Translations under genes and position numbers: made by a program | Assembly (NCBI GenBank): GCA_030670085.1 | Contig: DAOVCJ010000002.1 | Coordinates: 4,975-68,974, forward strand | Length of the DNA: 64,000 nt | Origin: Candidatus Aenigmatarchaeota archaeon | GTDB lineage: Archaea > Aenigmatarchaeota > Aenigmatarchaeia > QMZP01 | Direction of reading: 5' to 3' | Notes under the pieces: generated by a model | What the model was told of the DNA's origin: nothing | Databases searched by the model: none | Seen by the model: the letters and a program-made list of their open reading frames with translations, nothing else | In this document: positions 1-64,000 of the stretch, piece after piece | Numbering within the stretch: the stretch's first letter is position 1 | How the letters are laid out: each line of letters opens with the position of its first letter

Positions 1-382
1 CCCTTCCCTTTCCAGCGGAAACCCCTTCAACAACTCCTGGAATGTCCAGAACCTGGATCCTAGCTCCCCTGTATTCCAGAACACCCGGTATAACGTTAAG
101 CGTGGTGAAATCGTATTCCCCTATCTTTGAATCCGCCCTGGTTATCCTGTTTAGCAGGGTGGATTTTCCCACTGACGGGAACCCTACAAGCAGGACTGTC
201 GCATCACCTGCCTTCCTTATCCCGTATCCAAGGCCCACCTTCTTTGCGGTTTTTCTTTGCAGGTCCTGCCTGAGCTTTGCAAGCTTCGCTTTCAGTTTTC
301 CTATATGAAACTGCGTGGCCTTGTTGTAGGGGGTTTTCCTTATCTCCTCTTCTATTGCCTTTATCTCCTCTTGGATATCCAT
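1..382 (-). CDS. DRG-family (Obg-like) GTP-binding protein, N-terminal part; 3' end lies before the window start
   Basis: The reverse-complement translation from the ATG at 382 reads [39 protein letters not shown]...[19 protein letters not shown]...DIPGVVEG. It shows a G1 P-loop (GFPSVGKST) and the DRG N-terminal helix. There is no stop before position 1, so it is absent from the ORF track. Confidence 0.75.
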
Positions 383-438
383 TTTAATCACTCTGCTAAT
401 CTAATTAGTATTTAAATAAATTAAATGGTGTTTCAAGT

Positions 439-1188
439 ATGCAGAAGGACCAGCATTTTATGACGGATTTGGAGGCCATAAGAGGAATTGTATCAGCTTC
501 GGAAATCAAGAGGAATGAAACGGTTCTGGAGATTGGAGCCGGTAAGGGTTTCCTGACAAGGGAACTCGCGAAAAGAGCGAAAGTTATAGCAATAGAGATT
601 GACAAAGCGCTTGAGAAGGACCTGAAGAAAAATCTGCAGGGACTTGAGGCTGAACTGATTTTTGGTAATGCCCTGAAAATTCTGAAAAAAGAGGAGATAA
701 GGTTTGACAAAATAGTTTCGAACATCCCCTATGCAATATCCGAATCCCTGCTGCAGGAAATGGTTTTTCTAGACTTCAAATCCGCTGTCCTCACCCTTCC
801 AAAATCGTTTGTTGAAAGGTTAGAAGCGAGACCGGGAGACAAAAGATTCAGCAAACTCTCTATCCTTGCCAGGGAGTTTTTCGAGATAAAAACCCTCTTT
901 GCTATTCCAAGGGAAGCATTCCATCCAAAGCCAAAAACGAGATCTGTCGCTGTTTTTCTGAAATCAAGGGACAAAAAATCCCTTTTTTGCAGGGTATTTT
1001 TGCAGAGAAAAATGAAGCTGAAAAACGCTATCATGCGAGGCCTTTTTGAGACCAAAAAATACTCCAAAAACCAGGCAAGAAAACATATAAAAAGCTTAAA
1101 ATTCAATAATCTATTGGAAAAAAACATGTCAGAGATGGACACAGTGGAGCTCAAAACCGTGTGGAAGCGGCTTCAGAAGATACAGTAA
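439..1188 (+). CDS. ksgA: 16S rRNA adenine dimethyltransferase KsgA/Dim1
   Basis: Carries a SAM-binding LEIGAGKGFLTREL and the catalytic NIPY motif (VSNIPYAIS). Length 249 aa. Confidence 0.85.
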   Translation: MQKDQHFMTDLEAIRGIVSASEIKRNETVLEIGAGKGFLTRELAKRAKVIAIEIDKALEKDLKKNLQGLEAELIFGNALKILKKEEIRFDKIVSNIPYAISESLLQEMVFLDFKSAVLTLPKSFVERLEARPGDKRFSKLSILAREFFEIKTLFAIPREAFHPKPKTRSVAVFLKSRDKKSLFCRVFLQRKMKLKNAIMRGLFETKKYSKNQARKHIKSLKFNNLLEKNMSEMDTVELKTVWKRLQKIQ

Positions 1189-1277
1189 ATCTTTCGGAAA
1201 TCATCCGAAAAAGTTCTTCTGAAATTTGAATGAACTATTCCGAAAAACGTGACCCTGAAGCGTGATTGAATGCGAGA

Positions 1278-1307
1278 CCCGACTTGGGTAGACTGAATTA
1301 AGTCGGG
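1278..1307 (+). repeat. Hairpin element copy 1 (CCCGACTT-N14-AAGTCGGG) in the top6B leader
   Basis: Perfect 8-bp stem with a 14-nt loop gggtagactgaatt. The 3' stem runs straight into GGAGG. Confidence 0.8.
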
Positions 1308-1322
1308 AGGCGAAGATTGGAA

Positions 1323-1352
1323 GCCGGCTTGGGGCAATTGAACAAAGCCGGA
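1323..1352 (+). repeat. Hairpin element copy 2 (GCCGGCTT-N14-AAGCCGGa), in tandem 45 nt after copy 1
   Basis: Stem pairs 7 of 8 with a 14-nt loop ggggcaattgaaca. The 3' stem overlaps the GGAGG lying 9 nt before the top6B ATG at 1363. Confidence 0.75.
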
Positions 1353-1362
1353 GGTCGAAGGT

Positions 1363-2955
1363 ATGGAAAAGAGCGCAGAGGAAATGGCGAAAGAGCAGAA
1401 GGAGATTTCGATATCCCAATTTTTCGAGAAGAACCGCCATCTTTTGGGATACGATAACAAGATCAAGGCACTGCTAACTATAGTTAAGGAGGGTGTAGAC
1501 AACGCATTGGACGCAACAGAGGAAGCAGGGATACTTCCAGACATCTACGTCAAGGTTGAGGAGATCGAGAAGGAAAAATACAAGATAGTGATAAAGGATA
1601 ACGGGCCTGGAATAGTCAAGAAGCAGATACCAAACATATTCGGAAAGCTGCTTTACGGAAGCAAGTTTCACAGGCTCAAGCAAAACAGAGGACAGCAGGG
1701 TATTGGAATATCTGGTGGCGTTTTATACTCACAGCTGACAACAGGAAAACCCACCAAGATCATATCCTCAACAGGTGACGGGAAAGACCACAGATTTACC
1801 CTCAAGATAGATGTCAAGCACAATGAGCCAAAGATAGTGGAGAATGAGGTGGTTGAGAGCAAGGAGAAATGGCACGGTGTCCAGATAACCTTTGTTGCAG
1901 AGGGTATTTACAGGGGACACAAGCAATCAGTCATGGAGTACATGAAAGAAGTCGCGATCTCCAATCCCTACGCGAACATAATTTTTGATTCCCCAACAGG
2001 CAGGATAGAATTCGCGAGAGGGGTTGACAAACTCCCTCCCAAGGCAAAGGAGATAAAACCCCATCTTTACGGGATTGAGGTTGGCATACTGGAGAGGATG
2101 AGGAATGAGACCAAGGGCAGGACGGTTCTGACCTTCCTTATGTCAGAGTTCACAAGAGTAGGGAAACTCTCTGCAGAGGAGATATGCAAAAAGGCGGAAA
2201 TAGATTCCAAGATATCTCCCAGGAAGCTCACGCATGATGACGTGGTAAAGATTGTAAACGCAATAAAGGAAGTCAAACTCTCAAGACCGCCAACAGATTG
2301 TCTCTCACCACTAGGCAACACAGCAGTTGAAGAGGGGATGAAGAAGGAACTAAGCCCGGAATTCGTTTCATCGCTTTCAAGGCCCCCGAGTGTTTACAGG
2401 GGCTGGCCGTTCCAGGTTGAGGTCGGGATTGCGTATGGTGGGTTAATAACAGAACCGAATCTCATGAGGTTTGCAAACCGTGTTCCACTGCTTTACCAGT
2501 TAGGTGACTGCGCGATAGCAAAGGCGGTTTCCCAAGTAGACTGGAAGAGATACGGTGTGCCCGGGGACAAGATGCCTGATGCGCCTGTTGTGATATTCGT
2601 TCATTTCGCCTCTGTCTGGGTTCCCTTTACATCAGAATCCAAGGAGGCGATAGCGAACTATCCTGTGATAATAAAGGAGATAAAGCTCGCCCTGCAGGAC
2701 TGTGCAAGAAGACTTGGGTTGTATCTCTCTGGTGTGAGGAGGGCTGAGAGGATAGCTCAGAAGAAACAGATATTTGAAAGGTATGCAATAGACACGGCAA
2801 AGGCACTGGGGGAGCTGACAGGAGAGGCAGAGGAGAAAATCAAGGAAACGATTCTCAAGATTGTTGAAGAGAAATGGAGAGAAATAGTTGCAGAGGAAGG
2901 TGAGGAGAATGAAAAAGAAAACCAAAAAGAAAACAACTCCAAAGGGAAAGGATGA
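1363..2955 (+). CDS. top6B: DNA topoisomerase VI subunit B
   Basis: GHKL/Bergerat ATPase motifs ([11 protein letters not shown], GxxGxG-like GQQGIGISG) and a transducer domain. Length 530 aa, immediately followed by top6A. Confidence 0.9.
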
Positions 2956-4030
2956 GTCGAATGACAGGCTCGTAGGGTTTGGAACAGGTGTGTTGACCCA
3001 GATAAACAAGATGAAAAATCCAGACATAAAACTACCGATCAGAGCGCTTTCGAACATTTATTTCGATGAGAAGCATAAACTGATAAGGCTGGGAGACAAG
3101 GTAAGTCACAGAACGTACCTGAATGTTGCTCACACCAGGAAGTTCATGCAGACCCTGCTGGTAGCTTCTGAATGCAAGAAGATAATAAACCAGAACGTCA
3201 CCACATCCATCAGGGATCTTTATTACGCTCTGAAGCATACAATACCCGGAACGAATGAAAACACCTTTGAAGACCAGTCCGAGTCGGATCCCATACTGGA
3301 GGATTTGGAGGCAGCCCTGAACACCCTGAGAGAGGCCCTTCACCTTCAGGCAGACAGGAAGGGATATGTCGCAGGACATATCATGATAAATGACCGTGGA
3401 GACCGAATAGACTGCGCCAAGATGGGTTCCTCCGGCTGGGCTATCCCATCGAACGTTGAACCAGAGGTCATAAAGTTTGAAAAATGTACGGCAGATTTTG
3501 TTCTGGTGATAGAGAAAGACGCGGTCTGGCAGAGACTGAATGAGGACAAGTTCTGGAGAAAACAGAACTGCCTTATCCTGACCGGAAAGGGACAGCCTGC
3601 AAGGGGAACGAGAAGACTGATAAACAGGCTTCACAAGGAACTAAAGCTCCCAGTCTATGTCCTCACAGATGCAGACCCTTGGGGTTATTATATATACTCT
3701 GTTATAAAACAGGGCTCGATAAACCTGTCGTTCCTTTCTGACAGGCTCGGAACTCCTAATGCCAAGTTCATTGGACTGACTGTCCAGGATGTTGAGAAAT
3801 ACGGCATCACAGAGAACGTTACCATAAAGCTGAACCAGGGCGACGTCAAAAGAACGAATGAGATGCTTAAGTATGTCTGGTTTAAGCCAAAGGAGTGGCA
3901 GAAGGAACTGAGACACATGCTTGAGAAGGGATACAAGCTGGAGCTTGAGGCTCTGTCTTCAAAGGGGATAAAGTTCATAAGCGAGAAGTATCTACCTGAA
4001 AAGATAGCGAAAAAGGAATTCCTACCATGA
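2909..4030 (+). CDS. top6A: DNA topoisomerase VI subunit A (Spo11-like)
   Basis: Toprim/Spo11 motifs ([23 protein letters not shown]). The ATG at 2909 is preceded by GGTGAGGAG; the track ORF starts at TTG 2888. Overlaps top6B by 47 nt. Confidence 0.88.
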
Positions 4031-4280
4031 TATTAAACGGTTACGACTGCCCTGTCCTTGCAGAGTGGTTTATCGATGGTTTGGTCTGATACGTGTTTTT
4101 GCCTTAATTTACAGAAACCCAATATAATCTTTCCTTTCTGGTACTTATTCTCCTCCTTCGTGAAGTAGGGACATTTCTTACAACTAAAGACCATGTTTAA
4201 AAATTCTCCTCAAGATTTAAATTGGTTTTTTTGTGTTTTAAGCAAGGCTTTAATATTTATGCGTCTGCCTAATTTAATGT

Positions 4281-6398
4281 ATGGGTTACATCTTGATAAT
4301 ATCCGAGAAGCCGACTGCTGCCAAAAGGATAGCCCATGCCCTTTCAACCGGTGAGTTAAAGAAGCTCGGTAAAAAGGACGCTCCCTATTACAGGATAACC
4401 AGAAAGGGAAAGGATATTATGGTTGTCCCTGCTGTGGGGCACCTATTCGTTCTCGATGAGAAGGAGAAGGGCGCCAAATGGACGTATCCTGTTTTTTCAG
4501 TGGACTGGAAACCCACATTCCAGAAGAAGGAGAACCTATGGTCAAAGAAGTATTACCAGAACATAACCAGCCTTGCGAAAAAGGCGAATGAGTTCATTTC
4601 TGCATGCGATTATGATGTTGAGGGAAGCGTGATAGCGTACAACATACTGAGGTTTATTTGCGGTGTGAAAGATGGAAAACGAATGAAGTTCTCCACCCTC
4701 ACCCCACCGGACCTTGTGGAGGCGTATGAAAACGCTTCGCCACATCTGGACTTCCCGCAGATTGAAGCAGGAATCACAAGGCATTACATGGACTGGTATT
4801 TCGGGATAAACATGAGCAGGGCCCTTACACTGTCAGTGGAGCATGTGGGTGGTTTCTGGACCCTGTCAACCGGACGGGTTCAGGGCCCGACCCTGAATAT
4901 ACTAGAAGAAAGACAAAAAGAGATAATGAGATTCAAACCAGTCCCCTTCTGGCAGCTTGAGCTGCATGGCGTTCTTGATGGGAAGACTATTATAGCCCTT
5001 CACGAAAAAGACAAGTTCTGGAAAAAAGAGGAAGTAGAAAATGCAATGGAAAGATGTAAGGGCAAAGACGGGGTTGTTGACAAGGTTGAAAAAAGGGAGC
5101 ACAAACAATATCCACCGTTCCCATTCGACCTCACAACCCTGCAGAGGGAGTCCTACAACCATTTCGGCTACTCCCCCAAGCAGACCCTGGACATGGTTCA
5201 GGGACTCTACGAACATGCCCTGATATCCTACCCTAGAACATCTAGCCAGAAGCTTCCGGCAAAGATCGGTTACAAAAACATACTGAAAAAGCTGTCAGGC
5301 CAGAAAAGGTATGAAGAGTTGTGTGAAAAACTGCTGGGAAGGAAATTCCTAAGACCAAATGAGGGGAAGAAGGAGGATCCCGCGCACCCTGCAATATTCC
5401 CCACAGGGAACAAACCAAAGAGAATTAACCGATATCAAATGAAGGTTTACGACATGATTGTTAAAAGATTCCTTGCTGTCTTTGCTGATCCGGCGGTGAG
5501 GGAACAGGTAAGGGTGGAGATAAGGGTTGATGGTGAGATGTTTCTCGCGCATGGTATTAGGACTCTGAAATCAAACTGGATTGAGTTCTACAAGCCCTAC
5601 GCCATTTTCAAGGAGGAGATTCTCCCAGAGGTTTCAAAGGGCGACAAGGTTAAGGTTGATGAAATTCTGATGCTTGACAAGGAAACAGAACCCCCGAACA
5701 GATACAGCCAGGCATCGATTCTGAAGGAGATGGAGAACCTGAACCTGGGGACAAAGGCCACCAGAGCGCATATATTGCAAACGCTTTACGACAGGGGGTA
5801 TATAAGGGAGAGATCCATCCAGGTCACTGAGCTTGGCGAGGCTGTGGTTAGCGCATTGGGAAAATACTGCCCGGAAATCGTATCAGCGGATCTTACAAAG
5901 AAGTTCGAGAGTGATATGGAACTGGTTGAGAACGGTAAGAAGAAAAGGGCGGAGATTCTGGAGGATGTTGAGAAAGAGCTTGTCAAGATACTTTCCAATT
6001 TCAAGGAGCATGAGAAGCATATAGGTGAGGAGATACTTAAGGCGATAAAGGATTATGAAAGGGAGATTCACACCGTCGGGAAATGCGACAAGTGCGGCGG
6101 CGAACTCAGAATCATTCATTCCCACAGGACAGGCAAGAGATTCGTGGGCTGCTCCAGTTACCCGAAATGCACCAACTCGTTCCCACTGCCACAGCACGGT
6201 TATATTGAAGTCATATCTAGGAAATGTTCCAACTGCGGCCTGGGTCTAATCCAGGTTAAAGCAAAGGGAAAGAGACCCTGGAGGTTCTGCATAAAGTGCG
6301 GCTTCGAGAACAAGATCAAGAAAAAATCAGGCGGCAAGAAAAAAGAAGAGCTCAAGAAGGAACCTGAAAAAGACGTTAAAAAGAAAGAGGAGAAATAA
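4281..6398 (+). CDS. topA: Type IA DNA topoisomerase (archaeal TopA/Topo III-like) with C-terminal zinc ribbons
   Basis: N-terminal Toprim (ILIISEKPTAAKRIA, VPAVGHLF), a Topo IA core, and two C4 zinc-ribbon motifs (CDKCGG...CSSYPKC; CSNCG...CIKCG). K/E-rich tail. Confidence 0.85.
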   Translation: MGYILIISEKPTAAKRIAHALSTGELKKLGKKDAPYYRITRKGKDIMVVPAVGHLFVLDEKEKGAKWTYPVFSVDWKPTFQKKENLWSKKYYQNITSLAKKANEFISACDYDVEGSVIAYNILRFICGVKDGKRMKFSTLTPPDLVEAYENASPHLDFPQIEAGITRHYMDWYFGINMSRALTLSVEHVGGFWTLSTGRVQGPTLNILEERQKEIMRFKPVPFWQLELHGVLDGKTIIALHEKDKFWKKEEVENAMERCKGKDGVVDKVEKREHKQYPPFPFDLTTLQRESYNHFGYSPKQTLDMVQGLYEHALISYPRTSSQKLPAKIGYKNILKKLSGQKRYEELCEKLLGRKFLRPNEGKKEDPAHPAIFPTGNKPKRINRYQMKVYDMIVKRFLAVFADPAVREQVRVEIRVDGEMFLAHGIRTLKSNWIEFYKPYAIFKEEILPEVSKGDKVKVDEILMLDKETEPPNRYSQASILKEMENLNLGTKATRAHILQTLYDRGYIRERSIQVTELGEAVVSALGKYCPEIVSADLTKKFESDMELVENGKKKRAEILEDVEKELVKILSNFKEHEKHIGEEILKAIKDYEREIHTVGKCDKCGGELRIIHSHRTGKRFVGCSSYPKCTNSFPLPQHGYIEVISRKCSNCGLGLIQVKAKGKRPWRFCIKCGFENKIKKKSGGKKKEELKKEPEKDVKKKEEK

Positions 6399-6403
6399 TA
6401 ATT

Positions 6404-6787
6404 ATGGAAGAGGAAATCAGAAAGGAGGAACCCAGACCAGAAGAGAAAAAGGAAGAGCCAGAAGAAGCGAAAGAAGAAAAGAAAGAAGAGACCGAGGAAA
6501 AACCAAAGGAAGAAAAACCAAAAGAAATAGTGGAAAGGAAACCCTGGACAAGGTGGACGATGGAAGAGAGAAAAGAACACTTGAAGAAGAGGAGACATGG
6601 TCCAAGGGAAAGATGGTTTGTTCTGCTTTTCTTCTCAATCCTGTTCATTGTATTCCTATCAGCACTGTCCTATTCAATAGTTTACCAGATGGACCCATCC
6701 CTAATAGTAACACTGATTGCAGTCGTTGTTATAATATCCATAGTGGGTATTTTCTACACACAGAACATATGGTATAGAACAGAGTAA
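6404..6787 (+). CDS. Hypothetical protein with an E/K-rich N-terminus and a C-terminal transmembrane region
   Basis: ORF of 127 aa. Low-complexity EEK repeats are followed by two hydrophobic helices. No recognisable domain. Confidence 0.35.
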   Translation: MEEEIRKEEPRPEEKKEEPEEAKEEKKEETEEKPKEEKPKEIVERKPWTRWTMEERKEHLKKRRHGPRERWFVLLFFSILFIVFLSALSYSIVYQMDPSLIVTLIAVVVIISIVGIFYTQNIWYRTE

Positions 6788-6835
6788 TCAGGAATAAAAA
6801 ACTAGGGAATGAAGCGTTCCGCTATTCCGGTAGAA

Positions 6836-7822
6836 TCAGGCACCCTGCTGGGACTCAAGAAAGACTTCCTTTATTTCTATTGGTTCCACTTTCCTGGACC
6901 TGAGACCCTTCCTTATAATAACGAGCCTCTTCCTAGGACCTGGTACAGATCCCGAGAGGAGCAGGTAATCACCCTTTACCAAACCATAGTTCAGCCATCC
7001 ACCCTTGGGATTGATTCCTCCAGAGCCAGTCTTCATAACCATTTTGTTGAACTCCGTCCGGGTCTGGAAACCGAGCTGTCCTGCCATGGCTATCTTCCCA
7101 GGAAGCACCCTTGCCACTCCCCTCACACCGATAACACCGGTATGCCTTCTTTTCCCCTTGTTTTTCCTAGACCTTATTATAACTCCGAACCTCTTGACAG
7201 GGCCCTGGTAACCCTTTCCCTTGTCCACCGCAGAAACATCAATCCATTCCCCGTTCTTGAAGACATCAGAGACCCTTATCTCATCACCAAGCTTCTGCTT
7301 TGCATACTCCCATTTCTTTTTAACATCACCACCCAGACCTAGCTCAAACAACTCTAGTTTTTTCTTCCCTATGCCAGATTCTCTCGGCTGGGTGTGAACA
7401 AGCAACCTTATGTCCGCAACTTTTTCTATCTGCCCTTCAAGGGATTGAATCTTAGTTTTGGGGTCTGTCTTTTTAGGTACCTTTGTTTTCCTGTCAAGGT
7501 CTTTGGAAAGTTTCTCTGCCCAGATGGTCTCAATCCTTTTCAGACCCTCGGATTTTCTGTAAACATGTATTGCGCAAACCCTAAGTGAGGGACAATCCAG
7601 AACCGTTACAGGTTTGACAATCTCCTCACCCTCTGTTGTAGAATCCTTTCTCTGATTAACAAAAACGAGTCTGGTCATGCCTGCCTTGTAACCAGCAAAC
7701 GCCAACGGCAGGGCTTCCTCAATCTTTAATGCCCTGGTCTTGACCCTGGGATAGATTCTCTTGGCTCTCTTTTTTGGCCAGTATGCCCTTGAACCAGCAA
7801 CGGGTTTGTGATGCTTTGCCAT
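6836..7822 (-). CDS. rpl3: 50S ribosomal protein L3 (uL3)
   Basis: Typical archaeal L3 N-terminus MAKHHKPVAGSRAYWPKKRAKR. Length 328 aa. Confidence 0.9.
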   Translation of the reverse strand: MAKHHKPVAGSRAYWPKKRAKRIYPRVKTRALKIEEALPLAFAGYKAGMTRLVFVNQRKDSTTEGEEIVKPVTVLDCPSLRVCAIHVYRKSEGLKRIETIWAEKLSKDLDRKTKVPKKTDPKTKIQSLEGQIEKVADIRLLVHTQPRESGIGKKKLELFELGLGGDVKKKWEYAKQKLGDEIRVSDVFKNGEWIDVSAVDKGKGYQGPVKRFGVIIRSRKNKGKRRHTGVIGVRGVARVLPGKIAMAGQLGFQTRTEFNKMVMKTGSGGINPKGGWLNYGLVKGDYLLLSGSVPGPRKRLVIIRKGLRSRKVEPIEIKEVFLESQQGA

Positions 7823-7831
7823 GAGATCACC

Positions 7832-8242
7832 CTAAACCCTTCTCCCTCTCCTCCCACCTGGTTTTCTTGTCGTGTCGTGCGGGATCGGGGTTACATCCTC
7901 AATTTTCCCTATCCTGAGACCAGACCTTACCAGAGAACGTATGGCTGGCTGAACGCCCTGCCCGGGCATTTTCTTCTTGTGACCCCCTGGTGCTCGGATC
8001 TTCAGATGGACACCCACAAGACCCCTGGACAATGCCTCGGACGCGGCCCTTCTTGCAGCATGCATTGCAGGGAAGGGCATTCCCTTGTCCTTGTCTCTGT
8101 TGGTGACCATTCCACCGGAAAACCTGGCAATAGTCTCAGCTCCTGTTACGTCAGTGATGTGGATTATGGTGTTGTTCTCAGATGAATAGACATGAGCAAC
8201 ACCCCACATATCCCTTTTCCTCTGCATTTCTGAAGCCATCAT
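7832..8242 (-). CDS. rps11: 30S ribosomal protein S11 (uS11)
   Basis: S11 signature [13 protein letters not shown]...HLKIRAPGG. Confidence 0.9.
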
Positions 8243-8703
8243 TTACCACTCTCTTTACTCATCTTTATCCTCTTCTCCTCCTCTAAAGGAACAAGGTATG
8301 AAGGGAAAACAACCCTCCTCCCATCCACAGAAACATGACCATGAACAATCATTTGTCTGGCCTGATTTATCGACTTTGCCAATCCCTTTCTAAAAATAAC
8401 TGTCTGTAACCTCCTCTCAAGCACATCATTAACAGTTAATGCCAGGACATCATCAAGGTCCATTCTCTTTGAAAGGAAACCGAATCTTGAAAGCTTACCC
8501 AAAAGGACTCTCTCCTGATCCTCATCCTCTGATGCAATCAGGTCTCTGGCTCTCCTCCTGAAACCCCTCAGTGCCTCTTCTGCCTTCCAGAGTTCTCTTT
8601 TTCTCCTCAACCCATAGTTATTGAGTAGGGTTTTCTCATCCTTTATTCTAGCCAGATCCCAAGCCTTCTTCGGCCGCTTGAAGGTCTTTCTTATCCTTCT
8701 CAT
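8239..8703 (-). CDS. rps4: 30S ribosomal protein S4 (uS4)
   Basis: Start placed at the internal Met [16 protein letters not shown], just downstream of the S13 stop. Carries the S4 domain. Confidence 0.85.
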
Positions 8704-8707
8704 ACAA

Positions 8708-9253
8708 TCACTTCTTTTTGGATTTTGCAGGCTGCCTCTTCTTCTTTGAAACCCCAACTGTCTTTCCCCCGCTTCCGGAACCTGTTCTCTGGCCGCGGAC
8801 GGGTAGACCAAGTATGTGCCTTACCCCTCTGTAGGATTTCAGTTTCTTCATTTCATTTATGTCCATTTTGTGGGCAAGCTCCAGCTTGGATACGCTCAGG
8901 TGCATGTCCCTGCCTGTTACAGGGTCCCTCTTCCTGTTGTAAAGCCAGGAAGGTATTCCAAACTTCTCGGGATTTAGTATAATCTCCTCTAATCCCTGCA
9001 TCTCCTGTTCTGAGAGCTCTCCAAGCTTCTTGTCACCAAACCCGGTCATTTTTGAAACAGCGTTGCTGAACATGAAAGACACACCCCTTATACTTCTTAT
9101 CGCTACCTTTACTGGTTTTCCACCATCAAGGTTGGTTTCAACCAGCCTTATGATATCCTGCACCCTCTTCTCCTTTTTCTCAGCCTCCTCGGGCTTCTTA
9201 CCTTTGGGAATTTCTTTCCCCTTCTCTGCATGGGCATGCTTTTTCTTTTCCAT
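8708..9253 (-). CDS. rps13: 30S ribosomal protein S13 (uS13) with a K/E-rich N-terminal extension
   Basis: S13 core IIRLVETNLDGGKPVKVAIRSIRGV, preceded by an N-terminal extension of about 28 aa. Confidence 0.88.
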   Translation of the reverse strand: MEKKKHAHAEKGKEIPKGKKPEEAEKKEKRVQDIIRLVETNLDGGKPVKVAIRSIRGVSFMFSNAVSKMTGFGDKKLGELSEQEMQGLEEIILNPEKFGIPSWLYNRKRDPVTGRDMHLSVSKLELAHKMDINEMKKLKSYRGVRHILGLPVRGQRTGSGSGGKTVGVSKKKRQPAKSKKK

Positions 9254-9299
9254 GAAATCACTAATAGTTACTAGTATATGTAAAAGGTATTTAAATTAA

Positions 9300-10076
9300 T
9301 TAAAACTCGCCTCTTTTGCTGAAGAACTTCTCATATTCCAGCGCAGTTTTTTCATAATCCTGTATAAAATTCTCATAGCTCTTTATCATCTTCTGGTCAG
9401 TGAGTCTTGTGACTGGTTCTGATCTTAGCTTCTCAATCCTGTCCCTGAATTTTTTGATTATGCTTTCGCACATCTTTGTCTCGAATTCATAGATATTTCT
9501 TACAAGTCTGGATTTCCTTTTCCTCCAAGTAGAGATTAGAATCGAGTCTATCTCAGGCTCAGAACCAGGCTCATATGACTTTATCTTGATATCCGTTATG
9601 AGCTTCCTAAGTTTAAGCTTCTCCCTTTTGTTAAGTATCAGTTTTTTCGCTCTCTTCAGAGTAAGGGAATCAAAGTACGCGAAAAGCTCGCTCACTACAT
9701 CGAACCTGGTCATGACATACCAGAGCAGTCCCAGGAAGAAGATATAGTAGTTTATGTAAATGATGGAGTCTATTAGAAATTTCTCTATAAGAATATTGTA
9801 AGACCAAAGAACCAGGGTCATCCCTGATGTTAACACTGTTAGTAAGGCATGAGACACCATATACCCAGAAGACTGAATCACTACGAATTTCTTCATCTTC
9901 TTTTCCATAAACAATGCAACATACCAGCTTATTCCGGAATGCAGAATGTAGAACATTATGAAGTATAAGTAGTATGGGAACCCGAATATGATTGCTACTG
10001 TGAAGCTGAATATCCCCATGCAAAAATAGTAGTAATGGATTATCTGGAAATACTTAACACCAATATAGATGTTCAT
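9300..10076 (-). CDS. Hypothetical membrane protein, paralog A (four TM helices plus a C-terminal coiled soluble domain)
   Basis: 258 aa in a low-GC insert. About 75% amino-acid identity to the adjacent paralog B. Confidence 0.5.
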   Translation of the reverse strand: MNIYIGVKYFQIIHYYYFCMGIFSFTVAIIFGFPYYLYFIMFYILHSGISWYVALFMEKKMKKFVVIQSSGYMVSHALLTVLTSGMTLVLWSYNILIEKFLIDSIIYINYYIFFLGLLWYVMTRFDVVSELFAYFDSLTLKRAKKLILNKREKLKLRKLITDIKIKSYEPGSEPEIDSILISTWRKRKSRLVRNIYEFETKMCESIIKKFRDRIEKLRSEPVTRLTDQKMIKSYENFIQDYEKTALEYEKFFSKRGEF

Positions 10077-10102
10077 ATAATTTTATAGGGATTCCTGATT
10101 TA

Positions 10103-10876
10103 TCAATAGTTCTTTTTGCTGAAGAACTTTTCATATCCCAGCGCAGTCCTTTCATAATCCTGTATAAACTTTTCATAACTCTTTATCATCTTCTGGTCAG
10201 TGAGGGTCAGATCTGGTTTTGATCTTATTTTCTCAATACTCTCCCTGAATTTCTCGATTATCTTCTCGCACATCTTTGTCTCGAATTCATAGATATTTCT
10301 CTCGATGTTTGACTTTCTTTCCCTCCATGCAGATATCAGAATCGAGTCTATCTCAGGTTCAGAACCAGGTTCATAGGACTCTATTTTGAGATCAGTAATG
10401 AGCTTTCTAAGACCAAGCTCCTCCCTTTTGTTAAGTATCAGTTTTTTCGCTCTCTTCAGAGTAAGGGAATCAAAGTACTCGAAGAGTCCACCCACTAAAT
10501 TGAACTTGGTCATGGTATACCAGAGCAGTCCCAGGAAGAACACGAAGTAGTTTATCTGAATAATAGAGTCTATTAAAAACCTCTCTATAAATACCTGGTA
10601 ATACCACAGAAACAGGGTCAGCCCTGCTGTTAAGAATGTTAATAAAATATGGGACACCATATAGCTATTGGATTGTATCACCACGAATTTCTTCATCTTC
10701 CTTTCCATAAAATATGCGACGTACCAGCTTATTGCAGAATGGATGATGCAGAAGATTATGAAGAATATGGAGTAGGGGAACCCGAATATGATCGCTGCCG
10801 TGAAGCTGAATATCCCCATGCAGAAATAGTAGTAATGAATCATCTGAAAATACTCAACACCAATATAGAGACCCAT
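10103..10876 (-). CDS. Hypothetical membrane protein, paralog B (tandem duplicate of 9300..10076)
   Basis: 257 aa. Long identical DNA runs with paralog A, for example gttaagtatcagttttttcgctctcttcagagtaagggaatcaaagtac. Confidence 0.5.
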   Translation of the reverse strand: MGLYIGVEYFQMIHYYYFCMGIFSFTAAIIFGFPYSIFFIIFCIIHSAISWYVAYFMERKMKKFVVIQSNSYMVSHILLTFLTAGLTLFLWYYQVFIERFLIDSIIQINYFVFFLGLLWYTMTKFNLVGGLFEYFDSLTLKRAKKLILNKREELGLRKLITDLKIESYEPGSEPEIDSILISAWRERKSNIERNIYEFETKMCEKIIEKFRESIEKIRSKPDLTLTDQKMIKSYEKFIQDYERTALGYEKFFSKKNY

Positions 10877-11015
10877 ACAATTTTATAGGATTTCTGGGTT
10901 TATCAATACCAAAAGCAAGCCCACAAAAACCGCTTTATTAACCCGGAATAAACTTAAATATATTATGAATACAGTATATAGTTAATAATCACGGGAAAGC
11001 AACCAAAGAGTGTAT

Positions 11016-11045
11016 GACGGCTTGGACATACTGGGTTAAGCCGTC
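11016..11045 (+). repeat. Hairpin element copy 3 (GACGGCTT-N14-AAGCCGTC) in the leader of the L4 operon
   Basis: Perfect 8-bp stem with a 14-nt loop. Lies 16 nt upstream of the rpl4 ATG and downstream of AT-rich TATA-like sequence around 10953-10983. Confidence 0.8.
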
Positions 11046-11060
11046 CAACCGAGTGATGGT

Positions 11061-11858
11061 ATGAAAATACCGGTGTACAGCATGAACGGGAAAGTGAAGG
11101 GGAGCTTAAAGGTAGACAAAGCATTCTCCAACCCCGTTAGAAATGACCTGATTCAGAGGGCAGTCCTGGCAGAGCAGTCAAAGCTCATCCAGGCCTACGG
11201 AAGCGATCCCCAGGCAGGGAAAAGAACATCAGCCCATTACCATGGAAGAAGGGGAAGGAGGATGACCATGATGAACAGGGAGATGGCAAGGATGAAGAGG
11301 ATCCATGGTTCAGGTGGACTTCACATGAGGGCAAGGTTCGTTCCCCAGGCAGTCAAGGGAATGAAGGCCCACCCACCAAAGGCAGGAAAGAAATGGGCCA
11401 TAAAGATAAACAAAAAGGAGAGGATAAAAGCCCTGCTCTCTGCTGCATCAGCATCATCTAAAAAGGAGATGGTTGAGAAGAGAGGCCACATCCTGGATGG
11501 AGTGAAGCATGTCCCGCTGGTGATTGAGGACAAGATGCAGGACCTGAAAAAGGTCAAGGAGATCAAAGAGGTCCTGGAAAAGCTCGGCCTGAAAAAGGAA
11601 CTGGAAAGAGTGAAGGAAAGGAAGGTGAGAGCAGGCAGGGGAACTGCAAGGGGGAGGAAGTACAGAGTAAAGAAAGGACCCCTTCTTGTGGTAGGAAAAG
11701 ACGGAGGAATCACAAAGGCCGTTCGGAACCTGGCAGGGGTTGATATTGTTGAGGCGGACAACCTTAACGTCTCGATGCTTGCGCCCGGGACACAGCCGGG
11801 CAGATTATGCTTATGGACTGAATCAGCTGTAAAGAAGATGGAGACCCTGGGAGACTGA
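11061..11858 (+). CDS. rpl4: 50S ribosomal protein L4 (uL4/L1e)
   Basis: N-terminus MKIPVYSMNGKVKGSLKVDKAFSNPVRNDLIQRAV is typical archaeal L4. Confidence 0.9.
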   Translation: MKIPVYSMNGKVKGSLKVDKAFSNPVRNDLIQRAVLAEQSKLIQAYGSDPQAGKRTSAHYHGRRGRRMTMMNREMARMKRIHGSGGLHMRARFVPQAVKGMKAHPPKAGKKWAIKINKKERIKALLSAASASSKKEMVEKRGHILDGVKHVPLVIEDKMQDLKKVKEIKEVLEKLGLKKELERVKERKVRAGRGTARGRKYRVKKGPLLVVGKDGGITKAVRNLAGVDIVEADNLNVSMLAPGTQPGRLCLWTESAVKKMETLGD

Positions 11859-11859
11859 T

Positions 11860-12177
11860 ATGGCAGAAAAAAAGAAGGAAGTGAAAAGAGAGAAGGAGAA
11901 AGCGACGGAAGCGAAACAGGATCCCTGGAAGGTCCTGATGTATCCCCAGCTTGCAGAGAAATCCATGAACATGGTGGAACTCGAGAACAAGCTGGTTTTC
12001 ATAGTTAATAAGAATGCGAAAAAAGAACAGATAAAGGAAGCTGTCGAAAAACAGTTCAATGTAAGGGTTATCAAGATAAATGTTGAGATAACAAGGAAGG
12101 GTGAGAAGAAGGCCTACGTAAAACTCCATCCGGATGATTCAGCAGCGGACATAGCCTCAAGGATGGGAATGTTATAA
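11860..12177 (+). CDS. rpl23: 50S ribosomal protein L23 (uL23)
   Basis: DPWKVLMYPQLAEKSM...KLVFIVNKNAKKEQIKEAVEKQFNVRV. Confidence 0.9.
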   Translation: MAEKKKEVKREKEKATEAKQDPWKVLMYPQLAEKSMNMVELENKLVFIVNKNAKKEQIKEAVEKQFNVRVIKINVEITRKGEKKAYVKLHPDDSAADIASRMGML

Positions 12178-12193
12178 GCGAAGGTGAAAGAGT

Positions 12194-12862
12194 ATGGGAA
12201 AGAGAATCATACAGCAGAGGAGAGGAAAGGGTTCCCCAACTTACAGGGCACCCCCGTACAAGTTCAGACCCAGCCTTAAGTATAAGAACCAACTTGGAAG
12301 GGTTGTGGATATAGTTAATGATAGGATCAGGAATTCCCCCTTGGCAGAGATTAAGTATTCAGACAGGAGCAAGGGCTACATAATTGCTCCTGAGGGAATA
12401 AGGGTTGGGGATTCGATAGAAAGATTCGTAGTGCTGCTTTCCCGGGTAACAGAGGGGATGCAGATATCAGCAATAGAAACCTCTCCGAATTCAGGACCAA
12501 AGCTTTGCAGGACACCCGGATCATTCGCCACCATGGTATCCAGGGGAAAGAAGGAGTGCATAATCCAGCTCCCCTCCAAGAAAAAGAAAAAGCTGAATCC
12601 GAACTGCAGGGTTATTGTAGGGATTCCTGCAGGAGAGGGGAGAAGGGAGAAGCCGTTTGTGAAGGCAGGAAAGAAGTGGATTGCAATGCATGCGAGAGGA
12701 AAGCTCTACCCCAGAACATCAGGGGTAGCAATGAATGTTGTTGATCACCCGTTCGGTGGTGGTTACAGCGGTCTTGGAAAGCAAAAGACAGTGTCAAGGC
12801 ACACCCCACCAGGAAGGAAGGTGGGTTCGATATCACCAAGGAGAACCGGTAAAAAAAGATAG
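12194..12862 (+). CDS. rpl2: 50S ribosomal protein L2 (uL2)
   Basis: Begins GKRIIQQRRGKGSPTYRAP and carries the L2 C-terminal HPFGGG motif (VDHPFGGG). Confidence 0.9.
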   Translation: MGKRIIQQRRGKGSPTYRAPPYKFRPSLKYKNQLGRVVDIVNDRIRNSPLAEIKYSDRSKGYIIAPEGIRVGDSIERFVVLLSRVTEGMQISAIETSPNSGPKLCRTPGSFATMVSRGKKECIIQLPSKKKKKLNPNCRVIVGIPAGEGRREKPFVKAGKKWIAMHARGKLYPRTSGVAMNVVDHPFGGGYSGLGKQKTVSRHTPPGRKVGSISPRRTGKKR

Positions 12863-12877
12863 GAGAAAAGATTGTAA

Positions 12878-12953
12878 CCCGACTTGGAAAGTTGGATTGA
12901 CGGATTGGTTATATTGGTTCAATCCGTCGAATTGGAGGTTGATAAAAGTCGGG
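12878..12953 (+). repeat. Hairpin element copy 4, a nested variant in the L2-S19 intergenic leader
   Basis: Outer stem is CCCGACTT / AAGTCGGG. It encloses an inner 9-bp hairpin GACGGATTG...CAATCCGTC at 12899-12928. Three ATTGG motifs. The 3' stem abuts AGGAG and the rps19 ATG at 12965. Confidence 0.7.
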
Positions 12954-12964
12954 AGGAGTATGGT

Positions 12965-13345
12965 ATGGCAGAATTCAAGATGAGAGGAAAAGGCATGGAG
13001 GAAATAAAGGGAATGGGTCTGGATGAATTCAGGGATATCATTAGATCCAGGGAAAGAAGGGTCTTGAAGAGGGGACTGACAGAGTACCAGAAAAAACTGC
13101 TCAAGAAGATAAAGAGGGATCCCAAGAAGTTCCACAGAACGAAATGCAGGGACATGGTTATAATACCCGAGATGCTTGGAATAAAAATAGGGGTTTACAA
13201 CGGAAAGGAGTACAGAATATTGGAGATAATACCCGAGATGCTGGGACACAGACTGGGTGAATTCGCATTGACAAGGAAGCATGTTAAACACTCTGCTCCA
13301 GGTTTTGGTGCAACCAAGTCAAGCAAATTCGTTCCATTAAAGTAA
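12965..13345 (+). CDS. rps19: 30S ribosomal protein S19 (uS19)
   Basis: Start placed at the internal ATG MAEFKMRGKGMEE. The upstream part of the track ORF is the hairpin leader. Confidence 0.88.
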   Translation: MAEFKMRGKGMEEIKGMGLDEFRDIIRSRERRVLKRGLTEYQKKLLKKIKRDPKKFHRTKCRDMVIIPEMLGIKIGVYNGKEYRILEIIPEMLGHRLGEFALTRKHVKHSAPGFGATKSSKFVPLK

Positions 13346-13354
13346 GGTGATTAA

Positions 13355-13738
13355 ATGAATAGATATGCATATAATCCGGACCCGAAAAAGTCTGCAAAGG
13401 TATTTGGAAGAGGATCCAGGATATCCCAGAGGTCATCAAATGTAGTGTGCTCCAGGATAAGCGGAATGAGCCTGGACAAGGGCAGGAGTTTCCTGATGAA
13501 CCTTCTGATACAGAAGGAGAGTATTGGTGGCAAATACTACACCAATGTCACAAAGGAACTTCTGAACCTTCTGAGGTCTGCAGAAAGCAATGCAGAGTTC
13601 AAGGGCCTGGACCCTGGAAAACTCATGATCCATGCATCCGCTCACACCGGATTTACATTCTACAGGCCCAGGAACTGGAAGAGGAGAATGGAGAAGAGAA
13701 AGATCACGAACGTACAGCTCGTGCTGGAGGAGAGATGA
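13355..13738 (+). CDS. rpl22: 50S ribosomal protein L22 (uL22)
   Basis: Archaeal L22 pattern and position between S19 and S3. Confidence 0.85.
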   Translation: MNRYAYNPDPKKSAKVFGRGSRISQRSSNVVCSRISGMSLDKGRSFLMNLLIQKESIGGKYYTNVTKELLNLLRSAESNAEFKGLDPGKLMIHASAHTGFTFYRPRNWKRRMEKRKITNVQLVLEER

Positions 13739-13739
13739 T

Positions 13740-14558
13740 ATGTTGAAAGACTACTTCGTAAAGCAGGGGATAAAGGAAGTGGAGATAGAGAAGTTCATAA
13801 GGACACGGTTCCCTTACGGTGATTACTCCAAGACAGAACTTCAGAGAACGCCCCTCGGAATAAAAATCATAATATACACAAACAAGCCCGGAAGGATCAT
13901 AGGCCGCGGGGGTAAAAACATAAATGAGATAACAGAGATGATAAAGAAGAAGTTCGGTTTTGAGAACCCACAGATTGATGTCAAGGCAGTGAGGAATCCC
14001 AACCTTGACCCCAGGATAGTAGCGAAACAGATAGCCTCCGCACTTGAGAGGGGGTACAACTACAAGAAGATAGGAAACCTCTCCATGAAGAGGGTTATGG
14101 AGTCTGGAGCGATAGGAGTGGAGATAATTATATCCGGAAGGCTTGGTGGCGGTGGAGGAAAGAGCATGACAGGAAAATTCATTACCGGTTACCTGAAGCA
14201 CTGCGGGCAACCCGCGAAAGACCTGGTGGATTATGGGTTTGAGGAGGCCAACACAAAGCCCGGGAAGATAGGGATAAAAGTCAGGATAATGAAGGAATTC
14301 ATGGACATATCGGGTGAGATAAGGAAAACCTTGGAACCGGAAGAGGAGATAGAGAAACCGAAGGAAGAGGAGCCCGAAAAGAAGGAGGAAAAGAAACCCG
14401 AGAAAAAACCCACGAAAAAACCCGCAAAGAAACCAAAGAAGACTGAAAAGAAATCCACGAAGAAACCAAAGAAAACAGAAAAACCCAAGAAAGTGAAAAA
14501 ACCGAAGAAGAAAACCACAAAGAAACAAAAGCCCGGAAAGAGGGCAAAAAAGAAGTGA
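13740..14558 (+). CDS. rps3: 30S ribosomal protein S3 (uS3) with a K/P/E-rich C-terminal tail of about 70 aa
   Basis: Start at MLKDYFVKQGIKEVEIEKFI, where ATGA overlaps the L22 stop. Carries a KH domain (IIGRGGKNINEI). The tail is KPEKKPTKKPAKKPKK... Confidence 0.88.
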   Translation: MLKDYFVKQGIKEVEIEKFIRTRFPYGDYSKTELQRTPLGIKIIIYTNKPGRIIGRGGKNINEITEMIKKKFGFENPQIDVKAVRNPNLDPRIVAKQIASALERGYNYKKIGNLSMKRVMESGAIGVEIIISGRLGGGGGKSMTGKFITGYLKHCGQPAKDLVDYGFEEANTKPGKIGIKVRIMKEFMDISGEIRKTLEPEEEIEKPKEEEPEKKEEKKPEKKPTKKPAKKPKKTEKKSTKKPKKTEKPKKVKKPKKKTTKKQKPGKRAKKK

Positions 14559-14607
14559 CGTTTTAGAGATAAATTTAAATATAACCCATAAATAATAAAT
14601 CAAGCTT

Positions 14608-14817
14608 ATGGCTATTCTAAGATCCAAGGATATAAGGAAACTCAGTGAAAAGGAACTGGAAAAAAAGATGGATGAGCTGAGGTTGGAGCTTGCAAAGGAA
14701 AAGGCAAACATATCTATAGGCGCTTCGGTTACTTCTCCAGGCAGAATAAAGGAGATAAGAAAGACCATAGCAAGGATTCTAAGCGTGAAGAAGGAGAAAT
14801 CCAAAGGAGGAAGTTAA
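14608..14817 (+). CDS. rpl29: 50S ribosomal protein L29 (uL29)
   Basis: MAILRSKDIRKLSEKELEKKMDELRLELAKEKA. Confidence 0.85.
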   Translation: MAILRSKDIRKLSEKELEKKMDELRLELAKEKANISIGASVTSPGRIKEIRKTIARILSVKKEKSKGGS

Positions 14818-14821
14818 TATA

Positions 14822-15127
14822 ATGAATAAGATATGTGATAAGTGCGGGTTGCCCGAGTCTCTTTGTGTTTGTGAGACAATAGCAAAGGAAAAGGAAAAAA
14901 TAAGGGTATTGACCATAAGAAGAAGATATGGAAAGGTCATAACCCTGGTTGAGGGTATAGAAAAGGACGCAGACCCCAAATCGGTTCTTAAGGAATTGAA
15001 GACCAAGCTGGCCTGCGGGGGGACTATAAAGGAAAAGACAATAGAGCTGCAGGGCAATCATAAAGAAAGGGTAAAGGATATCCTCGTTAAGCTTGGATTC
15101 CCAGAAGACCAGATTGAGATTACCTAA
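14822..15127 (+). CDS. sui1: Translation initiation factor SUI1/eIF1 (aSUI1)
   Basis: CxxC..CxC at the N-terminus, followed by the SUI1 domain RRRYGKVITLVEG...GGTIKE. Confidence 0.85.
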   Translation: MNKICDKCGLPESLCVCETIAKEKEKIRVLTIRRRYGKVITLVEGIEKDADPKSVLKELKTKLACGGTIKEKTIELQGNHKERVKDILVKLGFPEDQIEIT

Positions 15128-15141
15128 ACCCGCACCGAATC

Positions 15142-15423
15142 ATGATGATAACCCCGGAGAACCTTGTCAGGCACGAGCTGATAGGTTTATCTGTAAAAAT
15201 CATAAAATCCACAGATCCGAGCAATGTAGGAATAGAGGGCAGGGTCGTGGACGAGACCCGAAACACGATAGTTATCGAAACGAAAAAAAGACGAAAAAGT
15301 TTCATAAAGGAAAAATGCGTTTTCTCTTTCCTGCTACCAACCGGGGAGAGAGTAAATGTTGACGGAAGGGTCCTGATTGCAAGACCCGAGGACAGAATAA
15401 AAAAGAAGCTGAAACAGTGGTAA
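15142..15423 (+). CDS. rnp1: RNase P protein component 1 (Rpp29/Pop4)
   Basis: LIGLSVKIIKSTDPSNVGIEGRVVDETRNTIVIE is typical of Rpp29. Conserved position between SUI1 and S17. Confidence 0.7.
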   Translation: MMITPENLVRHELIGLSVKIIKSTDPSNVGIEGRVVDETRNTIVIETKKRRKSFIKEKCVFSFLLPTGERVNVDGRVLIARPEDRIKKKLKQW

Positions 15424-15543
15424 AATAAAGTATTTAAAACCCACCTTTTATATAATTAACAAAGCTGAGTTACCCACTCCTCTGCTGCGGCAGGGGAAAG
15501 GTAGAGAGGCTGCGGTTTCTCTCGGGTAATTCGTCGTGATAGT

Positions 15544-15975
15544 ATGCCTAAGGAAAAATCCAGAAAAAAGACTGAAAGGGGAAGGAAAAAACCCACGGAA
15601 AAGCCCAGTGCGGAGAAGATAGAAAAGAAAGAAGTAAAGAAGAAGGGAGTGAAGACGATAGGACTGGAGATAACCCCCCCTGAGAAAACATGCGAGGATA
15701 TCAGGTGTCCCTGGCACGGGAAGATCTCGATAAGAGGCAGGGCATTCAAAGGCGTGGTAACGTCCGCAAAGGCTCATGCAACAGCGGTTGTTGAGTGGGG
15801 ATACCATCACTACTTCCCGAAGTACGAGAGGTACGAGAGGAGGAAATCCAGGGTGATTGCACACAACCCCCCATGCATACGTGCAAGGGAGGGTGACGAG
15901 GTAATGATCGCGGAGTGCAGACCTCTCTCGAAAACGAAACGCTTCGTGGTGGTAGGGCTACTGAAGAAGGGATGA
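15544..15975 (+). CDS. rps17: 30S ribosomal protein S17 (uS17) with a K-rich N-terminal extension
   Basis: S17 OB core FKGVVTSAKAHATAVVEWGYHHYFPKYERYERR, preceded by a basic extension of about 40 aa. Confidence 0.85.
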   Translation: MPKEKSRKKTERGRKKPTEKPSAEKIEKKEVKKKGVKTIGLEITPPEKTCEDIRCPWHGKISIRGRAFKGVVTSAKAHATAVVEWGYHHYFPKYERYERRKSRVIAHNPPCIRAREGDEVMIAECRPLSKTKRFVVVGLLKKG

Positions 15976-15979
15976 TATT

Positions 15980-16378
15980 ATGAAAGCGATACCAACCAAG
16001 ATCATAAAGGCGTTACCTGTCGGAGCGATAATAACCTGCGCTGACAACACCGGAGCCAAGGAGATCCAGATAATCTCTGTCAAGGGTTTCAAGGGAACCA
16101 GGAGGACCAAGCCCTGTGCAGGTGTTGCGGACTTCGTGACCTGCAGGGTCTACAAGGGAGACGAGAAGGTCAGGCACGAGATTCACAAGGCTGTCATAAT
16201 AAGGCAGAGGAAGGAATACAGGAGGCCAGACGGCATGAGGATAAGCTTTGAGGACAATGCTGCTGTCCTGGTCACTGACAAGGGCGAAGCAAGGGGAAGC
16301 ACCATAAAGGGGCCTGTTGCAAAGGAAGCGGTCCAGAGGTTTTCCACGATAGGTAAGATCGCAAAAATGGTGGTTTGA
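15980..16378 (+). CDS. rpl14: 50S ribosomal protein L14 (uL14)
   Basis: ITCADNTGAKEIQIISVKG...DNAAVLV. Confidence 0.9.
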   Translation: MKAIPTKIIKALPVGAIITCADNTGAKEIQIISVKGFKGTRRTKPCAGVADFVTCRVYKGDEKVRHEIHKAVIIRQRKEYRRPDGMRISFEDNAAVLVTDKGEARGSTIKGPVAKEAVQRFSTIGKIAKMVV

Positions 16379-16882
16379 GTGAAGAAGGATTGGTCAAGGA
16401 ACTGGGTGAAGTCGGTGCAGCCGAGGAAGCAGAGGAAGTACAGACACAACGCTCCATTACATGTAAGGCATAAGTTTTTGTCCGCGAATCTTTCCCCAGA
16501 ACTGAGGAGGAGGTTCGAAAAGAGATCGATGCCGGTCAGGAAGGGAGACGAGGTAGAGGTCATGAGGGGATCTTCCAAGGGATTGAGGGGAACGGTCAAC
16601 AGGGTTGATGTGAAGAAATGCAGGATTTATGTTGAAGAGATCAAGGTGAAAAAAGTTGATGGTTCCGAGATTATGAAGTCACTTCAGCCATCAAATCTCA
16701 GAATAGTAAAACTCAGTCTCGATGACAAGATGAGGCAGAGGGTTTTTGAAAGGACAGAAGAGAAACCGAAGGAAGAAAAGCCCGAAAAAAAGGAGGAAAA
16801 GAAACCCAAAAAGAAAGAAGAAAAAAAGGAGAAGAAAAAGAAAGAAAAGAAAAAGGAAAGGAGAAAGAAGGAGAAAAAGTGA
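16379..16882 (+). CDS. rpl24: 50S ribosomal protein L24 (uL24), GTG start, with a K/E-rich C-terminal tail
   Basis: KOW motif (VRKGDEVEVMRGSSKGLRGTV). The GTG start sits directly after the L14 stop. Tail EKPKEEKPEKKEEKKPKKKEEKK. Confidence 0.8.
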   Translation: MKKDWSRNWVKSVQPRKQRKYRHNAPLHVRHKFLSANLSPELRRRFEKRSMPVRKGDEVEVMRGSSKGLRGTVNRVDVKKCRIYVEEIKVKKVDGSEIMKSLQPSNLRIVKLSLDDKMRQRVFERTEEKPKEEKPEKKEEKKPKKKEEKKEKKKKEKKKERRKKEKK

Positions 16883-16886
16883 TAGC

Positions 16887-17564
16887 ATGCCGCATTTGAA
16901 AAGGTATTCGATGCCGAGATTTTGGCCCCTAGCAAAGAAGGGGAACATTTTCGCAATTAAACCAATGCCCGGGCCGCACCCGAAAGATAATTGCATACCG
17001 CTCCAGGTCATACTCAGGGATGTCCTTAGATACGCTGAAAATGCCAAAGAGGCAAGAAAGGTTCTAAGGGGTGGAAAAATTCTGGTTGACAAAAAGGTGA
17101 GAAAGGATCCCAAATTCCCTGTCGGCCTTATGGATGTTATCGAGATCCCTGAAGCAAAGCAATACTTCAGGATTACTGTCAACACAAGGGGCCTTTTACT
17201 GAAGGATATAACTGAGAAGGATGCGGACAAGAAGCTCTGCAGGATAAACGGGAAGGTCACTGTTAAGGGAGGCCTGTATCAGTTGAATCTGCACGACGGG
17301 AGAAACATACTGGTTAAAGAGGATGTTTACAATGTTGGCGATTCTGTTGTGATTTCAGTACCCGATCAGAAGGTTCTGAAACACTACAAGTTTGGGAAGG
17401 GTGAAAAAGCGATGGTTGTTGCTGGAAGGAACATTGGTGTAAAGGGAAAGATAAGGGACATCCGGGAGAAAAAGAACATGCTGGAAAAAGCGATGGTTGT
17501 ACTTGAAACCAAGGGAGGAGAAATTCAAACCCTGAGGGATTACCTCCTGATAGGCGAGGTATAA
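16887..17564 (+). CDS. rps4e: 30S ribosomal protein S4e (eS4)
   Basis: Start placed at MPHLKRYSMPRFWPLAKKG. The upstream part of the track ORF is the L24 tail read in another frame. Confidence 0.85.
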   Translation: MPHLKRYSMPRFWPLAKKGNIFAIKPMPGPHPKDNCIPLQVILRDVLRYAENAKEARKVLRGGKILVDKKVRKDPKFPVGLMDVIEIPEAKQYFRITVNTRGLLLKDITEKDADKKLCRINGKVTVKGGLYQLNLHDGRNILVKEDVYNVGDSVVISVPDQKVLKHYKFGKGEKAMVVAGRNIGVKGKIRDIREKKNMLEKAMVVLETKGGEIQTLRDYLLIGEV

Positions 17565-17602
17565 GGGGATAAAGTGAAAGCCCGCATCGGAATAACTTGA
17601 GA

Positions 17603-17632
17603 GGCGGCTTAATTCGATTAACTAAAGTCGCC
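17603..17632 (+). repeat. Hairpin element copy 5 (GGCGGCTT-N14-AAGTCGCC) in the S4e-L5 intergenic region
   Basis: 8-bp stem that includes one G.U pair, with a 14-nt loop aattcgattaacta. Nested inside an outer helix CCCGCAT (17581-87) / ATGCGGG (17651-57), which is followed by AGGTGATGAT and the ATG at 17668. Confidence 0.75.
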
Positions 17633-17667
17633 ATGCGATTCGTTGAACAAATGCGGGAGGTGATGAT

Positions 17668-18180
17668 ATGAACAAGATGAGAGAGATAAGGCTTGAGAAA
17701 CTGACCCTGAACATGGGGGCAGGGGAATCCGGTCCCAAGGTAGAGAAATCAAAAACAATAATGGAAAAGATCACAGGGAAAAGGGTTGTGATAACAAAGA
17801 CCCAGAAAAGAACGACATTTGGGATGGCACAGAAAAGAAACATAGGAATCAAGGTAACCCTTAGGGGGAAAGAAGCGAAGGATCTGCTCAAGAGACTTCT
17901 GGAAGCAGTGGAGAACAAACTCAAGCCGTCACAATTCGATTCCAGCGGGAATTTTTCCTTCGGCGTTCATGAGTACATACACATACCCGGGATTAAGTAT
18001 GATCCCGATGTCGGAATACTGGGAATGGATGTATGCGTTACCCTGGAGAGACCCGGCTTCAGGGTCAAGAGAAAAAGCATAAGGCCCGGTAAGGTTGGTA
18101 AAAAACACAGGATAACACCCGCTGAGTCAATGGAGTGGACTAAAAAGGAATTCGGGGTCGAGGTGAAAGAGGAGGAATAG
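17668..18180 (+). CDS. rpl5: 50S ribosomal protein L5 (uL5)
   Basis: Begins [22 protein letters not shown] and carries [15 protein letters not shown]. Confidence 0.9.
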
Positions 18181-18181
18181 T

Positions 18182-18403
18182 ATGTCGTACGAGAGGGTCA
18201 GAAAGCAGATAGAGGGAAAGCCAACCAAGCTTGCAAGATACGAGAAGTTCAACAAGTCCAAAGAGAGGAAGTTCGGAAAAGGAGTTCACAAGTGCAGGAA
18301 GTGCGGAAGGACAGGAGGCCTGATAAGGAAGTATGGTCTGCTGTACTGCAGGCAGTGTTTCAGGGAGGATGCAGAAAAACTCGGGTTTAGGAAATATTCC
18401 TAG
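18182..18403 (+). CDS. rps14: 30S ribosomal protein S14 type Z (uS14, zinc-binding)
   Basis: [25 protein letters not shown]. Confidence 0.85.
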
Positions 18404-18411
18404 GTGATAGA

Positions 18412-18798
18412 ATGAGACATGATTTGCTGGCTGATACATTTTCCATAATAAAGAACACCGAAGAAATAGGAAGGCACGTCTGCGTTACACCAGCCTCCAA
18501 ACTTATAGAGGGGGTTCTGAAGGTGATGCAGAGACACAAGTACATAGGAAATTATGAACTTATAGAAGATGGAAAGGGAGGAAAGTTCAAGGTTTACCTG
18601 CTCGGCAGAATAAATGACTGTGGGGTTTCAAAGCCGAGGTTTTCGATAGGTAGAAGAGATGTTACAAAATGGGAGAAGAAGTTCCTCCCGGCTGACAACA
18701 TAGGGATTCTCATACTGACAACCTCAAAGGGTGTCATGGACCAGAAAGAGGCGACAAAGAAGAATACAGGAGGGAAGCTTCTGGGATATGTTTACTAG
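18412..18798 (+). CDS. rps8: 30S ribosomal protein S8 (uS8)
   Basis: LADTFSIIKNTEEIGRHVCVT...ILILTTSKGVMDQKEA. Confidence 0.9.
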   Translation: MRHDLLADTFSIIKNTEEIGRHVCVTPASKLIEGVLKVMQRHKYIGNYELIEDGKGGKFKVYLLGRINDCGVSKPRFSIGRRDVTKWEKKFLPADNIGILILTTSKGVMDQKEATKKNTGGKLLGYVY

Positions 18799-19080
18799 GT
18801 GGTGCTAATGACTCTGAGCAAACAGATAAAGGATGCGATAAAAAACGAGAAACTAATAATAGGAAGCAGGACAGTACTCAAGAATCTGAAAAACGAAATG
18901 TTGGATTCCGTAGTCTACGCATCCAACTACCCTGGTGGGATGATAAAGGACCTGAATCATTACTCCAAGGTCTCGGGCGTAAAGCTTGAGGAGTTCAATG
19001 GAAATTCAGTCCAGCTAGGGGAACTCTGCGGTAAACCGTTCAGAATCCTGATAGTTGGAGTGAAGAAGGCTAAGAAATAA
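18799..19080 (+). CDS. rpl30e: 50S ribosomal protein L30e
   Basis: GNSVQLGELCGKPFRILIVGV matches the L30e/L7Ae-fold motif GTSVELGTLLGRPF. Sits directly after S8 where L6 normally lies. Confidence 0.8.
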   Translation: MVLMTLSKQIKDAIKNEKLIIGSRTVLKNLKNEMLDSVVYASNYPGGMIKDLNHYSKVSGVKLEEFNGNSVQLGELCGKPFRILIVGVKKAKK

Positions 19081-19143
19081 ATACTAAATGTGCAACAGTA
19101 ACATAAATAAAATCAGAACATAAATATAAACGAAGTTGATAAA

Positions 19144-19548
19144 ATGGCTGTAAAACTCGGGATTGAAAGTATAAGAACAATTGCACTATTCGAGAAGATA
19201 ACGAATGTGCATGCAAGGGACTGTCTGATTACAGAGGACTGTGTTTACTTCCTCGTGAAACCCGAGAAGATAGGTCTGGCCATAGGGAAAAACGGGGCAG
19301 TTATAAAGGGGGTAAGGAAAATCCTGGGAAGGCAGGTTAAGCTTTTCGGGTACTACGACAAACCCGAGGATATGATAAAAAACATGGTACCGAACATAAA
19401 GAACATGACTTTCAACGATGGTAATATGATAATATCAATACCGTCACAGGACAAGGTTGCTGTTATCGGCAAGAACGGAAGGAACATAAAGGCAATAAAA
19501 GAGATCATGAAAAGGCATTTTTCAATAAACTATTTGAAATTAAGGTAG
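19144..19548 (+). CDS. nusA: Archaeal NusA-like protein (two KH domains)
   Basis: Two KH GxxG motifs (AIGKNGAVIKG; VIGKNGRNIKA). Size and its position after L30e are as in archaea. Confidence 0.75.
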   Translation: MAVKLGIESIRTIALFEKITNVHARDCLITEDCVYFLVKPEKIGLAIGKNGAVIKGVRKILGRQVKLFGYYDKPEDMIKNMVPNIKNMTFNDGNMIISIPSQDKVAVIGKNGRNIKAIKEIMKRHFSINYLKLR

Positions 19549-20337
19549 GTGCGTGTTATGAAAATTAAGGTAATCAGGAAGAAGGGTGACGTGTTGACCT
19601 TTCTACTGAAGGATTCAACCCCTGCATTTGCGAATGCTCTCAGGAGGATAATGATATCCGAGGTTCCCACACTAGCGATAAAGTGGGTTGACTTCCATGA
19701 CAATTCCTCTGTCCTCTTCGATGAGATAATTGCACACAGGCTCGGCATGATTCCCTTGAAGTTTGACCCCAGCAAGTTCAACCTACCTGATGAGTGCAGG
19801 TGCGGCGGAAAGGGATGTCCCTTGTGCCAGGTTGTTTTTGCTCTTCAGAAGACAGGTCCTGGAGTGGCTCATTCAAGTGATCTTAAATCCTCAAACAGGT
19901 ATGTTAAACCAACGGATACCAGATTTCCCATTGTCGAGCTCCTCAAGGGACAGAACATAAAGTTTGAGGCCATTGCCCGTTTGAATACAGGGAAGAAGCA
20001 TGCGAAATGGCAGGCAGCAAACGCAAGCTACCAGTACTACCCTGATATAATTTCCGGGGACTGCAAGAATGCGAGCAAGGTTGTCTCCGAGTGCCCGACA
20101 GGAGCCCTGAAACTCAAATACAAAAAGGTTGATTTCAAGGACCCATTACTTTGCAACCTCTGCAAAAAGTGCGAGGAGGTCTGCAGCGGTAATCTGAAAA
20201 TCAGGGGAGACCCCACAAGGTTCTTGTTCAGGGTTGAAACTATATCCGGTCTGGAACCCGCGTACATTGTCCAAAAAGCCGCTGAAATTCTGGAGAAGAA
20301 GGCAGAAGAGTTTAAAAAGAGCGCGGGTAAATTATAA
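19549..20337 (+). CDS. rpoD: DNA-directed RNA polymerase subunit D (Rpo3) with a ferredoxin-like Cys cluster
   Basis: FANALRRIMISEVPTLAI...FDEIIAHRLGMIPL, plus CRCGGKGCPLC...CNLCKKCEEVC. Confidence 0.85.
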   Translation: MRVMKIKVIRKKGDVLTFLLKDSTPAFANALRRIMISEVPTLAIKWVDFHDNSSVLFDEIIAHRLGMIPLKFDPSKFNLPDECRCGGKGCPLCQVVFALQKTGPGVAHSSDLKSSNRYVKPTDTRFPIVELLKGQNIKFEAIARLNTGKKHAKWQAANASYQYYPDIISGDCKNASKVVSECPTGALKLKYKKVDFKDPLLCNLCKKCEEVCSGNLKIRGDPTRFLFRVETISGLEPAYIVQKAAEILEKKAEEFKKSAGKL

Positions 20338-20354
20338 AATAGAGCAACACGAGA

Positions 20355-20384
20355 CCCGACCTGGATCGATTGCATTAAGTCGGG
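20355..20384 (+). repeat. Hairpin element copy 6 (CCCGACcT-N14-AAGTCGGG) downstream of rpoD
   Basis: Stem pairs 7 of 8 with a 14-nt loop ggatcgattgcatt. Confidence 0.75.
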
Positions 20385-20405
20385 ATACGAAAAAAGGGGA
20401 TTGGA

Positions 20406-20600
20406 ATGAAATTGATAGGAACCTGGATTGTGGGCGGATTCTTTCTGCTCGCTGGAACCTGGATTGTGAACAACCTCAGGCTCGAAACCGGGGTTTCAGA
20501 AGTTTCATATGCCCTCGCACTCGTTATAGCGCTCATATTCTTTCTGATTGCAGGACTTTGCTGGATAAATGTATCGGTCGCAGCAAAGCACAGATTCTGA
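20406..20600 (+). CDS. Small hypothetical membrane protein (two TM helices)
   Basis: 64 aa and hydrophobic. Follows hairpin copy 6. Confidence 0.3.
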   Translation: MKLIGTWIVGGFFLLAGTWIVNNLRLETGVSEVSYALALVIALIFFLIAGLCWINVSVAAKHRF

Positions 20601-20668
20601 ACCCTCTTCTGAACAAACTTTTTAAACCTATTTAAATAATTATACAGATAAATCAGTAAAGGGAGAGC

Positions 20669-21091
20669 ATGGGAGAGTTTTCAGCAAGGGACATGAAGAG
20701 AAGAAGGAAAAAGTTCAGGTGGAAGTCTACTGCTCATAAGCGGAAATTCTTGAAGCTCTGGGAGAAGGACCCACTTGAGGGAGCCCCAATGGGCAGGGGA
20801 ATCGTATTGAAAAAGAAGGGCGTCGAGCAGAAGCAACCCCACTCCGGTATTATAAAGGTGGTAAGGGTCCAGATAGTCAAGAACGGGATCCAGGTAACCG
20901 CATTCGTCCCTGGAAACAATGCAATAAAGTTCATAGACGAGCACGACGAGGTCGAGATTGTAGGCGTAGGTGGTTCCCAGAGGGGAGCGGTTGGTTCAAT
21001 GCACGGGATAAAGTACAAGGTTGTCTCTGTTTCAGGCGTTTCCCTTTTAGAGCTCCTGAAGGGTAAGAAGGAGAAGCCAAAGGGTGCATAA
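20669..21091 (+). CDS. rps12: 30S ribosomal protein S12 (uS12)
   Basis: [43 protein letters not shown]. Confidence 0.9.
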
Positions 21092-21092
21092 G

Positions 21093-21695
21093 ATGCCAGA
21101 GAAATTATTACTTTTCAACAGATGGGATATGTCTGAGGTTAAGGTAGAAGATCCGGGATTGAAGAATCACATAAACCTTGATCCTATACTCATACCGAGA
21201 ACAGGGGGCAGGTTTGCTACCAAACCGTTCCAGAAGGACAAGGTAAGCATCGTGGAAAGATTAATGAACAAGCTCATGGTTTCAGGTCACAGGGGAAAGA
21301 AACACAAGCTTACCTCTGGGCACCAGGCTGGAAACATCCAGGCTTTGTACAAAATCATGAAAAAGGCCTTTGAGATAATCGAAAAAAGAACAAAGAAAAA
21401 CCCTGTTCAGGTCCTTGTAAACGCGATAGAGAACGCTGCCCTCCTTGAGGAAGTCGCTTCCTACAGGCTTGGAGGTATAATAGCAAGAAGCTCTGTGGTT
21501 GTTTCTCCACAGAGGCGGGTTGATCTTGCCCTGAGACACGTCTCTCAGGGAATCCAGAAAGCCAGCTTTAAGACAAAGAAATCCCTTGCAGAGGTAATAT
21601 CAGATGAGCTGATTTCTGCAAGCAACAACGACTCCAAATCCTTCGCAATCCAGGAAAGAAACAGAATAGAAAGGGAAGCAGAAGGCGCAAGGTAA
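21093..21695 (+). CDS. rps7: 30S ribosomal protein S7 (uS7)
   Basis: ATG at 21093 (MPEKLLLFNRWDMSEVKVEDPGL). The S7 fold motifs follow directly after S12. Confidence 0.88.
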   Translation: MPEKLLLFNRWDMSEVKVEDPGLKNHINLDPILIPRTGGRFATKPFQKDKVSIVERLMNKLMVSGHRGKKHKLTSGHQAGNIQALYKIMKKAFEIIEKRTKKNPVQVLVNAIENAALLEEVASYRLGGIIARSSVVVSPQRRVDLALRHVSQGIQKASFKTKKSLAEVISDELISASNNDSKSFAIQERNRIEREAEGAR

Positions 21696-21702
21696 GTTCT
21701 TT

Positions 21703-23712
21703 CTAAACACCTACCACCCTTGTAGGTTCATTAACCTCTTTATTTCTCTCCAGCTTGTAGAGGGATCCCAGGATCCCCTCAGAAACCCTCTCCTCATGTG
21801 TGATCAGGAAGACCTGCTCCACGAAGTTGTTTATATTTTCCCTCAGCATACTAGTGAACTGCTCTATTGCATTCACATCAAGGTTGTGAGTGGGCTCATC
21901 CAGTATCAACCACTTCAGATTGGGGACAAGTGCCATTGAGAACGCGACTCTAAGGGCAAGACTCGCGATGGATCTCTCCCCACCTGACGCTACCCCCTCA
22001 ACGGATACCCACCCCTCGCTTCCTCTTATCTGCAGAACATAGTCTTTATCAATCACCAGCCTGACCTCTGAAAAATCACCATAGGGATAGAGTTCATTCC
22101 ATATCATTCCCATAGAATGGTTAACATTCTTGAGGAATTCCTGCCTGAGCTGGTCCTGAGTGACCTTGAGAACCTTTACAAAGGTATTCAGCTTCTCAGC
22201 AATTATTTCATCCTTCTTTATACTCTCTTTGTATTTCTTGAGCATCTCTTCTCTCCCTCTCAGGTCCTGCAGGGATTCTCTCCTGTCCTCGATCTTTTCC
22301 TCCAGACCCGAGAGTCTCGCGAGAATCTCCCTTTCCCTTGCGACTCTTTCCTGGAGTTCCTCCCTCAGATCCTTGATGTCTACATCGCCTAGTCTCCTCC
22401 GGATATCTTCCAGCTCCATCTTAAGGGCAGCCCCGCTTTTTTCATAATCCCTTCTCCTATCCTCAATATCCTTTATGTAATCCAGATCCTCCATAAACGA
22501 ACTAAGTTTTTCTTTTCTCAAGACCCTTTCCTTCAGCTGCTCTTCAAGGAGTTTGATATGCTTTTTACCCCTTCCCATTTCCTTTGCGAGATTGTTTGCC
22601 TTGTTCCTGAGAACCATCTCCTTCCCCTTCCTAACATCAACGAGCTTCCTTCTCTTCCCCTCTGTTATCTGGGATTCGCACACAGGGCATTTGTCTCCCA
22701 ATCTTTCCATCTCGCTTATCTGGTCCTTGATGTTCTTTATCTCTGCATTGATGGATGCGATTTTCTCCCTGTCCTCCTCGAGATCCTCCTTGTTCTTCTC
22801 TGCTTCCTCTTCAAGCGTTTCTATCTCCTTCTCCAGCTTCTCCAACACCTTCGGAACATCCTCTGGTTCCATACCCTTCAGCTTCTTCCTTCTTACTTTC
22901 AGGTTCTCCTCTATCTCCTCCATACCTGTCCTCACTGACTTGATATCTACCTTGATTTTGTTGATTCTTTCATCCATCTCATCATAATCCGCCATCATCT
23001 CGGACATTTTTTCCTTCTCAGTCTTTATACCCCTCAATCCCTTCTCAAACTCCCTCCTTTTCTCTTCCAGTTCTCTAACATCCTCGGAAACCTTCTTTAT
23101 CCTCTCTCCCAGATTCTCCTCCTTTAGCTCTTCCAGAAGTTTCATTCGCTCCATCCTTCCCTGGCTTATCCTGTTCGCAAGGGATACTGAGTTTTCCCTG
23201 ACCTTCTCGAATCTGTCAAGCTTTAACATTCTGTCTATGTGCTGCATCCTCTGTCCCTTCGGAATAGTCAGGAAGTAATCGAGCCTGTTCTGCTCTGAAT
23301 AGACAGCCTTTGAAAAGAGATCATAATCCATCTGAAGAATATCCTGAACGAGTCTGTTCACACCCTGTGGGTTGACCTCAAGAAGTCTCCCATCCTCCCT
23401 TATCTCTGCATGAGTTGTTCCCTTCCCGAGCTCTATGACCCTCTTTATCGAATAATTCTTCCCGTCAATCTGGAAACCCAGGGAAACCTCTGCCTTGTTT
23501 TTCTTCTGCGGTTTCTTCATTATCAGGTCATCTAGTCCAATCTTTCTTGATTGTAGGGCAGGGAACGTCCCGAAGAGAGCGAATGTAAGCGCTTGAACAA
23601 TGCTTGTTTTCCCTGATCCCATGATCCCTATAATGGCGTTCACCCCCCTGCTAAAATCAAACTCGGAATCCAGATGGGATTTCCAGTTCTTGAGAGAAAT
23701 ACGGGTAATCAT
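21703..23712 (-). CDS. rad50: Rad50 ATPase (short, 669 aa) with a CxxC zinc hook
   Basis: N-terminal Walker A GIMGSGKTS, a long coiled coil, the hook KCPVCES, and a C-terminal signature plus Walker B LILDEPTHNLD. Confidence 0.75.
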   Translation of the reverse strand: MITRISLKNWKSHLDSEFDFSRGVNAIIGIMGSGKTSIVQALTFALFGTFPALQSRKIGLDDLIMKKPQKKNKAEVSLGFQIDGKNYSIKRVIELGKGTTHAEIREDGRLLEVNPQGVNRLVQDILQMDYDLFSKAVYSEQNRLDYFLTIPKGQRMQHIDRMLKLDRFEKVRENSVSLANRISQGRMERMKLLEELKEENLGERIKKVSEDVRELEEKRREFEKGLRGIKTEKEKMSEMMADYDEMDERINKIKVDIKSVRTGMEEIEENLKVRRKKLKGMEPEDVPKVLEKLEKEIETLEEEAEKNKEDLEEDREKIASINAEIKNIKDQISEMERLGDKCPVCESQITEGKRRKLVDVRKGKEMVLRNKANNLAKEMGRGKKHIKLLEEQLKERVLRKEKLSSFMEDLDYIKDIEDRRRDYEKSGAALKMELEDIRRRLGDVDIKDLREELQERVAREREILARLSGLEEKIEDRRESLQDLRGREEMLKKYKESIKKDEIIAEKLNTFVKVLKVTQDQLRQEFLKNVNHSMGMIWNELYPYGDFSEVRLVIDKDYVLQIRGSEGWVSVEGVASGGERSIASLALRVAFSMALVPNLKWLILDEPTHNLDVNAIEQFTSMLRENINNFVEQVFLITHEERVSEGILGSLYKLERNKEVNEPTRVVGV

Positions 23713-23819
23713 AAGTAGTATATAACTTTAAATTTTTTAAACAGAACCAGATCTTATACAGTGTGGGAAAGATAAGTGTTCTAAAAAACTTAAATTATAA
23801 GTTACACAAATATTAAACA

Positions 23820-24419
23820 ATGGCTAATAAGGAATTAGAGAACTACATAAAAAAACAGCTGAATTCTGGTTATTCTCCAGAACAGATCAAAGACGTGTTA
23901 ATAAAAAGAGGATGGCAGGAAACCCATGTTAGCGAAGCAATCAGTTCTCTTCAGCAAGAAACCGCCGGTATGAAGCTCCCTAAAAAAGGCTCGAACAAAA
24001 AACTGATTGCTGCTGTAATCATAATTGTGGTGGTTTGCCTGGTAGGTGTGCCCCTTTTCCTTGTTTTCTATCTGGGAATGTTCAACCAGGCAGGCTCTGA
24101 TTTTTCAATTGCTACAGGATTTGGTATATTTGGTAGACCCCTACTCGGTGATTGGGAATATTCAGGAAACGAGTTTAGTGTAGCTTTTCCCAGTGCTTTA
24201 TCATATGATATAACAATAACAGAGGCCACCGCTGATGACTGTAACCCGATTACAAACAAGGAAATACCGGCAGGGACTATTATAGACTTGGAATTTAGCA
24301 GCTGTGAACTTCTCTCTGCAGGAACCGTTTATACGGTTGAGGTTGAAATCAAATACATAAGATCCGATCAGCCCTTTGAAGTGGCAGAATTGGGAACGGT
24401 CTCCGGGAACGCACTCTAG
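23820..24419 (+). CDS. Hypothetical membrane-anchored protein with a predicted extracellular domain
   Basis: 199 aa with one TM helix (IAAVIIIVVVCLVGVPLFLVFYLGMF). No recognisable domain. Confidence 0.35.
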   Translation: MANKELENYIKKQLNSGYSPEQIKDVLIKRGWQETHVSEAISSLQQETAGMKLPKKGSNKKLIAAVIIIVVVCLVGVPLFLVFYLGMFNQAGSDFSIATGFGIFGRPLLGDWEYSGNEFSVAFPSALSYDITITEATADDCNPITNKEIPAGTIIDLEFSSCELLSAGTVYTVEVEIKYIRSDQPFEVAELGTVSGNAL

Positions 24420-25114
24420 ATTTTCTTTATCTTCCCGGGTGTCGGCTCATAGCATATACCCTCAGCAAGTATTTCATTCACAACAGACTCTATCTCAGTT
24501 TCTTTCCCCTTCACGTTCTCCAGAATCTGTCCATACTCCACACCATCTTCGCCGCTCTCGATGAACTTCAGTATCTCCTTCTTCAGCAGAATCTTGTCAT
24601 CACCTTTTTCTTCACCCTTCTTTTCCGGTTCTGGTTTTTTCTTTTCGCTCTCTCCTCGTTCCTGTTTTCCTGACTCTGATTTCCCTGGTTTTTTCACCAT
24701 CTCCAGCTTCCTGAGCAGCTCCTGGTTCGGGTCCTCGATCTTCCTTACTATCTCAGGGAGTATGTATATCTCCCCCAGGTATTCCCTGACCTTGCCTATA
24801 ACATCAACCAGGTTCCCAATCTCAAAATCATCCAGGGGCTTTGTTGTCTTGAAGGTCTTTAACCTTATGGTTTCTGTTGTGTCATCCAGGGTTATTGAAG
24901 CGAAATTCCCGTCATCCGCCAGAAATCTAGAGACTACGGTCCCCATTATCCTGGCCCTGGATATTTCCTCCCCGCTCGGGGCAACCACAAAACTAGGTTC
25001 CATTCCCTCCTTCTTTACCCAGTTCCCGTTAACAAGCTCAGAAATCCTAACCTTCTTGGCGGTCATCCTCTGGACAGGCATGGTATAGAATTCGGGTTTA
25101 GATTTAAAAAGCAA
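24416..25114 (-). CDS. OB-fold nucleic-acid-binding protein (RPA-like) with a charged linker and a C-terminal winged-helix-like domain
   Basis: N-terminal OB-like region (RISELVNGNWVKKEG...ARIMGTVVSRF), a K/E linker, and a C-terminal wH-like segment. Assignment is by pattern only. Confidence 0.4.
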   Translation of the reverse strand: MLFKSKPEFYTMPVQRMTAKKVRISELVNGNWVKKEGMEPSFVVAPSGEEISRARIMGTVVSRFLADDGNFASITLDDTTETIRLKTFKTTKPLDDFEIGNLVDVIGKVREYLGEIYILPEIVRKIEDPNQELLRKLEMVKKPGKSESGKQERGESEKKKPEPEKKGEEKGDDKILLKKEILKFIESGEDGVEYGQILENVKGKETEIESVVNEILAEGICYEPTPGKIKKI

Positions 25115-25125
25115 ACCTCTGGATG

Positions 25126-25155
25126 GGCGACTTTATTCAATTGCTCCAAGTCACC
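25126..25155 (+). repeat. Hairpin element copy 7 (GGCGACTT-N14-AAGTCaCC)
   Basis: Stem pairs 7 of 8 with a 14-nt loop tattcaattgctcc. Intergenic. Confidence 0.7.
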
Positions 25156-25173
25156 TTTCGATTCGTTTGGATG

Positions 25174-25203
25174 GATGGCTTGTTCTGATTGGCCCAAGCC
25201 ATC
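25174..25203 (+). repeat. Hairpin element copy 8 (GATGGCTT-N14-AAGCCATC), in tandem 48 nt after copy 7
   Basis: Perfect 8-bp stem with a 14-nt loop gttctgattggccc. Confidence 0.75.
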
Positions 25204-25307
25204 GTTCGAAACTATGGGAGGTGTGGGACTTGTGAACCAAAGTTTTATAAAGGCGTTAATCCAATTTCTTATTTAATACCATTTTCAATGGAGTTTTGAT
25301 AGAAATG

Positions 25308-25448
25308 GCATGTCATGACTGTGGAAAGCACGTTCCACTAAGAATTTGTGAAAAACACAACCCACCTCAAGCAAAGATATGCAAAGACTGCTGTATCTCT
25401 AAGATGAGCGGACACGGCTGCCGCTGGTTTGAGCTCTGCTGGAAATAA
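25308..25448 (+). CDS. Small Cys-rich zinc-ribbon protein (46 aa)
   Basis: MACHDCGKHVPLRICEKHNPPQAKICKDCC...HGCRWFELCWK. Below the track threshold. Follows the tandem hairpins. Confidence 0.3.
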   Translation, partial: ACHDCGKHVPLRICEKHNPPQAKICKDCCISKMSGHGCRWFELCWK

Positions 25449-25451
25449 TTC

Positions 25452-26069
25452 TTATTTCTTTTTATCTTTACCCTTTTCTTTCGCTTCTGACTCAGCCTTC
25501 TCTAGGTCCTTGACACCCATCTTCTCTTCCACTGGCTTTTCTTCGGGCTTTTTCTCTTCCTTCTCTGGCTTTTCCTTCGGTTCCTTCTCTTCGGTTTTTA
25601 TTTCCTCTTCCTTTTCGGGCTTCTTCGGCTCCTCTGGTTTTTTCTCTTCAACTTTCTTCGGCTTTTCCTTCACTCCGAGCAGTTTACCAAGGGAATCCTT
25701 CCCGTACGTTGTTACCTTCACATTCACCTGGGATATCTCAGAGGATATTGTATTCCCTCTCACTGATTTTCTTTTTCTCTGCCCCCTCAGCTTGGGATGG
25801 AAGCCCGGTGGCATGGAGAGAAGAACCCCCTTTCTCGCGAGGCCTTCCACATCCCTTCGCATGGGAAACCCCTGCCTGTCAGAGCCACCTGTTATCTCCA
25901 GTTCGTAGCCTGCAAGACCAAGGGAATTCCCAGAAACATTGTCACCGATCTTCTTTCCTATAAGTCCTGTCTGTTTCTGGTCAATCTCCTTCTGGTATGC
26001 CTTCTTGCTCTTTGGGTCCGATATCACTAGCTTGAAGTTCATAAAATTCACCCCCAGTTCTATACGCAC
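25452..26069 (-). CDS. rps6e: 30S ribosomal protein S6e (eS6) with a K/E-rich C-terminal tail
   Basis: KLVISDPKSKKAYQKEID...LAGYELEITGGSDRQGFPMRRDV...RKRKSVRGNTIS. Confidence 0.85.
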   Translation of the reverse strand: MRIELGVNFMNFKLVISDPKSKKAYQKEIDQKQTGLIGKKIGDNVSGNSLGLAGYELEITGGSDRQGFPMRRDVEGLARKGVLLSMPPGFHPKLRGQRKRKSVRGNTISSEISQVNVKVTTYGKDSLGKLLGVKEKPKKVEEKKPEEPKKPEKEEEIKTEEKEPKEKPEKEEKKPEEKPVEEKMGVKDLEKAESEAKEKGKDKKK

Positions 26070-26233
26070 CGACGCTGCCGGGTTTAATAAAGCTATTTGG
26101 GGGTATATATTTATAAATGTTCCTTTCTCTAAATTCTGAACTTTAATTAAAACAAAACCCTAATTTTTGGTTCAATTAGCCTTTATAAATTTAACATTCA
26201 AAAAAATTAAATTCAACAATTAAAGGTGATGGA

Positions 26234-26491
26234 ATGGGTAAAGAGAATCTGAAAATAAAAAGTGACTATTACAGTAGGATAGAGATGCCTTGGATTAAAG
26301 GAAAAAGCAGAAGCCCTCTTGAATCATATGACTTGACCCTAGAAGATTTGAAAAACTACTTAGAAAAAGGGAATCAAGGCATAAAAGGGATAAAGGTAGG
26401 GAGAAAGGACGATTCCATAATCGTAAAGTATAAAGGTAAAGAAATTAATCTAACACCTATTGAGGAATTTGTAGAGCTCCCAGTGGAATAA
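26234..26491 (+). CDS. Hypothetical protein (85 aa)
   Basis: ORF only. Sits in a low-GC stretch. Confidence 0.25.
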   Translation: MGKENLKIKSDYYSRIEMPWIKGKSRSPLESYDLTLEDLKNYLEKGNQGIKGIKVGRKDDSIIVKYKGKEINLTPIEEFVELPVE

Positions 26492-26566
26492 TCTCAAATT
26501 TAATTAAACCCTCTTGGATTATTTGAGCCCATGAGCACTATTTTTGCTCCGAAGAAATCCCAAGTT

Positions 26567-27922
26567 TTAAAGCCCGAACCAGAACAAGAAATTGATTATC
26601 AGGAGTGCGAGGGTCACGTAGCTGACTACGCTCATTATCTTCTTCCAATTCTTCTTGGCGATTTTCTTTACTACGATACCCCACATTCTTCCACCATCAA
26701 GGGGTCCGATTGGAAGAAGGTTGGCAGCACCCACACCGAAGTTTATAAGGAAGAGCCAGAACAGCAAACCCTGGATAAAGACAATCGGTCCTTCAAATCC
26801 CTCCAGACCCGGATTCAGTCCAACAAGGGTTGAAACACCACCTATCCCAATAAATCCAGGTCTTTTGTAATCACCAAGCTTTGACTCTAGGGTTAAAATC
26901 CTATCATCTGCTCTTTCTTCCAGTCCAGGGACGTTTTCCTTTACCCATCCCCACATGGATATCACATACTTTGTACTTGTCCAACCTTGTGGGTCACTGG
27001 TACCCATGAAGAAATCTATAGTCCCAATACCCCCACGTTCGTGTCCTGCGAGAAATGCGAAATACAGAGAGGGCTTGAAGACAGGGTCAGATTCCCCTGC
27101 TGTTGTCAGAACAAAGCTCTGCTTACTACTTTCGTTTTCTGTGAATATGGTTATGGTCTGGTTCTCTCCTATCTCCCCCAGTGTGCTCCTTAGATCGTAT
27201 ATATCCTTGATGGTGTAATCATTAATACCCACAATCGTTCCAGAGAGATTGACACCCTCTGCTGGGTATCCCTCTAGCAAACCAACATAGGTGACACCAC
27301 CGGAGTAAAACAATCCTGACATGGACGCGATAAGAAAGAGGGAGAGGCCAGCAAGCATGAAGTTAGCAAAGGAGCCGGAGGCAAATACCCTTAACTGGGA
27401 CAAGGCGGGTTTCTTTTCAAGCTGCTTCTCATCAGGCTCCACAAAGGCAAGGGGAATTATGATAAAGAGCCCCCAACCCATTGACTTTATTTTAATCTTT
27501 TCCATCGCTGCCATTATTCCATGCAGCCCCTCATGAACCACAACAAGAAGAGCGATTATGATTATCCAGTACCAGAAGGGAACGAGTATTGCTCCTGGAA
27601 CTATAACGGTTTCAGCCCCCAGCGCGGGCAGGACAAAGGAAATACCAGGAACGGTTTTCTCCACCAGAAAGTTGGTCCCTATGAGCTCCACCAAAAAGTA
27701 AACTATGTATATGGATATCATGAAACCGAATATAACCGCGACTATTCCGAGTCCCTTCCAGAAGCGCGGGAACCTCCTACCGAGATTTATGAGACCTTTT
27801 TTCCCTCTCTGCGTCCTCCTTATCAGAAGAATGGACTGCCTCTGAACATTCTTCCTGTCCTTGTAGAATATCACTGCCAGTATTACAATGAAAACCAGAA
27901 TCGAGATGGTATACCAGTCCAT
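26567..27922 (-). CDS. Site-2 protease (M50 family zinc metalloprotease) with a PDZ domain
   Basis: HExxH motif in a TM helix (VVHEGLHGIMAA), multiple TM helices, and a PDZ-like insert. Confidence 0.75.
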   Translation of the reverse strand: MDWYTISILVFIVILAVIFYKDRKNVQRQSILLIRRTQRGKKGLINLGRRFPRFWKGLGIVAVIFGFMISIYIVYFLVELIGTNFLVEKTVPGISFVLPALGAETVIVPGAILVPFWYWIIIIALLVVVHEGLHGIMAAMEKIKIKSMGWGLFIIIPLAFVEPDEKQLEKKPALSQLRVFASGSFANFMLAGLSLFLIASMSGLFYSGGVTYVGLLEGYPAEGVNLSGTIVGINDYTIKDIYDLRSTLGEIGENQTITIFTENESSKQSFVLTTAGESDPVFKPSLYFAFLAGHERGGIGTIDFFMGTSDPQGWTSTKYVISMWGWVKENVPGLEERADDRILTLESKLGDYKRPGFIGIGGVSTLVGLNPGLEGFEGPIVFIQGLLFWLFLINFGVGAANLLPIGPLDGGRMWGIVVKKIAKKNWKKIMSVVSYVTLALLIINFLFWFGL

Positions 27923-28014
27923 GGATTATAATTTGTCCCACTACCGATAAATATGTTTAAGAAACCTTGCGGTTTTAAACGAAGCGTTAAAAAACTTACT
28001 GCTAAGACAATGAA

Positions 28015-28668
28015 ATGAAAATACTAGGAAGGAGAGTATATTCCGTGGATCTTTCACCCGTTGTCAAAAACTCAATCAGGGTTAGCGTTGAACAGAAAGA
28101 TGGGGATTGTAAAAGGAAGATAGAACCATATTATGAATGCACGGAAAACTGTGACGGTCTCTTTATGTTTGCCGACTGTATATTTTCTGAAGAAAACCTT
28201 TCAGGAGAAGCATACATCTGGGCTAATGCCCTGACCAAGAAACGCGATTACATTGACCCGAGTCTTTTTTCTTTTTATGGTGTGGAAAGTTTCGAAGGAC
28301 TGGAAAAATTATATGAAGAATTAATGAAAAAAGGCGACAGATTCAAACTGGAGATAATACGCAAACCAGGAGATATAATATACAAGATAAACGGAGAAAT
28401 GGTAGCCAGGAAATCCGAATGTGGTCTGGTAAACGAAGAGCATGTCTTCAAGGGAGAGATCCTTGAAACCCTTGAGGCCATAGAAACAGATCTGCCTTAT
28501 TTTGTAAATAATAGTAGGAAGATGACACTCGAAGAGAAGATACGAGAGGTATCTGAGGTAGTCTTGGAAAAAACCGTAGCATGGGAAACAATAAAATACA
28601 TGTTCGAAGAAGACCAGGAGTTCATTTCAGCATTCGAGGAACACATGAGAAAAATAAGAAAAAACTAA
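28015..28668 (+). CDS. Hypothetical protein (217 aa)
   Basis: ORF only, with no recognisable motif. Confidence 0.3.
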   Translation: MKILGRRVYSVDLSPVVKNSIRVSVEQKDGDCKRKIEPYYECTENCDGLFMFADCIFSEENLSGEAYIWANALTKKRDYIDPSLFSFYGVESFEGLEKLYEELMKKGDRFKLEIIRKPGDIIYKINGEMVARKSECGLVNEEHVFKGEILETLEAIETDLPYFVNNSRKMTLEEKIREVSEVVLEKTVAWETIKYMFEEDQEFISAFEEHMRKIRKN

Positions 28669-28704
28669 CAACCCAAGTCCGACCCGTTTCTAATCTCAAT
28701 TAAC

Positions 28705-29151
28705 TTATCCATGGTCCTTAACTTCTTGACACTTTACTAGAAGCCTCGATGTTTTCACCTTAACCTCCTCAAACTTTACTAAAAACCTAGATGTTGTCTG
28801 GATGTCGTTTTTTTCATATGCTTTAAGCGCCCTAGCTAAAAGTGAATGAGAATATTCATTTGAATATTCTAATAAAAAAGAAGGCAGTACTTCATTGTTT
28901 CCTGAAAAATCCTCAAAAGCCTTTTCATAAATTTCTATACGCAGATCCATTAGAGAATCCGGGAATTCCCTGGCTGGTTTCTCTCCTACCCTTTCCTTCA
29001 ATTCCCTGTCCTTTCTCAATGCTATTTCTGCCTTTAATTTCAATATGTTCCATTTTCTGCCTATATTTTTGTAATTCGGATTTTCTTCTTCAAGTAATTT
29101 CCTAATGGTCCTGAAATACGATTTCTCTCCCAAACCTTCGTACTCACTCAT
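28705..29151 (-). CDS. Hypothetical protein (148 aa) with a C-terminal internal duplication
   Basis: TSRFLVKFEEVKVK / TSRLLVKCQEVK, from a tandem DNA duplication of about 30 nt at 28710-28800. Confidence 0.3.
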   Translation of the reverse strand: MSEYEGLGEKSYFRTIRKLLEEENPNYKNIGRKWNILKLKAEIALRKDRELKERVGEKPAREFPDSLMDLRIEIYEKAFEDFSGNNEVLPSFLLEYSNEYSHSLLARALKAYEKNDIQTTSRFLVKFEEVKVKTSRLLVKCQEVKDHG

Positions 29152-29299
29152 AATAACACCTAAATACCACCAATAAGTGATTAATAATAATGTTTATAAA
29201 CGTTGCGTTGAGCTCAGAATCCAAGTTTCGAGTGGCTGTTGTTTTTGGATCAGGGATTGTTTTAAAAATCAGCAAGTTGTATATTAGATAAGGAGTTTT

Positions 29300-29557
29300 A
29301 TGGAAGAAGAAAAGAAAAATGAAGTGGAAGAAGAAGAGAAAGAAGAAACAGAAGAAGAAAAAAAGGAAGAAGAGAAAGAAGAAGTGAAAAAAGATAGTGA
29401 GAAGGAACAGGAAAAGGACAGATTCGGAAGAACACTGTACACTGCAACGTGTTCTGATTGCGGAAAAGAGACAAAGGTCCCCTTCAAGCCGTCAGGAGAC
29501 AAACCTGTCTATTGCATGGAATGTTACCAAAAGCACAGACCGAAGAGAAGCTTTTAA
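29300..29557 (+). CDS. Small acidic protein with a C-terminal CxxC...CxxC zinc ribbon
   Basis: E/K-rich N-terminus, then CSDCGKETKVPFKPSGDKPVYCMECY. Confidence 0.4.
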   Translation: MEEEKKNEVEEEEKEETEEEKKEEEKEEVKKDSEKEQEKDRFGRTLYTATCSDCGKETKVPFKPSGDKPVYCMECYQKHRPKRSF

Positions 29558-29690
29558 TCTATTTGATATAGCGGTCTTTGATTCTTTGTTCTGATTTTCC
29601 TAGTTTTTACACTAAGGTTGTTTTTTGGTTCAGGAATCTCCATTGTTTAAAAGCCGGGGAGACAATAATTAGATTAAAGGAGGGATAAAA

Positions 29691-29936
29691 ATGATGACAG
29701 TTTTTGAGGAGATAAAGAAGCAGACCCTGACCTTAATGACAGCGGCTCTAGCTTTCGTTGCAGCGCTTATCTGGAAAGATGCGATATCCGCATGGCTGGC
29801 ACCATTGTACGGGAGTGCAGAGGGTGCATCGAGCCTTACGATAGCAGCCCTTGTAGTGACAGTGGTTGTTGTTATAGTAACCATAGTGCTGGCAAAACTA
29901 CTCGCACCAAAGGAAGCAAAAGAGGCATCCAAATAG
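29691..29936 (+). CDS. Small membrane protein (81 aa)
   Basis: Hydrophobic helices. Preceded by AAGGAGGG. Confidence 0.35.
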   Translation: MMTVFEEIKKQTLTLMTAALAFVAALIWKDAISAWLAPLYGSAEGASSLTIAALVVTVVVVIVTIVLAKLLAPKEAKEASK

Positions 29937-30078
29937 TAAAAAACATCTGAAGCGATTAATGCAGAATTCTGATAGTTCTGGTTACGATGCCCATAGAATT
30001 CGAATCAGGAAAAGGACTCAAAACATATTTAATTCAGAGAAACAAATAATACTTAATAATTTTTGATTCGGAGGTGGA

Positions 30079-30480
30079 TTGATGACGAAGAAGGCCAAAA
30101 AGACAGAAGCCAAGAAAGCAGAGAAAAAGGAAAAGCCAAAAGAAACGAAGGAAAGGTTCGCATTCCCAGAGGCGTGTATTGTAAGGATAATGAGGAAGCA
30201 CCTGGACAAGGAGAAGATGATAAAGAAGGACGTCAAGGTAGGGATGAACAAGTGGCTCGAGAAAGTTTGCTCGAACGTCGCGAAAACCATGAACAAGTTC
30301 CCCTACGTTATGATGACGAAGAGCGAGTTCAGCAGGGGAATAAAGGTTTATGAGACACTAGAAGAGTTCGATAAAGAGAAAGAAAGGATACTCGCTCATA
30401 TGGATGCAATGAAAAAGGACATAGAGAAACTCGAAAGGGATTTGGGCAAGACAGAGCAGGAAGTTCTGGAGATGAGTTAA
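30079..30480 (+). CDS. Histone-fold-like protein with an N-terminal Lys-rich tail and a C-terminal coiled-coil extension
   Basis: Tail MTKKAKKTEAKKAEKKEKPKETKE. The core FPEACIVRIMRKHL...KDVKVGMNKWLEKVCSNVAKTM aligns with HMfB/NF-YB helices 1 and 2 (LPIAPIGRIIK ... IASEAIKLA). This is pattern-level evidence only. Confidence 0.4.
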   Translation: MMTKKAKKTEAKKAEKKEKPKETKERFAFPEACIVRIMRKHLDKEKMIKKDVKVGMNKWLEKVCSNVAKTMNKFPYVMMTKSEFSRGIKVYETLEEFDKEKERILAHMDAMKKDIEKLERDLGKTEQEVLEMS

Positions 30481-30542
30481 ACCTCCTGGTTCTTTTAAAA
30501 TAAATAAAAACCATTTTACTATACCTAAGTATATAAGCGTAT

Positions 30543-30572
30543 GACGGCTTGACCATATCGGATTAAGCCGTC
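30543..30572 (+). repeat. Hairpin element copy 9 (GACGGCTT-N14-AAGCCGTC) in the tRNA 5' leader
   Basis: Perfect 8-bp stem with a 14-nt loop. Flanked by AAGCGTAT, as is copy 10. The AT-rich stretch ttttactatacctaagtatataag (30514-30537) just upstream may be the promoter. Confidence 0.8.
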
Positions 30573-30584
30573 TCTCAAAGGATC

Positions 30585-30788
30585 GCGGGGGTACCCAAGC
30601 GGTCAAAGCGTATGACGGCTTAAACAGATTGGATAAAGCCGTCTGTGACTAAAGGGGCTAGCCTAAGGAGCTAGTGGCTTAGAACCCTTTTCGTTCCAAA
30701 CACACAAAAGCGTTCGTGGAAAAGAAAGGGTGAGTAATGCCTTCCTGGGTTCGAACCTCGAAAACGAGCGAAAATCCCAGCCCCCGCA
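30585..30788 (+). tRNA. Putative class-II (Leu/Ser-like) tRNA gene with multiple non-canonical introns; anticodon unresolved
   Basis: 7 of 7 acceptor pairing GCGGGGG (30585-91) / CCCCCGC (30781-87) plus discriminator A. D-arm TACCCAAGCGGTCAAAG. T-arm CTGGG-TTCGAAC-[19-nt insert with CTCGaaaaCGAG]-CCCAG. Hairpin copy 10 (30614-30643) interrupts the D region. The 204 nt minus about 120 nt of inserts gives the size of a class-II tRNA. Candidate anticodon loops are CTTAGAA (UAG) at 30678-84 or CTAAGGA at 30663-69. Confidence 0.55.
30614..30643 (+). repeat. Hairpin element copy 10 (GACGGCTT-N14-AAGCCGTC) inside the putative tRNA (intron-like)
   Basis: Same flanks as copy 9, which lies 71 nt upstream. 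Loop aaacagattggata. Confidence 0.75.
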
Positions 30789-30795
30789 TAATTTC

Positions 30796-31641
30796 TTAGT
30801 AGTAAGTAAGGAACCTCAGGCCCCCATATACCATGGAACATCCCAGACCAAAGTTGCCTAAAAGTTTCCAGAACCCGTCCCATGTCCTGTTTTTTGAGAG
30901 AACATACCTTCTAAGCATCCCCTTTGCAACCCATGCCCTGGGCGGGGAGTAGTTCTGGTTTATGTAATTCATGACCTCCATGTAGGACCTTGCTAACCTC
31001 TTCTTTGCCCAGTCCATCAGAACAGAAAGGGACATGTAATCTGTCTGGAATTCCACCCTACCGGCTTTTATCTCCTTCAGGGCACTGTCAAGGTCATACG
31101 CATTCATTTCATTCACAGCCAGACCAAACATGTCCTCTGTATGGGAATCAGATCCCACCACCATGGGTTTTCCAAACTCCTCTGCCTTGTTAAAGGCTAG
31201 CCTGTTCGAGAGCCTGTCAAGGTTCATGGAATTGAACACCTCCACAGCATCCACGTAGTATATCCCGTTCTTAATCCCCTGCCCCCTCAGATCAAACGGG
31301 TGGGGGGCCATTACCAAACCGCCCTGCTCATGGATCTTTTCAACAGTCTCTTGTAAACCAAGGTCCCTGTCTATGTGTTCATTTAGACCCAGCCCAATTA
31401 GATGCCCCTTCCGTGTGCTTATCTCAATACCGGGTATGAAAACCAGTCCGTATTCCCTTGCTGCTCTCTTTGCCTCTTTCCATGCCCTGAAGTCATCATG
31501 ATCTGTTATTGCAACACCAAAAATTCCCCTGAGCCTGGCTGCCTTCATAATCTCCCTTGGAGACATGAACGCCTCCCAAGGTATCTTCTTTCCCAACGAG
31601 TAATGGGAGTGACAGTGGAGCTCGAATTTCATCACTTTCAC
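30796..31641 (-). CDS. PHP-domain metal-dependent phosphoesterase
   Basis: N-terminal HCHSHYS...ITDHDD motifs of the PHP family. Confidence 0.75.
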   Translation of the reverse strand: MKVMKFELHCHSHYSLGKKIPWEAFMSPREIMKAARLRGIFGVAITDHDDFRAWKEAKRAAREYGLVFIPGIEISTRKGHLIGLGLNEHIDRDLGLQETVEKIHEQGGLVMAPHPFDLRGQGIKNGIYYVDAVEVFNSMNLDRLSNRLAFNKAEEFGKPMVVGSDSHTEDMFGLAVNEMNAYDLDSALKEIKAGRVEFQTDYMSLSVLMDWAKKRLARSYMEVMNYINQNYSPPRAWVAKGMLRRYVLSKNRTWDGFWKLLGNFGLGCSMVYGGLRFLTYY

Positions 31642-31709
31642 CTAACACTTATTATTTAATAAACACAACAATTATAATATTAACCCATTATAAATGTTTA
31701 ATACTAATA

Positions 31710-32438
31710 GTGCAGATGGTGATTAATATCAAAGTACCTACCAGCTTGGGAATCATACCGGATGGAAACAGGAGATTCGCCAAGAGGCTTCTTGAGAACC
31801 CAGGAAAGGGACATGAATGGGGAATGAAAAAGATAGAGAAAATTATGGAGTGGTGCAGGGAGCTGAATATAAAGAATGTAACCTTCTATACACTCTCTCT
31901 TGAGAACCTGGACAGAAGGCCGAAGGAGGAGCTGGATTTTCTCTTTGCCCTTGCGAGAAACGAGCTCACTGATGTCATAAACAACCCCAACCACTGGGTC
32001 CATGAGACCAGGACAAGAATGAGTTTTTTCGGCCAGCTTCACAGGCTCCCGGAGGATCTGCAGGAAAGGGTAGAGAGGGCAAGGGAAAAGACAAAGAACT
32101 ACAAAGACTACAATCTGAATCTTGCGATAGCCTACGGAGGCAGGCAGGAGATACTGGATGCTGTTAGGAGAATAGCATCAGAGATTTCGGAGGGGAGGCT
32201 CTCACCCAATGATATCAATGAACTAGTCTTTAGGCATAACCTCTACACAGATGGAACACCTGACCCTGACCTGATAATAAGGACTGGTGGGGAGAAGAGG
32301 ACTTCTAATTTCCTGACCTTCCAGTCAACCTACTCTGAGCTCATATTCCTGGACACACTGTGGCCCGAGCTTGAGAAAGAGGAGTTTTTCAACGCTGTGA
32401 GGGAGTTTATGGAGAGGGAAAGGAGATTCGGAAGATAG
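31710..32438 (+). CDS. uppS: Isoprenyl transferase (cis-prenyltransferase, UppS family)
   Basis: IIPDGNRRFAKR, RTGGEKRTSNF and the conserved C-terminal RRFG. Confidence 0.8.
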   Translation: MQMVINIKVPTSLGIIPDGNRRFAKRLLENPGKGHEWGMKKIEKIMEWCRELNIKNVTFYTLSLENLDRRPKEELDFLFALARNELTDVINNPNHWVHETRTRMSFFGQLHRLPEDLQERVERAREKTKNYKDYNLNLAIAYGGRQEILDAVRRIASEISEGRLSPNDINELVFRHNLYTDGTPDPDLIIRTGGEKRTSNFLTFQSTYSELIFLDTLWPELEKEEFFNAVREFMERERRFGR

Positions 32439-32588
32439 GCGTATGATACTGATTTTCTGGTAAAAATGAGCCAAAAACCGCTAAAAAGAGCAAAACATTT
32501 ATATACTTGATGGTTAATCTAATATAATCCGGCCCTACGGGGTAAAATAAGGATTTAAATACCGGATTCAAAATTCAAAGGTTTGATG

Positions 32589-32633
32589 TTGAATCTTTGA
32601 TTCAACAGCTGTAAAACAACAAAGTTGTTTTAC
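32589..32633 (+). promoter_or_regulatory. Two stem-loops in the long tuf 5' leader
   Basis: TTGAATC-ttt-GATTCAA (32589-32605) and GTAAAACAAC-aaag-TTGTTTTAC (32611-32633). A TATA-like tttatatac lies near 32501. GGAGGTG sits 8 nt before the ATG. Confidence 0.4.
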
Positions 32634-32663
32634 ATTTGATATTCAATATGGAGGTGTATTAAC

Positions 32664-33932
32664 ATGGCAGATAAACCACATATCAACGTAATAACAGCAG
32701 GTCATGTAGACCACGGCAAATCAACCCTAATCGGAAGACTATTGTTCGATTCAGGTTCACTATCAGATCAGGAACTCAGGAAGCTCAAGGAGAAAGCGAA
32801 AGAACTGAAGAAGGAAACATTCGAGTTCGCTTTCGTTATGGATCAGCTGAAGGAGGAAAGAGAGAGGGGTTTGACCATAGACCTCATGTACAAACCAATA
32901 CAAACAGACAAGCTGTACATAACCATAATCGACTGCCCAGGACACAGGGATTTCATCAAGAACATGATAACGGGAGCGAGCCAGGCAGATGCAGCTATTC
33001 TAGTCGTATCAGCAAAGGATGGGGTACAGGAGCAGACAAAGGAGCACCTATACCTCGCAAAGGTTCTTGGAATCACACAGATAGTTGTAGCAGTTAACAA
33101 GATGGACACTGTGGATTACAAAGAAGACAAGTACAATGAGGTAAAGGAGCAGGTTGGCAAGATACTGACAACCCTTGGATACAAGATGGACGATGTACCA
33201 TTCATACCGGTTTCTGCATACGTTGGAGACAACGTGGTCAAGAAATCAGACAAGCTTGGGTGGTTCAAGGGACCGATTTTGATAGAAGCCCTTGACAAGA
33301 CATTCAAGGCACCAGAAAAGCCAGTGGACAAGCCCTTGAGGCTGCCTGTTCAGGATGTCTACACCATAACTGGTGTGGGAACCGTTCCTGTAGGAAGAGT
33401 TGAGACAGGCGTTATGAAGCCAGGAGACAAGATAGTCTTCATGCCAAGCGGCGCAAAGGGTGAAGTAAAGTCAATAGAGATGCACCACAAGCAGCTGGAA
33501 AAGGCAGAGCCAGGAGACAACGTTGGTTTCAACGTGAGAGGTGTAGCGAAAAACGAGATCAGAAGGGGAGATGTTGTCGGACATGACAAAAACCCACCAA
33601 CAGTCGCAAAAGAGTTCACTGGACAGATAATCGTGCTGCAGCATCCGACTGTGGTGACCAAGGGTTATACGCCAGTGTTCCACACCCACACAGCACACGT
33701 TGCATGCAAGATAACAGAGATAGTGAAGAAGATCGATCCGAAGTCAGGAGCAACCATACAGGAGAAACCAGACATGCTGAAATCCGGTGACGCAGCTATA
33801 ATCAAGGTGCAGCCAACACAACCACTCGCTGTAGAAAAGCAGTCAGACTTCCCACAGCTTGCAAAGTTTGCAATCAGGGACATGGGCAAGACAGTTGCCG
33901 CAGGTATCATAATAGACTTGGTAAAGGCTTAA
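32664..33932 (+). CDS. tuf: Translation elongation factor EF-1alpha
   Basis: [17 protein letters not shown] and NKMD GTPase motifs. Length 422 aa. Confidence 0.95.
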
Positions 33933-34033
33933 TTTAATCCTTTACCCTTTCTTTTTATTTTTGTTTTGTTAGTTCTTTTTCTAGCTGAATCGAGATAATC
34001 AGAATAAAAGCGCTGGGAGAGGGAAATTCGAGG

Positions 34034-34063
34034 GACGACTTTTTTCAATATACCCAAGTCGTC
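34034..34063 (+). repeat. Hairpin element copy 11 (GACGACTT-N14-AAGTCGTC) downstream of tuf
   Basis: Perfect 8-bp stem with a 14-nt loop ttttcaatataccc, followed by CATGCG as in copy 5. Confidence 0.8.
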
Positions 34064-34227
34064 ATGCGCTTTTCGAACCCCCATGCCCATACGGGCACAC
34101 GCTATTTATTCCCGTTTTTGCTCACCCGCTTTTTGTGAAAGCGGCGAGCTCCTGTAAAAAGCGGGTCTCCAAGCGTGCTCCTTAACCATTCGGACATCCC
34201 AGCACAATCAAGCCCTTATCGCTGTAA

Positions 34228-34422
34228 TCACTGCATAGGATTATGCTCTATTTTATTCTTTAAATCCTTCTTCTTTCCTGGTTTGATCTTTTCTGCACAA
34301 GCCCTACAAACACCGAGCTCATGGTCAAAACAGTTGTTGCAAACTATTGCCCCACACATCCTGCAGGAGTAAGCGGGACTCGCAAGGCCCTTACAGTGCA
34401 TGCAGATACCTGCTTTTTCCAT
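34228..34422 (-). CDS. Small Cys-rich protein with two CxxC pairs (zinc-ribbon/rubredoxin-like)
   Basis: CMHCKG...CRMCGAIVCNNC...CRAC. Length 64 aa. Confidence 0.4.
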   Translation of the reverse strand: MEKAGICMHCKGLASPAYSCRMCGAIVCNNCFDHELGVCRACAEKIKPGKKKDLKNKIEHNPMQ

Positions 34423-34457
34423 ATATATACTTCAGAATAAGTATATAAAATGATTAT

Positions 34458-35411
34458 ATGAAGACAATGATTCTCACCCATGCCGATTGCGATGGGATGT
34501 GCGCAGGAGCGATTGCCCTGGCAAGATTCCCTGATGCAAATGTATTCTTCACAAAGCCCGTTTCCCTATACCACGACCTCCAGAACACAGAGGCAGACAG
34601 AATAATAATAACTGATATAGCTCTGACAAAGCGGGATGCTCCAAACATATTAAAACTCTTCGGGGAAAAGAATGAGATTCTTTACTTCGATCACCACATA
34701 GTTCCCAGAACCATCAAAAAACAGGAGATAGGTAAGAAAGTCAAGGTCTTCATTCACGAACTGGACACGAGCTCCTCTGAGATAATATACAGGTATTACC
34801 AGAAGGATATTCCCAGGGAGAGAGTATGGATCGCGATTTACGGAGCGATAGGAGATTATTCAGATGATACTGAATTCGTGAAGGAAAGAATACTCAACTG
34901 GGACAGGAGGGCCCTGTTCTTTGAGGTCTCCACCATAGTATTGGGGATAAAGAACGATGAGTTCGAGGGTTATGATGCAAAGAGAAGGATAGTCAGGACC
35001 CTTGCAAGGGGTGAGAACCCTTCTGACGTTCCAGGCCTTGTGAAATCCGCAAAGGAGGCGGTGAACAGGGAGTTCGACCTGTACGAAATTATAAAAAGGA
35101 AAGCGAAAGTTTTTGGAAATATCGCCTACACCAAGGATTTACCATCATTTGGCTTCAGGGGTCCGTCTGCCCTTTTTGCTGCAACCACTAGGGGAAAGCC
35201 ATTAGGCCTTTACGTCCACACAAGGGAGAAATACATCGATATAACCATGAGAGCCAGAACCAAAAAACTCAGGCTGAACGAACTCGCAGAAGACGCGGCT
35301 GAGGCGGTTAAGGGGTCCGGTGGGGGGCACCCAGAAGCTGCGGGGGCAAAGATACCCGTAGGTAGCTTCAATATGTTTCTGAAGAATCTTAACAAACTGA
35401 TTCAGATATAA
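34458..35411 (+). CDS. DHH/DHHA1-family phosphoesterase (NrnA/RecJ-like)
   Basis: N-terminal DHH region LTHADCDGMC and a C-terminal DHHA1 GGGH motif (GSGGGHPEAAG). Confidence 0.7.
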   Translation: MKTMILTHADCDGMCAGAIALARFPDANVFFTKPVSLYHDLQNTEADRIIITDIALTKRDAPNILKLFGEKNEILYFDHHIVPRTIKKQEIGKKVKVFIHELDTSSSEIIYRYYQKDIPRERVWIAIYGAIGDYSDDTEFVKERILNWDRRALFFEVSTIVLGIKNDEFEGYDAKRRIVRTLARGENPSDVPGLVKSAKEAVNREFDLYEIIKRKAKVFGNIAYTKDLPSFGFRGPSALFAATTRGKPLGLYVHTREKYIDITMRARTKKLRLNELAEDAAEAVKGSGGGHPEAAGAKIPVGSFNMFLKNLNKLIQI

Positions 35412-37501
35412 TCCCTGCCCACGTATTCTACAACGTCACCCATACCCGAGGGTATGACCACCTGGAATTCATCAAGAGGGATTTGCTCTATTAGGCTCTT
35501 GTCTTCTGGCCTTGCCTTTATCAGTATCTTGCTCTTTATGTTTTTTGCCAGCTCCATGGACTTCTTGAACCCCGGTCTTATGGTTACAAAGTAATCCGAA
35601 TTCTTCCTGATCGCCATCACAGGCCCGGACAGAACATTTGCTACTCTCTCCTCCCTGTCTATCTTCACACCAACAGAGAGCTTGAGCTCCATGTTCCTGT
35701 ACCATTCCCTCTCCCCATGTATCATAAAGGAACCCTTTGGCAGGTACTGTCCTGAAGGAGGGGTTTTTGAAACCCGGTCCGGGTTCACAGAGAAGATATC
35801 CACGTTTCCCATCCCCCTTGCCCATGCCTTGGAGTTCGCAGCCGCGAATTCAGCGGCCTCCTTTTTCGTCTCCTCAGGGATGTCATGACCCTCTGACTTT
35901 ATGATCACGAACGCAGCTCCCGGAATGTCTGCATGAAAAACCTGGTCCTTGCCCTCGGTATGCTTCTTCAGCAGCGTCTCATTCTGACTCGCATTCCGTC
36001 CGGCCACGACCAGGAACCCCTGTGATGAACAGAACCACTTGAACTTCTCAAACCACTTTCTCCTGGGCCTCGGTTTGGCCTCCAGGGAGGTTTCCAAGGG
36101 GGTTTCCAGAACTGTTTCCTTCCATTCTGTTTCATTTTCTTCTATTGGTTTTGGCTCTTCCTCATATCCCCTTTTCTCAACAGGGAAAACCTCCTTCCTG
36201 AAATCCCTCTGCTCCTGCTCAATAACCTCCTTCTCTGCCCGCTCAAGCTTTCCCTCATGTTCTTCCTTTGCTTCCTCTGTTCCCCCAAACTTCTTCTTTG
36301 CCCACTTGGCATCCTCATAGTATTTCTGCGCGTTCTCCTCAGGACTCTTTCTAATATCTATCAGAACATCCTTTCCCCCGAGATCCAGTATCACAACACC
36401 ATCATTCTCCCTTATCTCTTTTATTGCTTCAGCCTCTGGCGTCCCTTCAGACTTTATTCTCTGCTTTATCTCATCCCAGGAAAGCCCAGAATCCTTCGCT
36501 TTTCTTATCCCATTCAATACACCCTCAACCGTTGAGTAGTTATTGTAAATCCTCTCAGCTGAATCTCTGGAATCCTTCTCAATCCTCTCCCATTTCTCCA
36601 ATGCTTCTTCCTGACGCTCAACTATCCTCTCCACCTTCTCCTTCTTCTCCTCAACCACCTCCTTGACCTTCTCCTTCGCTATTTCTATCTCCTGTCCAGA
36701 AAAGAACTCATCCAATGCTTCTGAAAAACTTCCGAAGGGTTTTGATTCCCTTTCCTTGAATATCTCCAGTGGGAATGGTGAAACAGTTTCATCATAAATC
36801 CTAGACTCCGGCTTCTCGTCACCTATGCCTGCAATCACCTCATGCAGTTTTAGTATGTCATTGAAATTCAGATCGTTTGTAAGCTTACCCTCATCAATTC
36901 TCGCTCTCGAGCAGATCTCTGATGCATACACAGAACCGAACCCGAGGTTTTTTGCAAGGTAAGCTATCGTTTTCTTCTCCACCCTCGCAAGCGAGCGTTT
37001 CAGGGAATCCAGGTCGAGCTCGAAGGGATTCGAGGGTTTTGGAGGATATTTATAAGGGCTCTTGGGTCTGATCTCCCTGTCCCTCCACCTCTGAACCTGC
37101 AAGGGCATTATAACCTCGTAGGATGTATCGCAAAGGATAACGTTTCCCGGCGACAACAGCTCAAAAATTAGGATGCTCTCAGCTGTGGATACCTCGACTA
37201 TTCTGTCAAAATCATGCTGCTTAACATCGAGAATCTTCTTACCCATCAGATGCTTCCTAAGGAACATGCAGAAGCTTGGCGGCTCTTGGGGTATTGCTTT
37301 CTTTCGCTTGGTAAGGAATATCTTCTTTCCGTCGGCGTACAGCCAGAACGCCCCCTTTGCGGGAACGAAGATCTCGAAGAGGAACTGCTTCGTTTTCCCC
37401 CCATACTGATAGATCTTCCTGAACATCCCCCCTGTTAAATTCTCCCTCAGTTCCTTTACCAGGAATTTCAAATCCAGAGAGGTTATTTCTGTTTTCTCCA
37501 T
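35402..37501 (-). CDS. NFACT-family protein (FbpA/Tae2/RqcH-like, ribosome quality control)
   Basis: NFACT-N at the N-terminus, a coiled coil, and an NFACT-R/DUF814 segment (GFLVVAGRNASQNETLLKKH...FHADIPGAAFVII). Confidence 0.7.
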   Translation of the reverse strand: MEKTEITSLDLKFLVKELRENLTGGMFRKIYQYGGKTKQFLFEIFVPAKGAFWLYADGKKIFLTKRKKAIPQEPPSFCMFLRKHLMGKKILDVKQHDFDRIVEVSTAESILIFELLSPGNVILCDTSYEVIMPLQVQRWRDREIRPKSPYKYPPKPSNPFELDLDSLKRSLARVEKKTIAYLAKNLGFGSVYASEICSRARIDEGKLTNDLNFNDILKLHEVIAGIGDEKPESRIYDETVSPFPLEIFKERESKPFGSFSEALDEFFSGQEIEIAKEKVKEVVEEKKEKVERIVERQEEALEKWERIEKDSRDSAERIYNNYSTVEGVLNGIRKAKDSGLSWDEIKQRIKSEGTPEAEAIKEIRENDGVVILDLGGKDVLIDIRKSPEENAQKYYEDAKWAKKKFGGTEEAKEEHEGKLERAEKEVIEQEQRDFRKEVFPVEKRGYEEEPKPIEENETEWKETVLETPLETSLEAKPRPRRKWFEKFKWFCSSQGFLVVAGRNASQNETLLKKHTEGKDQVFHADIPGAAFVIIKSEGHDIPEETKKEAAEFAAANSKAWARGMGNVDIFSVNPDRVSKTPPSGQYLPKGSFMIHGEREWYRNMELKLSVGVKIDREERVANVLSGPVMAIRKNSDYFVTIRPGFKKSMELAKNIKSKILIKARPEDKSLIEQIPLDEFQVVIPSGMGDVVEYVGRDYI

Positions 37502-37530
37502 GCTTAAGAATTGGTACCCGGAGATTAAAT

Positions 37531-38313
37531 TTATATGTTCAAGGAAAAGAATTTGATTGCATTTTTCCTAGCATGCTCTAGGACTTCTTCCTTCGAAATC
37601 TTCTTTATGTCAGCGATCTTTTCTGCAGATATCTTTATGTTCCATGGGTAGTTGGGTTCTGGCCTGTTAGGGGAAAGCCAGGGAGCATCTGTCTCCAGGA
37701 GAATCTTTTCCAAGGGTATAATCTTGACCAGTTTCTTGTGGTTCTTGGAAAAGCATACCTGTGTTGAGACAGATATCCAGAACCCATTGTCAAGGATATG
37801 CTGTGCAAGCTCCCTTGACCCAGAGAAGCAGTGAAAAACACACCTTAATCCCGAGTCCTTGACCATCTCAAAACAGTCCTGCTCAGCGTCCCATGAATGT
37901 ATGACCAGCGGGAGCTTCGTTTTCTTTGCGATGTCAATAAACTTCTGGAAGATTTTTTTCTGCTCTTCTCTCTTTTGAGGGTCCTTTTCCCAATGATAAT
38001 CCAAGCCACATTCCCCCACCCCGACTATCTTGTCGCGGTTTTTCTCAATGAGTTCTAAAACGCCTTCATGGTTTGTTCCCTCTGTCGGGTGGAAGCCAAG
38101 GGTGGGGAAGATGAATTTTTCGTTTTTCCCAGCCAGCTCCACGACCCTCAGACCCTCGTCATACCTTGCAGAAGACACGACGATACCAGCCATCTCCTTC
38201 TTCGCTTTTTCAACTACTTCATCCACACTCTTGTATGCTCCTGGAAAACAAAGGTGGCAGTGTATGTCAATCATAAGTTTATAATGAGCAAAGAATATAT
38301 TAAATGTTTTCAA
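37531..38313 (-). CDS. TatD-family metal-dependent hydrolase
   Basis: IDIHCHL near the N-terminus, GECGLDYHW, and the size of a TIM-barrel TatD. Confidence 0.85.
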   Translation of the reverse strand: MKTFNIFFAHYKLMIDIHCHLCFPGAYKSVDEVVEKAKKEMAGIVVSSARYDEGLRVVELAGKNEKFIFPTLGFHPTEGTNHEGVLELIEKNRDKIVGVGECGLDYHWEKDPQKREEQKKIFQKFIDIAKKTKLPLVIHSWDAEQDCFEMVKDSGLRCVFHCFSGSRELAQHILDNGFWISVSTQVCFSKNHKKLVKIIPLEKILLETDAPWLSPNRPEPNYPWNIKISAEKIADIKKISKEEVLEHARKNAIKFFSLNI

Positions 38314-38325
38314 ATAACTGGTATT

Positions 38326-38760
38326 ATGAAAATCGTAATCTGCGGCAGTGTGAATTTCCCGGAAAAGATAAGGGAAATCGAGAAGCAGCTTCTAGAGATG
38401 GGCCACGAGGTTGTGATACCCTATAGTATAATAAAACACAACCTAAAAAGCTACGAGGATGCCCAGAAAATAAAGGATAACAAAGAGTTTGTAAAGGCAA
38501 TAAAACCCGAACTAACCATAAGGCACTTCAATGAGATAAAGAAAGCCGATGCCATACTCGTGGTGAATGTGGAGAAGAATGGCATACCCGATTACATTGG
38601 CGGGGCAACCTTCGCCGAACTGATGTTCGCTTTCTACGAAAAGAAGAAGATATTTCTGCTGAATCCCATACCTGTTCATGAAAAAATAAGCATTCTCCAG
38701 GATGAGATAGAGGGAGTTCATCCTATTGTGATAAATGGTAATTTGGATTTGATAAAATAA
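38326..38760 (+). CDS. Nucleoside 2-deoxyribosyltransferase-like protein
   Basis: Start at MKIVICGS (ATG 38326); the upstream part of the track ORF overlaps tatD. Rossmann-like ICGS...EAD-type pattern. Weak assignment. Confidence 0.4.
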   Translation: MKIVICGSVNFPEKIREIEKQLLEMGHEVVIPYSIIKHNLKSYEDAQKIKDNKEFVKAIKPELTIRHFNEIKKADAILVVNVEKNGIPDYIGGATFAELMFAFYEKKKIFLLNPIPVHEKISILQDEIEGVHPIVINGNLDLIK

Positions 38761-38762
38761 TT

Positions 38763-39293
38763 CTAGCACACCTTTTCTCCCTGTTCTTCCATCAGGGTCT
38801 GGTTGACATAGATGGGGGTTGCTGTCCTGACTGCGATTGCAATTGCATCGCTTGGCCTTGAATCGAGATTCAGAATTCGAGTTCCCTGCACCAGAAACAG
38901 CCTTGAAAAATATGCGTTCTCCCTCATATCAGTAACCTTTACCATTATCGGCTTCATGTCAAAGGCATCGAGTATGTTTCTCATGATGTCATGGGATGTT
39001 GGTCTGAAATCCAGAACTCCCTCGAGACCATCCTTTATCGACTTCGTCTGGAACCCGTTCGTGATCATTGTCAGTCTCCTGCAGCCGGAAAAAAGGTATA
39101 TCTTGTCTTCATCCACATCAATGCTGGCCCTGGAAAATCCATCGATTGACAGTTGGGGTATCTTTATCAAATCTTCATAAGTCAGGTCCTGCTTTCCCTC
39201 ATAAATAACCATGCCTATAGGACTAAAACCTGCTATGTATATCCCAACCAACATTCCTATCAACAGTATCGCAATACCTACTAGTATTTTCAT
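38763..39293 (-). CDS. Membrane-anchored bifunctional nuclease (BFN/DUF151) domain protein
   Basis: N-terminal TM helix and the DUF151 motif RPSDAIAIAVR. Confidence 0.55.
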   Translation of the reverse strand: MKILVGIAILLIGMLVGIYIAGFSPIGMVIYEGKQDLTYEDLIKIPQLSIDGFSRASIDVDEDKIYLFSGCRRLTMITNGFQTKSIKDGLEGVLDFRPTSHDIMRNILDAFDMKPIMVKVTDMRENAYFSRLFLVQGTRILNLDSRPSDAIAIAVRTATPIYVNQTLMEEQGEKVC

Positions 39294-40042
39294 TTTTCAA
39301 CCAAAAAATACTCTAAGGCTTCCTCAATGGTTTGAACCTCTATGACATATATGCCGGCCTGCTCTGATATGTCAACCCTTTTCGGTATCTGCTCTATTGT
39401 GCATATCTGGCTCCATCCTATCTGTTCACAGTATTTTTCTGATTCGTAGGTGATCTGGGTTGACTGGGTCAAGGGAACAATGAAGAGATTCGCCCCGACT
39501 GATTTCGCGGCAGTTGCCTTTGCAAGGATCTCGCTCACAGGGCCTATTGTCCCGTCGTGGTTTATGGTCCCTGTCATCATTACGCTTGTGTTTATCCCAC
39601 TGTCCTCCAGAGCCGCGACAGTTGCGACCGTAAGGGATGCTCCTGCCGACGCCCCTTCAATAACCGTAGCATTCGCCTTTATGGTGTAGATCAGATCGTA
39701 ATTGGAAAGATTTACTCTAGTGATGTTCTCTGCAACGAACCTCGCCGTCCTTATTGAATTCTGGGTATCTGTCCAGAAGAGGAGCTTGTCTATGTTCGTA
39801 AGCGTCCTTCCGTAACCCCTGACAACCTGCACATCCAGTATGGTTGCAACACCCCTTCCGTTCTGGTCAACAGCAGGAACCATCACAGACGCGTAAGATA
39901 CGTTTGAACCCTCCAGACCCTCATAAGGTTTATATATGTAGGGGTAGTTCTCATATATGTAGATCGTCTGGGAGCTCAGAAACCCTCCAAGGTATGCCCC
40001 AACAGCCAGGCCTATTATCAGGGCAAGGATTCTAGTCTTCAC
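39290..40042 (-). CDS. Lon-like S16 serine protease domain protein (membrane-anchored or secreted)
   Basis: N-terminal TM or signal sequence plus the S16 proteolytic-domain motif IEGASAGASLTVATVAAL. Confidence 0.55.
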   Translation of the reverse strand: MKTRILALIIGLAVGAYLGGFLSSQTIYIYENYPYIYKPYEGLEGSNVSYASVMVPAVDQNGRGVATILDVQVVRGYGRTLTNIDKLLFWTDTQNSIRTARFVAENITRVNLSNYDLIYTIKANATVIEGASAGASLTVATVAALEDSGINTSVMMTGTINHDGTIGPVSEILAKATAAKSVGANLFIVPLTQSTQITYESEKYCEQIGWSQICTIEQIPKRVDISEQAGIYVIEVQTIEEALEYFLVEK

Positions 40043-40120
40043 AGAAACACCTTATACATTATTGACCGAGAAGAAATATATTATTTAAATTCTGAATCCA
40101 TGACAGATCTCTAGGAAAAC

Positions 40121-40129
40121 TTTTAAATA
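40121..40129 (+). promoter_or_regulatory. TATA-like box for the SRP RNA gene
   Basis: ttttaaata lies about 25 nt upstream of the predicted 5' end at 40149. Confidence 0.4.
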
Positions 40130-40148
40130 CCCTTTGCAAATCTTTAAT

Positions 40149-40433
40149 GCAGGGAGCCTCCAGTCACGGGGTTAGGCCTACCGTACCTTCGGGTGGCAAA
40201 TGGTCTATATGGCCGACTGTAGTCTATGGATGGCCTCATAGCATAAATGTAAGCCAGTTTACTGACTGAGAAGCCTTGTCCCACAGGAGTGTTTTCGTGG
40301 TGAACCGGGTCAGACCTTGACGGGAGCAGCCCTAAACTATGTTGGCGCTGCTTGTGGGGTCGCGGGGTGGAGAAAGTAGACCGGACAACTTGCGTCTGTG
40401 TTATGTTGTCTACCATAGACATGCTTCCTGCAC
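40149..40433 (+). ncRNA. ffs: Signal recognition particle RNA (7S/SRP RNA)
   Basis: Helix-8/domain-IV motif GGGUCAGACCUUGACGGGAGCAGCC (40308-40332) matches the universal 4.5S/7S core GUCAGGUCCGGAAGGAAGCAGCC. Terminal helix GCAGGGAGC (40149-57) / GCTTCCTGC (40423-31). An oligo-T terminator (ctcttttt) and an upstream TATA are present. Noncoding, GC-rich and about 285 nt. Confidence 0.75.
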
Positions 40434-40450
40434 TCTTTTTCAGAAAACGA

Positions 40451-41644
40451 TTAAAGCAGTTTCCTGGCAAGCTTTATCAGTTTAGGCTTCTTCATGAGAA
40501 TCTTTGCGAACTTGCCAAAGCCAGAAGACCTTGCGAACTCTATAAGGTCCTCACCCTTGAGATAATCAACTAACCAGTTCAGATCTTCGTCAGAGAAGGA
40601 TTCCATGACCTCCCTGAGCTTCACGAGTTTCTGCAGTTTGTTGCCTCTTTTCTCCCACCACAGTTTGTTGTACTTGCCTAGGAATTTCTTTGATAGATCG
40701 TTTGCCTTTATCGCCTCTGCAGCCATCTCCCCGGCAATCCTTCCACCGACCCAGGCTTCACCCATGCCACCCCCATGTATGGGATTGGCCTGGTGCGCTG
40801 CGTCTCCCACAACTATTAAGTTGTCAGTGACCATGTTCTCCATCAACCCCCCCACAGGAACTCCACCCGAGTTGACCTCGATTATAGAACCCTTCTTCAG
40901 ACCCGACCTGCTCTCAATAAATCTCTTCAGATAGTCTATTGCTTTCTCCTTTGCATATGGTTTCCTGACACCGATACCAATGTTCGCGATGTTCTCTCCC
41001 TTTGGGAATATCCACACATATCCTCCCGGAGCGATATCATTCCCGAAGTACATCTCTATCCTGTCAGGGTCTATGTCAACATTGGTCATCTCAAACTGCG
41101 CTCCTGATGCAATATCCACGAGCTTGAGAGTGGTATCAAGTCCAGCTTCCCTCGCGATTTTTGACTCAACACCGTCAGCAGCTATCACAATCTTCGCCTT
41201 TATCTCTTTCTTTTCCCCTTCAAACTCAACTTCAACACCGCAGACTTTACCATCCTCTTTAAGGAGCCTTGTGACCTCTGCTTTCGCAAGAACCTTTGCT
41301 CCTAACCCTGCTGCCTTCTCTGCAAGACATTTGTCAAAGACCTTCCTTTCTAAAATGTAACCCTCTGGTCCATCCTTGTAGTCAACCCCGATGTGCTCTC
41401 CATTGGGAGCATAGATTGTCGCACCTATTATCTCTCTTCTTATCCACAAATCATCCCTCTCAATCCCCATTCTTCCCATGGCGGACATGCTCAGACCCTC
41501 AGCGCACCTCTTCGGGGCTCCTATCTCCTGCCTTTTTTCCAGAAGAAGAACCTTCATTCCTTTTTTCGCTGCTGCGAGAGCTGCTCCGGAGCCTCCGGGG
41601 CCAGCACCTATAACTATAATATCATACTCCCTTTCGATGTTCAT
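40451..41644 (-). CDS. Geranylgeranyl reductase (FAD-dependent; digeranylgeranylglycerophospholipid reductase family)
   Basis: FAD fingerprint GAGPGGSGAALAAAKKG...LLEKR. Length 397 aa. Confidence 0.85.
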   Translation of the reverse strand: MNIEREYDIIVIGAGPGGSGAALAAAKKGMKVLLLEKRQEIGAPKRCAEGLSMSAMGRMGIERDDLWIRREIIGATIYAPNGEHIGVDYKDGPEGYILERKVFDKCLAEKAAGLGAKVLAKAEVTRLLKEDGKVCGVEVEFEGEKKEIKAKIVIAADGVESKIAREAGLDTTLKLVDIASGAQFEMTNVDIDPDRIEMYFGNDIAPGGYVWIFPKGENIANIGIGVRKPYAKEKAIDYLKRFIESRSGLKKGSIIEVNSGGVPVGGLMENMVTDNLIVVGDAAHQANPIHGGGMGEAWVGGRIAGEMAAEAIKANDLSKKFLGKYNKLWWEKRGNKLQKLVKLREVMESFSDEDLNWLVDYLKGEDLIEFARSSGFGKFAKILMKKPKLIKLARKLL

Positions 41645-41817
41645 TTCTCCACCATCCTTATCGCACCCACAGGACAGAAGTTAAGGCATATCCTGCAGTT
41701 GTTACACTTCTCACCATCACATTCTATACCATGCTCCCTGAGGGTGAGAGCTGACTGCGGACAGACCCCCACACATGCAGAACACCTCAGGCATTTCTTC
41801 TTGTCTGTCTCTATCAT
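41641..41817 (-). CDS. 2x[4Fe-4S] ferredoxin (59 aa), translationally coupled to the GGR gene
   Basis: Minus-strand translation is MIETDKKKCLRCSACVGVCPQSAL...CNNCRICLNFCPVGAI. Its TGA stop overlaps the ATG of the reductase (ATGA). Below the track threshold. Confidence 0.7.
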   Translation of the reverse strand: MIETDKKKCLRCSACVGVCPQSALTLREHGIECDGEKCNNCRICLNFCPVGAIRMVEK

Positions 41818-41888
41818 ACTATCCCTATCGATTTTAGTTTTAAATATTTATTATGATTGGTTTATAAAAACAGGACAAAATAATTTAT

Positions 41889-42815
41889 TTATTTTTTCCC
41901 GATACCTATCCAGTGATAACCTTCTGGTAAAAGATAGAGAGACATGTTATCTTTATCATATCCAGCTTTAATCATTAAATCTTCAAGGTATTGTTTACCC
42001 CTGTAATTTAACTTCCATCTACCAAAAAACTCCATCCAAAACCTCATCCACATATGCATATCCATATTGCTTGTAATAAGTGTTCCCTCCTCTCGTGATA
42101 CTTCTTTGGAATTCCTTAGTAAGTTTATACTTCTTTCATCATCAAGATAGTCCATTATCCCCTGTGTAATTACGATATCATAAGAATTACCGTTCTCGTA
42201 GTGATGCATCTTACCTATTTTTCCTCTCTTAAATGTTATATTTTTCAATCCTTTATTTTTTGCAATATTTGATCCCAATTCCATAGCATCCTTACATTTG
42301 TCTATGCAGGTAGCATAAACATCTATACCCTCCTCTTTAAGGAATTCTACAGCCTCTATAACATCTCTACCTGGACCAGAAGCCAAACTTAAAATATCAA
42401 CCTTTCCATTGTTTGACTCTGCATATTCTTTACCCAGTTTTTTCATCTGTTCAACATATTCGACAAACCTTGCCCTGGTAGCTCTTGCAGCCTTTGAATT
42501 GTAGAACATCTTGTCAGTCAGGTGCTCTGGAACAAAAGCAACGGTTTCTATCCCTTCTGGCTCATTCCCATATAAACGATCAAGAATCTTCCATGAGCCA
42601 GGGTTCTCAATGGTATCTCTTCCAATCTTGCTATGTTTATGAAGGTATTTTATAACTGCTCTTCTAGGTGATTTGAGAGGATGCTTCAAAAAATTTATTT
42701 TTAGTTTATCTATTGAAAATACTCTTTCTACTTCTTCTGGACTTATAAGATCTATGTAGCCTAGACGATTCACTGCCTCACCATTTACTCTCCCATTCGC
42801 AGTATGGAGAGCCAT
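41889..42815 (-). CDS. Class I SAM-dependent methyltransferase
   Basis: Motif I ILSLASGPGRDV. Low-GC island. Overlaps the V4R gene by 38 nt, and a GTG start at 42776 is an alternative. Confidence 0.6.
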   Translation of the reverse strand: MALHTANGRVNGEAVNRLGYIDLISPEEVERVFSIDKLKINFLKHPLKSPRRAVIKYLHKHSKIGRDTIENPGSWKILDRLYGNEPEGIETVAFVPEHLTDKMFYNSKAARATRARFVEYVEQMKKLGKEYAESNNGKVDILSLASGPGRDVIEAVEFLKEEGIDVYATCIDKCKDAMELGSNIAKNKGLKNITFKRGKIGKMHHYENGNSYDIVITQGIMDYLDDERSINLLRNSKEVSREEGTLITSNMDMHMWMRFWMEFFGRWKLNYRGKQYLEDLMIKAGYDKDNMSLYLLPEGYHWIGIGKK

Positions 42816-43320
42816 TTCTTATGCATTTAACCTCAACAAGTTTTGCATTTTTAACCCCAAGTTCAACCTCCCCGTGTGCGGCGTAAACTCCCATAAACCA
42901 GTCACATATCATAGATTTTTTCCCGTATAATTTTGCTCCATGCTCTATTACAGGGTTGTTGCGTACATGGATTATCATATGATGGTGTCCGTCTTTCTTT
43001 ATATCAGCTTTGATAAATTCGACCTTACCAAATCCTATAAAATCCAACAACGCCAAAACAATTTTCTGGGTAGCCCACCCACCCTTCAGTTTAGCTCCAG
43101 TACATTTAACTATTTCCTTACCAGCATCATATCCAGCTTCGTACCCAATTTTATATAGATAATCTTTACCCAATTTTTCCCCAACATTCTGTAAATTTAA
43201 AGCAAATGCCCTGGCAGGATATAACATCCAATCCATCCTTCCGTATAATCTGATCCTTCCCTTTTCGTTTGTAAATGCCCTGCCGATCAGCATTTTTTTC
43301 AGTACAGTTGATAAGACCAT
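42778..43320 (-). CDS. V4R-domain (4-vinyl reductase-like, small-molecule-binding) protein
   Basis: Size and pattern of a V4R domain, with conserved C-terminal Cys (KCIRNGSPYCEWE). Weak assignment. Confidence 0.45.
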   Translation of the reverse strand: MVLSTVLKKMLIGRAFTNEKGRIRLYGRMDWMLYPARAFALNLQNVGEKLGKDYLYKIGYEAGYDAGKEIVKCTGAKLKGGWATQKIVLALLDFIGFGKVEFIKADIKKDGHHHMIIHVRNNPVIEHGAKLYGKKSMICDWFMGVYAAHGEVELGVKNAKLVEVKCIRNGSPYCEWESKW

Positions 43321-43322
43321 TA

Positions 43323-43574
43323 TTAATCCACCTTCAACAGTTCGTATATCACTCTTAATTTTTCAATATCATGCGGCCAGGCAATCAAAGCCTTCCCTAT
43401 TCTTTTAGTTCTTATCCTCTCAGCTTTTTCAAGCTCCTTTATGTGGTAGCTTATCTTCTTGATGTTGCTGTTGTTCACTTCCAGTTCGAGGTTTCTGACA
43501 AGTTCCTTTATATGAACAGGCCAGTGGTGCTCAATATTTTCCATTACATTTTTTCTCAGTTCTTTCCCTCTCAT
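43323..43574 (-). CDS. Small winged-helix transcriptional regulator
   Basis: 83 aa with HTH-like IKELVRNLELEVNNSNIKKISYHIKELEKAERI. Lies 2 nt upstream of the V4R gene. Confidence 0.45.
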   Translation of the reverse strand: MRGKELRKNVMENIEHHWPVHIKELVRNLELEVNNSNIKKISYHIKELEKAERIRTKRIGKALIAWPHDIEKLRVIYELLKVD

Positions 43575-44008
43575 ACATTATTATATAAGTGAAAAAATTA
43601 TAAATAGATAAATTCACATATGTGAAAAAATAGTTTGATGTGAAGATTTCTTTAACTACTTAGGATAATCCAGATCCAGAGAAAGTTTTTGCTTATGATG
43701 CTTTCCACCGTAAATGTCACTCTCTAAAATTGATTCAGCCGCCTTGTCTCTTATATATTTATCCAAATGATGGCAACCTCTTTCAAAGCCTATTATTAAT
43801 GCAGCAGTAGCGAGAGCGTATATTACAGGTTTTTTAAGTTTCATTCCAGACTACCTACTATATTTTATTGTGTAAAAATTTAAATACCTATTACATAACG
43901 AATAAAGATATTCCTAGCGCAGTGGCTCTGACTAAAAAATAAAAAAAAAGAGAAAAAATGTTAAAAGGGCTAATTAAATGCGCCCCCTATTAAAAAAACC
44001 AAAAGGTT

Positions 44009-44374
44009 TTATACCACCGCGGGCTTTGCTGCTAGGTTGTAAACAGCCTTAAGGGAAACCACTAATGCTGCTGGTGCAACGAATGCTGCTATGTTGTTGA
44101 CCATTGCCTGGATTACCGATCCCAGCAATGGGATTATTGTGTCTATGGACGTCAGCTGTGCTATTGTTCCTACTAGTATCAATGCTATTGATGCAAGCAG
44201 GAAGTCGTGTATTTCCTTGGCGCCGATGTTAAGGAAGCCAACGATTAATCCCAGTACCACTAGTACCAGAAGTATCCATGGTGAATATCCTACTACCCAT
44301 CCACCGACCAGACCTGCTATTACTGCTATGACTACACCCAGTATAAAAGCCCATTTTCCAATACTTTCTGCCAT
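44009..44374 (-). CDS. Hypothetical integral membrane protein (121 aa)
   Basis: Four hydrophobic helices. Confidence 0.35.
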   Translation of the reverse strand: MAESIGKWAFILGVVIAVIAGLVGGWVVGYSPWILLVLVVLGLIVGFLNIGAKEIHDFLLASIALILVGTIAQLTSIDTIIPLLGSVIQAMVNNIAAFVAPAALVVSLKAVYNLAAKPAVV

Positions 44375-44481
44375 TTATAGCCACCTTACTTTATATAATG
44401 TCGCTAGCCGCTTATAAATGTTATTCGACAATGAACGATATTTTTTATGAATTTGATTGTGAAGTTATGAAGTTGCCGAAT

Positions 44482-45297
44482 TCAGAGATAGACCTCAACA
44501 AAGGCTCCCACAACAATCAGGACTATTGCCAGGGCAAGGAGTTTGAAAGAGTCAAAAAGGATAGTCTTAAGGACAGCGGATCTGTTCTTTCTAAGAACAG
44601 CTGCAGAGATGATGGAACCCGCAAGACCGGCGACTATGTATCCACCAATCTCAAGAATCCCGTGCGTCAAAAACAGGCTCCCTGCACCCGGTATGTGCCA
44701 TACGGTTTCCGATATCCTGGCTATAGCAACCCCCAGTATGGAGGCATTCCATACCAGGATGAAAACCGCACCCGCTCCAAAGAAGAGGGAAAACAAAAAC
44801 GCAAAGAGCATGACCTGAAAATTGTTTGCGAAGATTCTCTCGAAATCAACAAAGCTCCCCTTAGTCAATGCGCCTGACGCCCCTTGTATCCTGTTTATCA
44901 CCGTTTCCTGCACCTGGAAGAAATTCGGGTCCAAGAAGAAATGCCAAGCAGCAAACGCAATGGTAACCCCTGCAAAGAATACCAGAAACAGGAGCAGGTG
45001 GATGAAATGCTTTTCCCAGAAACTCTTTTTGTGGAAATCCTCTATATCCTTCTCCTCTATCCTCTCCTCCCTCTTGATAAGGACAGTCATCCAATAGGCA
45101 GAGGGTATGATCACGAAGAGGACAGAGAATATGCCAGACGTGTCAAAGAGCGTTCCGCCCAGCACAAACCTAACCGAAACCTGGGAGGCTATGAATATGG
45201 CTATGCTAGTTATCATCACAGCCCACACAAACATCCAGAGAAACATTCGCTCCGGTCTCTTGTCAAAATCCCTGAACCCCAGAATCGATTCAAACAT
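44482..45297 (-). CDS. SpoIIM/DUF95-family membrane protein
   Basis: Multi-TM with the motif HGILEIGGYIVAGLAG, resembling the DUF95 HGIFELPAI(I/L)LAG pattern. Confidence 0.45.
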   Translation of the reverse strand: MFESILGFRDFDKRPERMFLWMFVWAVMITSIAIFIASQVSVRFVLGGTLFDTSGIFSVLFVIIPSAYWMTVLIKREERIEEKDIEDFHKKSFWEKHFIHLLLFLVFFAGVTIAFAAWHFFLDPNFFQVQETVINRIQGASGALTKGSFVDFERIFANNFQVMLFAFLFSLFFGAGAVFILVWNASILGVAIARISETVWHIPGAGSLFLTHGILEIGGYIVAGLAGSIISAAVLRKNRSAVLKTILFDSFKLLALAIVLIVVGAFVEVYL

Positions 45298-45401
45298 ACT
45301 TAATTATTTGCATTCGGACCTTTATTTAATTTTCAGTGGCCGTTTTCAGACCCCTTCGGGAGAATGCATTTAAAACAATTTGCCAACAATAATATTATTA
45401 T

Positions 45402-47882
45402 ATGGTCAGACTGCAAAGAATTGCGATTCAGGGTTTCAAATCATTCAAGAGAAAGGTTTCTATACCATTCCCTCCTGGTTTTTCTGTGATAACAGGGCCC
45501 AATGGCTCGGGCAAGAGCAACCTGAGCGATGCAATATCCTTTGTTCTGGGCAGGACATCCTCCAGGACCCTGAGGGCGAAGAAAACACAGGAGCTTATCT
45601 TCCACGGCAGCAAGAAAAAGACAGGCTCTGATTTCGCAAAGGTGACGATCTACTTTGACAACTCAAAAAAGATTCTCCCACTAGAAGACGAATCCGTCTC
45701 GATAAGCAGAAGGATCAACAAGAAGGGTGTAAGCACCTACAGGCTCAATGGAAGGGTTATAACAAGGCAGCAGATAATCGATATCTTTTCTCAGGCAGAC
45801 ATTCACCCTGACGGGCACAACATAATACAGCAGGGGGATGTAAACCAGATGGTTGAGATGGATGCAGTGGAGAGAAGGGAAATCATAGATGAGATATCCG
45901 GGATAGCGGAGTACGATGATAAGAAGAGAAAGGCAGAGAAGGAACTGGAGCAGATTGATGGAAGGATAAGGGAGGCAGAGATTCTCCTGCAGGAAAAATA
46001 TCAAGTGATAGAGAAACTCAGAAAAGAGAGGGATGCCGCGCTCAGGTATAAAAAGTTTGATAAGGAGCTCAAGGATGTGAGGGCAGCACTCATATGGAAG
46101 GATTTCTCCGGAGCAAAAAAAGGGCTTGGTAACGCCAGTGAGAAACTGGGGGAAAAGGAAAAGCTGATGAAGAAGCTCGAGAAGGACATAAGGGATTATG
46201 ATGAGAAGATTGCGAAGGAGGAGGAGAGGCTCAATGGCCTGACCAAGCAGGCCCTGAAGGCATCAGAGCAGATAGAAGTGTCAAACAGGATAACAAAGCT
46301 CAGGTCAGAGCTTGAGATAAAGCAGAACAAGATAGACTCCAACAGGAGGGAGATAGAGGGGATGCAGAGCCTTATCGAGAGACTGAGCCAGATTGATACG
46401 AAGATAAGCCCTGCCTTCAAGTCTGTTGAAAGCCTTCAAGGCGTTTTCGGAACAGTTTTGAACCTGATAAATGTACCGGCAGAGTACCGGGTCGCTGTGG
46501 AAGTCGCAGGTGGAGGACATCTTAACGATATAGTGGTTGACACCACAAACAACGTAATCAGATGCGTAAAGCACCTGAAAGTGAATAAGATAGGAAGGGC
46601 AAGGTTCCTTCCCCTGGACAGGATAAGGGGCATGAAGAAACCACTGCCACCGGGCGCGATAAAGTGGCTCTCAGACCTTATCAGGTATGAACCCAGGTAC
46701 GAGCCGGTTATGAGTTATATTTTCGGATCAACGGCCCTGGTGAAGGATACTGACAGGGCAGGAGAGGTCGCAAAGAAACAGAGGGTAAGGATGGTAACCC
46801 TTGACGGAGACCTTTTCGAGGCATCAGGCGCAATCACAGGCGGGTTCTACAGGAAAAGGGGAGCAGGAGCCCTGAACGAGGTAAACAAATACCTTGAGGA
46901 CAAGAAAAAACTGGAGAACGAAATAGATGCTTTGTACGTTCAGATAAAGGACATAAACGATGACCTGGAGATACTGGCTGAAAAGGAGAAGAGGACCAAG
47001 ACAGCTGACCTGGAAAAGGAGAGGATAAGGCTTGACCAGAGACTGCATGAGTTCAGGGAAAATAGGAAGGAGGCGTATGATACAAGGGTTGAGCTCCAGC
47101 AGGACATATCAAAGCTCAACATACAGAAGGCAAAGCTTGAGGCAAAGTCCGATGATCTCAAATTCCAGTGGGATGAGAGAGAGGAGATAGAGGATGAGAT
47201 TCATGACTACATAAACATGAGCGTTGCAAAACTTAGGGAGCTCGAAACCAATGCGATAGAGGGGATCCAGACACTGGGGCCGGTCAACATGAAGGCGTTG
47301 GAGGAATTCGATATGATTAAAACCGAATTTGAGGACTTCAGGGAAAAGGTGGACAAGATAGTTGATGAAAAAAACTCCATAATGGATACTGTGAAAAAGA
47401 TAGAGAAAAAGAGAAAGGAGACCTTCATGTACACCATGAGCTCCATAGCCAACCATTTCAGGGAGGTTTACCTTGAACTCACTGAAGGGGAAGCTGACCT
47501 GGAGTTGGAGGATCCAGAGAATCTCGATTCAGGTCTTTTAATCAAGGCGCAGCCGCCTGGGAAAAAACTCCTGCACATAGATTCCATGTCCGGTGGAGAG
47601 AAAACCCTTACAGCCTTTGCATTTGTGTTCGCTGTTCAGAGGCACAAACCCACTCCATTCTACATACTTGACGAGGCTGATTCAACACTTGACAAGGAGA
47701 ACACGAGGAGGGTTGTAAATCTTATCAAGAAGCAGTCAAATCTTGCGCAGTTCATAGTCATATCCCACAATGACGCCCTGGTGAGGGAGGCAGACCAGAT
47801 ATACGGGGTTTCGATGGAGGACGGGGAATCCAAGATAGTCGGAATAGAGCTACCCCGGGTGGAAAAACAGAAAAATAACTGA
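45402..47882 (+). CDS. smc: Chromosome segregation protein SMC (short form, 826 aa)
   Basis: Walker A GPNGSGKSN, a hinge (GTVLNLINVPAEYRVAVEVAGGGHLNDIVV), and a C-terminal signature plus Walker B LSGGEKTLTA...YILDEADSTLD. Confidence 0.8.
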   Translation: MVRLQRIAIQGFKSFKRKVSIPFPPGFSVITGPNGSGKSNLSDAISFVLGRTSSRTLRAKKTQELIFHGSKKKTGSDFAKVTIYFDNSKKILPLEDESVSISRRINKKGVSTYRLNGRVITRQQIIDIFSQADIHPDGHNIIQQGDVNQMVEMDAVERREIIDEISGIAEYDDKKRKAEKELEQIDGRIREAEILLQEKYQVIEKLRKERDAALRYKKFDKELKDVRAALIWKDFSGAKKGLGNASEKLGEKEKLMKKLEKDIRDYDEKIAKEEERLNGLTKQALKASEQIEVSNRITKLRSELEIKQNKIDSNRREIEGMQSLIERLSQIDTKISPAFKSVESLQGVFGTVLNLINVPAEYRVAVEVAGGGHLNDIVVDTTNNVIRCVKHLKVNKIGRARFLPLDRIRGMKKPLPPGAIKWLSDLIRYEPRYEPVMSYIFGSTALVKDTDRAGEVAKKQRVRMVTLDGDLFEASGAITGGFYRKRGAGALNEVNKYLEDKKKLENEIDALYVQIKDINDDLEILAEKEKRTKTADLEKERIRLDQRLHEFRENRKEAYDTRVELQQDISKLNIQKAKLEAKSDDLKFQWDEREEIEDEIHDYINMSVAKLRELETNAIEGIQTLGPVNMKALEEFDMIKTEFEDFREKVDKIVDEKNSIMDTVKKIEKKRKETFMYTMSSIANHFREVYLELTEGEADLELEDPENLDSGLLIKAQPPGKKLLHIDSMSGGEKTLTAFAFVFAVQRHKPTPFYILDEADSTLDKENTRRVVNLIKKQSNLAQFIVISHNDALVREADQIYGVSMEDGESKIVGIELPRVEKQKNN

Positions 47883-47902
47883 GCTCTAAAACAGGAACTC
47901 GT

Positions 47903-48280
47903 TCATATAGTCTTTTTGAGATGCTTGATTTTTATCTCGATCTCTGTGAGCTTCTGCTCGTAATCCTGGGTTATCTTCTCGTAGTTTTCCCTAGATATCT
48001 TCTTTTTCAAGAACTTCTTTTCTAACGCGTCTTTTATTTCCTCTATCTCCTTTCTTTTCATTTCCAGGTCATCAACCACGTGCCTCCCAAGCCTCTCCAT
48101 GCCCCTGAAAACTACAAGAAAAGCGATAGCCAGACCAACGTAAAGGACAACGTATCCAAGAACCGCGAGAACCCCTATGATGGGGGTGAACCAGAATGCA
48201 AGGGCGAATATTATGCCTGACATGATGAATGTAACTGCCCAGAGCAACTGCAGCCTGTCCTCTCGTTTGAATACTGGCAT
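47903..48280 (-). CDS. Small membrane protein with a C-terminal coiled-coil segment
   Basis: Two TM helices followed by a K/E-rich helix. Confidence 0.3.
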   Translation of the reverse strand: MPVFKREDRLQLLWAVTFIMSGIIFALAFWFTPIIGVLAVLGYVVLYVGLAIAFLVVFRGMERLGRHVVDDLEMKRKEIEEIKDALEKKFLKKKISRENYEKITQDYEQKLTEIEIKIKHLKKTI

Positions 48281-48364
48281 ATTAATTAATTGTATTCTAG
48301 GAATAAAAACCTAAAATCTGCTAAATCTTATTAAACTTAAATTTATACTTTCTAAATATTCTCC

Positions 48365-49447
48365 ATGTCAAATAAGGGAGACGACTTGGACAGATTGGAC
48401 AAGGTCGTCCAACCAAAAGAATCGAATGACGACTTGGTCAAATCAGATAAAGTCGTTCAACCAAAGGAATGGCCTGTTGCAGAGGGAAGGTACAAAGTGG
48501 GAAATAAGGATTCCCCGATTGCAGTGTGTACAATGGCATCTGTTGAGATGAATATGCCCATGGACAAGATCGCAATCATTGGAAAATGTGTGACCGAGAA
48601 CTTAGGGGTAGAGAAGATAATAAAGAACACGATATCAAACCCGAAAATAAGATACTTGATATTCTGCGGCAAGGAATCGCACGGACATTTCGTGGGCCAG
48701 GCTATGAAGTCCCTGAAGGAAAACGGAGTAGACGGGGAGAAGAGAATCATCGGAGCAAAGGGAGGCATGCCTGTTCTAAAGAACCTTGAGATGGAGGAGA
48801 TAGAGAGGTTCAGGGAACAGGTAGAACCGATTGATATGGCAGACGAGACAGACACTGCAAAGATACTGGCAAAGGTTAATGAGCTGTTTGAAAGGAACCC
48901 AGGGCCATTCGAAGGAGGGAGTATGGAGACAGAAGAAGAGGTAAGGGAGACCAGGGCAGAGTTCCACCCTATCGCCGAATGGATGAAGGATCCAGAGGGC
49001 TTTTTCACAATATACCCAAATGCGGAGAGAGAGGAGATAGTTGCTGAACACCACGACAACGAAGGCAAGATGAAGAGCAGAATCTTTGGGAAATCAGCAG
49101 AAGACATATACCACCATATAATAAAAAACAACCTGGTTTCCAGGTATGACCACGCAGCCTACTTGGGAAGGGAGCTTGCAAAAGCAGAGCTTGCGATGAG
49201 AAACCAGCTGGACTATGAACAGGACGCTGATTTAAAAACCATGAAACAGAATAATGAACAAACAGAGCCAACGGTTCCCAGAGAGCCGGAAATTTCCAGA
49301 CCACTTCCCCCAAAACCAAAAAAACCGAAAGGTAGGTTTCTCACCTACATCAAGGGGGGAAGGGAGATCGCAGTGGAGGACTTTACAAGACAGGACAATG
49401 AATTCAGGGCTCTTCTCAGGGAAAGAGGAATGTCAAGAATATTTTAG
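48365..49447 (+). CDS. MtrA-like protein (tetrahydromethanopterin S-methyltransferase subunit A family homolog) with an extra C-terminal domain
   Basis: WPVAEGRYKVGN...IAVCT...IIGKCVTENLGVEKII...SNPKIRYLIFCGKESHGHFVGQA...ENGVDGEKRIIGAKGGMPVLKNLEMEEIERF follows the MtrA pattern (WP..GEY.VG..VAV.T..G.C.TEN.GIEK..SNP.IRYLI..G.E..GH..G). The N-terminal 32 aa are two in-frame hairpin elements. Confidence 0.55.
   Translation: MSNKGDDLDRLDKVVQPKESNDDLVKSDKVVQPKEWPVAEGRYKVGNKDSPIAVCTMASVEMNMPMDKIAIIGKCVTENLGVEKIIKNTISNPKIRYLIFCGKESHGHFVGQAMKSLKENGVDGEKRIIGAKGGMPVLKNLEMEEIERFREQVEPIDMADETDTAKILAKVNELFERNPGPFEGGSMETEEEVRETRAEFHPIAEWMKDPEGFFTIYPNAEREEIVAEHHDNEGKMKSRIFGKSAEDIYHHIIKNNLVSRYDHAAYLGRELAKAELAMRNQLDYEQDADLKTMKQNNEQTEPTVPREPEISRPLPPKPKKPKGRFLTYIKGGREIAVEDFTRQDNEFRALLRERGMSRIF
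48380..48409 (+). repeat. Hairpin element copy 12 (GACGACTT-N14-AgGTCGTC) inside the N-terminal coding region of the MtrA-like gene
   Basis: 8-bp stem including one U.G pair, with a 14-nt loop ggacagattggaca. Encodes DDLDRLDKVV. Confidence 0.7.
48428..48457 (+). repeat. Hairpin element copy 13 (GACGACTT-N14-AAGTCGTt), in tandem 48 nt (16 codons) after copy 12
   Basis: 14-nt loop ggtcaaatcagata. Encodes DDLVKSDKVV. Confidence 0.7.
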
Positions 49448-49478
49448 AGATTTGAATTGGAAATCAAGGGTGGTGAGA

Positions 49479-50273
49479 ATGGAGAATGAGAACAAGGAGA
49501 ATGCAAGTAAGAATCCTTATCAGCCCCTCATAGTCAGGGGTAAAAATCTAGGTGAGGCATGGGAGAATGCGGTAAGAGCAATGATGCAGAAGGGGTATGA
49601 CAGGTTCGTGAAGGCACCTGAATACCAGACATGGACAAAGGATTCCCCAATGTTCATAATGGTTTCGGATCCATTTGCAGATCCAAGATTCTCTCCAAAG
49701 GCCCCGCTCACGCAGGACATGGCGGATGAGTATGCAAGGAACCTGGTCAACGGGATGCCAAAGGAGAAAGAGAATTCGTTCGATTACACGTATTACTCAA
49801 GGCTGAGGCATTACCCGGACTGCCTGATAAGGGCGGGCATGCCTGCTGTCTCGGATGAGCATGAGATCAAGGACTATATAAGAAAGGTTTCAGGAGGCAA
49901 GTGCATTGTGCAGAGAATAGACCAGGTGGAGAAAGCGATCGAGATATTCAAGAAGGACCCGACCAGGAGGACAGTGGTAATGCATACTTGGATTCCCATG
50001 CGGGACCTGGCAAAGTTCACGCCAGAGAGGAAAGACACATCATCGCCCTGCCTTGTTCTGGCCCATCCGCAACTGGTTGAGGAAAAACTCCACCTCAACG
50101 TTGTGATGAAGACCAACGACCTCTATTCAGCCTGGCCTGGCAACGCCTATGCATTCACTGCTCTGCAGAAGTATATGGCAGACAAGATAGGTGTTGGGGT
50201 CGGTCACTACACACACTTCTCCATTGCCATGCAGGTGTACCAGGAAGTTTATGAAGCTGCAAAAATGGTTTAG
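49479..50273 (+). CDS. thyA: Thymidylate synthase ThyA (archaeal type)
   Basis: RRTVVMHTWIPMRDL...SPCLVLAHPQL...NDLYSAWPGNAYAFTALQ...GHYTHFSIAMQVY matches the ThyA motifs (RRxxxxAWNP, PCH, DxFLGxPFNIASYALL, GDAHIY). Start placed at MENENKE (ATG 49479). Confidence 0.75.
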   Translation: MENENKENASKNPYQPLIVRGKNLGEAWENAVRAMMQKGYDRFVKAPEYQTWTKDSPMFIMVSDPFADPRFSPKAPLTQDMADEYARNLVNGMPKEKENSFDYTYYSRLRHYPDCLIRAGMPAVSDEHEIKDYIRKVSGGKCIVQRIDQVEKAIEIFKKDPTRRTVVMHTWIPMRDLAKFTPERKDTSSPCLVLAHPQLVEEKLHLNVVMKTNDLYSAWPGNAYAFTALQKYMADKIGVGVGHYTHFSIAMQVYQEVYEAAKMV

Positions 50274-50282
50274 AGGGATGGA

Positions 50283-50846
50283 ATGATTTTACCAGACCAC
50301 GAGATCAGGAAACTGCTTAAAGAGGGAAGGATAGTCATAGAACCCCTGGACGAAGACGTTCAGATACAGCCTGCAGGTGTTGACCTGAGGCTCGGGAACG
50401 AGTTCAGGATTTTCAAGGCAACGTCCCTCCCCTACATAGACACCAGAAAGAAACCAGAGAACTATACCGATACCATAAAGATCAGTGATGACCAACCATT
50501 TATCATACACCCTGGAGAGTTCGTTCTTGGAACAGTTATGGAGTACATGAAGATACCCAGCGATCTCATGGGCTCTGTTGACGGAAGGTCATCTCTGGGA
50601 AGACTGGGGATAGCCATACATGCAACCTCGGCATCCATAAACCCGGGCTGGGAGGGAAGGTTCGTTCTGGAGATAACCAACATTGGAAGAGCGCCTGTCG
50701 CGATATACCCAGGCATGCGTATCGCCAAACTAACCCTCCACAAACTCTCCTCACCAGCAGAGAAACCATACGGCTCCGGAAGAAAGCATAAGTACCAGAA
50801 ACAGGAAGAAATCTCCCAGAGCAGAATTCATGAAGAAGGAGATTAA
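50283..50846 (+). CDS. dcd: dCTP deaminase (dUTPase superfamily)
   Basis: MILPDHEIRKLLKEGRIVIEP...GVDLRLGNEF...GRSSLGRLGI. Confidence 0.85.
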   Translation: MILPDHEIRKLLKEGRIVIEPLDEDVQIQPAGVDLRLGNEFRIFKATSLPYIDTRKKPENYTDTIKISDDQPFIIHPGEFVLGTVMEYMKIPSDLMGSVDGRSSLGRLGIAIHATSASINPGWEGRFVLEITNIGRAPVAIYPGMRIAKLTLHKLSSPAEKPYGSGRKHKYQKQEEISQSRIHEEGD

Positions 50847-50912
50847 GAGTCAATATCCTACATTTTTAAATACTTATTATATTAATTAACCAAATAAAGA
50901 AAGGGGATTGCT

Positions 50913-51434
50913 ATGGCATTGAGACCCGCGAAGTGCTACAAAAAACTGGAAAGGCCTTACACAAGGCAGAGCAGGAGAAAACCCAGAAGAGGCTATGTCA
51001 AGGGGGTTCCTGATTCAAAGATACGCAAGTTCGAGATGGGGGAAGCGAAAAAGGATTTCTCCTTGAAGGCATTCCTGGTTTCGAATCAGGGAGTCCAGAT
51101 AAGACACAATGCCCTCGAGGCCGCAAGGGTTACAGCGAACAAGTACCTGGACAACACCATTGGGAAGGAAAATTATTTCCTGAAAATTCTTGTTTATCCC
51201 CATCATGTTCTTAGAGAGAATAGGCTTGCAACAGGAGCGGGAGCGGATAGATTCCAGACAGGAATGAGGAAGGCCTTTGGAAAACCGATAGGAACAGCAG
51301 CAAGGGTAAGGCCCGGTCAGAACCTTATGGAGGTAAGGCTGGATTCCTCAAAGCAGAAATTCGCAAAGGATGCTCTCAGAAGGGCATCAGCCAAGTTCCC
51401 CACAACATGCAGAGTAATCTACGAAAAGATATAG
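50913..51434 (+). CDS. rpl10e: 50S ribosomal protein L10e (uL16)
   Basis: MALRPAKCYKKLERPYTRQSRRKPRRGYVKGVP. Confidence 0.9.
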   Translation: MALRPAKCYKKLERPYTRQSRRKPRRGYVKGVPDSKIRKFEMGEAKKDFSLKAFLVSNQGVQIRHNALEAARVTANKYLDNTIGKENYFLKILVYPHHVLRENRLATGAGADRFQTGMRKAFGKPIGTAARVRPGQNLMEVRLDSSKQKFAKDALRRASAKFPTTCRVIYEKI

Positions 51435-51465
51435 ATTCTTAATTCTTTCAGAACCAGCAAAGGGA

Positions 51466-51912
51466 TTAGCCAAAGCTGGGGATGAATCCCATCACAACAC
51501 CAGTCAGCAAAGGCAGGGCAAAGAATGATATCAGATAGAATATTATCCCAACCGCTATCGCATGCAGAATACTCAGTTCCCCAAAGAACGCCTTGATGAG
51601 CAATATCCATATTAGGAGCGGGAGAATCATGAGCAGGTAGGGGACTGGAGCTATGTAGGGTAGCAGAAAGCCCATTATCCCGAGATTGGTTATCAGGTTG
51701 ACCACAAGAACAGCCAGGAATGCGTTCCCTGGCCTCACGGGTTCCTTGAATTTCTTGCTGAAAATCTCCAGGATTACAATTAGGACTATTCCCCCTATTA
51801 TGGTTGCCAGGATGAGGTTTATGGCAAGTCCTATCCAGTAGGTGTATGCTTGGGACGTCGCAAGACCATAGATTGCCTCCAAGTCAAAGAAATTCGATGG
51901 GAATTCAACCAT
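51466..51912 (-). CDS. Hypothetical membrane protein (148 aa, four TM helices)
   Basis: Hydrophobic ORF. Confidence 0.35.
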   Translation of the reverse strand: MVEFPSNFFDLEAIYGLATSQAYTYWIGLAINLILATIIGGIVLIVILEIFSKKFKEPVRPGNAFLAVLVVNLITNLGIMGFLLPYIAPVPYLLMILPLLIWILLIKAFFGELSILHAIAVGIIFYLISFFALPLLTGVVMGFIPSFG

Positions 51913-51949
51913 ATTTATTTATTGTCCCTCTTCTCTTTTAAATGGACTT

Positions 51950-53140
51950 CTACGTTACATCCTTCTTTATTATATCTCCAGGCATGGTATTTTTTCCAGG
52001 CCATATCTTTCTTCCCGGATAAATAGATGTGTTTATTCCTGTGCGAACACCATCGCCTATAACAGTCCCGAACTTCTCCCTCTCTGTATCGATTAGCTCA
52101 TTCTTTACATGGGTTTTTACGCTTTCCCTGTCATGCTTCAGGTTTGCAGCCATGTTCCCTCCCCCAACGTTCACATCAAAACCCAGTATGGAGTCTCCGA
52201 AGTAGGAGAGGTGACCTATCTTTGTGTTGTCCATGATGATGCAGTTCTTTATCTCCACAGCGTTCCCTATTCTGCAGTTGTTCCCGATCGAAGTGAAAGG
52301 CCTTATGTAGCAGTTCGGTCCAATCGAACAGTTCTCCCCTATCACAACAGGACCCTCGATATAGGATCCGTTCTTTATCACAGTACCCTTCCCGATTGAG
52401 ACGCTCCCCTTTATGGTTGCATTCGGCTCAACTTCACCTTCGACGTGAGAAACATTCATCTCCTTGAGTAGCTTCTCGTTGACATCCAGAAGGTTCCAGG
52501 GGTACCCGATAGGTAGCCATTTCCCATTGGAAACCACGTAATTCACTTCTACTTCCTTTGCAAAGGAATTGACAGCTTCGTTGAACTCATACTCCCCTCT
52601 TTCTGATTTCTTGATCTTTTTTATCTCAGCAAATATTCTGTTGTCAACAACGTACAGGCCACAGTTCGCTATATCTGAGATGAACTTCTTTGGTTTCTCA
52701 GCAAAATCCTTGATTTTGTTGTCCTCAACAATCCATACACCAAACCTCGAAGGATCCTTCATCTTCTCAACGAGAAGGGAGTAATCATAATCCAGAACAT
52801 CCTTTATGTTGTCCTTGTGGTATATATCATCCCCGTTCATAACAAGGAACCTGCCCTTTACGTAATCCTCTGCAGGAAGAACAGCATGGCCTGTTCCCAG
52901 TTGATCCTTTTGCTCCACATAGGTCATCTTAATACCCTGAAACTTCTTTCCGAAATAATCTTCTATCATCTCTTTCCTGTACCCAACGATGATTATTGCC
53001 TCATCGATAAACCCCTTCAGGCTTTCCAGGTTGTGCTGAAGAATTGGCTTGTTGGCAACCGGTAGTAGAACCTTTGGCCTGGTCAAAGTCAAGGGATACG
53101 TCCTGGTCGATTTCCCAGCAGCAAGAATTACAGCCTGCAT
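51950..53140 (-). CDS. Bifunctional sugar-1-phosphate nucleotidyltransferase / left-handed beta-helix acetyltransferase (GlmU-like)
   Basis: N-terminal NTP-transferase motif ILAAGKSTR...P..LLPV and C-terminal hexapeptide repeats. Confidence 0.8.
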   Translation of the reverse strand: MQAVILAAGKSTRTYPLTLTRPKVLLPVANKPILQHNLESLKGFIDEAIIIVGYRKEMIEDYFGKKFQGIKMTYVEQKDQLGTGHAVLPAEDYVKGRFLVMNGDDIYHKDNIKDVLDYDYSLLVEKMKDPSRFGVWIVEDNKIKDFAEKPKKFISDIANCGLYVVDNRIFAEIKKIKKSERGEYEFNEAVNSFAKEVEVNYVVSNGKWLPIGYPWNLLDVNEKLLKEMNVSHVEGEVEPNATIKGSVSIGKGTVIKNGSYIEGPVVIGENCSIGPNCYIRPFTSIGNNCRIGNAVEIKNCIIMDNTKIGHLSYFGDSILGFDVNVGGGNMAANLKHDRESVKTHVKNELIDTEREKFGTVIGDGVRTGINTSIYPGRKIWPGKNTMPGDIIKKDVT

Positions 53141-53160
53141 AGAATCCTTTTAACCCCTCC

Positions 53161-54945
53161 TTATTTAACCGTTACGGATTTCGCAAGGTTCTTCGGATAA
53201 TCCGGGTTGCATCCCCTGAGGACTGCCAGGTGATAGGCAAGAATCTGAACAGGTATTATGTTAACAATCGGTGAAGCGTCTCCAACGTCAGGGACCCTTA
53301 TCCAGTAATCAAAAACCTCGTTGTTCTCCGGGGCAACACCTATTATATATCCGCCCCTGGATTTTATCTCCATTGCATTACTTATGACATCATTCTTGAC
53401 CTCGTCCTCTGCAACCAACGCTATACAGGGGGTTCCCTTGTCTATCAGAGCAAGGGGACCGTGTTTCAGTTCGCCGCCAGCAAAGCCCTGCGCGTGTATG
53501 TAGCTGACCTCCTGGATTTTTATCGCAGATTCCAGGGCCATCGGGTAGTTCAGGGACCTCCCTATTATGTATAAATTATCCTTCCTATGGATTTTCTTAG
53601 CCAGTCTTCTGATATGCTTTTCATACCTCGGGTTCAGCATATCATTTACCTTTGATGCGGTTTCTATGAGGAGGCGCTTGCCCTCATTAAGCTTCCCTGC
53701 GCATGCATATGCAAGGAGTGTAATGAGGGCAAGCTGAGAGGTAGCTGCCTTTGTAGAAGCAACCGCTTTTTCAGGACCGGCATTGATAAGGAACGAGTAG
53801 TCTGACTTTCTGTCGAGGGAGGACCCCATCACGTTAACCAGCGAAATAATCTTGACTCCTTTTTTCTTCGCTGACTCTATCGCTTCTAAAACATCAGCGG
53901 TCTCCCCTGACTGTGAGACCGCAATGAGCAGGGTCCTGTCTGTCAGAAAGTGATGATAATTAGGGAACTCCGAGGAAACGGTGAAGTTGATGTGCTTACC
54001 AGCGACTTTTGAGAAGATATATTCACCTGCCAGGCACACGTTCCCGGCTGTCCCGCATCCGGTGAAGAACGTCCCGAAGGCGTTGTTTATTTCCTTCGCC
54101 ATGCTCTCGATACTCTTCTCATCCTGGCTGAGTGCCCTCATTATCGTATCCTTCTGCTCCATTATCTCCTTCAGCATGAAATGCTCAAACCCGTTCTTCT
54201 CTGCCTGACCGGCTTCCCAGCCAATGTTTATCAACCGCTTCTCAACGTCTTCCTTCCCTTCAAGGTTGTGGAATTTTATACTCCTTTTGTTTTTGTCTAT
54301 AATAACCATCTCATCATCATCCAGGTACATAACGTTGTTGGTGTGATCCAGGAAAGCAGGTATGTCCGACGCCAAGAAATATTCTCTCTTATCAGAATCC
54401 TTTATCCCTACTATAAGTGGCGAACCTCTCCTTACCCCTATCATTTTATCAGAATTCCTACTCAAGGCAACTATCGCGTACCTTCCCTTCAATCTCCCTA
54501 CTGCTTCCTTGACCGCTTCCTCAAAACCCAGTTCTGCGAACTCCTCGATAAGGTGTGGAATTATCTCTGTGTCGGTATCGGATTTGAAAGTATGACCATT
54601 CCTTTTCAGCTCGCTTTTCAGCTCCTGATAGTTCTCTATTATACCATTGTGAACAACCAAGAAGTTTCCCTTACAGTCAAGATGGGGATGGGAGTTTTCT
54701 TCAGAAGGGATCCCATGGGTTGCCCATCTGGAATGTCCCACACCCATGAAACCGGGCAACATCTCGGGAAAGGATTCAAAACTCGCATCGCTTATCTTTC
54801 CCTTATCCTTTTTTACAAAGAACTCGTTGTTGTGAAGGGTAGCGAATCCGTAGGAATCGTATCCCCTGTACTCTAACCTCTTGAGAGATTCAAATATCAC
54901 AGGGGCAGCTACTGTGTCACCGATATAGCCAACAATACCGCACAT
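53161..54945 (-). CDS. glmS: Glutamine--fructose-6-phosphate aminotransferase
   Basis: N-terminal MCGIVGY nucleophile and two SIS domains. Length 594 aa. Confidence 0.9.
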   Translation of the reverse strand: MCGIVGYIGDTVAAPVIFESLKRLEYRGYDSYGFATLHNNEFFVKKDKGKISDASFESFPEMLPGFMGVGHSRWATHGIPSEENSHPHLDCKGNFLVVHNGIIENYQELKSELKRNGHTFKSDTDTEIIPHLIEEFAELGFEEAVKEAVGRLKGRYAIVALSRNSDKMIGVRRGSPLIVGIKDSDKREYFLASDIPAFLDHTNNVMYLDDDEMVIIDKNKRSIKFHNLEGKEDVEKRLINIGWEAGQAEKNGFEHFMLKEIMEQKDTIMRALSQDEKSIESMAKEINNAFGTFFTGCGTAGNVCLAGEYIFSKVAGKHINFTVSSEFPNYHHFLTDRTLLIAVSQSGETADVLEAIESAKKKGVKIISLVNVMGSSLDRKSDYSFLINAGPEKAVASTKAATSQLALITLLAYACAGKLNEGKRLLIETASKVNDMLNPRYEKHIRRLAKKIHRKDNLYIIGRSLNYPMALESAIKIQEVSYIHAQGFAGGELKHGPLALIDKGTPCIALVAEDEVKNDVISNAMEIKSRGGYIIGVAPENNEVFDYWIRVPDVGDASPIVNIIPVQILAYHLAVLRGCNPDYPKNLAKSVTVK

Positions 54946-55179
54946 GGATCATCCTGCTGAAGGTTTAACTTCTCCGAGTGTGACTCGCTCTTTCTGTCAC
55001 CACTCACTGAAGTAGTGTTCACTTAGTTTACTCTTCCCCTGTCCTATATAAACGCTTTATTGAGAATTTCATCAGAAACCTGCATGGGAATTCCCTCAAA
55101 GAGGGCATATACTTATAAATATTATTATGAAATTTATTATAATATTAAAATAAAATTAAAATCAAAATCCGGTGAATGC

Positions 55180-56121
55180 ATGGAAAAGGGAAAGGATTTT
55201 CTGCTGAGGAGCAATGGGAAGAGACATACCATGGTACCCATAAGGCTTTTCGATAAACCAGAGAACATGAAAGTTTTTTCAAGTCAGCTGGGGTGGAGGA
55301 TTTTCCAGAAGTTCTCTGAGCCCTCATGTCCAATAGATGTTGCAAGGGAGCTGGGCGTACATGAGCAGAAGGTTTACTACTACATAAACAAGTTCAAAAA
55401 TGCAAAACTCATAAAGGAAGTCAAGTCAGAGCCCAGGCACGGGACCATCGCAAAATTCTACCAGATAAAGGATTTCGCATTCGGTCTTAGGCTGGATAAT
55501 ATCCCGGCAGAGACCGAGTTGAAGATTCACTCCCCGGTTCATGTGAAGTCCCTGGAACCGTTCATAGTTGACGGGAACCTGAATGCGAAGATTATTGTTG
55601 GTTCACCCGATCCCCATGGTCCATGGAAAGCTCGCGCTTCAGATTCCTGCTGTGCGATAGATTTTGCACTCTTTATAGGGGCGTTTACCAGGGGAAAGCA
55701 GGTCCCGAACTATAAGCTGGATACTGAGATAAGGGAGAAGGATTTGAAGGGAAACCTCATACTCTTCGGTGGACCTACAGTAAACATGGTGACCAGGAAA
55801 ATAAACAAGGAACTTCCGATATTCTTTGAGATGAAGAGGGACCTTAGGAGAATAAGATCAGAGCTTTCTGGGAAAATCTACAGTGATGATGAGTGCGGTC
55901 TGATTGAGATAGCGGACAATCCGTGGGACAAGAAAGGAAAGGTTTTGATACTGGCAGGGAAGAGGTTCCATGGAACCAGGTCTGCTGTCCTCGCATGGGT
56001 AAAGCACATGGAAAAAATCATGAAGGGAAACAAATTCAACCCAAAGGTCATCGCGAAGGTTGTCAGGGGCTATGACATGAACGGTGATGGAATCATAGAT
56101 GATGTGGAAATATTGGAATAG
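55180..56121 (+). CDS. Winged-helix (ArsR-like) DNA-binding protein with a C-terminal EF-hand-like Ca-binding loop
   Basis: Start at MEKGKDF (ATG 55180, GGTGA RBS). HTH segment SSQLGWRIFQKFSEPSCPIDVARELGVHEQKVYYYINKFKNAKLI. The C-terminal DMNGDGIIDDVE matches DxNxDGxIDxxE. Confidence 0.4.
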   Translation: MEKGKDFLLRSNGKRHTMVPIRLFDKPENMKVFSSQLGWRIFQKFSEPSCPIDVARELGVHEQKVYYYINKFKNAKLIKEVKSEPRHGTIAKFYQIKDFAFGLRLDNIPAETELKIHSPVHVKSLEPFIVDGNLNAKIIVGSPDPHGPWKARASDSCCAIDFALFIGAFTRGKQVPNYKLDTEIREKDLKGNLILFGGPTVNMVTRKINKELPIFFEMKRDLRRIRSELSGKIYSDDECGLIEIADNPWDKKGKVLILAGKRFHGTRSAVLAWVKHMEKIMKGNKFNPKVIAKVVRGYDMNGDGIIDDVEILE

Positions 56122-56399
56122 ATGCCCATTTAGTGCCAATTTTACATATTTTTCTATTTTATTATAAAAATTAAAAATAAACTCTAAAAATGATTTTGGA
56201 ACAATTTAAAAAATAAATAGTATTTTATCTAATATTTCGGTAAGATCTGACATTATAAATATCTGTTCATGAAACTGTTTCACTATAGTTATATATACCA
56301 AGAGAGACTAACAATTGTATATCAATCGTCTCGGATGCCTAGGTATGTCCATGGCGTATTCTGGGTATTTGGGATGATGTTTTAAAATTGGAGGAAAAA

Positions 56400-58697
56400 A
56401 TGAATATAAGACAAATCTTGGCAGGAGGTTTAGCTGCCATAGCAGCAGGAGCAACAATAGCATTCGGAGCTTTCGGCGCTGGTCTTGGTGACTACGTAGT
56501 TACAGATACAGCACAGCTTTTGTCACCAATGATCGTGATCGGTGGAAGTGCAACAGCACCACCAAACGCAGCAGATGTGTTGGGTGGTATTGACGTCGGA
56601 GTCGCTGTCGCAGGATACGCAACCAAGCTGGTTACGGTCGCAGGCGCTGCTGGTGTACCTTCAGTGACTGATGGTGGATTAATCACCAGTGATCTGAACA
56701 AGACTTACATTGGAAAGACATGGGATCTGGTAAAGTCAACAGTAACAGACACTGAGTTGCCGGTGTTGCTGGCAACAGGTACATTCATTGACGTAAACAC
56801 ATCAGAGATTTCCTACCAGTCGCAGATTGAGCCTGGTTCAGGACTTACCGTATCTTATGGTACAACTGTAGATTTCCAGGAACCATTCCTTTACACCACA
56901 TTCGGTTCTGGAGGAAAATACAACACAACAGTCCTGTTCCTTGGTGGACTCGATCCAAGTGCGGTGGGCTCTGACTACAGCATAGAGCTTTACGGCAGTG
57001 ATTTCACTTTCGGACCAACATCAACCCAGGGACTTCAAAAGCTGACCCTGTATTCATCTGTGGGAGCACAGACTGTATCCCTCACTGTGGGCGGTTCGGT
57101 AGATGTAACAGTTGAAGGAAGCGCATACACAATAGAGATGTTTGCTTACCAAACATCGCCCGCTGGGGTTGCGCTGAAAATAAATGGAGCCTCAACAACA
57201 CCAACAGTATGGATAGAGGGCGGAACCTACTCACTACCCGGTTCAACAACAAAGATTCTGGTAAACGATGTGTCAGTGCTTCAGCAGGGTGGTGCACAGG
57301 GTGGAATGGTAACAGGATCGTGCCAGTTGTTCATCGGGACTAGCAAGATTGTATTCGAAGACGGAATGCAGATATACAAGAACGATGTCGTCTTGACAAA
57401 CACAAAGGTATCAATAGAAAACACATCCTCAAAGATAATAAAGCTTGAGGTTGAGATAGGACCTGACATGGATAACAATCTCAAGGACGGTGAGTCGTTC
57501 ACAGACCCGGTATGGGGAACATTCAAATGGAACTTAGGTGGCATGACACCCGGAATAACAAGCGACGTCAGGGAACAGATAAAGATTGACAGGGACGGTA
57601 GCAACAGGGTGAAGTTGACGTTCACCAACAGGGACGGCAACGAGAACGGCGTGGATGTATATTACGGTTCTGGTGCCGCATTCACACAGACAGTTGACGG
57701 GACCCATGCATTCCACACAAAACAACTCAACAGTTCAGAGTCAGGTTGGCAAAACATAGCAATAGGTGACTACTTCGTTGTCAACACGGACAAGAGAACA
57801 AGGATATTCAAGTACGACACATACTACCCAGCTTTAGGAAAGGAGTACGTGCAGTTCAGTGACATAGGAAGCGGAGTCATTTACAAGGTCTATTACAAGA
57901 CTGACTCATTCCTTAGGATTGGAACGCAGACACACAACGTGTCCTACGACTCCAGCACACACAGCGTAGCAGTCGATCTTTCCGGTGGTGACCCAACCTG
58001 GACTGCAAACGCAACAGTGAGTATGTACACAAGAGAAGAAGCAAGGATAGACCTAGAAAACCCATTCATAAACGTAACAGAATCACCGCTGTACACAATA
58101 GGTAACGACCCATTAGGAGAGGTAATATCCTTCCTAGCAAGTTACTCTGCATCAAACGGTGCTTTGTTCACAACAAATACAACAACCCATGACGTTGGAA
58201 CAACTTTCGAGGACAAGGCATTAACAAGCTACGGTACATTCATTGACTTGCTTGGTGACTCTGTAGGTATAAAGAACGTTGTGGTCTACTACCCAGGAAA
58301 GAGACCTGCATACGCTAATGTCGCTGTCGGAGCAAACCCATCAATAACAGTTGGTGAGGCAGCAGGCGGAACCGTTGAACAGGCAGTGAAGATTACCCAG
58401 CCGGTTGCAAAGTTCGCATCTGAAATATCAAGCCCATCAGGTATAACATCAGACTTGATCCTGATTGGTGGACCATGCGCGAACTCCTTGGTGGCAACAT
58501 TGATGAACACCACACTTGCAACCTGTTTCGCTGACTGGCAGGCATACGACGGTGGAATCACAGAAGGTATCATAAAGGAATTCACCGACGCATTCGGTTC
58601 TGGTCAGAAGGCACTGGTAGTCGCAGGTACGAACGCTGCAGACACAAGAACTATGGCTGCTAAGGTAATGCAAGGAACACTTAATTACCAGAACTAA
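56400..58697 (+). CDS. Large secreted surface protein (S-layer-like; T/S/G/V-rich) with an N-terminal signal/TM
   Basis: ATG 56400 follows GGAGG. Hydrophobic N-terminus ILAGGLAAIAAGATIAFGAFGAG. 766 aa. Preceded by an AT-rich leader of about 280 nt and followed by a hairpin plus T-run. Confidence 0.5.
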   Translation: MNIRQILAGGLAAIAAGATIAFGAFGAGLGDYVVTDTAQLLSPMIVIGGSATAPPNAADVLGGIDVGVAVAGYATKLVTVAGAAGVPSVTDGGLITSDLNKTYIGKTWDLVKSTVTDTELPVLLATGTFIDVNTSEISYQSQIEPGSGLTVSYGTTVDFQEPFLYTTFGSGGKYNTTVLFLGGLDPSAVGSDYSIELYGSDFTFGPTSTQGLQKLTLYSSVGAQTVSLTVGGSVDVTVEGSAYTIEMFAYQTSPAGVALKINGASTTPTVWIEGGTYSLPGSTTKILVNDVSVLQQGGAQGGMVTGSCQLFIGTSKIVFEDGMQIYKNDVVLTNTKVSIENTSSKIIKLEVEIGPDMDNNLKDGESFTDPVWGTFKWNLGGMTPGITSDVREQIKIDRDGSNRVKLTFTNRDGNENGVDVYYGSGAAFTQTVDGTHAFHTKQLNSSESGWQNIAIGDYFVVNTDKRTRIFKYDTYYPALGKEYVQFSDIGSGVIYKVYYKTDSFLRIGTQTHNVSYDSSTHSVAVDLSGGDPTWTANATVSMYTREEARIDLENPFINVTESPLYTIGNDPLGEVISFLASYSASNGALFTTNTTTHDVGTTFEDKALTSYGTFIDLLGDSVGIKNVVVYYPGKRPAYANVAVGANPSITVGEAAGGTVEQAVKITQPVAKFASEISSPSGITSDLILIGGPCANSLVATLMNTTLATCFADWQAYDGGITEGIIKEFTDAFGSGQKALVVAGTNAADTRTMAAKVMQGTLNYQN

Positions 58698-58711
58698 AGC
58701 CTCTATACGAT

Positions 58712-58748
58712 AGGGATTTATTAAAATCCCTCCCTTTTTTCTTTTTTT
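58712..58748 (+). terminator. Hairpin plus oligo-T terminator after the surface-protein gene
   Basis: AGGGATTT-atta-AAATCCCT followed by CCCTTTTTTCTTTTTTT. Confidence 0.55.
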
Positions 58749-58801
58749 AAGCTTTTTACAGGTAAGTATATCGCCAGCTAACTATAAATTTAAAGTGACC
58801 T

Positions 58802-59863
58802 TTAGAAGGGTCTCTGTTCCCTTCTGAGCCTCATGAGACTCGGTGTATTCCCTGCAAAACTGAGGATGTGGGAATAGAAGTTGTTTATTTCATTCTCAGA
58901 GAGCTTTGCCACGTTGTCGGCCTCTATCAGGGGAGCGGGCAGACCGTAACCTGAGTGGTGACCGGATATTGCGAGCAGGACAGATGCAATTCGATTTTCA
59001 TCTTTCCCTCGAAGGAAATCTACCTTTATGGGTCTGTCAAACTTTGCGGTCTTCAGATAGAATGAGAAGATATTCTTCCCCAAATCCCCGAAGTCCCTCA
59101 GAACAGGATGCTCCTCTGGCTTCTTTGAATAGGGGAACGTTTTGCTCTTCTCTCCCTTTTCCAGAACCCAGAAAAGAAGGTTGGTATCCCTTGTCTTTTC
59201 CAGAATACCCTCCAGTTCCGGGACGAGGTTATGCTTAACCTTCGCAAGGATATCTTCCCTTATCATTCTGCAGAAAGAATTCCCCCTCGAGTCCTCTATT
59301 ACGCCTAAAAGGCAGACATCGTTATCCTTCGCCCCCATATAGAGTTTTTTGCAATCTGAGATGAGTTCCTTGTAGTTCTCATAAACCGCAGAAGACCTGG
59401 ATGGTTTGTCTGAGTAATGGGGAACAATGGAACCGTCCATGAGCAGAAAATCCGGCTTGAATTTATCTATGCAATCCAGAGCGGTCTTGACTTCTAGCCT
59501 CTGCCTAGATATCGATGTGAAGTATGCCCAATCCATGTCAGACAAAGCCTCGATAATCTCAGGCTTTGGGAGAGGAATCCTTGAGGGAAGATAATCAACC
59601 TTCTCAATCTTCCCCTGTTTGTAATGGAAGCATGCCCCGGCTGCCCTTACCAGCATGCAGTCAAAACCATGCAGTGATTTCTTTGCAATCCCACCATCAA
59701 CTCCAACAACCTTTAAATCCTTCAATGGGTCAGGTTCCAGTCCATGGATAAGTCCAAAATCAGGGCCCATGTTCTTTAAGAAACCAGCAAGCCTCTTTCT
59801 CTTCTCCTCAGTTGAATTGATTTTCTGCGCGATTTCCTTTATCTTGGGTATCAGTCTCTCCAT
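58802..59863 (-). CDS. NurA-like nuclease domain protein
   Basis: Candidate NurA catalytic motifs VVGVDGG (about residue 56) and LLMDGSIVPH. Length 353 aa. Assignment is moderate. Confidence 0.45.
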   Translation of the reverse strand: MERLIPKIKEIAQKINSTEEKRKRLAGFLKNMGPDFGLIHGLEPDPLKDLKVVGVDGGIAKKSLHGFDCMLVRAAGACFHYKQGKIEKVDYLPSRIPLPKPEIIEALSDMDWAYFTSISRQRLEVKTALDCIDKFKPDFLLMDGSIVPHYSDKPSRSSAVYENYKELISDCKKLYMGAKDNDVCLLGVIEDSRGNSFCRMIREDILAKVKHNLVPELEGILEKTRDTNLLFWVLEKGEKSKTFPYSKKPEEHPVLRDFGDLGKNIFSFYLKTAKFDRPIKVDFLRGKDENRIASVLLAISGHHSGYGLPAPLIEADNVAKLSENEINNFYSHILSFAGNTPSLMRLRREQRPF

Positions 59864-59904
59864 GACAAAAGTATTGGGAAGAATATTAATAAATTAATCA
59901 GGGA

Positions 59905-62742
59905 TTACTTCTTCCTGAAACCTATCTTAACCTTTTCCTTCTCAAAAGTAAACTTACCCCTTTCGCTTTCCATCCTTCCCAGAGTAAGAGCTACAGACCC
60001 GGTTCCCAACATAATATCCTTTTCCCTCTTCCTCAGAGTATCCTCAACAGCTTTTCCAGATTTAACAAACAACTTTATCTTATCCCTTACGTGAAGTTTT
60101 TCTTTCTTCCTCAGGACCTGGACATGCCTGCTGAATTCCCTTATCAGTTTCTCATCAGAGAGGACCTTACCTAATGCGAGTTTACCACCATCAAACGCTT
60201 TTGTTCTTCCTGATATCCTCTTTACCCAGACAACCCCCTCAACATTGCAGATACCCTTTATCACACCCTCCAGGCTTCGAATCGGCTTCTCAATCCTTAT
60301 GAACATCTTGTCTATGGGCCACCTTAATTTTATCTTCTTCCCCTGCCTAAGGGAACCCGCAGCCTCAGATATCTTCTTTACGGTTTCCATGTTCCTTTCG
60401 AGCGATTTGTTTATTAACTTATTGTCCGGTTTGGGCCAGTCGCAGGCGTGAACGGATTTTCCAGAAAACAGATCCCTGTAAATATGATCCGTTATGAACG
60501 GTGATATTGGAGCTAAAGCCCTCAGAAGATTCTCCATAACCTCAAGAAGCGTGTATTGAGCGGATTTTCTATCACTCCCCTCGTAACTGGGAGAAACCCT
60601 GTCCCTGACTATCTTTATGTACCATCTGGAGAAATCATTAAGAATAAAATCCTCAATCCCCTTGGCAAACCTGTGTACTCTATATTCCCCCATCTCATTT
60701 CCTTTCTCCAAAAGCGTGTTCAGCCTGCTCAGTATCCATCTGTCCTCTATCTTCAGTTCTGGCTTATTCATTTGCTTTTTGGGGACATACGTATCAATGA
60801 ACTGATAAACATTCCAGAATATGTTGAAGATTCTGCTCGTATCCTTCGTGCCTTCCCAGTTGAAGTAGAAATCGTTCCATATGGCAGAGCTTACCAGGTA
60901 GAACCTGAGAACATCCCTTCCGTATTTATCCATAACCTCCTCTGGTGTGACCACGTTCCCCTTTGATTTCGACATCTTCAGTCCCTTGGCATCCAGCACA
61001 AAGCCGTGTAGAAGGATGTTCCTGAACGGCGACCTGTTAAAGGTCAGAACAGATGTAATCATCTGGGAGTTCCACCATCCCCTGAACTGGTCTGGCCCCT
61101 CGGTCTGGAAATCAGACGGCCACATCTTCTTGAAAAGGTTCTTCTTTCTCGGATAGCCCAGGGATGCCCACGTGCACACGCCGGAATCGAACCAAACGTC
61201 CAATACGTCTTTTACCCTTGTCATTTCCTTTCCGCACTTGCATTTTATTTTAACGTTGTCTATCTCTGGTCTGTGGAAATCTATCTCCTTCTTTAAGCCA
61301 GATTTTTTCTTCAACTCAGCAAAGGAGCCTATAACCTCTATCTCCCCACACTCACATTCCCATATGGGTAGAGGAATACCCCAGTACCTCTGCCTTGAAA
61401 CAGGCCAGTCAGAGAGATTTTCAAGCCAGTCCTTGAACCTTTCTCCTGCCCACTTGGGTATCCACTTTACCTTTTTGTTCTCCTGTAGGAGTTTTTTCCT
61501 TATCGCGGTTACCCTGAAGAACCACTGTGGAACATTTATCATTAGCAGCGGGGTATCACATCTCCAGCATATTGGATAATCATGGGTGTAAGGATGCTTG
61601 TACGCAAGCAGGCCAAGCTCCTCAAGATCCCTTACTATCTCCTGGTCCACCTCCCTTGCCCTCTTGCCTGCGTATTTGCCAGCCTCCTTTGTCATCAGAC
61701 CGCTTATCTCAACAGGACATACAACAGGAAGGCCATGCTTTGTTCCCTCATCAAAGTCCTCCTTACCATGACCAGGGGCGGTATGGACGAGACCAGTTCC
61801 CTCTTCAAGGTTCACATACCTCTCAGAAAGTATGATCCTGTACGCCTTCTTAAGACCCGGAAACTTGATATATTTCTCCAAGGGAGCAGTATACTGGAGG
61901 TCTTTCAGCTCCTTGCCTGGAAATTCCCTTAGAACCCTGTATCCAGCCTCTATGGACTCCATGAGTTCTTGGAATCTCTCCTTTGCAATTATCCATATCT
62001 CCCCGTTACCGAGCTGCACCTCCACGTACTTGAACTTGGGATGTACCATCACACCTGTATTTCCCGGAAGAGTCCATGGTGTCGTTGTCCATATTACAAG
62101 GAACTTGTTTTTCTCTCCCTTGACAGGGAATTTTACGTATATTGATGTATCCGTAAGCTTGGTGTAATCAACCTCGTTATACGCAACAACGGTTTCACAT
62201 CTCGGACAAACATGAACAGGATAACCACCCTTGTACAGGAAACCCCTTCCATGCGCTTTCTTGAATGTAAACCATACACCTTCGATGTAATCGTTTTTCA
62301 GGGTTAGGTAGGGGTTTTTCCAGTCCATCCACACCCCAAGATCAGCGAACTGATTAGACATCACGTCTATGTACTTGGTGGCGAACTGTCTGCACTTCTG
62401 AATGAATCTGGAAATTCCGTAGTTCTCAATATCCTTCTTGTTCTTGAATTTCAATTCTTTCTCAACCTGCAGCTCTATCGGGGTCCCATGCGTATCGTAA
62501 CCCGGCTGGTCCCATACATTGAATCCCCACATCCTCCAGAACCTGATGTAAACATCCTTTATTATCTTGTTCCATGCGGTTCCCATGTGGATAGAACCCG
62601 TCGCATACGGCGGACCATCAATGAAATAAAAAGGCTTCCTCCCCTTTCTAAGCTTCCTTACCTTCTCATAAATATTCTTATTTTTCCAGAATCTTATGAC
62701 CTCTTCTTCTATCCTTTTCGGATCGTACGGTTCCATGCTCAC
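59905..62742 (-). CDS. ileS: Isoleucine--tRNA ligase (class I aaRS)
   Basis: HIGH-type motif PYATGSIHMGTAWNK, then GYDTHGTPIE, and the KMSKS motif LKMSKSKGNVV. Length 945 aa. Confidence 0.75.
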   Translation of the reverse strand: MSMEPYDPKRIEEEVIRFWKNKNIYEKVRKLRKGRKPFYFIDGPPYATGSIHMGTAWNKIIKDVYIRFWRMWGFNVWDQPGYDTHGTPIELQVEKELKFKNKKDIENYGISRFIQKCRQFATKYIDVMSNQFADLGVWMDWKNPYLTLKNDYIEGVWFTFKKAHGRGFLYKGGYPVHVCPRCETVVAYNEVDYTKLTDTSIYVKFPVKGEKNKFLVIWTTTPWTLPGNTGVMVHPKFKYVEVQLGNGEIWIIAKERFQELMESIEAGYRVLREFPGKELKDLQYTAPLEKYIKFPGLKKAYRIILSERYVNLEEGTGLVHTAPGHGKEDFDEGTKHGLPVVCPVEISGLMTKEAGKYAGKRAREVDQEIVRDLEELGLLAYKHPYTHDYPICWRCDTPLLMINVPQWFFRVTAIRKKLLQENKKVKWIPKWAGERFKDWLENLSDWPVSRQRYWGIPLPIWECECGEIEVIGSFAELKKKSGLKKEIDFHRPEIDNVKIKCKCGKEMTRVKDVLDVWFDSGVCTWASLGYPRKKNLFKKMWPSDFQTEGPDQFRGWWNSQMITSVLTFNRSPFRNILLHGFVLDAKGLKMSKSKGNVVTPEEVMDKYGRDVLRFYLVSSAIWNDFYFNWEGTKDTSRIFNIFWNVYQFIDTYVPKKQMNKPELKIEDRWILSRLNTLLEKGNEMGEYRVHRFAKGIEDFILNDFSRWYIKIVRDRVSPSYEGSDRKSAQYTLLEVMENLLRALAPISPFITDHIYRDLFSGKSVHACDWPKPDNKLINKSLERNMETVKKISEAAGSLRQGKKIKLRWPIDKMFIRIEKPIRSLEGVIKGICNVEGVVWVKRISGRTKAFDGGKLALGKVLSDEKLIREFSRHVQVLRKKEKLHVRDKIKLFVKSGKAVEDTLRKREKDIMLGTGSVALTLGRMESERGKFTFEKEKVKIGFRKK

Positions 62743-62896
62743 CCCTATTCTATTATTTGGCCTCCATTATATATCAAATTTCTAACAGAAAACAGAACAA
62801 AGCAAGGGCTACGGAAATCATTTTCAGGCCCAGATCCGGTGTCCACCCTTCATCTAAATCACTTAGGTTATTATTAGAACAATCCTATTTAAATTT

Positions 62897-64000
62897 TTAT
62901 CCCAACTGATCTTCTGGAATGAATTCCTTTTTTACAGGATATTTTCCATTAAAGCATGCCTTACAGGTGTCAGTAAGACCTATCGCCTTGTCAAGGTCTT
63001 CCTCTGTCGGGTATAAGACAAAATCCAGACCCAGATCCTTGGCCACTTTCTTGCCTATCTCCTCAGCAGATCCCCTTAAGCCCAGGGCAGCAAATGTTTT
63101 GCCTCCAGGATCTTTGACGCATGCATGACTAAGCGGGGGACAGGATATTATTGCACCAAAGGTTTTCGCCCCTAATCTCTTTGCCTTGGGTGCCATGCCA
63201 TACTTGAAAACACTTCCCCTCACGATGCTGTCATCACCTGCACCGGATTTTTTACCCTTCAAAACATGCTCATTGAAATAAAATTTGGTCCGTGATGCTA
63301 TTTCTCTAAGTATGGGTTCCTCTATCTGGAAGGTTCTTGGGGCAGTTGGGTTTTTTTCAACAGCTTCTTCAAAAGGAACAAACGCATCCTGCAGATCGGA
63401 TTCCAGGTATTTTATAATTTCCTTCTTGTTTTTCATTCCCCTTGAGTTTTCTATAATATCTTGAAGTCTCCTACGGGTCAGGGCCTGCTGAAACCCAGTT
63501 GCAACACCCCTTCCTGAATCAGGGGAACATATTACCTGATCTGTGTCAACATCAGGGTATCTTTTTGCTAAGAACTCTCCAAGTTTTTTCCTGACCAGAT
63601 AGACGTTCTTCCCCTCTATATCAGACACAGGACTTGCAAAGTAGACCCATTCAAATGCGCAGTGGGCATGGTCTTGTCTCACCAAGACCCTATCCTTCAT
63701 TCCCTTCTTGGAAATCACTATCATCTCTCCTGGCTCCACATCCCTTACAAAATCAGCATCTATGTTCTGGAATATCTTACTCTCGGATGCTATAATATAT
63801 TTATTTTCCCTGCTTCCTATGCATAGCGGCTTAATACCTTTCGGGTCCCTGAAAGCAATGAGGTAATACTCACCATCTCTGTAATCCCTTATATTTACAA
63901 CAACGTTGTAGGGTCCTCTACCATCAAATTCTTCCATTATAAGCTCCCCTGCCTTAAAGAAGTCATCTGCTTCTGATAACGATTTAGAAACTATGGCCCT
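62897..64000 (-). CDS. purF: Amidophosphoribosyltransferase PurF, C-terminal part; the N-terminal part of the gene lies beyond the window end
   Basis: PurF motifs RDPKGIKPLCIG...IIASES, AHCAFEWVYFASPVS and DQVICSPDSG. The reading frame stays open past 63937 to the window edge. Confidence 0.75.
   Translation of the reverse strand, partial: RAIVSKSLSEADDFFKAGELIMEEFDGRGPYNVVVNIRDYRDGEYYLIAFRDPKGIKPLCIGSRENKYIIASESKIFQNIDADFVRDVEPGEMIVISKKGMKDRVLVRQDHAHCAFEWVYFASPVSDIEGKNVYLVRKKLGEFLAKRYPDVDTDQVICSPDSGRGVATGFQQALTRRRLQDIIENSRGMKNKKEIIKYLESDLQDAFVPFEEAVEKNPTAPRTFQIEEPILREIASRTKFYFNEHVLKGKKSGAGDDSIVRGSVFKYGMAPKAKRLGAKTFGAIISCPPLSHACVKDPGGKTFAALGLRGSAEEIGKKVAKDLGLDFVLYPTEEDLDKAIGLTDTCKACFNGKYPVKKEFIPEDQLG

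Follow-up and report, generated by a model that had tools for sequence, protein, structure and literature searches.

The 64,000-nt stretch of DNA analysed here (the window, part of one genome, with homologues of its proteins assigned to Candidatus Aenigmatarchaeota) carries a family of short hairpins, which raises the question of what they are: RNA structures kept in gene leaders, binding sites in the DNA, or small elements that move. Eight exact matches to CGNCTT-N14-AAGNCG were found in the window against 0.02 expected from shuffles. Intact hairpins with an 8-bp stem and a 14-nt loop number 13 in 48 kb of the window, where 0.02 would be expected by chance (Table 1). A covariance model, R1, built from the window copies and run with filters off, returned exactly these 13 at 38-50 bits, the next match reaching 10 bits, which bears out the count of the initial annotation. 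Twelve of its 13 coordinates were correct, but the copy at 12878 had been placed out of register, the intact hairpin being nested at 12899. The loop has 14 nt in 13/13 copies, as had been proposed, and the central loop motif described earlier is confirmed by an A at position 7 in every copy and mostly ATTG at positions 7-10. No family of Rfam 15 was found at gathering threshold across the 64-kb window, and literature searches found no earlier description of the hairpin family.

The stems covary in the manner of RNA. In the stem alignment 97-98% of the cells are paired and both sides have changed at five of the eight pairs; the covariation score was reached by none of 500 shuffles, and slid controls were paired at 15-47%. 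On the sense strand, the alignment and pair counts give 10 G.U against 3 A.C. The compensatory changes and G.U pairs claimed initially are thus upheld, as is the argument against a simple protein-binding palindrome in the DNA, since the half-sites vary yet stay complementary. Flank statistics were taken from 38 copies and show further conserved positions that the initial annotation had not listed: a G at position -4 (37/38), AAT at -3 to -1, a C at +4 (30/38), and A at +6 and +7. The core can be written as G-AAT, 8-bp stem, 14-nt loop, 8-bp stem, NNT-C-N-AAA, and frequently continues into an A-rich arm (CAWCCAAAsGAATCGAA) that makes a unit of 45-48 nt. The element is near two-fold symmetric, with a CAATTG-like core at its centre. 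Loops are 40-60% identical between copies of one genome; that these are not near-identical speaks against a recent MITE-like burst.

In all four pairs, the two copies stand in tandem and point the same way, and the 15-41-nt spacers between paired copies are homologous arms. A CRISPR array was rejected, as the hairpins are scattered or come in pairs at most, with stems that differ from copy to copy, and what separates paired copies is such arms. Similarly, a K-turn or K-loop (L7Ae site) does not fit, because stem positions 1-2 (GA) are Watson-Crick paired and no G is conserved at loop position 6; whether placed in the 3x3 internal loop or in the 14-nt loop, the motif fails on the required G.A pairs, which are not conserved. 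A pseudoknot between loop and 3' flank is good at 11016 only, the other copies showing no covariation for it.

Table 1. Hairpins and associated genes in the window (positions in nt; scores are those of covariance model R1)
Feature	Position	Strand	R1 (bits)	Context
Hairpin, stem CCCGACTT/AAGTCGGG	1278..1307	+	45.4	KsgA-TopoVI-B spacer, first of tandem pair
Hairpin, stem GCCGGCTT/AAGCCGGA	1323..1352	+	42.1	10 nt upstream of TopoVI-B ATG
Hairpin	11016..11045	+	46.6	Upstream of ribosomal protein L4 gene
Composite	12878..12953	+		L2-S19 intergenic; intact copy nested in loop of interrupted copy
Outer interrupted (fourteenth) copy	CCCGACTT 12878-12885, AAGTCGGG 12946-12953			Part of composite
Nested intact copy, GACGGATT-N14-AATCCGTC	12899-12928			Part of composite
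Hairpin	17603..17632	+	38.6	S4e-L5 spacer
Hairpin	20355..20384	+		RpoD gene to 64-aa ORF; flanked by ACGA direct repeats
OB-fold gene	24416-25082	-		Downstream of 25126/25174 hairpin pair
Hairpin	25126..25155	-	48.6	Proximal in tandem pair upstream of OB-fold gene
Hairpin	25174..25203	-		Distal in same pair; 5' flank TTTCGAAC
Hairpin	30543..30572	+		Between TATA box (30530-30537) and tRNA-Leu 5' end (30585)
tRNA-Leu(AAG), three BHB introns	30585..30788	+		Read from sequence
tRNA-Leu D-loop intron	30608-30651	+		Contains hairpin 30614-30643
tRNA-Leu variable-loop intron	about 30683-30737	+
tRNA-Leu T-loop 59/60 intron	about 30756-30773	+
tRNA-Ser(GGA)	34011..34203	-		Canonical intron 34104-34166
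tRNA-Ser T-loop 59/60 BHB intron	34025-34071	-		Contains hairpin 34034-34063
Two tandem 48-nt units	48380..48457	+		Hairpins 48380-48409 and 48428-48457; in frame in MtrA-like CDS
MtrA-like CDS	48365-49447	+		Pfam MtrA match begins at residue 33

Eight of the 13 copies lie just upstream of start codons, at 10-45 nt for the leader copies, and all 13 are co-oriented with local transcription. Even within a few kb, copies on either strand are oriented with transcription, not with the direction of replication. The window is of archaeal and not bacterial origin, as its genes for TopoVI, S4e, S6e, EF-1a, and RpoD indicate. A promoter element was rejected, as the distance to TATA-like boxes varies. 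In the CCCGACTT subfamily, a Shine-Dalgarno-like GGGAGG is half-buried by the 3' junction, and the 3' end of the 1323 hairpin makes a GGAGGT that resembles a Shine-Dalgarno site. The 17603 hairpin is enclosed by a larger inverted repeat, CCCGCAT...ATGCGGG. The L2-S19 composite folds at -30 kcal/mol (z = -3.7); its inner copy has the stem GACGGATT/AATCCGTC, so that pair C6-G becomes A-T.

The most informative contexts, missing from the initial annotation, are the tRNA introns, the tRNA leader, and the in-frame copies in a protein gene. The two N-terminal units of the MtrA-like CDS translate as GDDLDRLDKVVQPKE and SNDDLVKSDKVVQPKE, 16 codons each, the hairpin of each unit being followed by the arm CAACCAAAAGAATCGAAT or CAACCAAAGGAA; no in-frame start codon was found in this CDS downstream of the hairpins. 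Placement differs between orthologues, with two N-terminal units in the window, one in the related locus L136, and two in the inter-domain linker in L137. Every unit is in frame in this one gene family examined. Because orthologues that are ~59-86% identical keep an N-terminal copy in the same place, some copies are old, and possibly selected.

For the tRNA genes, ARAGORN returned no tRNA in the 64-kb window, with or without introns, though at least two are present; it recognises either one only after the introns are taken out by hand, and then calls in-silico spliced tRNA-Leu and tRNA-Ser as tRNAs. The BHB of the hairpin-bearing tRNA-Ser intron has the helix TTCG/CGAA with bulges AAA and TTT, and its predicted cleavage yields a mature T-loop TTCGAAT. 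That of the tRNA-Leu D-loop intron has the helix GTCA/TGAC with bulges AAG and TAA. Hairpins were also found in tRNA introns of relatives (tRNA-Ala of L078 and tRNA-Val of L075), whose spliced forms are called by ARAGORN, and the intron content of tRNAs varies among relatives. A BHB, defined by two 3-nt bulges and a 4-bp helix, was found only around tRNA-embedded copies; a systematic scan around every copy returned numerous spurious 4-bp helices, and at the 10 non-intron copies no BHB recurred at a fixed offset. It is the flanking sequence, not the hairpin, that forms the BHB. The loop of the tRNA-Ser intron hairpin is identical to its L134 orthologue at only 6 of 14 positions, with the rest of the introns at ~92% by a by-eye estimate, which suggests that the hairpin was swapped as a cassette. 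At tRNA-Leu, the leaders of L134 and L135 have no full copy, and only 22-25 nt separate the TATA box there from the 5' end of the tRNA.

Empty and filled sites were found between relatives at 86-100% protein identity, the first such pair coming from an S4e metagenome scan with only two short loci. In the KsgA-TopoVIB spacer, the window has two copies, L108 one, and L109, L110, and L107 none: the 1278 copy is present in L108 and absent from the other three, the 1323 copy is absent from all four, and the TopoVIB protein is identical in L108 and L109 despite one copy versus none. The copy upstream of L4 (11016) is found in the window only, L108 and L107 being without it. The S4e-L5 copy (17603) is absent in L105, where the spacer is ~35 nt versus 119 nt in the window, and L105 carries an extra copy at a site that is empty in the window. 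Moreover, a decayed copy lies upstream of S13 in L108 and L109, with none in the window or L107, and the OB-fold gene has two upstream copies in the window, one in L133, and none in L135. Over the same 16-21 kb, the window holds six copies, L108 two, and L107 and L110 none. The hairpin is not a conserved leader or operator, because the copy number at a given intergenic site varies among close relatives (0, 1, or 2), and this contradicts the conserved leader RNA considered initially. The comparisons show that copies have been gained, lost, tandem-duplicated, nested, and swapped at the DNA level over strain and species divergence.

A genome-wide pattern scan identified the element at 30-50 bits in at least four Aenigmatarchaeota MAGs, as well as in other archaeal and 'Nanoarchaeota' MAGs. 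Chance matches in bacteria score 13-22 bits, with two exceptions at ~31-34 bits, one of them perhaps a misbinned contig. A viral origin was rejected, as none of 21 exact stem matches in IMG/VR fits the model and these are chance matches. A transposase adjoining the repeats in other MAGs was likewise rejected, the neighbours being housekeeping genes (FtsY, GGGP synthase, ATCase, EndA, and the CCA-adding enzyme).

Taken from these sequence comparisons, the hairpins are probably (we would put it at about 0.68) copies of a small palindromic repeat, mobile but non-autonomous, that belongs to Aenigmatarchaeota and DPANN archaea related to them. The REP/RAYT-like or miniature mobile hairpin of the initial annotation was the right kind of thing, but the host is an archaeon and none of the features that define REP/RAYT was seen. 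An IS200/IS605 TnpA or RAYT-like gene, which it had suggested looking for, turned up neither in the window nor in ~300 kb of related loci, and the same holds for any other transposase, integrase, or reverse transcriptase, so that we infer mobility from the polymorphism only. Direct repeats of 4-7 nt accompany some copies (GCGA at 1278, ACGA at 20355, TTGGA at 12899, and GAGTGAT, duplicated on either side of the hairpin, at 11016); their length and offset vary, so that no clean target-site duplication can be defined.

The copies survive only where an insert of 30-48 nt is harmless, the tolerated sites being 5' UTRs, intercistronic spacers by the ribosome-binding site, the tRNA leader, BHB introns, and in-frame positions in flexible or disordered protein segments. 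Intron copies are taken out of the tRNAs by the splicing endonuclease. Since the copies are always sense-oriented, they would be transcribed and should form stable RNA hairpins. Stem pairing would be kept because the hairpin, as ssDNA or RNA, is recognised by a putative trans-acting mobilising activity, and the sense orientation may be imposed by the mobilising mechanism or by selection. Selection could act in that antisense T-runs might terminate archaeal transcription and the antisense encodes a different peptide; runs of 4-6 T are found in the antisense of 4/13 window copies, and T-run avoidance is a weak candidate for the cause of the sense orientation. Effects on the host, through mRNA stability or translation via the GGGAGG, would be secondary and copy-specific.

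A more specific form of movement, by which REP- or IS200/IS605-type ssDNA hairpins are moved by an HuH (Y1) transposase (RAYT/TnpA) encoded elsewhere and insert 3' of a TCGAA-like target, appears unlikely. The combination of a hairpin with a short conserved flank would suit it; the copies at 25126, 25174, and 48428 and that of L133 start 1 nt after TCGAA, and the arm of the element itself likewise has TCGAA at its end, a feature that would explain both the same-orientation tandems and insertion after a T-loop TTCGAA. Against this, no Y1 transposase gene was found among the window genes, by Pfam or translations, or in the Pfam gene tables of related loci, there is no GTAG-like invariant head, and orientation follows transcription on both strands, not replication. 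HuH transposition makes no direct repeats, and these are present at several sites.

Slightly less probable is a cis-acting RNA element (a site for an RNA-binding protein or processing, a 5' stabiliser, or a translational operator) kept by selection in the leaders of information-processing genes. The constant sense orientation at a short distance from start codons, the compensatory stem changes with their sense-strand G.U excess, and the half-buried GGGAGG site of the CCCGACTT subfamily would all be expected of it, as would the conservation of G-4, C+4, and loop A7/ATTG across distant genomes; indeed, the orientation, G-4/C+4, and loop A7 would also fit an RNA function. However, the same genes are without the element in relatives at 86-95% protein identity, one gene may have 0, 1, or 2 copies upstream, copies lie within tRNA introns and CDS, where a leader function makes no sense, and the mRNA copies have no consistent K-turn, pseudoknot, or BHB around them.

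We give the same low weight to mobile BHB-intron cassettes spreading at the RNA level, where an excised circularised intron (AGCGYAT-hairpin-YYT-CGAA) would be re-inserted into transcripts or copied to DNA. This would account for the sense orientation, seen in 13/13 window copies, and for the link to highly transcribed genes. Non-tRNA copies share the intron arms (5' AGCGTAT, GCGCAT, or GCAT; 3' nnTCGAA), CGAA lies within 12 nt 5' in 11/38 copies and within 14 nt 3' in 10/38 (3 and 4 for its reverse complement TTCG), and the arm CGAA pairs with the T-loop TTCG as the central BHB helix. In addition, intron transposition has already been proposed for Thermoproteales (PMC4033280). On the other side, the window and ~300 kb of related loci yielded no reverse transcriptase, mRNA and UTR copies are without a BHB, the 30543 copy, between TATA box and tRNA start, may not be fully transcribed, and the DNA level explains tandem duplication and nesting equally well. 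Finally, a palindromic operator in the DNA, bound by a dimeric protein, which the near two-fold symmetry and CAATTG-like core might suggest, is highly improbable given half-sites that vary while staying complementary, the G.U/A.C asymmetry, the copies in tRNA introns and CDS, and presence that differs between strains.

If the hairpin is a mobile repeat, it could bear on the origin of archaeal tRNA introns at non-canonical positions. A 2014 review held that transposable elements may be involved in intron gain and that insertion snapshots are needed (PMC4033280). Here a single recognisable cassette of 30-48 nt occupies three positions in tRNA genes (a T-loop intron, a D-loop intron, and the leader), along with spacers and, in frame, a protein gene. 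It is conceivable, though we hold it only tentatively, that the cassette seeds non-canonical tRNA introns. It would insert beside TCGAA-like sequence and its own 3' arm has ...TCGAA, so landing after the T-loop TTCGAA (59/60) would make a 4-bp TTCG/CGAA helix with two bulges, that is, a BHB. A broad-specificity splicing endonuclease would then excise the cassette, and the tRNA would thereby survive; the cassette could also spread as excised intron RNA. If true, the empty, filled, decayed, and swapped states among close relatives in Aenigmatarchaeota are the awaited 'snapshots of intron insertion'. R1 offers a searchable marker with which introns can be followed as they are gained, lost, and exchanged in natural DPANN populations. 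For annotation, hairpin-bearing tRNA genes escape standard tRNA finders, and the repeats can alter where start codons and genes are called in DPANN MAGs, as with the N-terminal 16-residue units.

Several known systems share features with the repeat. Archaeal MITEs, such as SM1-SM4 of Sulfolobus, are non-autonomous and multi-copy (PMC10969869), as is the hairpin in its archaeon. MITEs measure 80-350 bp, with terminal inverted repeats matching a parent IS and a fixed-length target duplication, whereas here a single small hairpin makes up the entire element (its stem could count as terminal inverted repeats), with variable direct repeats. IS200/IS605-derived elements insert 3' of a fixed 4-5-nt target with no target duplication, have sub-terminal hairpins, and go with a TnpA or TnpB in the genome; here TCGAA/CGAA is enriched in the flanks (11/38 and 10/38) and not universal, direct repeats occur at some sites, and no TnpA/TnpB was seen in the loci examined. 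REPs are described (PMC3116915) as high-copy imperfect palindromes of 20-40 nt with compensatory stems, co-transcribed and strain-polymorphic. The hairpin resembles REP/REPIN in being a short imperfect palindrome in many copies, in its compensatory stems, in its co-transcription with neighbouring genes, and in its strain-level polymorphism. In contrast, REP/REPIN have a conserved GTAG head, where the flank here is G-A-A-T with only G-4 invariant and no GTAG; they lie outside genes, usually on the 3' side, occur as inverted doublets, and are accompanied by a RAYT gene, whereas our copies also lie in CDS and tRNA introns, pair only in same-orientation tandem, and have no RAYT gene in the window or related loci.

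Closer in habit are the MJRE1-3 repeats of Methanocaldococcus jannaschii, reportedly described by Suyama, Lathe and Bork in FEBS Lett in 2005 as short palindromes whose many diverged copies lie mainly between genes, with a few in frame within them. Both are archaeal short palindromic repeats with extragenic and in-frame copies; the host phylum differs, and the likeness is one of description. MJREs are not known from tRNA introns. Rickettsia palindromic elements (RPE) are lineage-specific palindromes, intergenic and in frame in unrelated protein genes, to which they add a conserved hydrophilic peptide, with no transposase known (PMC10969869). The hairpin unit similarly occurs extragenically and in frame in a protein gene, adding a peptide. 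Unlike the bacterial RPE (~100-150 bp), it is an archaeal unit of 30-48 nt, found also in tRNA BHB introns and, so far, in the CDS of one gene family. As for the introns themselves, PMC4033280 relates, after Fujishima et al. 2010, that related short non-canonical BHB introns recur across positions and tRNAs in Thermoproteales by proposed transposition, and tRNA-Cys of ARMAN-2 has a 59/60 intron (PMC5829648). The present cassette also recurs across positions and tRNAs, occupies T-loop 59/60 in a DPANN archaeon, and shares with those introns a removal that depends on a broad-specificity splicing endonuclease. Unlike them, the same cassette occurs outside tRNAs, in UTRs, spacers, and CDS, and shows empty and filled states among close relatives.

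The hairpin family proposed in the initial annotation is real, and its structural description was essentially correct. The pattern CGNCTT-N14-AAGNCG occurs eight times in the window, versus 0.02 expected from dinucleotide-preserving shuffles, and looser pattern scans together with direct reading recovered the copies listed by the annotation, with one correction. No complementary half follows CCCGACTT (12878) at the 14-nt spacing; AAGTCGGG, with which it pairs, is at 12946, and an intact variant-stem copy (GACGGATT/AATCCGTC) starts at 12899, between the two half-sites. The 12878 entry was therefore wrong, being one half of an interrupted copy, and the window total is 13 intact copies plus this interrupted one. 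The nested structure folds at -30 kcal/mol (z = -3.7, RNAfold). A covariance model, R1, was built from 13 oriented copies; searched against the whole 64 kb with filters off, it recovers precisely these, with scores of 38-50 bits, and the runner-up reaches 10 bits.

Stem pairing is maintained through covariation, as the annotation had claimed. Both sides have changed in five of the eight pairs, 97% of stem cells are paired in the 13 window copies, and the observed pairing score was reached by none of 500 shuffles; slid registers pair at 15-47% only. Pairing was likewise preserved in 23 copies chosen without the stem pattern. The G.U pairs mentioned in the annotation were confirmed on the sense strand (10, versus 3 A.C mismatches). 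Outside the stem, the conserved flanks are G at -4 (37/38 copies), AAT at -3 to -1, C at +4 (30/38) and A at +6/+7. The hairpin is not a K-turn, a CRISPR repeat, a BHB (bulge-helix-bulge) motif in itself or a member of any Rfam family; Rfam gave no match for the family in the window, and no paper describing it was found in literature searches. A second hairpin family, GAAGGCGNC-AAGA-GNCGCCTTC (9-10-bp stem, 4-nt loop), was observed in the Aenigmatarchaeota MAG OBJ_0618 (L052:2540-2700, L052:201-240 and L008:1880-1960). The 30-nt hairpin is sometimes nested in the loop of this second family (L008, L052), and a hairpin-in-hairpin arrangement is also seen at 12899. Hairpin 17603 lies inside a larger inverted repeat (CCCGCAT...ATGCGGG, 17582-17660) with GTGA on either side, which looks like a MITE-like element of ~85 nt with terminal inverted repeats and a 4-nt duplication.

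The window is archaeal, with genes for both topoisomerase VI subunits (A and B), S4e, S6e, EF-1alpha and RpoD; the closest relatives of its proteins are NCBI-named Candidatus Aenigmatarchaeota, including a complete 1.05-Mb genome (CP070801.1). Scanning ATGACGGCTT-N14-AAGCCGTC against 185,579 species genomes gave mainly single chance matches in bacteria (R1 13-22 bits, except two at about 31-34 bits). Repeated matches were found in at least four Aenigmatarchaeota MAGs, several other archaeal MAGs and one 'Nanoarchaeota' MAG; these archaeal matches retain the loop core and flanks and score mostly 30-50 bits. One of the two bacterial exceptions, at 1217-1252 of L018 (DATCTP010000385.1, labelled an Anaerolineales MAG; 33.5 bits, in locally GC-poor sequence), may come from an archaeal contig that was binned wrongly and not from a bacterium. 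Viral contigs also gave exact matches to the stem, none of which fits R1, and these were discounted as chance.

Several other features of the window were noted. Purine loading of the coding strand is very strong throughout (e.g., 12001-20000; AT skew up to +0.33, GC skew +0.24), and long Lys/Glu-rich tails occur on several proteins, ribosomal and otherwise (S3, S6e, the C-terminus of the topoisomerase, the ORF 5' of S4e). Two tandem paralogues of about 258 aa with N-terminal membrane segments (9300-10076 and 10103-10876, both minus strand) lie between the S13 operon and L4; neither matches Pfam, and the related locus L107 has only one copy. The S-layer-like ORF at 55060-56121 has a faint N-terminal LAGLIDADG match (E = 0.008) that is probably noise.

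All 13 window copies are co-oriented with local transcription, on both strands. The sole clear exception is a tandem pair in L079, a locus from another genome, which lies just downstream of an endonuclease gene and opposite to the flanking genes. At 408 aa, the product of that gene (L079:129-1355), a tRNA-splicing endonuclease in which Pfam recognises both tRNA_int_endo domains, N- and C-terminal, far exceeds the length of an alpha subunit and may be of the multi-unit type. In the window, eight copies sit 10-45 nt 5' of a start codon (see table). In the CCCGACTT subfamily the 3' junction reads GGGAGG(TGA), which makes a strong Shine-Dalgarno-like site that the stem partly hides, and individual copies may for this reason affect translation, although not as a property of the whole family. 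Comparison with relatives, in which copies are present or absent at the same sites, does not support the reading of the hairpin as a conserved leader or regulator. The TopoVI-B protein is identical in L108 and L109 and the copy number differs. The window copy at L4 is flanked on both sides by a duplicated GAGTGAT. One shared stretch of 16-21 kb holds six copies in the window, two in L108, and none in L107 or L110. The hairpin does not behave as a conserved regulatory site, and copies are gained and lost between relatives.

Hairpin-bearing features of the window and copy numbers at orthologous sites of loci from other genomes (L-numbers)
Feature	Position (strand)	Window copies	Relatives	Remarks
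tRNA-Leu(AAG)	30585-30788 (+)			three introns; D-loop intron core is hairpin 30614
tRNA-Ser(GGA)	34011-34203 (-)			canonical intron plus T-loop 59/60 intron with hairpin 34034
MtrA-like ORF	48365-49447	48380, 48428		within coding sequence
TopoVI-B start codon (KsgA-TopoVIB spacer)		2	L108 1; L109, L110, L107 0
L4 start codon (upstream of L4)		1	L108, L107 0
S19 start codon		nested composite
L5 start codon (S4e-L5 spacer)		1	L105 0	spacer 119 nt in window, about 35 nt in L105
Start codon of 64-aa ORF after RpoD		1
OB-fold gene start codon (upstream of gene)		2	L133 1; L135 0
Spacer	15127/15142	0	L105 1
Upstream of S13		0	L108/L109 decayed copy; L107 0

Two copies are part of a protein. In the MtrA-like ORF the Pfam MtrA domain begins at residue 33, and downstream of the hairpins there is no start codon in frame. 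The coding hairpin, GAC GAC TTG GAC AGA TTG GAC AAG GTC GTC, is read as DDLDRLDKVV, and the 48-nt unit corresponds to 16 codons. In orthologues this N-terminal site is occupied by a single unit (L136, R1 38.7 bits); L137, a remoter relative, has none at the N-terminus and instead carries two tandem in-frame units in the inter-domain linker.

Three further copies belong to tRNA genes. ARAGORN reported no tRNA in the 64-kb window, missing both tRNA-Leu and tRNA-Ser; after removal of the predicted introns by hand, it called both. Upstream of tRNA-Leu, hairpin 30543 separates the TATA box from the 5' end of the tRNA. The D-loop intron of tRNA-Leu is bounded by a BHB, the motif cut by tRNA splicing endonuclease, with helix GTCA/TGAC and bulges AAG and TAA. 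For the tRNA-Ser T-loop intron the helix is TTCG/CGAA and the bulges AAA and TTT, and the predicted cleavage would give a mature T-loop TTCGAAT. The same cassette is found in the T-loop 59/60 introns of tRNA-Ala (L078) and tRNA-Val (L075) of another DPANN MAG, a position known from ARMAN-2 tRNA-Cys (PMC5829648). From its loop, CTAAGGA, the tRNA-Leu anticodon is AAG, an unusual one among archaea; in the L135 orthologue it is GAG.

Cassette occupancy of these introns varies among orthologues. In tRNA-Leu, the T-loop intron holds the cassette in L134 and L135 but lacks it in the window; in the D-loop intron it is present in the window, decayed in L134 and missing from L135. The tRNA-Ser T-loop intron is filled in the window and L134, with a compensatory stem change from A-T to G-C, and L133 has a different hairpin there. 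Between window and L134 the loop of the tRNA-Ser cassette is identical at only 6/14 positions, within introns otherwise about 92% identical (estimated by eye), so the cassette looks to have been replaced. In the L134 tRNA-Leu orthologue (10838-11182, minus strand), the leader ends with GATGGCTT, the hairpin 5' half, directly before the tRNA 5' end, and the matching half GCCATC is in the D-loop intron; judging by sequence, leader and intron could base-pair with each other over the 5' portion of the tRNA. The stems of the leader and intron hairpins of the window tRNA-Leu are identical, and RNAfold likewise predicts pairing between the two.

The family is a structured repeat that strains gain and lose, that duplicates in tandem and nests, and that is exchanged as a cassette. 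UTRs, spacers, tRNA leaders, BHB introns and in-frame coding positions all tolerate it. We infer mobility, and give the reading of the family as a non-autonomous mobile repeat a probability of about 0.68. The hairpin would probably be the recognition feature of a trans-acting activity, which would account for stems being kept while loops drift. No transposase (IS200/IS605 TnpA and RAYT-like genes included), integrase or reverse transcriptase turned up in the window or among some 300 kb of related loci. Many copies begin 1 nt after TCGAA, or have 5' AGCGYAT and 3' nnTCGAA. The A-rich arm itself terminates in TCGAA, so that a second copy could land behind the first, which would fit the tandem same-orientation pairs. 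The T-loop sequence is TTCGAA, and the BHB helix arises by pairing of TTCG with the CGAA of the arm. Three of the polymorphic sites are placed between a Shine-Dalgarno-like motif (GTGAT) and the start codon, but such gaps are almost the sole non-coding DNA that these compact genomes offer. As pointers to the insertion mechanism, these patterns (TCGAA, AGCGYAT, GTGAT) are suggestive only. Direct repeats of 4-7 nt surround several copies (GCGA, ACGA, TTGGA, GAGTGAT); they are not uniform and thus do not discriminate among target-site-duplicating, HuH-type and RNA-mediated mechanisms. The novelty is a palindromic cassette, DPANN-wide, that tRNA BHB introns share with UTRs and a coding sequence and whose sites are empty in some close relatives and filled in others; how non-canonical tRNA introns originate thereby becomes directly open to testing. 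That the cassette seeds such introns is possible, though less likely than not.

The REP-like mobile hairpin suggested by the initial annotation was right in kind and wrong in family. The hairpins are like bacterial REPs in size and stem covariation; unlike REP/RAYT elements, they have no GTAG head, are not strictly extragenic and do not form inverted doublets, and neither the window nor the related loci showed a RAYT gene. In behaviour, the family is closest to the Rickettsia palindromic elements and to the MJRE repeats of M. jannaschii. The former are palindromic, found both between genes and in-frame within them, and have no known transposase (PMC10969869). Finally, the tRNA context resembles that of the transposed introns of Thermoproteales (PMC4033280), except that here the same cassette is also found outside tRNAs.

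Follow-up and report, generated by a model that had tools for sequence, protein, structure and literature searches.

The window, that is, the whole stretch of 64,000 nt of Candidatus Aenigmatarchaeota DNA analysed here, contains near its beginning an ORF (1363-2955) encoding Top6B, the subunit B of topoisomerase VI (Pfam Topo-VIb_trans, 5.7e-57). By direct reading of the sequence, two hairpins were located in the leader of this gene, at 1278-1307 and 1323-1352, with a distance of 45 nt from start to start. The loop of copy 1 is gggtagactgaatt, and copy 2 is formed by (G)CCGGCTT, the loop ggggcaattgaaca and AAGCCGG(A). On its 3' side copy 1 is followed by GGGAGG, which has no usable in-frame start, the TTG at 1317 being in a different frame from 1363. 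Copy 2 runs into the Shine-Dalgarno (SD) sequence GGAGGT at 1350-1355, the first two G of which are also the last two bases of the stem, and the ATG of top6B at 1363 is placed 8 nt after this GGAGG. A first-pass annotation of this DNA had reported this pair of hairpins, with GGAGG partly inside the stem, as well as an element at rps19 (12878-12953), an outer helix before rpl5 and four tandem pairs, and all of these features were present in the sequence.

The 10-mer given in that annotation, taken alone, matched the window 10 times against 5.4 expected, which is not significant. The significance of the family comes from the whole hairpin, since it is the hairpin and not the 10-mer that exceeds chance. 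An 8-bp stem with CTT..AAG at the loop end and a 14-nt loop gave 15 strand-hits in the window, and the same pattern gave a mean of 0.5 and a maximum of 3 in 100 dinucleotide shuffles of it, that is, an excess of about 30-fold. A covariance model built from the family identified 14 hairpins at 9 loci of the window (Table 1), adding to the pattern hits the copy at 20355 and the inner hairpin nested at 12899. The two hairpins of the top6B leader reached 38.5 bits (E 9e-9) for 1278 and 29.5 bits for 1323.

Table 1. Hairpins and repeat units of the family in the window.
Feature	Position	Strand	Description
Repeat unit 1, top6B leader	1270..1315	+	hairpin 1278-1307, CCCGACTT/14-nt loop/AAGTCGGG; 3' flank AGGCGAAG
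Repeat unit 2, top6B leader	1316..1360	+	hairpin 1323-1352, GCCGGCTT/14-nt loop/AAGCCGGA; 3' end overlaps SD
Hairpin, rpl4 leader (ATG 11061)	11016..11045	+	5' flank GTGTAT, 3' flank CAACCGAGTGATGG
Nested element before rps19	12878..12953	+	outer arms CCCGACTT...AAGTCGGG(AGG); inner hairpin GACGGATT/AATCCGTC at 12899-12928
Hairpin before rpl5 (ATG 17668)	17603..17632	+	inside outer helix 17579-17586/17651-17657 ending GGGAGGTGAT
Degenerate copy	20355..20384	ambiguous	CCCGACCT...AAGTCGGG; 27.3 bits on -, 26.2 bits on +
Tandem pair	25126..25203	-	25174-25203 and 25126-25155, 48 nt apart; upstream of OB-fold protein gene
Hairpin	30543..30572	+	12 nt upstream of 5' end of tRNA-Leu gene (30585-30788)
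Repeat unit, tRNA-Leu D-loop intron	30606..30651	+	hairpin 30614-30643
Repeat unit, tRNA-Ser(GGA) T-loop intron	34026..34071	-	hairpin 34034-34063; 50.3 bits
Tandem pair	48380..48457	+	48380 and 48428, 48 nt apart; in or near MtrA-like ORF

The true start of rps19 is the ATG at 12965, and the outer helix before rpl5 consists of GCCCGCAT/ATGCGGG. The degenerate copy at 20355 sits between the ORF 19549-20337 and a small membrane ORF (ATG 20407). The pair 48380/48428 is either in frame within the first 32 codons of the MtrA-like ORF (ATG 48365) or in its leader, the Pfam MtrA match of this ORF beginning only at residue 33. In the three close-set tandem pairs of the window the spacing is 45-48 nt, and it is 71 nt at 30543/30614. 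Promoter-like AAACTTAAATATAT boxes were identified upstream of the rpl4 and MtrA-like copies, which suggests that these hairpins are probably transcribed; for the top6B copies we infer transcription solely from their position.

Architecture and distribution of the repeat

The structure statistics were obtained from 99-101 copies pooled from the window and related genomes. The stem of the window family has the 8-bp form NNCGRCTT/AAGYCGNN and encloses a loop of exactly 14 nt. Among the pooled copies the stem was also always of 8 bp and the loop always of 14 nt, with the consensus GnnyAnATTGAATn. The loop centre CAATTG is itself palindromic, and the loop positions A7-T8-Y9-R10 are conserved. The complete repeat unit measures about 46-48 nt, composed of the 30-nt hairpin and approximately 8 nt on either side. 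In these flanks, G(-4) (91/99 copies) and C(+4) (90/101) are nearly invariant and complementary, and A(-3)/T(+3) is common. Positions -1/+1 pair in 3/99 copies against about 40 expected, and the bases at ±1 are identical in 60 copies against 31.5 expected. The direct-repeat (TSD) statistics of the flanks gave just this same-base bias at ±1 and ±2, and a consistent duplication was not found. Two classes of flanks were distinguished: a symmetric one, tTGGAAw-hairpin-wwTCCAAA, which can add a 5-bp outer helix past a 2x2 mismatch, and an asymmetric one, (A)AGCGYAT-hairpin-yyTCGAAAC. All four G·U wobbles of the window are on the sense strand, and many copies score equally on both strands. Readings of the loop as a K-turn/K-loop, a C/D box or a TATA box were dropped by eye, the required GA pairs or A/T runs being missing.

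The R/Y pair of the stem had been left free by the search pattern. In the archaeal copies it was G-C in 59 cases and A-T in 20, with 0/79 mismatched, and among the chance hits in unrelated organisms it was mismatched in 9/26. In the family alignment 93.6% of the stem cells were paired, double changes were present in 7/10 pairs, and the stem pairing exceeded that of all shuffles and all slid registers. At the level of sequence comparison, it was shown that the stem pairing of the repeat is maintained by compensatory changes. Some orthologous copies, maintained from one species to another, behaved in the same way: L087:838 and L039:162 have loops identical at 13/14 positions and a G-C to A-T pair swap in the stem, and between L011 and L046 each of the two tandem hairpins differs by compensatory pairs, the spacer separating them being identical at 16/18 positions. 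These changes at orthologous loci point to a constraint on individual copies, but alternatively insertion may have recurred at a preferred site, or the opposite arm of the hairpin may have served as template for repair.

The pattern was scanned in 185,579 species genomes, one per prokaryotic species; the window's own genome is outside this collection, and its nearest relative there is L017, about 80% identical. The scan returned 99 loci. Seventy-three of them came from about 24 assemblies of Ca. Aenigmatarchaeota or uncultured archaea, often with at least 10 per assembly. The remaining 26 were single hits in unrelated organisms, and approximately 17 chance matches were estimated from the degeneracy of the pattern. 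The repeat is specific to the Aenigmarchaeota (DPANN) and is above chance nowhere else in the scanned genomes. The viral_contigs search yielded no matches to it. The copies per genome would go from roughly tens, as extrapolated from the related assemblies, to perhaps about 200 at the density of the window.

With respect to the genes, 91/101 copies (~90%) are intergenic, the gene calls in the related loci being crude ORF maps. The copies abutting an ORF sit just past stop codons, and among the ORF-abutting units inspected no conserved ORF was split by a unit. In six copies the 3' end of the hairpin lies 10-13 nt upstream of a tRNA 5' end (in the window, 30543 relative to 30585, and at five other loci). 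The orientation relative to genes was weak overall (29:18). The copies of the asymmetric class AGCGYAT-hairpin-TTTCGAAAC were in the sense orientation and, when read by eye, about 14/18 of them were located just before an SD and ATG or before tRNA exons, a pattern that was not reproduced by the automatic ORF labels. Both this sense orientation and the compensatory change at orthologous sites suggest a host-level function, against pure selfishness of the repeat. The tandem pairs of the related loci have a spacing of mostly about 43-48 nt, with at most 3 units per cluster. When the ORFs near the copies were compared all against all, over about 575 kb of sampled loci, they grouped solely as syntenic orthologues, and no recurrent transposase-like family was found. 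A repeated fragment in L058, IS-like at first sight, had no Pfam match and was dropped. In the literature searched on hairpin repeats, tRNA introns and rRNA insertions of Aenigmarchaeota/DPANN no description of the element was found.

Copies inside tRNA and rRNA genes

ARAGORN did not call any tRNA in the window as it stands, and Rfam likewise gave none. In the Rfam search of the whole window no family reached the gathering score, and region 30400-30900 showed only a chance-level match. Similarly, only 3 tRNAs were called by ARAGORN in 60 related loci (about 420 kb). When the hairpin 34034 and 8-9 nt on each side of it were removed in silico, ARAGORN called a tRNA-Ser(GGA) at 34011-34203 on the minus strand, a gene that also holds a 63-nt canonical intron. 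In the context of this unit, the T-stem is followed by the helix TTCGA/TCGAA, formed between the exon and the 3' flank of the unit, and then by the bulge TTT. The tRNA-Leu was called only after the removal of three segments, the 30614 unit among them. At this unit, a helix is formed by GGTCA of the exon and TGACT of the repeat, after which come the 3-nt bulge AAA and the D-stem GGG. Similar tRNA restorations in silico were obtained at L052, L006 (an intron at the canonical position) and L004, and less clearly at L080.

Hairpins were also located within rRNA genes, the length of which exceeds that of the Rfam models by 420-1400 nt. Copies are present in 16S and 23S genes, and two aligned 16S genes have insertions of about 45-49 nt at two different sites. 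The unit in the 16S gene of L061 is placed in a native hairpin loop, with the 4-bp helix CCAA/TTGG, a 3-nt bulge and a native stem of 6-7 bp. At 34034, 30614 and this 16S copy, only the 3' half of a bulge-helix-bulge (BHB) was found, consisting of the native stem, a helix of 4-5 bp and a 3-nt bulge, and the 5' side of these intron copies is a loop of 8-9 nt and not a 3-nt bulge. These copies, placed in hairpin loops of tRNAs and rRNAs next to the 3' half of the BHB motif, are introns of relaxed type. When all copies were considered, the half-BHB was not enriched around them (28/99, compared with 23±4 for shuffles and 24 for the mirrored control), and the motif was absent when searched for at the top6B units 1278 and 1323.

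Gain and loss of units and the stem/SD overlap

When metagenomes were searched with Top6B, 17 loci were obtained. The model detected a hairpin in front of top6B only in L107, the Top6B of which is 95% identical to that of the window. Of the 12 sequences upstream of top6B orthologues, L107 was the only one with a hairpin, and the orthologues at 41-74% identity have none. Between L100 and L107 the identity is 100.000% across the 1294 nt upstream and the 2805 nt downstream, and their sole difference is the presence of 61 nt in L107 against 2 nt in L100; these 61 nt include the 47-nt block AATACAAGA-hairpin-AGGTGAAA. Relative to L107, the window has a further block of 45 nt (unit 2), flanked by AGGCGAAG ... 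GGTCGAAG. The number of hairpins in the top6B leader is then 0 in L100, 1 in L107 and 2 in the window. Another extra unit, of 46 nt, was detected upstream of the L37Ae gene in L085 when compared with L047.

The rpl4 hairpin is missing from the syntenic L017, though the promoter-like AAACTTAAATATATTA upstream of it is conserved there, and L017 also carries a copy that is missing from the window. At rps19, a hairpin with its SD is common to the window and to this relative, in which it is a degenerate single hairpin without the inner copy. An exact-protein look-up of S19 for closer strains returned the same strain only. All these comparisons showed whole units to be acquired or lost as blocks, between genomes that are identical or closely related. 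Two of the three clean indels are bordered by direct repeats of 6-8 nt, on one side at 7-11 nt from the arm, and the third one (L100/L107) has no clear direct repeat. Instead of insertions, the unit-sized indels could represent deletions that were stimulated by the hairpin and took place between short direct repeats.

Among the window copies, the one most similar to 1278 is 20355 (36/46). The partners of a tandem resemble distant copies at least as much as they resemble each other, with the exception of 30543/30614 (36/46). Since the remaining partners are not closest relatives, most tandems are not simple local duplications. The duplication of the element, which had been proposed from the tandem arrangement at four loci, is in agreement with the gain of copies of the repeat in unit-sized blocks; as an explanation of most of the pairs it does not hold.

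Concerning the SD, partition-function folding gave P(unpaired) values of 0.02, 0.03, 0.98, 0.83, 0.74 and 0.12 across the top6B sequence (1350-1355). For the leaders with GGAGG directly next to a stem, namely those of top6B, rps19 and, through its outer helix, rpl5, the AGG had a P(unpaired) of 0.70-0.99 and the first two G were predicted to be paired (P(unpaired) of at most 0.07). Just 2 of the 5-6 SD bases are paired in the predicted fold, which is not the pairing of a sequestered SD, and no conservation of the hairpins was found upstream of the top6B orthologues. Only 2/99 scanned copies, 1278 and 1323, both from the window, had an SD-like motif that overlaps the 3' arm and precedes a start codon, the third overlap case, 12878, being outside of this 99-copy scan. 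The ending ...GTCGG(G)AGG is common to the 12878 copy, L107 and L017; therefore, the stem/SD overlap is a property of the sequence of one local subfamily, confined to the lineage of the window. The joining of stem and SD in three unrelated leaders had been taken as an argument against chance, and it can be traced to this single subfamily, ending in ...GTCGGG-AGG, with no convergence involved. In the empty top6B allele the sequence GTGAT is found 4 nt upstream of the ATG (aaaacGTGATtggtATG) and likely acts as the SD, since the extended SD sequence includes it. When the allele is filled, it is the element that supplies GGAGGT.

Taking these data together, we consider it rather probable that the top6B hairpins are copies of a REP-like mobile palindromic repeat that doubles as an intron core, and not a dedicated translational switch, because copies of this repeat are scattered through the Aenigmarchaeota, including tRNA and rRNA introns. 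The repeat would be a small mobile palindromic element, like the bacterial REP/MITE repeats, that a putative mobilising enzyme would recognise as a single-stranded hairpin. Its copies would survive where extra RNA is harmless, as in 5' leaders, intercistronic spacers and positions just past stop codons, in tRNA leaders removed by RNase P, and in loops from which the unit can be excised by the splicing endonuclease. In the top6B leader, the first unit would be a recent arrival carrying GGGAGG, and the second one would supply the working SD. The hairpins may have a modest effect on translation or mRNA stability; any translational effect would be incidental and probably small, since the stem takes up no more than two bases of the SD. 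What accounts for the stem/SD geometry is that the hairpins belong to a palindromic repeat that is dispersed, prone to indels and structurally constrained.

The first-pass annotation had proposed SD occlusion or a thermosensor, in which the hairpins sequester the SD of top6B, rps19 and rpl5 and release it on melting or protein binding. It is true that GGAGG abuts or overlaps the 3' arm at 1323 and 12878 and, via the outer helix, at 17603, and that L017 keeps the rps19 hairpin and its SD. However, the AGG core is predicted to be free, the overlap is limited to two scanned copies and to one local subfamily, and the top6B hairpins are not conserved, being missing from a contig with identical flanks (L100) and from all the more distant orthologues. 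In addition, the same element appears in introns, past stop codons and in either orientation, so that such a riboregulator or RNA thermometer is very unlikely. Another possibility is a self-contained mini-intron or processing cassette, that is, the excision of every 46-48-nt unit from any transcript, be it tRNA, rRNA, an mRNA leader or possibly a coding sequence. The splicing endonuclease or a hairpin-specific nuclease would cut about 8-9 nt from either side of the hairpin, using the enforced flanking mismatches and the G:C clamp as a recognition handle, and the ends would be religated. Indels and tandem repeats have a unit length of 45-48 nt, close to that of the tRNA introns, which comprise the hairpin and 8-9 nt to either side of it. 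Copies are found in the D- and T-loops of tRNAs and within 16S/23S genes, sites at which an insertion left in place should do harm, and the motif of native stem, 4-5-bp helix and 3-nt bulge accompanies them; moreover, the units of the MtrA-like ORF are in frame. Nevertheless, excision from any transcript is unlikely in view of the lack of half-BHB enrichment among the copies, its absence at the top6B units, the 8-9-nt loop at the 5' side of the motif and the fact that no conserved ORF split by a unit was found. If it were true, the insertions would be silent and one family would link the gain of archaeal tRNA/rRNA introns to a REP-like repeat.

Some bacterial REPs stabilise or process transcripts, and the repeat could likewise be an RNA hairpin with a host function, either bound by a putative RNA-binding protein specific to the lineage or acting as a barrier to nucleases, with mobility being secondary. 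The exact geometry, the conserved A7-T8-Y9-R10, the G(-4):C(+4) pair and the enforced mismatches at ±1 are in agreement with this, as are the compensatory substitutions in orthologous copies, the sense orientation of the asymmetric class before SD and ATG, and the position of the four G·U wobbles. We regard it as improbable, because presence and absence differ between identical genomes, there is no gene-class specificity, and many copies score alike on both strands with a weak orientation relative to genes. Finally, the whole element, loop centre included, is palindromic and its strands often score alike, as would be expected of a double-stranded DNA palindrome bound by a dimeric protein at an operator, a promoter element or a nucleoid site; the loop centre is calculated at about 26-27 nt upstream of the tRNA +1, where an archaeal TATA box would sit. 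But the arms co-vary perfectly, unlike independent half-sites, the two bases at ±1 tend to be the same instead of complementary, no resemblance was seen between the loops and the promoter-like AAACTTAAATATAT sequences of this genome, and copies are inside introns and rRNA genes, all of which makes a DNA site extremely improbable.

The element is a sequence-defined candidate for the spread of non-canonical tRNA and rRNA introns in DPANN archaea, and it helps to account for the failure of standard tools to detect most tRNA genes of these genomes. It also represents a REP-like, structurally selected repeat in a streamlined archaeal genome of about 1 Mb. The natural empty, single and double alleles of top6B are material for testing the effect of the hairpins on translation and mRNA stability, and the covariance model can be used in annotation for flagging the elements and the disrupted RNA genes around them.

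Comparison with known repeats and introns

The element was compared with several known systems. It resembles ROSE and fourU thermometers in having a hairpin next to the ribosome-binding site, but its SD core is predicted to be unpaired, it is not conserved at orthologous genes and it is dispersed. A CRISPR array was discarded, as neighbouring repeats are identical at 28-36/46 positions, the spacers are of 15-18 nt and similar between loci, and there are no more than 3 units per cluster. With MITEs the repeat shares its short length, its non-autonomous character, inverted-repeat ends, strain-level presence or absence, and nesting, and its arms could serve as TIRs. However, no related autonomous IS was found near the copies, and direct repeats of 6-8 nt are present only at 2/3 clean indels. 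Rickettsia palindromic elements (RPEs) can sit in frame in protein-coding genes and also in RNA genes, and the classical ones are bacterial and of about 100-150 bp. As predicted from sequence, the two 48-nt units in frame at the start of the MtrA-like ORF are reminiscent of them. RPE insertions in genes have been noted, and two short CGTC REP families have been equated with RPE-4 and RPE-6 (PMC3733652).

REP/BIME elements (GTAG- or CGTC-tagged, with RAYT-mobilised REPINs) are imperfect palindromes of about 30-40 nt that are multicopy, extragenic, often located after coding regions, and clustered; they are transcribed as RNA hairpins, form families with varying stems and are occasionally intragenic (PMC3733652). 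With a 30-nt hairpin, 14 copies in 64 kb and a mostly intergenic location (91/101), the repeat agrees with REPs in size, copy number and extragenic placement. In contrast to them, the flank profiles have no unpaired GTAG/CGTC tag, the CGTC of the repeat being inside the paired stem, and the loop is fixed at 14 nt and partly conserved whereas that of CGTC REPs is of 4-5 nt. Furthermore, the repeat is archaeal (DPANN), forms head-to-tail tandems with a period of 45-48 nt and not head-to-head dimers, has no RAYT found near its copies in about 575 kb of sampled loci, and is also a tRNA/rRNA intron core.

In Thermoproteales, transposed BHB introns whose short sequences are almost identical are located at both canonical and non-canonical sites of different tRNA genes (Fujishima et al., 2010, as reviewed in PMC4090602), which implies a spread at the DNA level by a mechanism that is unknown according to the same review. 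The repeat is similar in being present in the D-loop, in the T-loop and in a canonical-position intron. In silico, the RNA was restored on removal of the unit at 34034 and 30614, a property that is not applicable to the top6B copies. The hBHBh' motif, with two 3-nt bulges and a 4-bp helix, is represented only by its 3' half. Unlike those introns, most copies are outside tRNA genes, in mRNA leaders and spacers without BHB context, and the conserved part of the repeat is the hairpin in the intron core and not the splice motif. The element thus lacks defining features of each of these systems, namely the end tag and head-to-head dimers of REPs, the 5' bulge of the canonical BHB and the sequestration of the SD, and it is closest in kind to the bacterial REP elements and to the transposed archaeal tRNA introns.

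Interrupted tRNA genes

The tRNA-Leu gene is interrupted three times, by a hairpin unit in the D-loop, by a segment in the region of the variable arm and by a 19-nt intron in the T-loop (CCTCGAAAACGAGCGAAAA). The unspliced gene was called neither by ARAGORN nor by Rfam. When spliced in silico, its anticodon was read by ARAGORN as AAG in most of the splices and as TAG under other splice choices, AAG being an unusual anticodon in archaea. The T-loop intron starts with CCTCGAA, the sequence that also flanks, on the 3' side, the hairpin unit in the T-loop intron of tRNA-Ser, and the tRNA-Leu intron may be a remnant of this element that lacks the hairpin. The tRNA-Ser(GGA) gene, located directly downstream of the EF-1alpha gene, contains one intron of 63 nt at the canonical position and another of 47 nt in the T-loop; standard tools gave no call of this gene.

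Features identified in the window and in loci of related genomes (L-numbers)
Feature	Location	Strand	Method
tRNA-Leu gene, three interruptions	window 30585-30788	+	in-silico splicing, ARAGORN
tRNA-Leu T-loop intron	window 30756-30774	+	
tRNA-Ser(GGA) gene, two introns	window 34011-34203	-	
Start of MtrA-like ORF, two hairpin units	window 48365-48460	+	
Adjacent paralogous genes, membrane proteins	window 9300-10076 and 10103-10876	-	
Lys/Glu/Arg-rich low-complexity ORFs	window 6404-6787 and 16746-17564	+ and +	
Contig-end repeat (~200-500 nt), one MAG	L058 6037-6540; L002, L070, L082		
Enlarged rRNA genes	L030 2593-5087; L061 321-4739 and 5496-7397	-	length vs Rfam models

The MtrA-like ORF and other window ORFs

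Two in-frame 48-nt hairpin units encode 16-residue repeats (DDLDRLDKVVQPKESN and DDLVKSDKVVQPKEWP) at the N-terminus of the MtrA-like ORF, the Pfam MtrA match beginning at residue 33. The ATG of this ORF is preceded, at about 26 nt, by a TATA-like box, which points to a leaderless start; the repeats may therefore be translated.

The two membrane paralogues, of about 258 residues each, have near-identical N-termini (M..YIGVKYFQ.IHYYYFCMGIFSF). One homologous region is present in L017, the syntenic locus of a relative. Both low-complexity ORFs, of extreme Lys/Glu/Arg content, adjoin ribosomal-protein genes, and the longer one is probably ribosomal-protein genes read in the wrong frame.

Repeats and rRNA insertions in related genomes

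The contig-end repeat comprises a hairpin, a second copy of it with a larger loop and an ORF fragment. The latter was thought similar to a transposase C-terminus, and it had no Pfam match. L070 looks like a deletion between the identical 13-nt 3' arms of the two hairpins.

A separate family, GAAGGYGNC-N3-7-GNCRCCTTC, with a 9-bp stem and a short loop, is unrelated to the 30-nt hairpins. It gave 46 matches at 23 related Aenigmatarchaeota loci (L007, L039, L025, L043 and 19 others) and no copy in the window. At related loci, its members often adjoin 30-nt hairpins.

The rRNA genes of the related MAGs containing L030 and L061 carry many mini-insertions of 37-67 nt each, and the 16S gene of L030 also bears a single 850-nt insertion, which looks like it carries an ORF. 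These rRNA genes exceed the Rfam models by 420-1400 nt.

Follow-up and report, generated by a model that had tools for sequence, protein, structure and literature searches.

Two closely similar genes for small membrane proteins stand side by side between the S13 and L4 operons of ribosomal proteins (r-proteins) in the window, the whole 64-kb stretch of archaeal DNA that was analysed. How did such a pair come to lie there, and what do its products do? A preliminary description of this DNA regarded the two genes as a strain-variable accessory insert in the most conserved part of the chromosome. The evidence leads to a plainer answer: the gene pair is real but ordinary, the result of a tandem duplication, long past, of a membrane-protein gene native to the lineage. 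The features on which the argument depends are the following.

9300-10076, minus strand: paralogue A, an ORF of 258 amino acids with an ancestral-type C-terminus, directly upstream of S13.
10103-10876, minus strand: paralogue B, an ORF of 257 amino acids, with four predicted transmembrane (TM) helices, a predicted cytoplasmic helical domain and a chimeric C-terminal end (..KKNY, then stop).
8708-9253, minus strand: S13, flanking the pair downstream.
11061-11858, plus strand: L4, flanking the pair on the other side, divergent.
10114-10908, minus strand: tandem repeat unit 1, comprising the putative core promoter of B and the B ORF to about codon 254.
9314-10108, minus strand: tandem repeat unit 2, comprising the putative core promoter of A and the A ORF to about codon 254.

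A and B are arranged head to tail, with S13-S4-S11-L3 downstream on the same strand and L4-L23-L2-S19-L22 on the plus strand, diverging from the pair. They form a direct repeat in register with a spacing of 800 nt, in which positions 9314-10108 correspond to 10114-10908, and the repeat takes in 32 nt 5' of each ATG. The ORFs and this 800-nt repeat bear out the earlier account of two tandem paralogous genes of 257 and 258 codons. The identity of about 85% given there was too high: a gapless alignment of the two proteins has 77% identity (197/256), and over 768 nt of DNA the identity is 83%, including uninterrupted matches of 58, 35 and 26 nt. Paralogue B matches the family profile at 6e-108, A is identical to the database sequence P0004, and the close matches to both genes come from Candidatus Aenigmatarchaeota MAGs. 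A search with the family profile found no third copy within the 64-kb window. The surroundings are less conserved than was assumed, the r-protein cluster itself being rearranged in this lineage: L3 follows S11 and does not precede L4, and genes for a NusA-like KH protein, RpoD, S12 and S7 are appended after S8.

The GC content of the pair is 0.35-0.40, against 0.45-0.53 in the flanks. Together with the lack of a known domain in A and B, this speaks for a horizontally acquired, strain-variable low-GC cassette placed between two r-protein operons. The AT-richness is, however, confined to codon positions 1 and 2. GC at third positions (GC3) is 0.517 in A and 0.531 in B, compared with a mean of 0.521 for 61 ORFs of the window, and the choice of synonymous codons in the two genes is typical of the window (z = -0.73, +0.17). 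The GC expected from amino-acid content and window codon usage is 0.388/0.394, close to the observed 0.373/0.384 (z = -0.8, -0.5). Phenylalanine, tyrosine, asparagine, lysine, isoleucine and methionine make up 45% of the residues of A and B, against 32% on average. Since both GC3 and synonymous codon usage are native, the low GC of the pair is a by-product of amino-acid composition and not a mark of foreign DNA. The genes are richer in AT than their neighbours, as had been noticed, but at synonymous sites the anomaly expected of an insert is absent. This simple check of GC3 separates foreign DNA from AT-richness driven by amino acids, and it is applicable to other such candidates.

The distribution of the family points the same way. 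A protein search of 5.8 billion sequences returned only 12 close clusters, at 61-95% identity, and all those with a named source are Aenigmarchaeota. When 1.84 billion representative proteins were searched with a profile, the family grew to 57 clusters at 50% identity, whose named members are Aenigmarchaeota or an unclassified 'archaeon'. Complete members measure about 240-285 amino acids and share the same architecture from end to end; shorter matches cover part of the profile. A scan of GTDB genomes used two very specific peptide patterns and led to 2 species, so that it carries little information on the spread of the family.

Where relatives have the gene, they tend to have it in the same place. 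The gene immediately precedes S13-S4-S11(-L3) in L002 (62% identity, on a 520-kb contig), L005 and L006 (63%), L007 (69%), L009 (69%) and L015 (37%), and the slot is also occupied in L021/L022, L024 and L025. Wherever the contig of a relative extends far enough, L4 is found divergent on the far side of the gene. The slot between L4 and S13 is kept in relatives down to 33-54% protein identity, and the place ahead of S13-S4-S11 in relatives down to 33-37%, which is consistent with descent alongside the neighbouring genes. When metagenomes were scanned with S13 as the anchor, seven loci had an S13 of at least 66% identity, and six of them carried the gene directly upstream (L020, L021, L022, L024, L025 and L027). 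The sole exception, L023, lacks it on a contig of about 1 kb, and at five loci with S13 identity of 49% or less the gene was not seen in the available sequence upstream of S13. L027, itself a short contig of about 1 kb, holds a single chimeric B/A copy, and copy number may therefore vary between close strains. These two loci, a possible single copy and a missing gene, could be read in favour of a cassette. Nothing else hints at variability, and both are contigs of about 1 kb. In more distant members (23-38% identity) the surroundings are different, the neighbours including tRNA synthetases, NrdD/NrdG, or a UbiE-like methyltransferase with PhoU/PHO4.

Hallmarks of mobility were sought as well. 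Phage and plasmid collections and IMG/VR, the last scanned with the A1 alignment, yielded no homologue, and aragorn detected no tRNA in the window. The annotated ORFs adjoining the pair are all housekeeping genes and include no integrase, and the tandem unit itself accounts for the only repeats. Atypical synonymous composition, patchy presence among close relatives and mobility hallmarks, the three marks of a genomic island, are all lacking. With native composition, a kept slot, a range of one phylum and no mobile homologues, A and B are best regarded as a lineage-restricted gene, vertically inherited, and not as a strain-variable cassette, an origin that we now consider very improbable. Homologues conserved in the lineage and of normal composition are essentially what was found, and it was on their absence that the preliminary description had let its own proposal depend.

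The non-coding DNA around the pair suggests how it arose. Four short elements are relevant here.

10899-10906, minus strand: TATA-like box TTGATAAA of B, at -30 to -23 from the B ATG; putative promoter of a leaderless transcript.
10099-10106, minus strand: the same TATA-like box in front of A, which holds the B stop codon TGA (10103-10105) and is the duplication junction.
9288-9295, minus strand: putative TATA box TTTAAATA of the S13-S4-S11-L3 operon, abutting the A stop codon.
10947-10992, plus strand: conserved element of 46 nt (AATAAACTTAAATATATTA..), the putative promoter of the L4 operon.

The box TTGATAAA occurs at -30 to -23 in both copies, in the single-copy orthologues of L002, L007, L009 and L025, and in both copies of L021. 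A second, AT-rich element lies at -12 to -3 from the ATG in the two copies and in single-copy orthologues. Such spacing is that of the TATA box and the proximal promoter element of an archaeal transcript that starts at the ATG. No Shine-Dalgarno-like sequence of the GTGAT type precedes A or B; S13 and L4 each have one, 5-8 nt before the start codon. With a TATA-like box centred about 26 nt before the ATG and no such sequence upstream, each copy appears, by position, to be its own leaderless transcription unit. S13 probably has a promoter of its own; the block TAATTAATTTAAATACCTTTTACATATA is kept here in L002, L005, L007, L021 and L025. The element of the L4 operon is nearly identical in L001, L002, L007, L021 and L025, even though in coding DNA these match the window at only 62-75%, and it may act in both directions. 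Judged from these motifs, the layout looks like four adjacent promoters, one for each of the two operons and one for each of the genes B and A between them. A hairpin at 11016-11045 in the L4 leader is not conserved in relatives, and an Rfam scan of the window at gathering thresholds gave no match.

The junction itself is informative. B ends in ..KKNY, and A and the single-copy orthologues end otherwise. A stop codon of B that lies inside the box of A, combined with this deviant C-terminus, indicates that the duplication brought the core promoter of the following copy up against the 3' end of the preceding one.

We then have to ask how old this event is. In a neighbour-joining tree A groups with P0003, and B with P0001 and P0002, in separate clades that each have 100% bootstrap support; single-copy sequences fall outside both, and the B copy of L021 joins the B-clade orthologues P0001 and P0002. 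An intact B-A pair with the same junction is present between L4 and S13 in L021 and L022, contigs of a different species (S13 89% identical) that were obtained from other assemblies and samples. L003 and L004, 99.8% identical to the window, have the B-A pair with this junction too. Separate orthologue clades, and a B-A pair shared with a second species, place the duplication before the species split. Synonymous divergence between A and B is likewise substantial (dS 0.50, with dN/dS 0.26). Of the preliminary verdict of recent duplication or gene conversion, therefore, the word recent has to be given up, as separate orthologues exist in a second species.

The same comparisons bear on the reliability of the assembly. 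Tandem repeats of this kind disturb assemblies, and CP070801.1, deposited as a chromosome, illustrates the point: there the pair is split 330 kb apart. A real rearrangement was considered and rejected, since a run of 100 N coincides exactly with each break point (L001 6867-6966 and L010 5901-6000), the break falling inside copy A. The split is thus a scaffolding artefact caused by the repeat, and contiguous contigs of CP070801-type species carry the intact pair. One might suspect, with the single copy of L027 in mind, that in the window too one gene has been expanded to two, or that two strain variants have been joined in tandem. We give this hardly any credence: the same B-A pair and junction recur in the window, in L003/L004 and in L021/L022, that is, in other assemblies and a different species, and the copies differ at 17% of sites, each with its own orthologue.

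Another possibility is that the duplication was neutral and transient, leaving a redundant pair of which one copy is decaying. The A copy of CP070801.1 contains an in-frame TAA, L027 has its one chimeric B/A copy, and dN/dS is higher between the paralogues than between orthologues. Orthologue pairs, however, have dS of 0.55-0.66 and dN/dS of only 0.11-0.17 along both lines (B 0.11; A 0.17). Both copies are intact in the window, in L003/L004 and in L021/L022, the A orthologue P0003 is intact as well, and the single TAA in a MAG consensus may be an error. Both copies are, on these substitution rates, under purifying selection, and the decay of one of them is unlikely.

Divergence since the duplication has not been entirely independent. 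In four-sequence site patterns compared with CP070801, 31 sites follow orthology, 19 are concerted and 4 conflict; compared with L021 the figures are 38, 13 and 5, where the excess of concerted over conflicting sites is weak if taken alone (p = 0.10). The longest identical run between paralogues within one genome is 58 nt in the window and 83 nt in L021, in different parts of the gene, whereas orthologues share runs of at most 31-34 nt even though their overall identity is higher. Of the long identical stretches that had been reported, the one of 58 nt exceeds chance when differences per codon position are held constant (permutation p = 0.002). Furthermore, the paralogues have a lower dS than the orthologues do, even though they separated earlier. 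Concerted sites, long runs and low paralogue dS together support short-tract, patchy gene conversion, and this half of the preliminary verdict stands.

Taken together, A and B are most probably native, vertically inherited paralogues of a small family, all of whose members with a named source are Aenigmarchaeota (DPANN), produced by an old tandem duplication and since then subject to purifying selection and patchy gene conversion. The course of events would be as follows. Ancestrally, in this clade, the gene would have lain between the promoter of the divergent L4 operon and that of the S13 operon. A single tandem duplication of an 800-nt unit, comprising the core promoter and nearly the whole ORF, would have occurred before the window species and the CP070801-type species separated. 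It would have fused the 3' end of B to the TATA-like box of A, which now supplies B with its stop codon. Both copies would then have been retained under purifying selection, the long identical runs being the product of short conversion tracts.

What the proteins look like can be described with more confidence than what they do. An AlphaFold2 model built on a 43-sequence alignment reached a mean pLDDT of 87.6 and agrees with the earlier description of four N-terminal TM helices and a charged C-terminal domain. The hydrophobic helices span residues 7-31, 35-60, 70-92 and 98-124. They are followed by C-terminal helices at 127-154, 162-167, 174-185, 191-218 and 225-256, which end in an antiparallel helical hairpin. 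The outer loops have 3-5 residues, and the loop 57-70 and the C-terminal domain are rich in lysine and arginine; by the positive-inside rule this charge places both termini in the cytoplasm. The model thus implies a four-helix membrane bundle with an N-in/C-in topology, followed by a basic cytoplasmic domain of five helices (pI 8.8-9.7). A comparison of the two TM hairpins with hhalign gave no significant indication of an internal duplication (probability 18%).

Conservation is concentrated at the predicted cytoplasmic ends of the TM helices, in polar or aromatic residues: H14, Y15, H46/S47/S50/W51/Y52, S75/H76, N109 and W119/Y120. H14 and Y15 are invariant in 43/43 sequences, and N109, Y168, G171 and D177 are nearly so. 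In the close family the motifs HYYYFCMG, HS..SWY, SH..LT and WY are invariant at these ends, and a conserved cytoplasmic loop reads Y168-x-x-G171-S/T-D/E-x-x-I/V-D177. Among B orthologues (window versus CP070801), dN is 0.05 in the TM half, lower than the 0.096 of the C-terminal half.

None of this sequence resembles a known domain, as had been stated at the outset. Searches of Pfam, NCBIfam, PADLOC and PHROGs with A, B and 43 family members returned only sub-threshold noise (FapA, EST1, RecR_C, CATASP and a stray MFS_3), and a profile search of PDB sequences gave coiled-coil noise, the best match being the I-BAR domain of MIM (2d1l, E = 0.03). Foldseek found nothing with E <1 when a shallow model (pLDDT 63.5) and the deeper model were compared with PDB, and the deeper model with BFVD. 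Assignment to the BAR/I-BAR domains has no basis here: the match to 2d1l and Foldseek values of E >3 are at the noise level for long helical hairpins. The strictly conserved polar TM residues, combined with a protein that has almost nothing outside the cell, point to an activity inside the membrane or on its cytoplasmic side. We tentatively suggest a small oligomeric channel or transporter, or else a lipid-facing enzyme; a passive anchor or surface protein is less likely.

The position of the gene invites a further reading, in which it encodes a translation-linked membrane factor, such as a ribosome tether or a co-translational insertion factor, and its linkage to S13 serves co-regulation. The gene directly precedes S13-S4-S11 in many relatives, distant members adjoin aminoacyl-tRNA synthetases, and the cytoplasmic domain is basic. 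Archaeal clusters of r-protein and SecY genes also encode a YidC-like membrane protein, DUF106/EMC3. Against this, a promoter-like box precedes the gene itself and a separate TATA box precedes S13, and the linkage is lost in several subfamilies. The proteins match PF01956 not even at E = 10 and have no Foldseek match to YidC, EMC3 or GET1; in sequence, fold and topology they differ from the YidC/Oxa1/EMC3/DUF106 group. We therefore give a translation link a slender chance at best, and an Aenigmarchaeota-specific membrane factor of previously unseen fold, working with the translation apparatus, is improbable to the same degree. Were it true, it would account for the retention of the gene in front of the S13 operon and beside tRNA-synthetase genes.

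Several points make the locus worth recording. An apparent foreign cassette in an r-protein region has turned out to be a native gene, and a false lead is removed. On a small scale the pair illustrates cleanly how, at the junction of an old tandem duplication, a TATA box can come to serve as a stop codon too, and the repeat was sufficient to mis-scaffold a MAG chromosome published as 'complete' (CP070801.1). The family, unannotated and limited to Aenigmarchaeota, has a confident predicted structure, no detectable relatives in sequence or fold, strongly conserved polar TM residues and a fixed slot beside the S13 operon. Studies of the membrane of these small, probably symbiotic archaea could reasonably take it as a target.

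Comparison with better-known systems helps to place both the genes and their products. In their mode of evolution A and B resemble bacterial paralogues of the tufA/tufB type, with shared derived states and long identical tracts within a genome and, here, a duplication that predates a species split. They differ in that conversion is patchy: the copies are still 17% divergent in DNA and retain separate orthologue clades. As to the proteins, the YidC-like DUF106/EMC3 proteins are likewise small, helical and membrane-bound, with a cytoplasmic coiled-coil hairpin and a gene among r-protein genes. Their order of elements is TM1, hairpin, TM2 and TM3, however, whereas A and B have four consecutive TM helices and then the C-terminal helical domain. 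Bestrophin, Orai, Hv1 and CorA-like channels share with A and B four TM helices, a cytoplasmic helical domain and conserved polar TM residues. The likeness is one of architecture only, as there is no significant match in sequence or fold (best Foldseek E >1) and TM4 lacks an arginine ladder. Finally, hypothetical proteins predominate in DPANN genomes (PMC9258230), and the family described here is like other lineage-specific archaeal and DPANN hypothetical families in being confined to one phylum, conserved within it, unannotated and predicted to be membrane-bound (PMC9258230; PMC8204110). What the family of A and B has in addition is a well-marked place in the gene order and a structure predicted with confidence.

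The tandem pair of membrane-protein genes, paralogues A and B, lies between the S13 and L4 operons and appears to have left its mark on the assembly of CP070801.1, a metagenome-assembled genome deposited as a chromosome. Gaps of 100 N fall exactly within copy A at both places in it that carry a half of the locus (L001, 6867-6966; L010, 5901-6000), and these halves are scaffolded about 330 kb from each other; the tandem repeat is therefore probably behind the mis-scaffold. An in-frame TAA is also present in the copy A fragment of this genome.

Copy number upstream of S13 may differ in a very close relative (L027, 207-1128 of a 1367-nt metagenome contig; S13 95% identical), in which only a single copy, with a B-type body and an A-type 3' flank, is found. 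Either B and A recombined and sequence was truly lost, or the assembly collapsed the repeat. In a metagenome contig of another relative (L023, 60-467; S13 79% identical) the position upstream of S13 is taken by an unrelated 135-aa ORF instead of the membrane-protein gene.

The length of the S13 leader also differs among close relatives, as follows.

Window 9254-9299: S13 leader
L021 (intact B-A pair of another species) 3912-4000: S13 leader
L027 about 985-1128: S13 leader

The short form is found in the window and in the relatives' loci L002, L007 and L025, while in L021, L010 and L027 about 45-110 nt, including a GGAGG-like motif, are added between a conserved TATA block and the S13 ATG. Two features mark the L4 side.

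10947-10992, plus strand: 46-nt element upstream of L4, AATAAACTTAAATATATTATGAATACAGTATATAGTTAATAATCAC
11016-11045, plus strand: GC-rich 8-bp hairpin in the L4 leader, GACGGCTT..AAGCCGTC

The 46-nt element is almost identical in relatives with only 62-75% coding-DNA identity; it is probably the promoter of the L4 operon and may act in two directions. The hairpin, for which the surrounding 78 nt (10986-11063) give a fold of -19.3 kcal/mol, is seen in the window; L021 and L001, whose leaders are shorter, lack it. Across the window (1-64000), aragorn detected no tRNA genes and no Rfam family reached the gathering threshold.

One distant subfamily of the membrane-protein family (23-28% identity) occupies another neighbourhood.

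L011 5364-7409: distant subfamily locus
L013 5369-7406: distant subfamily locus

In both loci a UbiE-like methyltransferase lies just upstream, and the 3' end of the subfamily gene overlaps a convergent PhoU_div gene, itself adjoining a PHO4 phosphate transporter.

The ribosomal-protein cluster is rearranged in the window's lineage.

6836-7822, minus strand: L3
19144-21695, plus strand: NusA-like KH protein, RpoD, S12 and S7

The window has the order S13-S4-S11-L3 in common with L002, L005 and L021. In this lineage, L3 follows S11 rather than preceding L4, and RpoD, whose usual place is after S11, is instead found downstream of S8, behind the NusA-like KH protein and followed by S12 and S7.

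Follow-up and report, generated by a model that had tools for sequence, protein, structure and literature searches.

Prokaryotic histones have been sorted into 17 groups by Schwab et al. 2024 (PMC11390915). One of these groups, the coiled-coil (CC) histones, is defined there by a histone fold followed by a long C-terminal helix, and is distributed among Aenigmatarchaeota, other DPANN phyla and Methanobacteriota. CC histones are predicted to form a homotetramer in which two dimers stand back to back, joined by a coiled-coil bundle of their C-terminal helices, and four residues of the alpha1 face, R32, K35, R45 and K49, are proposed to bind DNA. Highly negatively charged disordered tails are common in the group but not obligatory, HMfC of Methanothermus fervidus having none, and the acidic tails have been proposed to act as an intramolecular inhibitor. 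HMfC, the sole CC histone assayed, bridges DNA in vitro and binds heparin, and the CC histone of Methanobrevibacter smithii shows low expression (PMC11390915). In a 2026 preprint, the "HMfC histone (coiled-coil histone)" counts among the standard families of chromatin proteins.

We analysed a gene near the middle of a 64-kb stretch (64,000 nt, hereafter the window) from a Candidatus Aenigmatarchaeota archaeon. An earlier, sequence-only reading had described its product as a histone-fold-like protein with a eukaryote-like Lys-rich N-terminal tail and a C-terminal coiled coil. The open reading frame is present at 30079-30480 (+) as given in that reading. Its listed start is the TTG at 30079, and the ATG at 30082 is the likely start because of the spacing of a Shine-Dalgarno-like motif and because the identical 132-aa protein in public collections (P0001) begins MTKK (Table 1). 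The 27 codons of the tail include no ATG, GTG or TTG, and as the first Met after them, M37, is already part of alpha1, a complete fold can be made only if the tail is translated. The T-rich stretch that follows the stop codon is plausibly an archaeal termination region.

Table 1. Coordinates of the features discussed, in window numbering.
Feature	Position	Strand	Basis or remark
Shine-Dalgarno-like GGAGGTG	30070-30076	+	Read from sequence; 5 nt before ATG 30082
CDS of the 132-aa CC histone, including TAA stop 30478-30480	30082-30480	+	ORF, identical protein P0001, homologues
N-terminal disordered Lys-rich tail, aa 1-27, MTKKAKKTEAKKAEKKEKPKETKERFA	30082-30162	+	pLDDT, composition, 120 homologues
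Histone fold, aa 28-86	30163-30339	+	PF00808, AlphaFold2 model, Foldseek, residue conservation
alpha4, aa 88-131, presumed coiled-coil tetramerisation module	30343-30474	+	AlphaFold2 helix, heptads, invariant columns
T-rich stretch 3' of the stop, TTCTTTTAAAATAAATAAAAACCATTTT	30481-30520	+	Read from sequence; 98% conserved in close relative L002
tRNA-Leu-like gene	30585-30788	+	Some 105 nt 3' of the histone stop codon
Hairpin copy	11012-11045	+	5' leader of the uL4 gene, 15 nt ahead of its ATG
Hairpin copy	30539-30572	+	Just upstream of the tRNA-Leu-like gene
Hairpin copy	30610-30643	+	Inside the D-loop insertion of the tRNA-Leu-like gene
Topoisomerase I	4281-6398		K/E-rich tail, C-terminal
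127-aa protein without Pfam domain	6404-6787		K/E-rich tail, N-terminal, acidic
uS13	8708-9253		K/E-rich tail, N-terminal
uL23	11860-12177		K/E-rich tail, N-terminal
uL24	16529-16882		K/E-rich tail, C-terminal, very basic
eS6	25452-26042		K/E-rich tail, C-terminal
PF23477 treble-clef zinc-finger protein	29300-29557		K/E-rich tail, N-terminal, very acidic

The histone fold was supported by three lines of evidence. The Pfam model PF00808 (CBFD_NFYB_HMF) matched residues 28-68 with 22.0 bits (cut-off 21.4, E 2e-4), a match that is marginal taken alone and that covers profile positions 3-42 of 65, corresponding to alpha1-L1-alpha2 only; the same model was matched by 66 of the 67 aligned homologues, with a best E-value of 2.2e-6. 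A single-chain AlphaFold2 model built from the 67-sequence alignment displayed alpha1 (residues 30-40), L1 (41-48), alpha2 (49-70), L2 (71-79) and alpha3 (80-86), followed by a long C-terminal helix, alpha4 (88-131), with a mean pLDDT of 77, values of 86-90 across residues 31-120 and values below 50 for residues 1-21. When this model was compared with the PDB by Foldseek, all 50 matches listed were histone-fold chains (H2A, H2B, H3, NF-YB/HapC, NF-YC, CHRAC, Dpb4), with a probability of about 1.0 for the best matches and, for several, an rmsd of 1.3-1.8 A over 64-67 columns. Taken together, these results confirm the histone fold, as modelled, well beyond chance. Direct sequence searches returned little: NCBIfam gave nothing useful, and searches of PDB sequences gave marginal matches only, to NF-YB and to MarR. 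The MarR match (E 0.04) was dismissed, since Pfam and the structural comparison both point to a histone fold.

The fold departs from that of the archaeal histones HMfA and HMfB in its second half. The alpha1-L1-alpha2 half is recognisably homologous, R35 aligning with HMfB R10 and R38 with K13. Over the whole sequence, the resemblance to HMfA/HMfB is very weak, with phmmer E-values of about 6-10. In the model, alpha2 counts 22 residues and is thus shorter than in nucleosomal histones, and L2 and alpha3 are divergent: L2 reads NKFPYVMMT, with N71, P74 and Y75 invariant, and does not carry an RKT motif. Relative to HMfA/HMfB, the protein has also gained alpha4 and the tail, and we found no evidence in it for a hypernucleosome interface of the HMfA/HMfB type.

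The C-terminal coiled coil proposed in the sequence-only reading was borne out by the model and by a heptad repeat. A single helix of 44 residues, alpha4 is predicted with pLDDT values of about 86-90 up to residue ~120, and in the best heptad register 11 of its 13 a/d positions are hydrophobic, F96, I103, M107, M110, I114, L117 and L121 among them. It is also the most conserved part of the protein, holding 9 of the 25 columns that are invariant across the 67 sequences (K100, R102, I103, H106, K111, D113, I114, L117 and D120), and F96, L121 and G122 are very strongly conserved as well. The charged residues of the helix (K100, R102, H106, K111, D113, R119 and D120) are unusually conserved, which could point to a specific partner as opposed to simple self-association. 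Among 120 homologues the charge of alpha4 is roughly neutral. The C-terminal tail counts only 9 residues, with a net charge of -3.

Homology searches placed the protein in a described family. A search of 5.8 billion proteins returned 172 homologues at E <= 0.01, of which those with an organism name came mostly from Aenigmatarchaeota MAGs. A profile of the tail-less Aenigmatarchaeota core (profile A2), searched against 1.84 billion cluster representatives, recovered 109 of them at E <= 1e-3, mostly 100-180 aa long, and most matches cover profile positions ~2-100, that is, the histone fold and alpha4 together. Among them is P0136 (E 2.6e-22, profile positions 3-102), whose cluster includes WP_295001401.1 from an uncultured Methanobrevibacter. 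P0136 bears acidic N- and C-terminal tails, in line with the description of the M. smithii protein A5UK87, and BLASTP aligned it to the query over 109 aa without gaps (39% identity, E 1e-25). The published cloning primer of HMfC encodes MEEKLPFA, which fits the alpha1-entry consensus of the family, E-K-L-P-F-[AP], in the only eight residues compared. The tie to the assayed HMfC runs through the Methanobrevibacter homologues and through the published list of taxa.

We conclude, from the fold, alpha4, the homology with Methanobrevibacter proteins, the HMfC primer motif and the spacing of the basic residues described below, that the protein belongs to the CC histones, whose 2024 description already reported them from Aenigmatarchaeota (PMC11390915). 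It shares with HMfC (Mfer_0945 / E3GZL0) and A5UK87 the fold, the long heptad C-terminal helix and the spacing of basic residues on the alpha1 face, and with the family its disordered charged tails and its presence in Aenigmatarchaeota. It differs from them in the tail, which has a net charge of +7 here, as opposed to the highly negative charge that is the common state and to the tailless HMfC. The sequence-only reading had taken the protein for a tailed variant of the ordinary 65-70-aa archaeal histone; instead, it belongs to a separate family, to which it is homologous end to end.

Two other groups of histones resemble it in architecture. The Methanococcales (Mc) histone MJ1647 is alike in concept, with a C-terminal tetramerisation extension, back-to-back dimers and DNA bridging, features that in the protein studied here are predicted. 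It differs in that no similarity was detected (the PDB sequence searches gave no such match), in the restriction of Mc histones to Methanococcales and in its shorter extension, a 28-residue tail. RdgC histones (Halobacteria, Bacillus) likewise combine a histone fold with a long C-terminal helix and a predicted tetrameric bundle. According to the account of Schwab et al., their genes stand at the head of an operon that also encodes an RdgC-like protein and a transmembrane protein, whereas the downstream neighbours here are a tRNA-Leu-like gene and, in convergent orientation, a gene for a PHP-domain protein, and RdgC and CC histones share only 15-20% identity.

The disordered Lys-rich tail that stands directly before alpha1 raises the possibility that an archaeal histone of the nucleosomal, DNA-wrapping kind has here gained a eukaryote-like tail, which would make it an analogue or precursor of the tailed histones of eukaryotes, as proposed for some Heimdallarchaeota histones. 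The histone fold itself fits this view, and tailed archaeal histones are known (PMC6136690). Several features of the protein argue against it. Its 22-residue alpha2 recalls the short alpha2 that Schwab et al. describe for non-nucleosomal groups, L2 lacks the RKT motif, and the similarity to HMfB stops mid-alpha2, both in hhalign (E 0.065 over 42 columns) and in the span of the PF00808 match. A 44-residue alpha4 placed on alpha3 would, moreover, be expected to fill the face on which dimers meet in a four-helix bundle. Added to the end-to-end homology with CC histones and to a tail that is not conserved and is acidic in 81 of 120 homologues, these observations leave a DNA-wrapping histone very improbable.

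Public records offer a different name for the family. Some homologues are annotated as "histone H3/H4", "histone-like protein" or "NFYB/HAP3 family transcription factor subunit", the last being the automatic NCBI name of P0002 and P0071, and on this basis the protein might belong to a transcription factor with sequence specificity, as its NF-YB/HAP3-like subunit. PF00808 is indeed a model shared by NF-YB and archaeal histones, and the best PDB matches, by sequence and by fold, are NF-YB and HapC. The sequence matches to NF-YB-type chains reach E-values of only 0.06-0.5, and the name derives from a family label, not from a function. We regard the public labels on close homologues, be it NFYB/HAP3 or "hypothetical protein", as uninformative; the NFYB/HAP3 name was transferred from the Pfam/NCBIfam family label. 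The extra feature that defines the protein, alpha4, is a trait of CC histones. A second histone-fold gene that could encode an NF-YC-like partner was sought with HMfA, HMfB and the query as phmmer queries, and none was found in the six-frame ORFs of the window or of 47 related loci (373 kb); the weak phmmer match at 14599-14814 has a sequence that resembles ribosomal protein uL29. NF-YA-type partners are, to our knowledge, eukaryotic. We therefore give a role as an NF-YB-type subunit very little credence.

The alpha1/L1 face of the protein is basic, with R35, R38, K45, K48, K49 and K52. R35 and K52 never vary, and K or R stands at position 38, and likewise at position 48, in 67/67 sequences. 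The spacing of residues 35/38/48/52 is that of the published R32/K35/R45/K49, a mapping made by spacing alone. The histone-fold part is net positive in 120/120 homologues, ranging from +2 to +8 with a median of +6. These data bear on a further alternative, in which the histone fold and the coiled coil would form a scaffold for protein contacts and have no affinity for DNA, for instance as an adaptor of some other conserved cellular machine, with tails that tune solubility or partner binding. Some minor groups of prokaryotic histones seem, according to Schwab et al., to have lost DNA binding, and the weak expression reported for the M. smithii CC histone could be read in the same way. The mostly strongly acidic tails of the family are odd for a DNA binder, and the many invariant charged residues of alpha4 could mean a specific partner. 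Such a scaffold is at odds with basic residues that are invariant or conservatively K/R on the alpha1/L1 face, with the uniformly positive fold and with HMfC, the one member tested in the published account, which binds heparin and bridges DNA; we consider it quite unlikely.

The protein is instead likely to be a non-nucleosomal chromatin protein, a CC histone that dimerises, tetramerises through alpha4 and bridges DNA, with a tail that adds DNA affinity. By analogy with the CC family, two chains would form a handshake dimer through their histone folds, and the basic alpha1/L1 face of this dimer (R35, K/R38, K/R48 and K52, together with K45 and K49) would bind one DNA duplex. The alpha4 helices of two dimers would then pack into a four-helix coiled coil, yielding a tetramer whose two DNA faces point apart, so that two duplexes would be bridged and DNA would not be wrapped. 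The N-terminal tail is predicted to emerge directly before alpha1, beside the DNA-binding face. From its Lys-rich charge and its adjacency to alpha1, we infer that the basic tail may add non-specific electrostatic affinity for DNA and would exert no inhibition. The acidic tails of most relatives may occlude the alpha1 face, following the proposal of Schwab et al.

The tail itself (aa 1-27) holds 12 K/R and 5 E, giving the net charge of +7, and is an alternating K/E/A sequence of low complexity (KKAKK, AKKAEKK). Its disorder and its Lys-rich composition, both part of the sequence-only reading, are supported, the model giving residues 1-21 pLDDT values below 50. The term "eukaryote-like" could not be upheld beyond this basic and disordered character, since neither the length, the sequence nor the sign of the charge is conserved. 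When the segment preceding the F-P motif was compared in 120 homologues, it ranged from 12 to 77 aa (median 32) and from +13 to -28 in net charge, with 81 acidic, 36 basic and 3 neutral tails. The two subclades closest to the query (44 sequences, query included) have a median tail charge of +2, the other sizeable clades medians of -9 to -16, and identity to the query in the core correlates with tail charge (Spearman rho 0.63, p 2e-14); tail charge follows phylogeny, subclade by subclade. Isolated basic tails exist outside the subclades of the query too, such as that of P0089 at +13. The tails of the query subclade share a loose common start, M-x-[EK]-K-A-K-K, and by inspection contain no H3/H4 tail motifs. 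By inspection, the tail resembles H1- or HupB-type AKK/PKK tails more than it does H3/H4 tails. It is like the tails of Asgard tailed histones and of eukaryotic H3/H4 in being a disordered Lys-rich extension directly before alpha1, and differs from them in being carried by a non-nucleosomal histone and in having a sequence and charge that are not conserved among orthologues.

The possibility that the tail reflects a compositional bias of the lineage, raised in the same reading, was addressed by inspecting the other proteins of the window. K/E-rich terminal tails are present on 8 of 79 crude ORFs (longest non-overlapping; about 70 of the 79 seem to be genuine genes), the histone included, and the seven others, which carry tails of both charge signs, are listed in Table 1. 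Such tails are a habit of the lineage, and in this respect the caveat stands; the sign of their charge is specific to the protein and not genome-wide, and in this respect it does not.

A scan of one genome per GTDB species recovered 47 loci of the gene, all of them from Aenigmatarchaeota MAGs or from archaeal MAGs that bear another phylum label or none. The conserved order is OB-fold protein, eS6, M50 protease (-), CC histone (+), PHP-domain protein (-), UPP synthase and EF-1alpha, with the M50 protease as a neighbour in 43/47 loci. In the present genome, four extra small genes are found between the M50 and histone genes: two have no Pfam match, one encodes the PF23477 zinc-finger protein and one a DUF5654 membrane protein. 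A functional operon was rejected because the neighbours are housekeeping genes on mixed strands, and for this reason we read the synteny as vertical inheritance on a conserved chromosomal backbone. The CC histone gene, syntenic in 47 species genomes, seems to belong to the core chromatin genes of the reduced-genome Aenigmatarchaeota.

Downstream of the histone gene lies a tRNA-Leu-like gene (Table 1). ARAGORN at default settings reported no tRNA in the 64-kb window, and Rfam returned nothing. The gene was compared with the intact tRNA-Leu genes that ARAGORN detects 3' of the CC-histone gene at three of the related loci, L016 (aag), L036 (tag) and L035 (gag). It displays a GCGGGGG/CCCCCGC acceptor stem, an anticodon loop CTAAGGA with the anticodon AAG (A34) and, once an insert is removed, a perfect T-arm, CTGGG-TTCGAAT-CCCAG. 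An A34 in a tRNA is unusual for archaea. Relative to the intact genes, it is interrupted by three insertions at non-canonical positions: the D-loop has gained ~46 nt, the variable arm ~52 nt and the T-loop 19 nt. In the corresponding gene of L002 the T-loop insert is the same, and those of the D-loop and the variable arm are shorter. Judging from the sequence, these inserts may be spliced introns or may mark a decaying gene.

A 34-nt hairpin element, GTATGACGGCTT-N14-AAGCCGTC, is present in three copies in the window, with 0 expected by chance (Table 1). It is missing from the homologous positions in L002, which is why we read it as inserted or mobile, and among the 47 related loci one similar copy was observed, in L011 only. 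Small and palindromic, it may otherwise be a hairpin to which a protein binds.

Two further observations concern relatives outside the window. The A2 profile search recovered P0123, a 276-aa natural tandem doublet of CC histones with a short linker and a 60-aa acidic tail. In its AlphaFold2 model both units, each a histone fold plus helix, are helical, and Foldseek matched single histone folds only. Doublets are known for other histone groups, and we found none described for CC histones in the available parts of Schwab et al. 2024 (PMC11390915). Separately, a 2.8-kb contig (L001, DAOVFD010000117.1) that is 99-100% identical at the protein level to window positions ~27600-30470 was deposited as "Candidatus Micrarchaeota archaeon". 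The other listed relatives with an organism name are Aenigmatarchaeota, save stray "Nanoarchaeota" and "Deltaproteobacteria" labels, and the odd phylum labels are probably binning or taxonomy-label errors in public records.

In conclusion, our analysis does not support the reading of this protein as a eukaryote-like tailed histone, and it would correct the public annotation of its close homologues to CC histone, of the bridging type by family. The Lys-rich tail, which appears to change fast and to be confined to one lineage, has no demonstrable link with the tails of eukaryotic histones. What is modestly new is the lability of the tail charge, from +13 to -28, and the existence of a basic-tailed subclade within Aenigmatarchaeota, the 2024 description having stressed acidic tails. 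We can conceive, as a rather doubtful proposition, that one subclade converted an ancestral acidic and possibly auto-inhibitory tail into a Lys-rich tail of the M-x-[EK]-K-A-K-K type. If adaptive, this change would mean that a DNA-bridging histone acquired a basic histone tail independently; if true, the basic tail would raise DNA affinity constitutively or in a manner switchable by lysine acetylation, and in the latter case it would constitute a DPANN analogue of tail-based chromatin regulation. The range of tail charges offers a natural series of variants with which to test the published idea that the tails of CC histones tune DNA binding.
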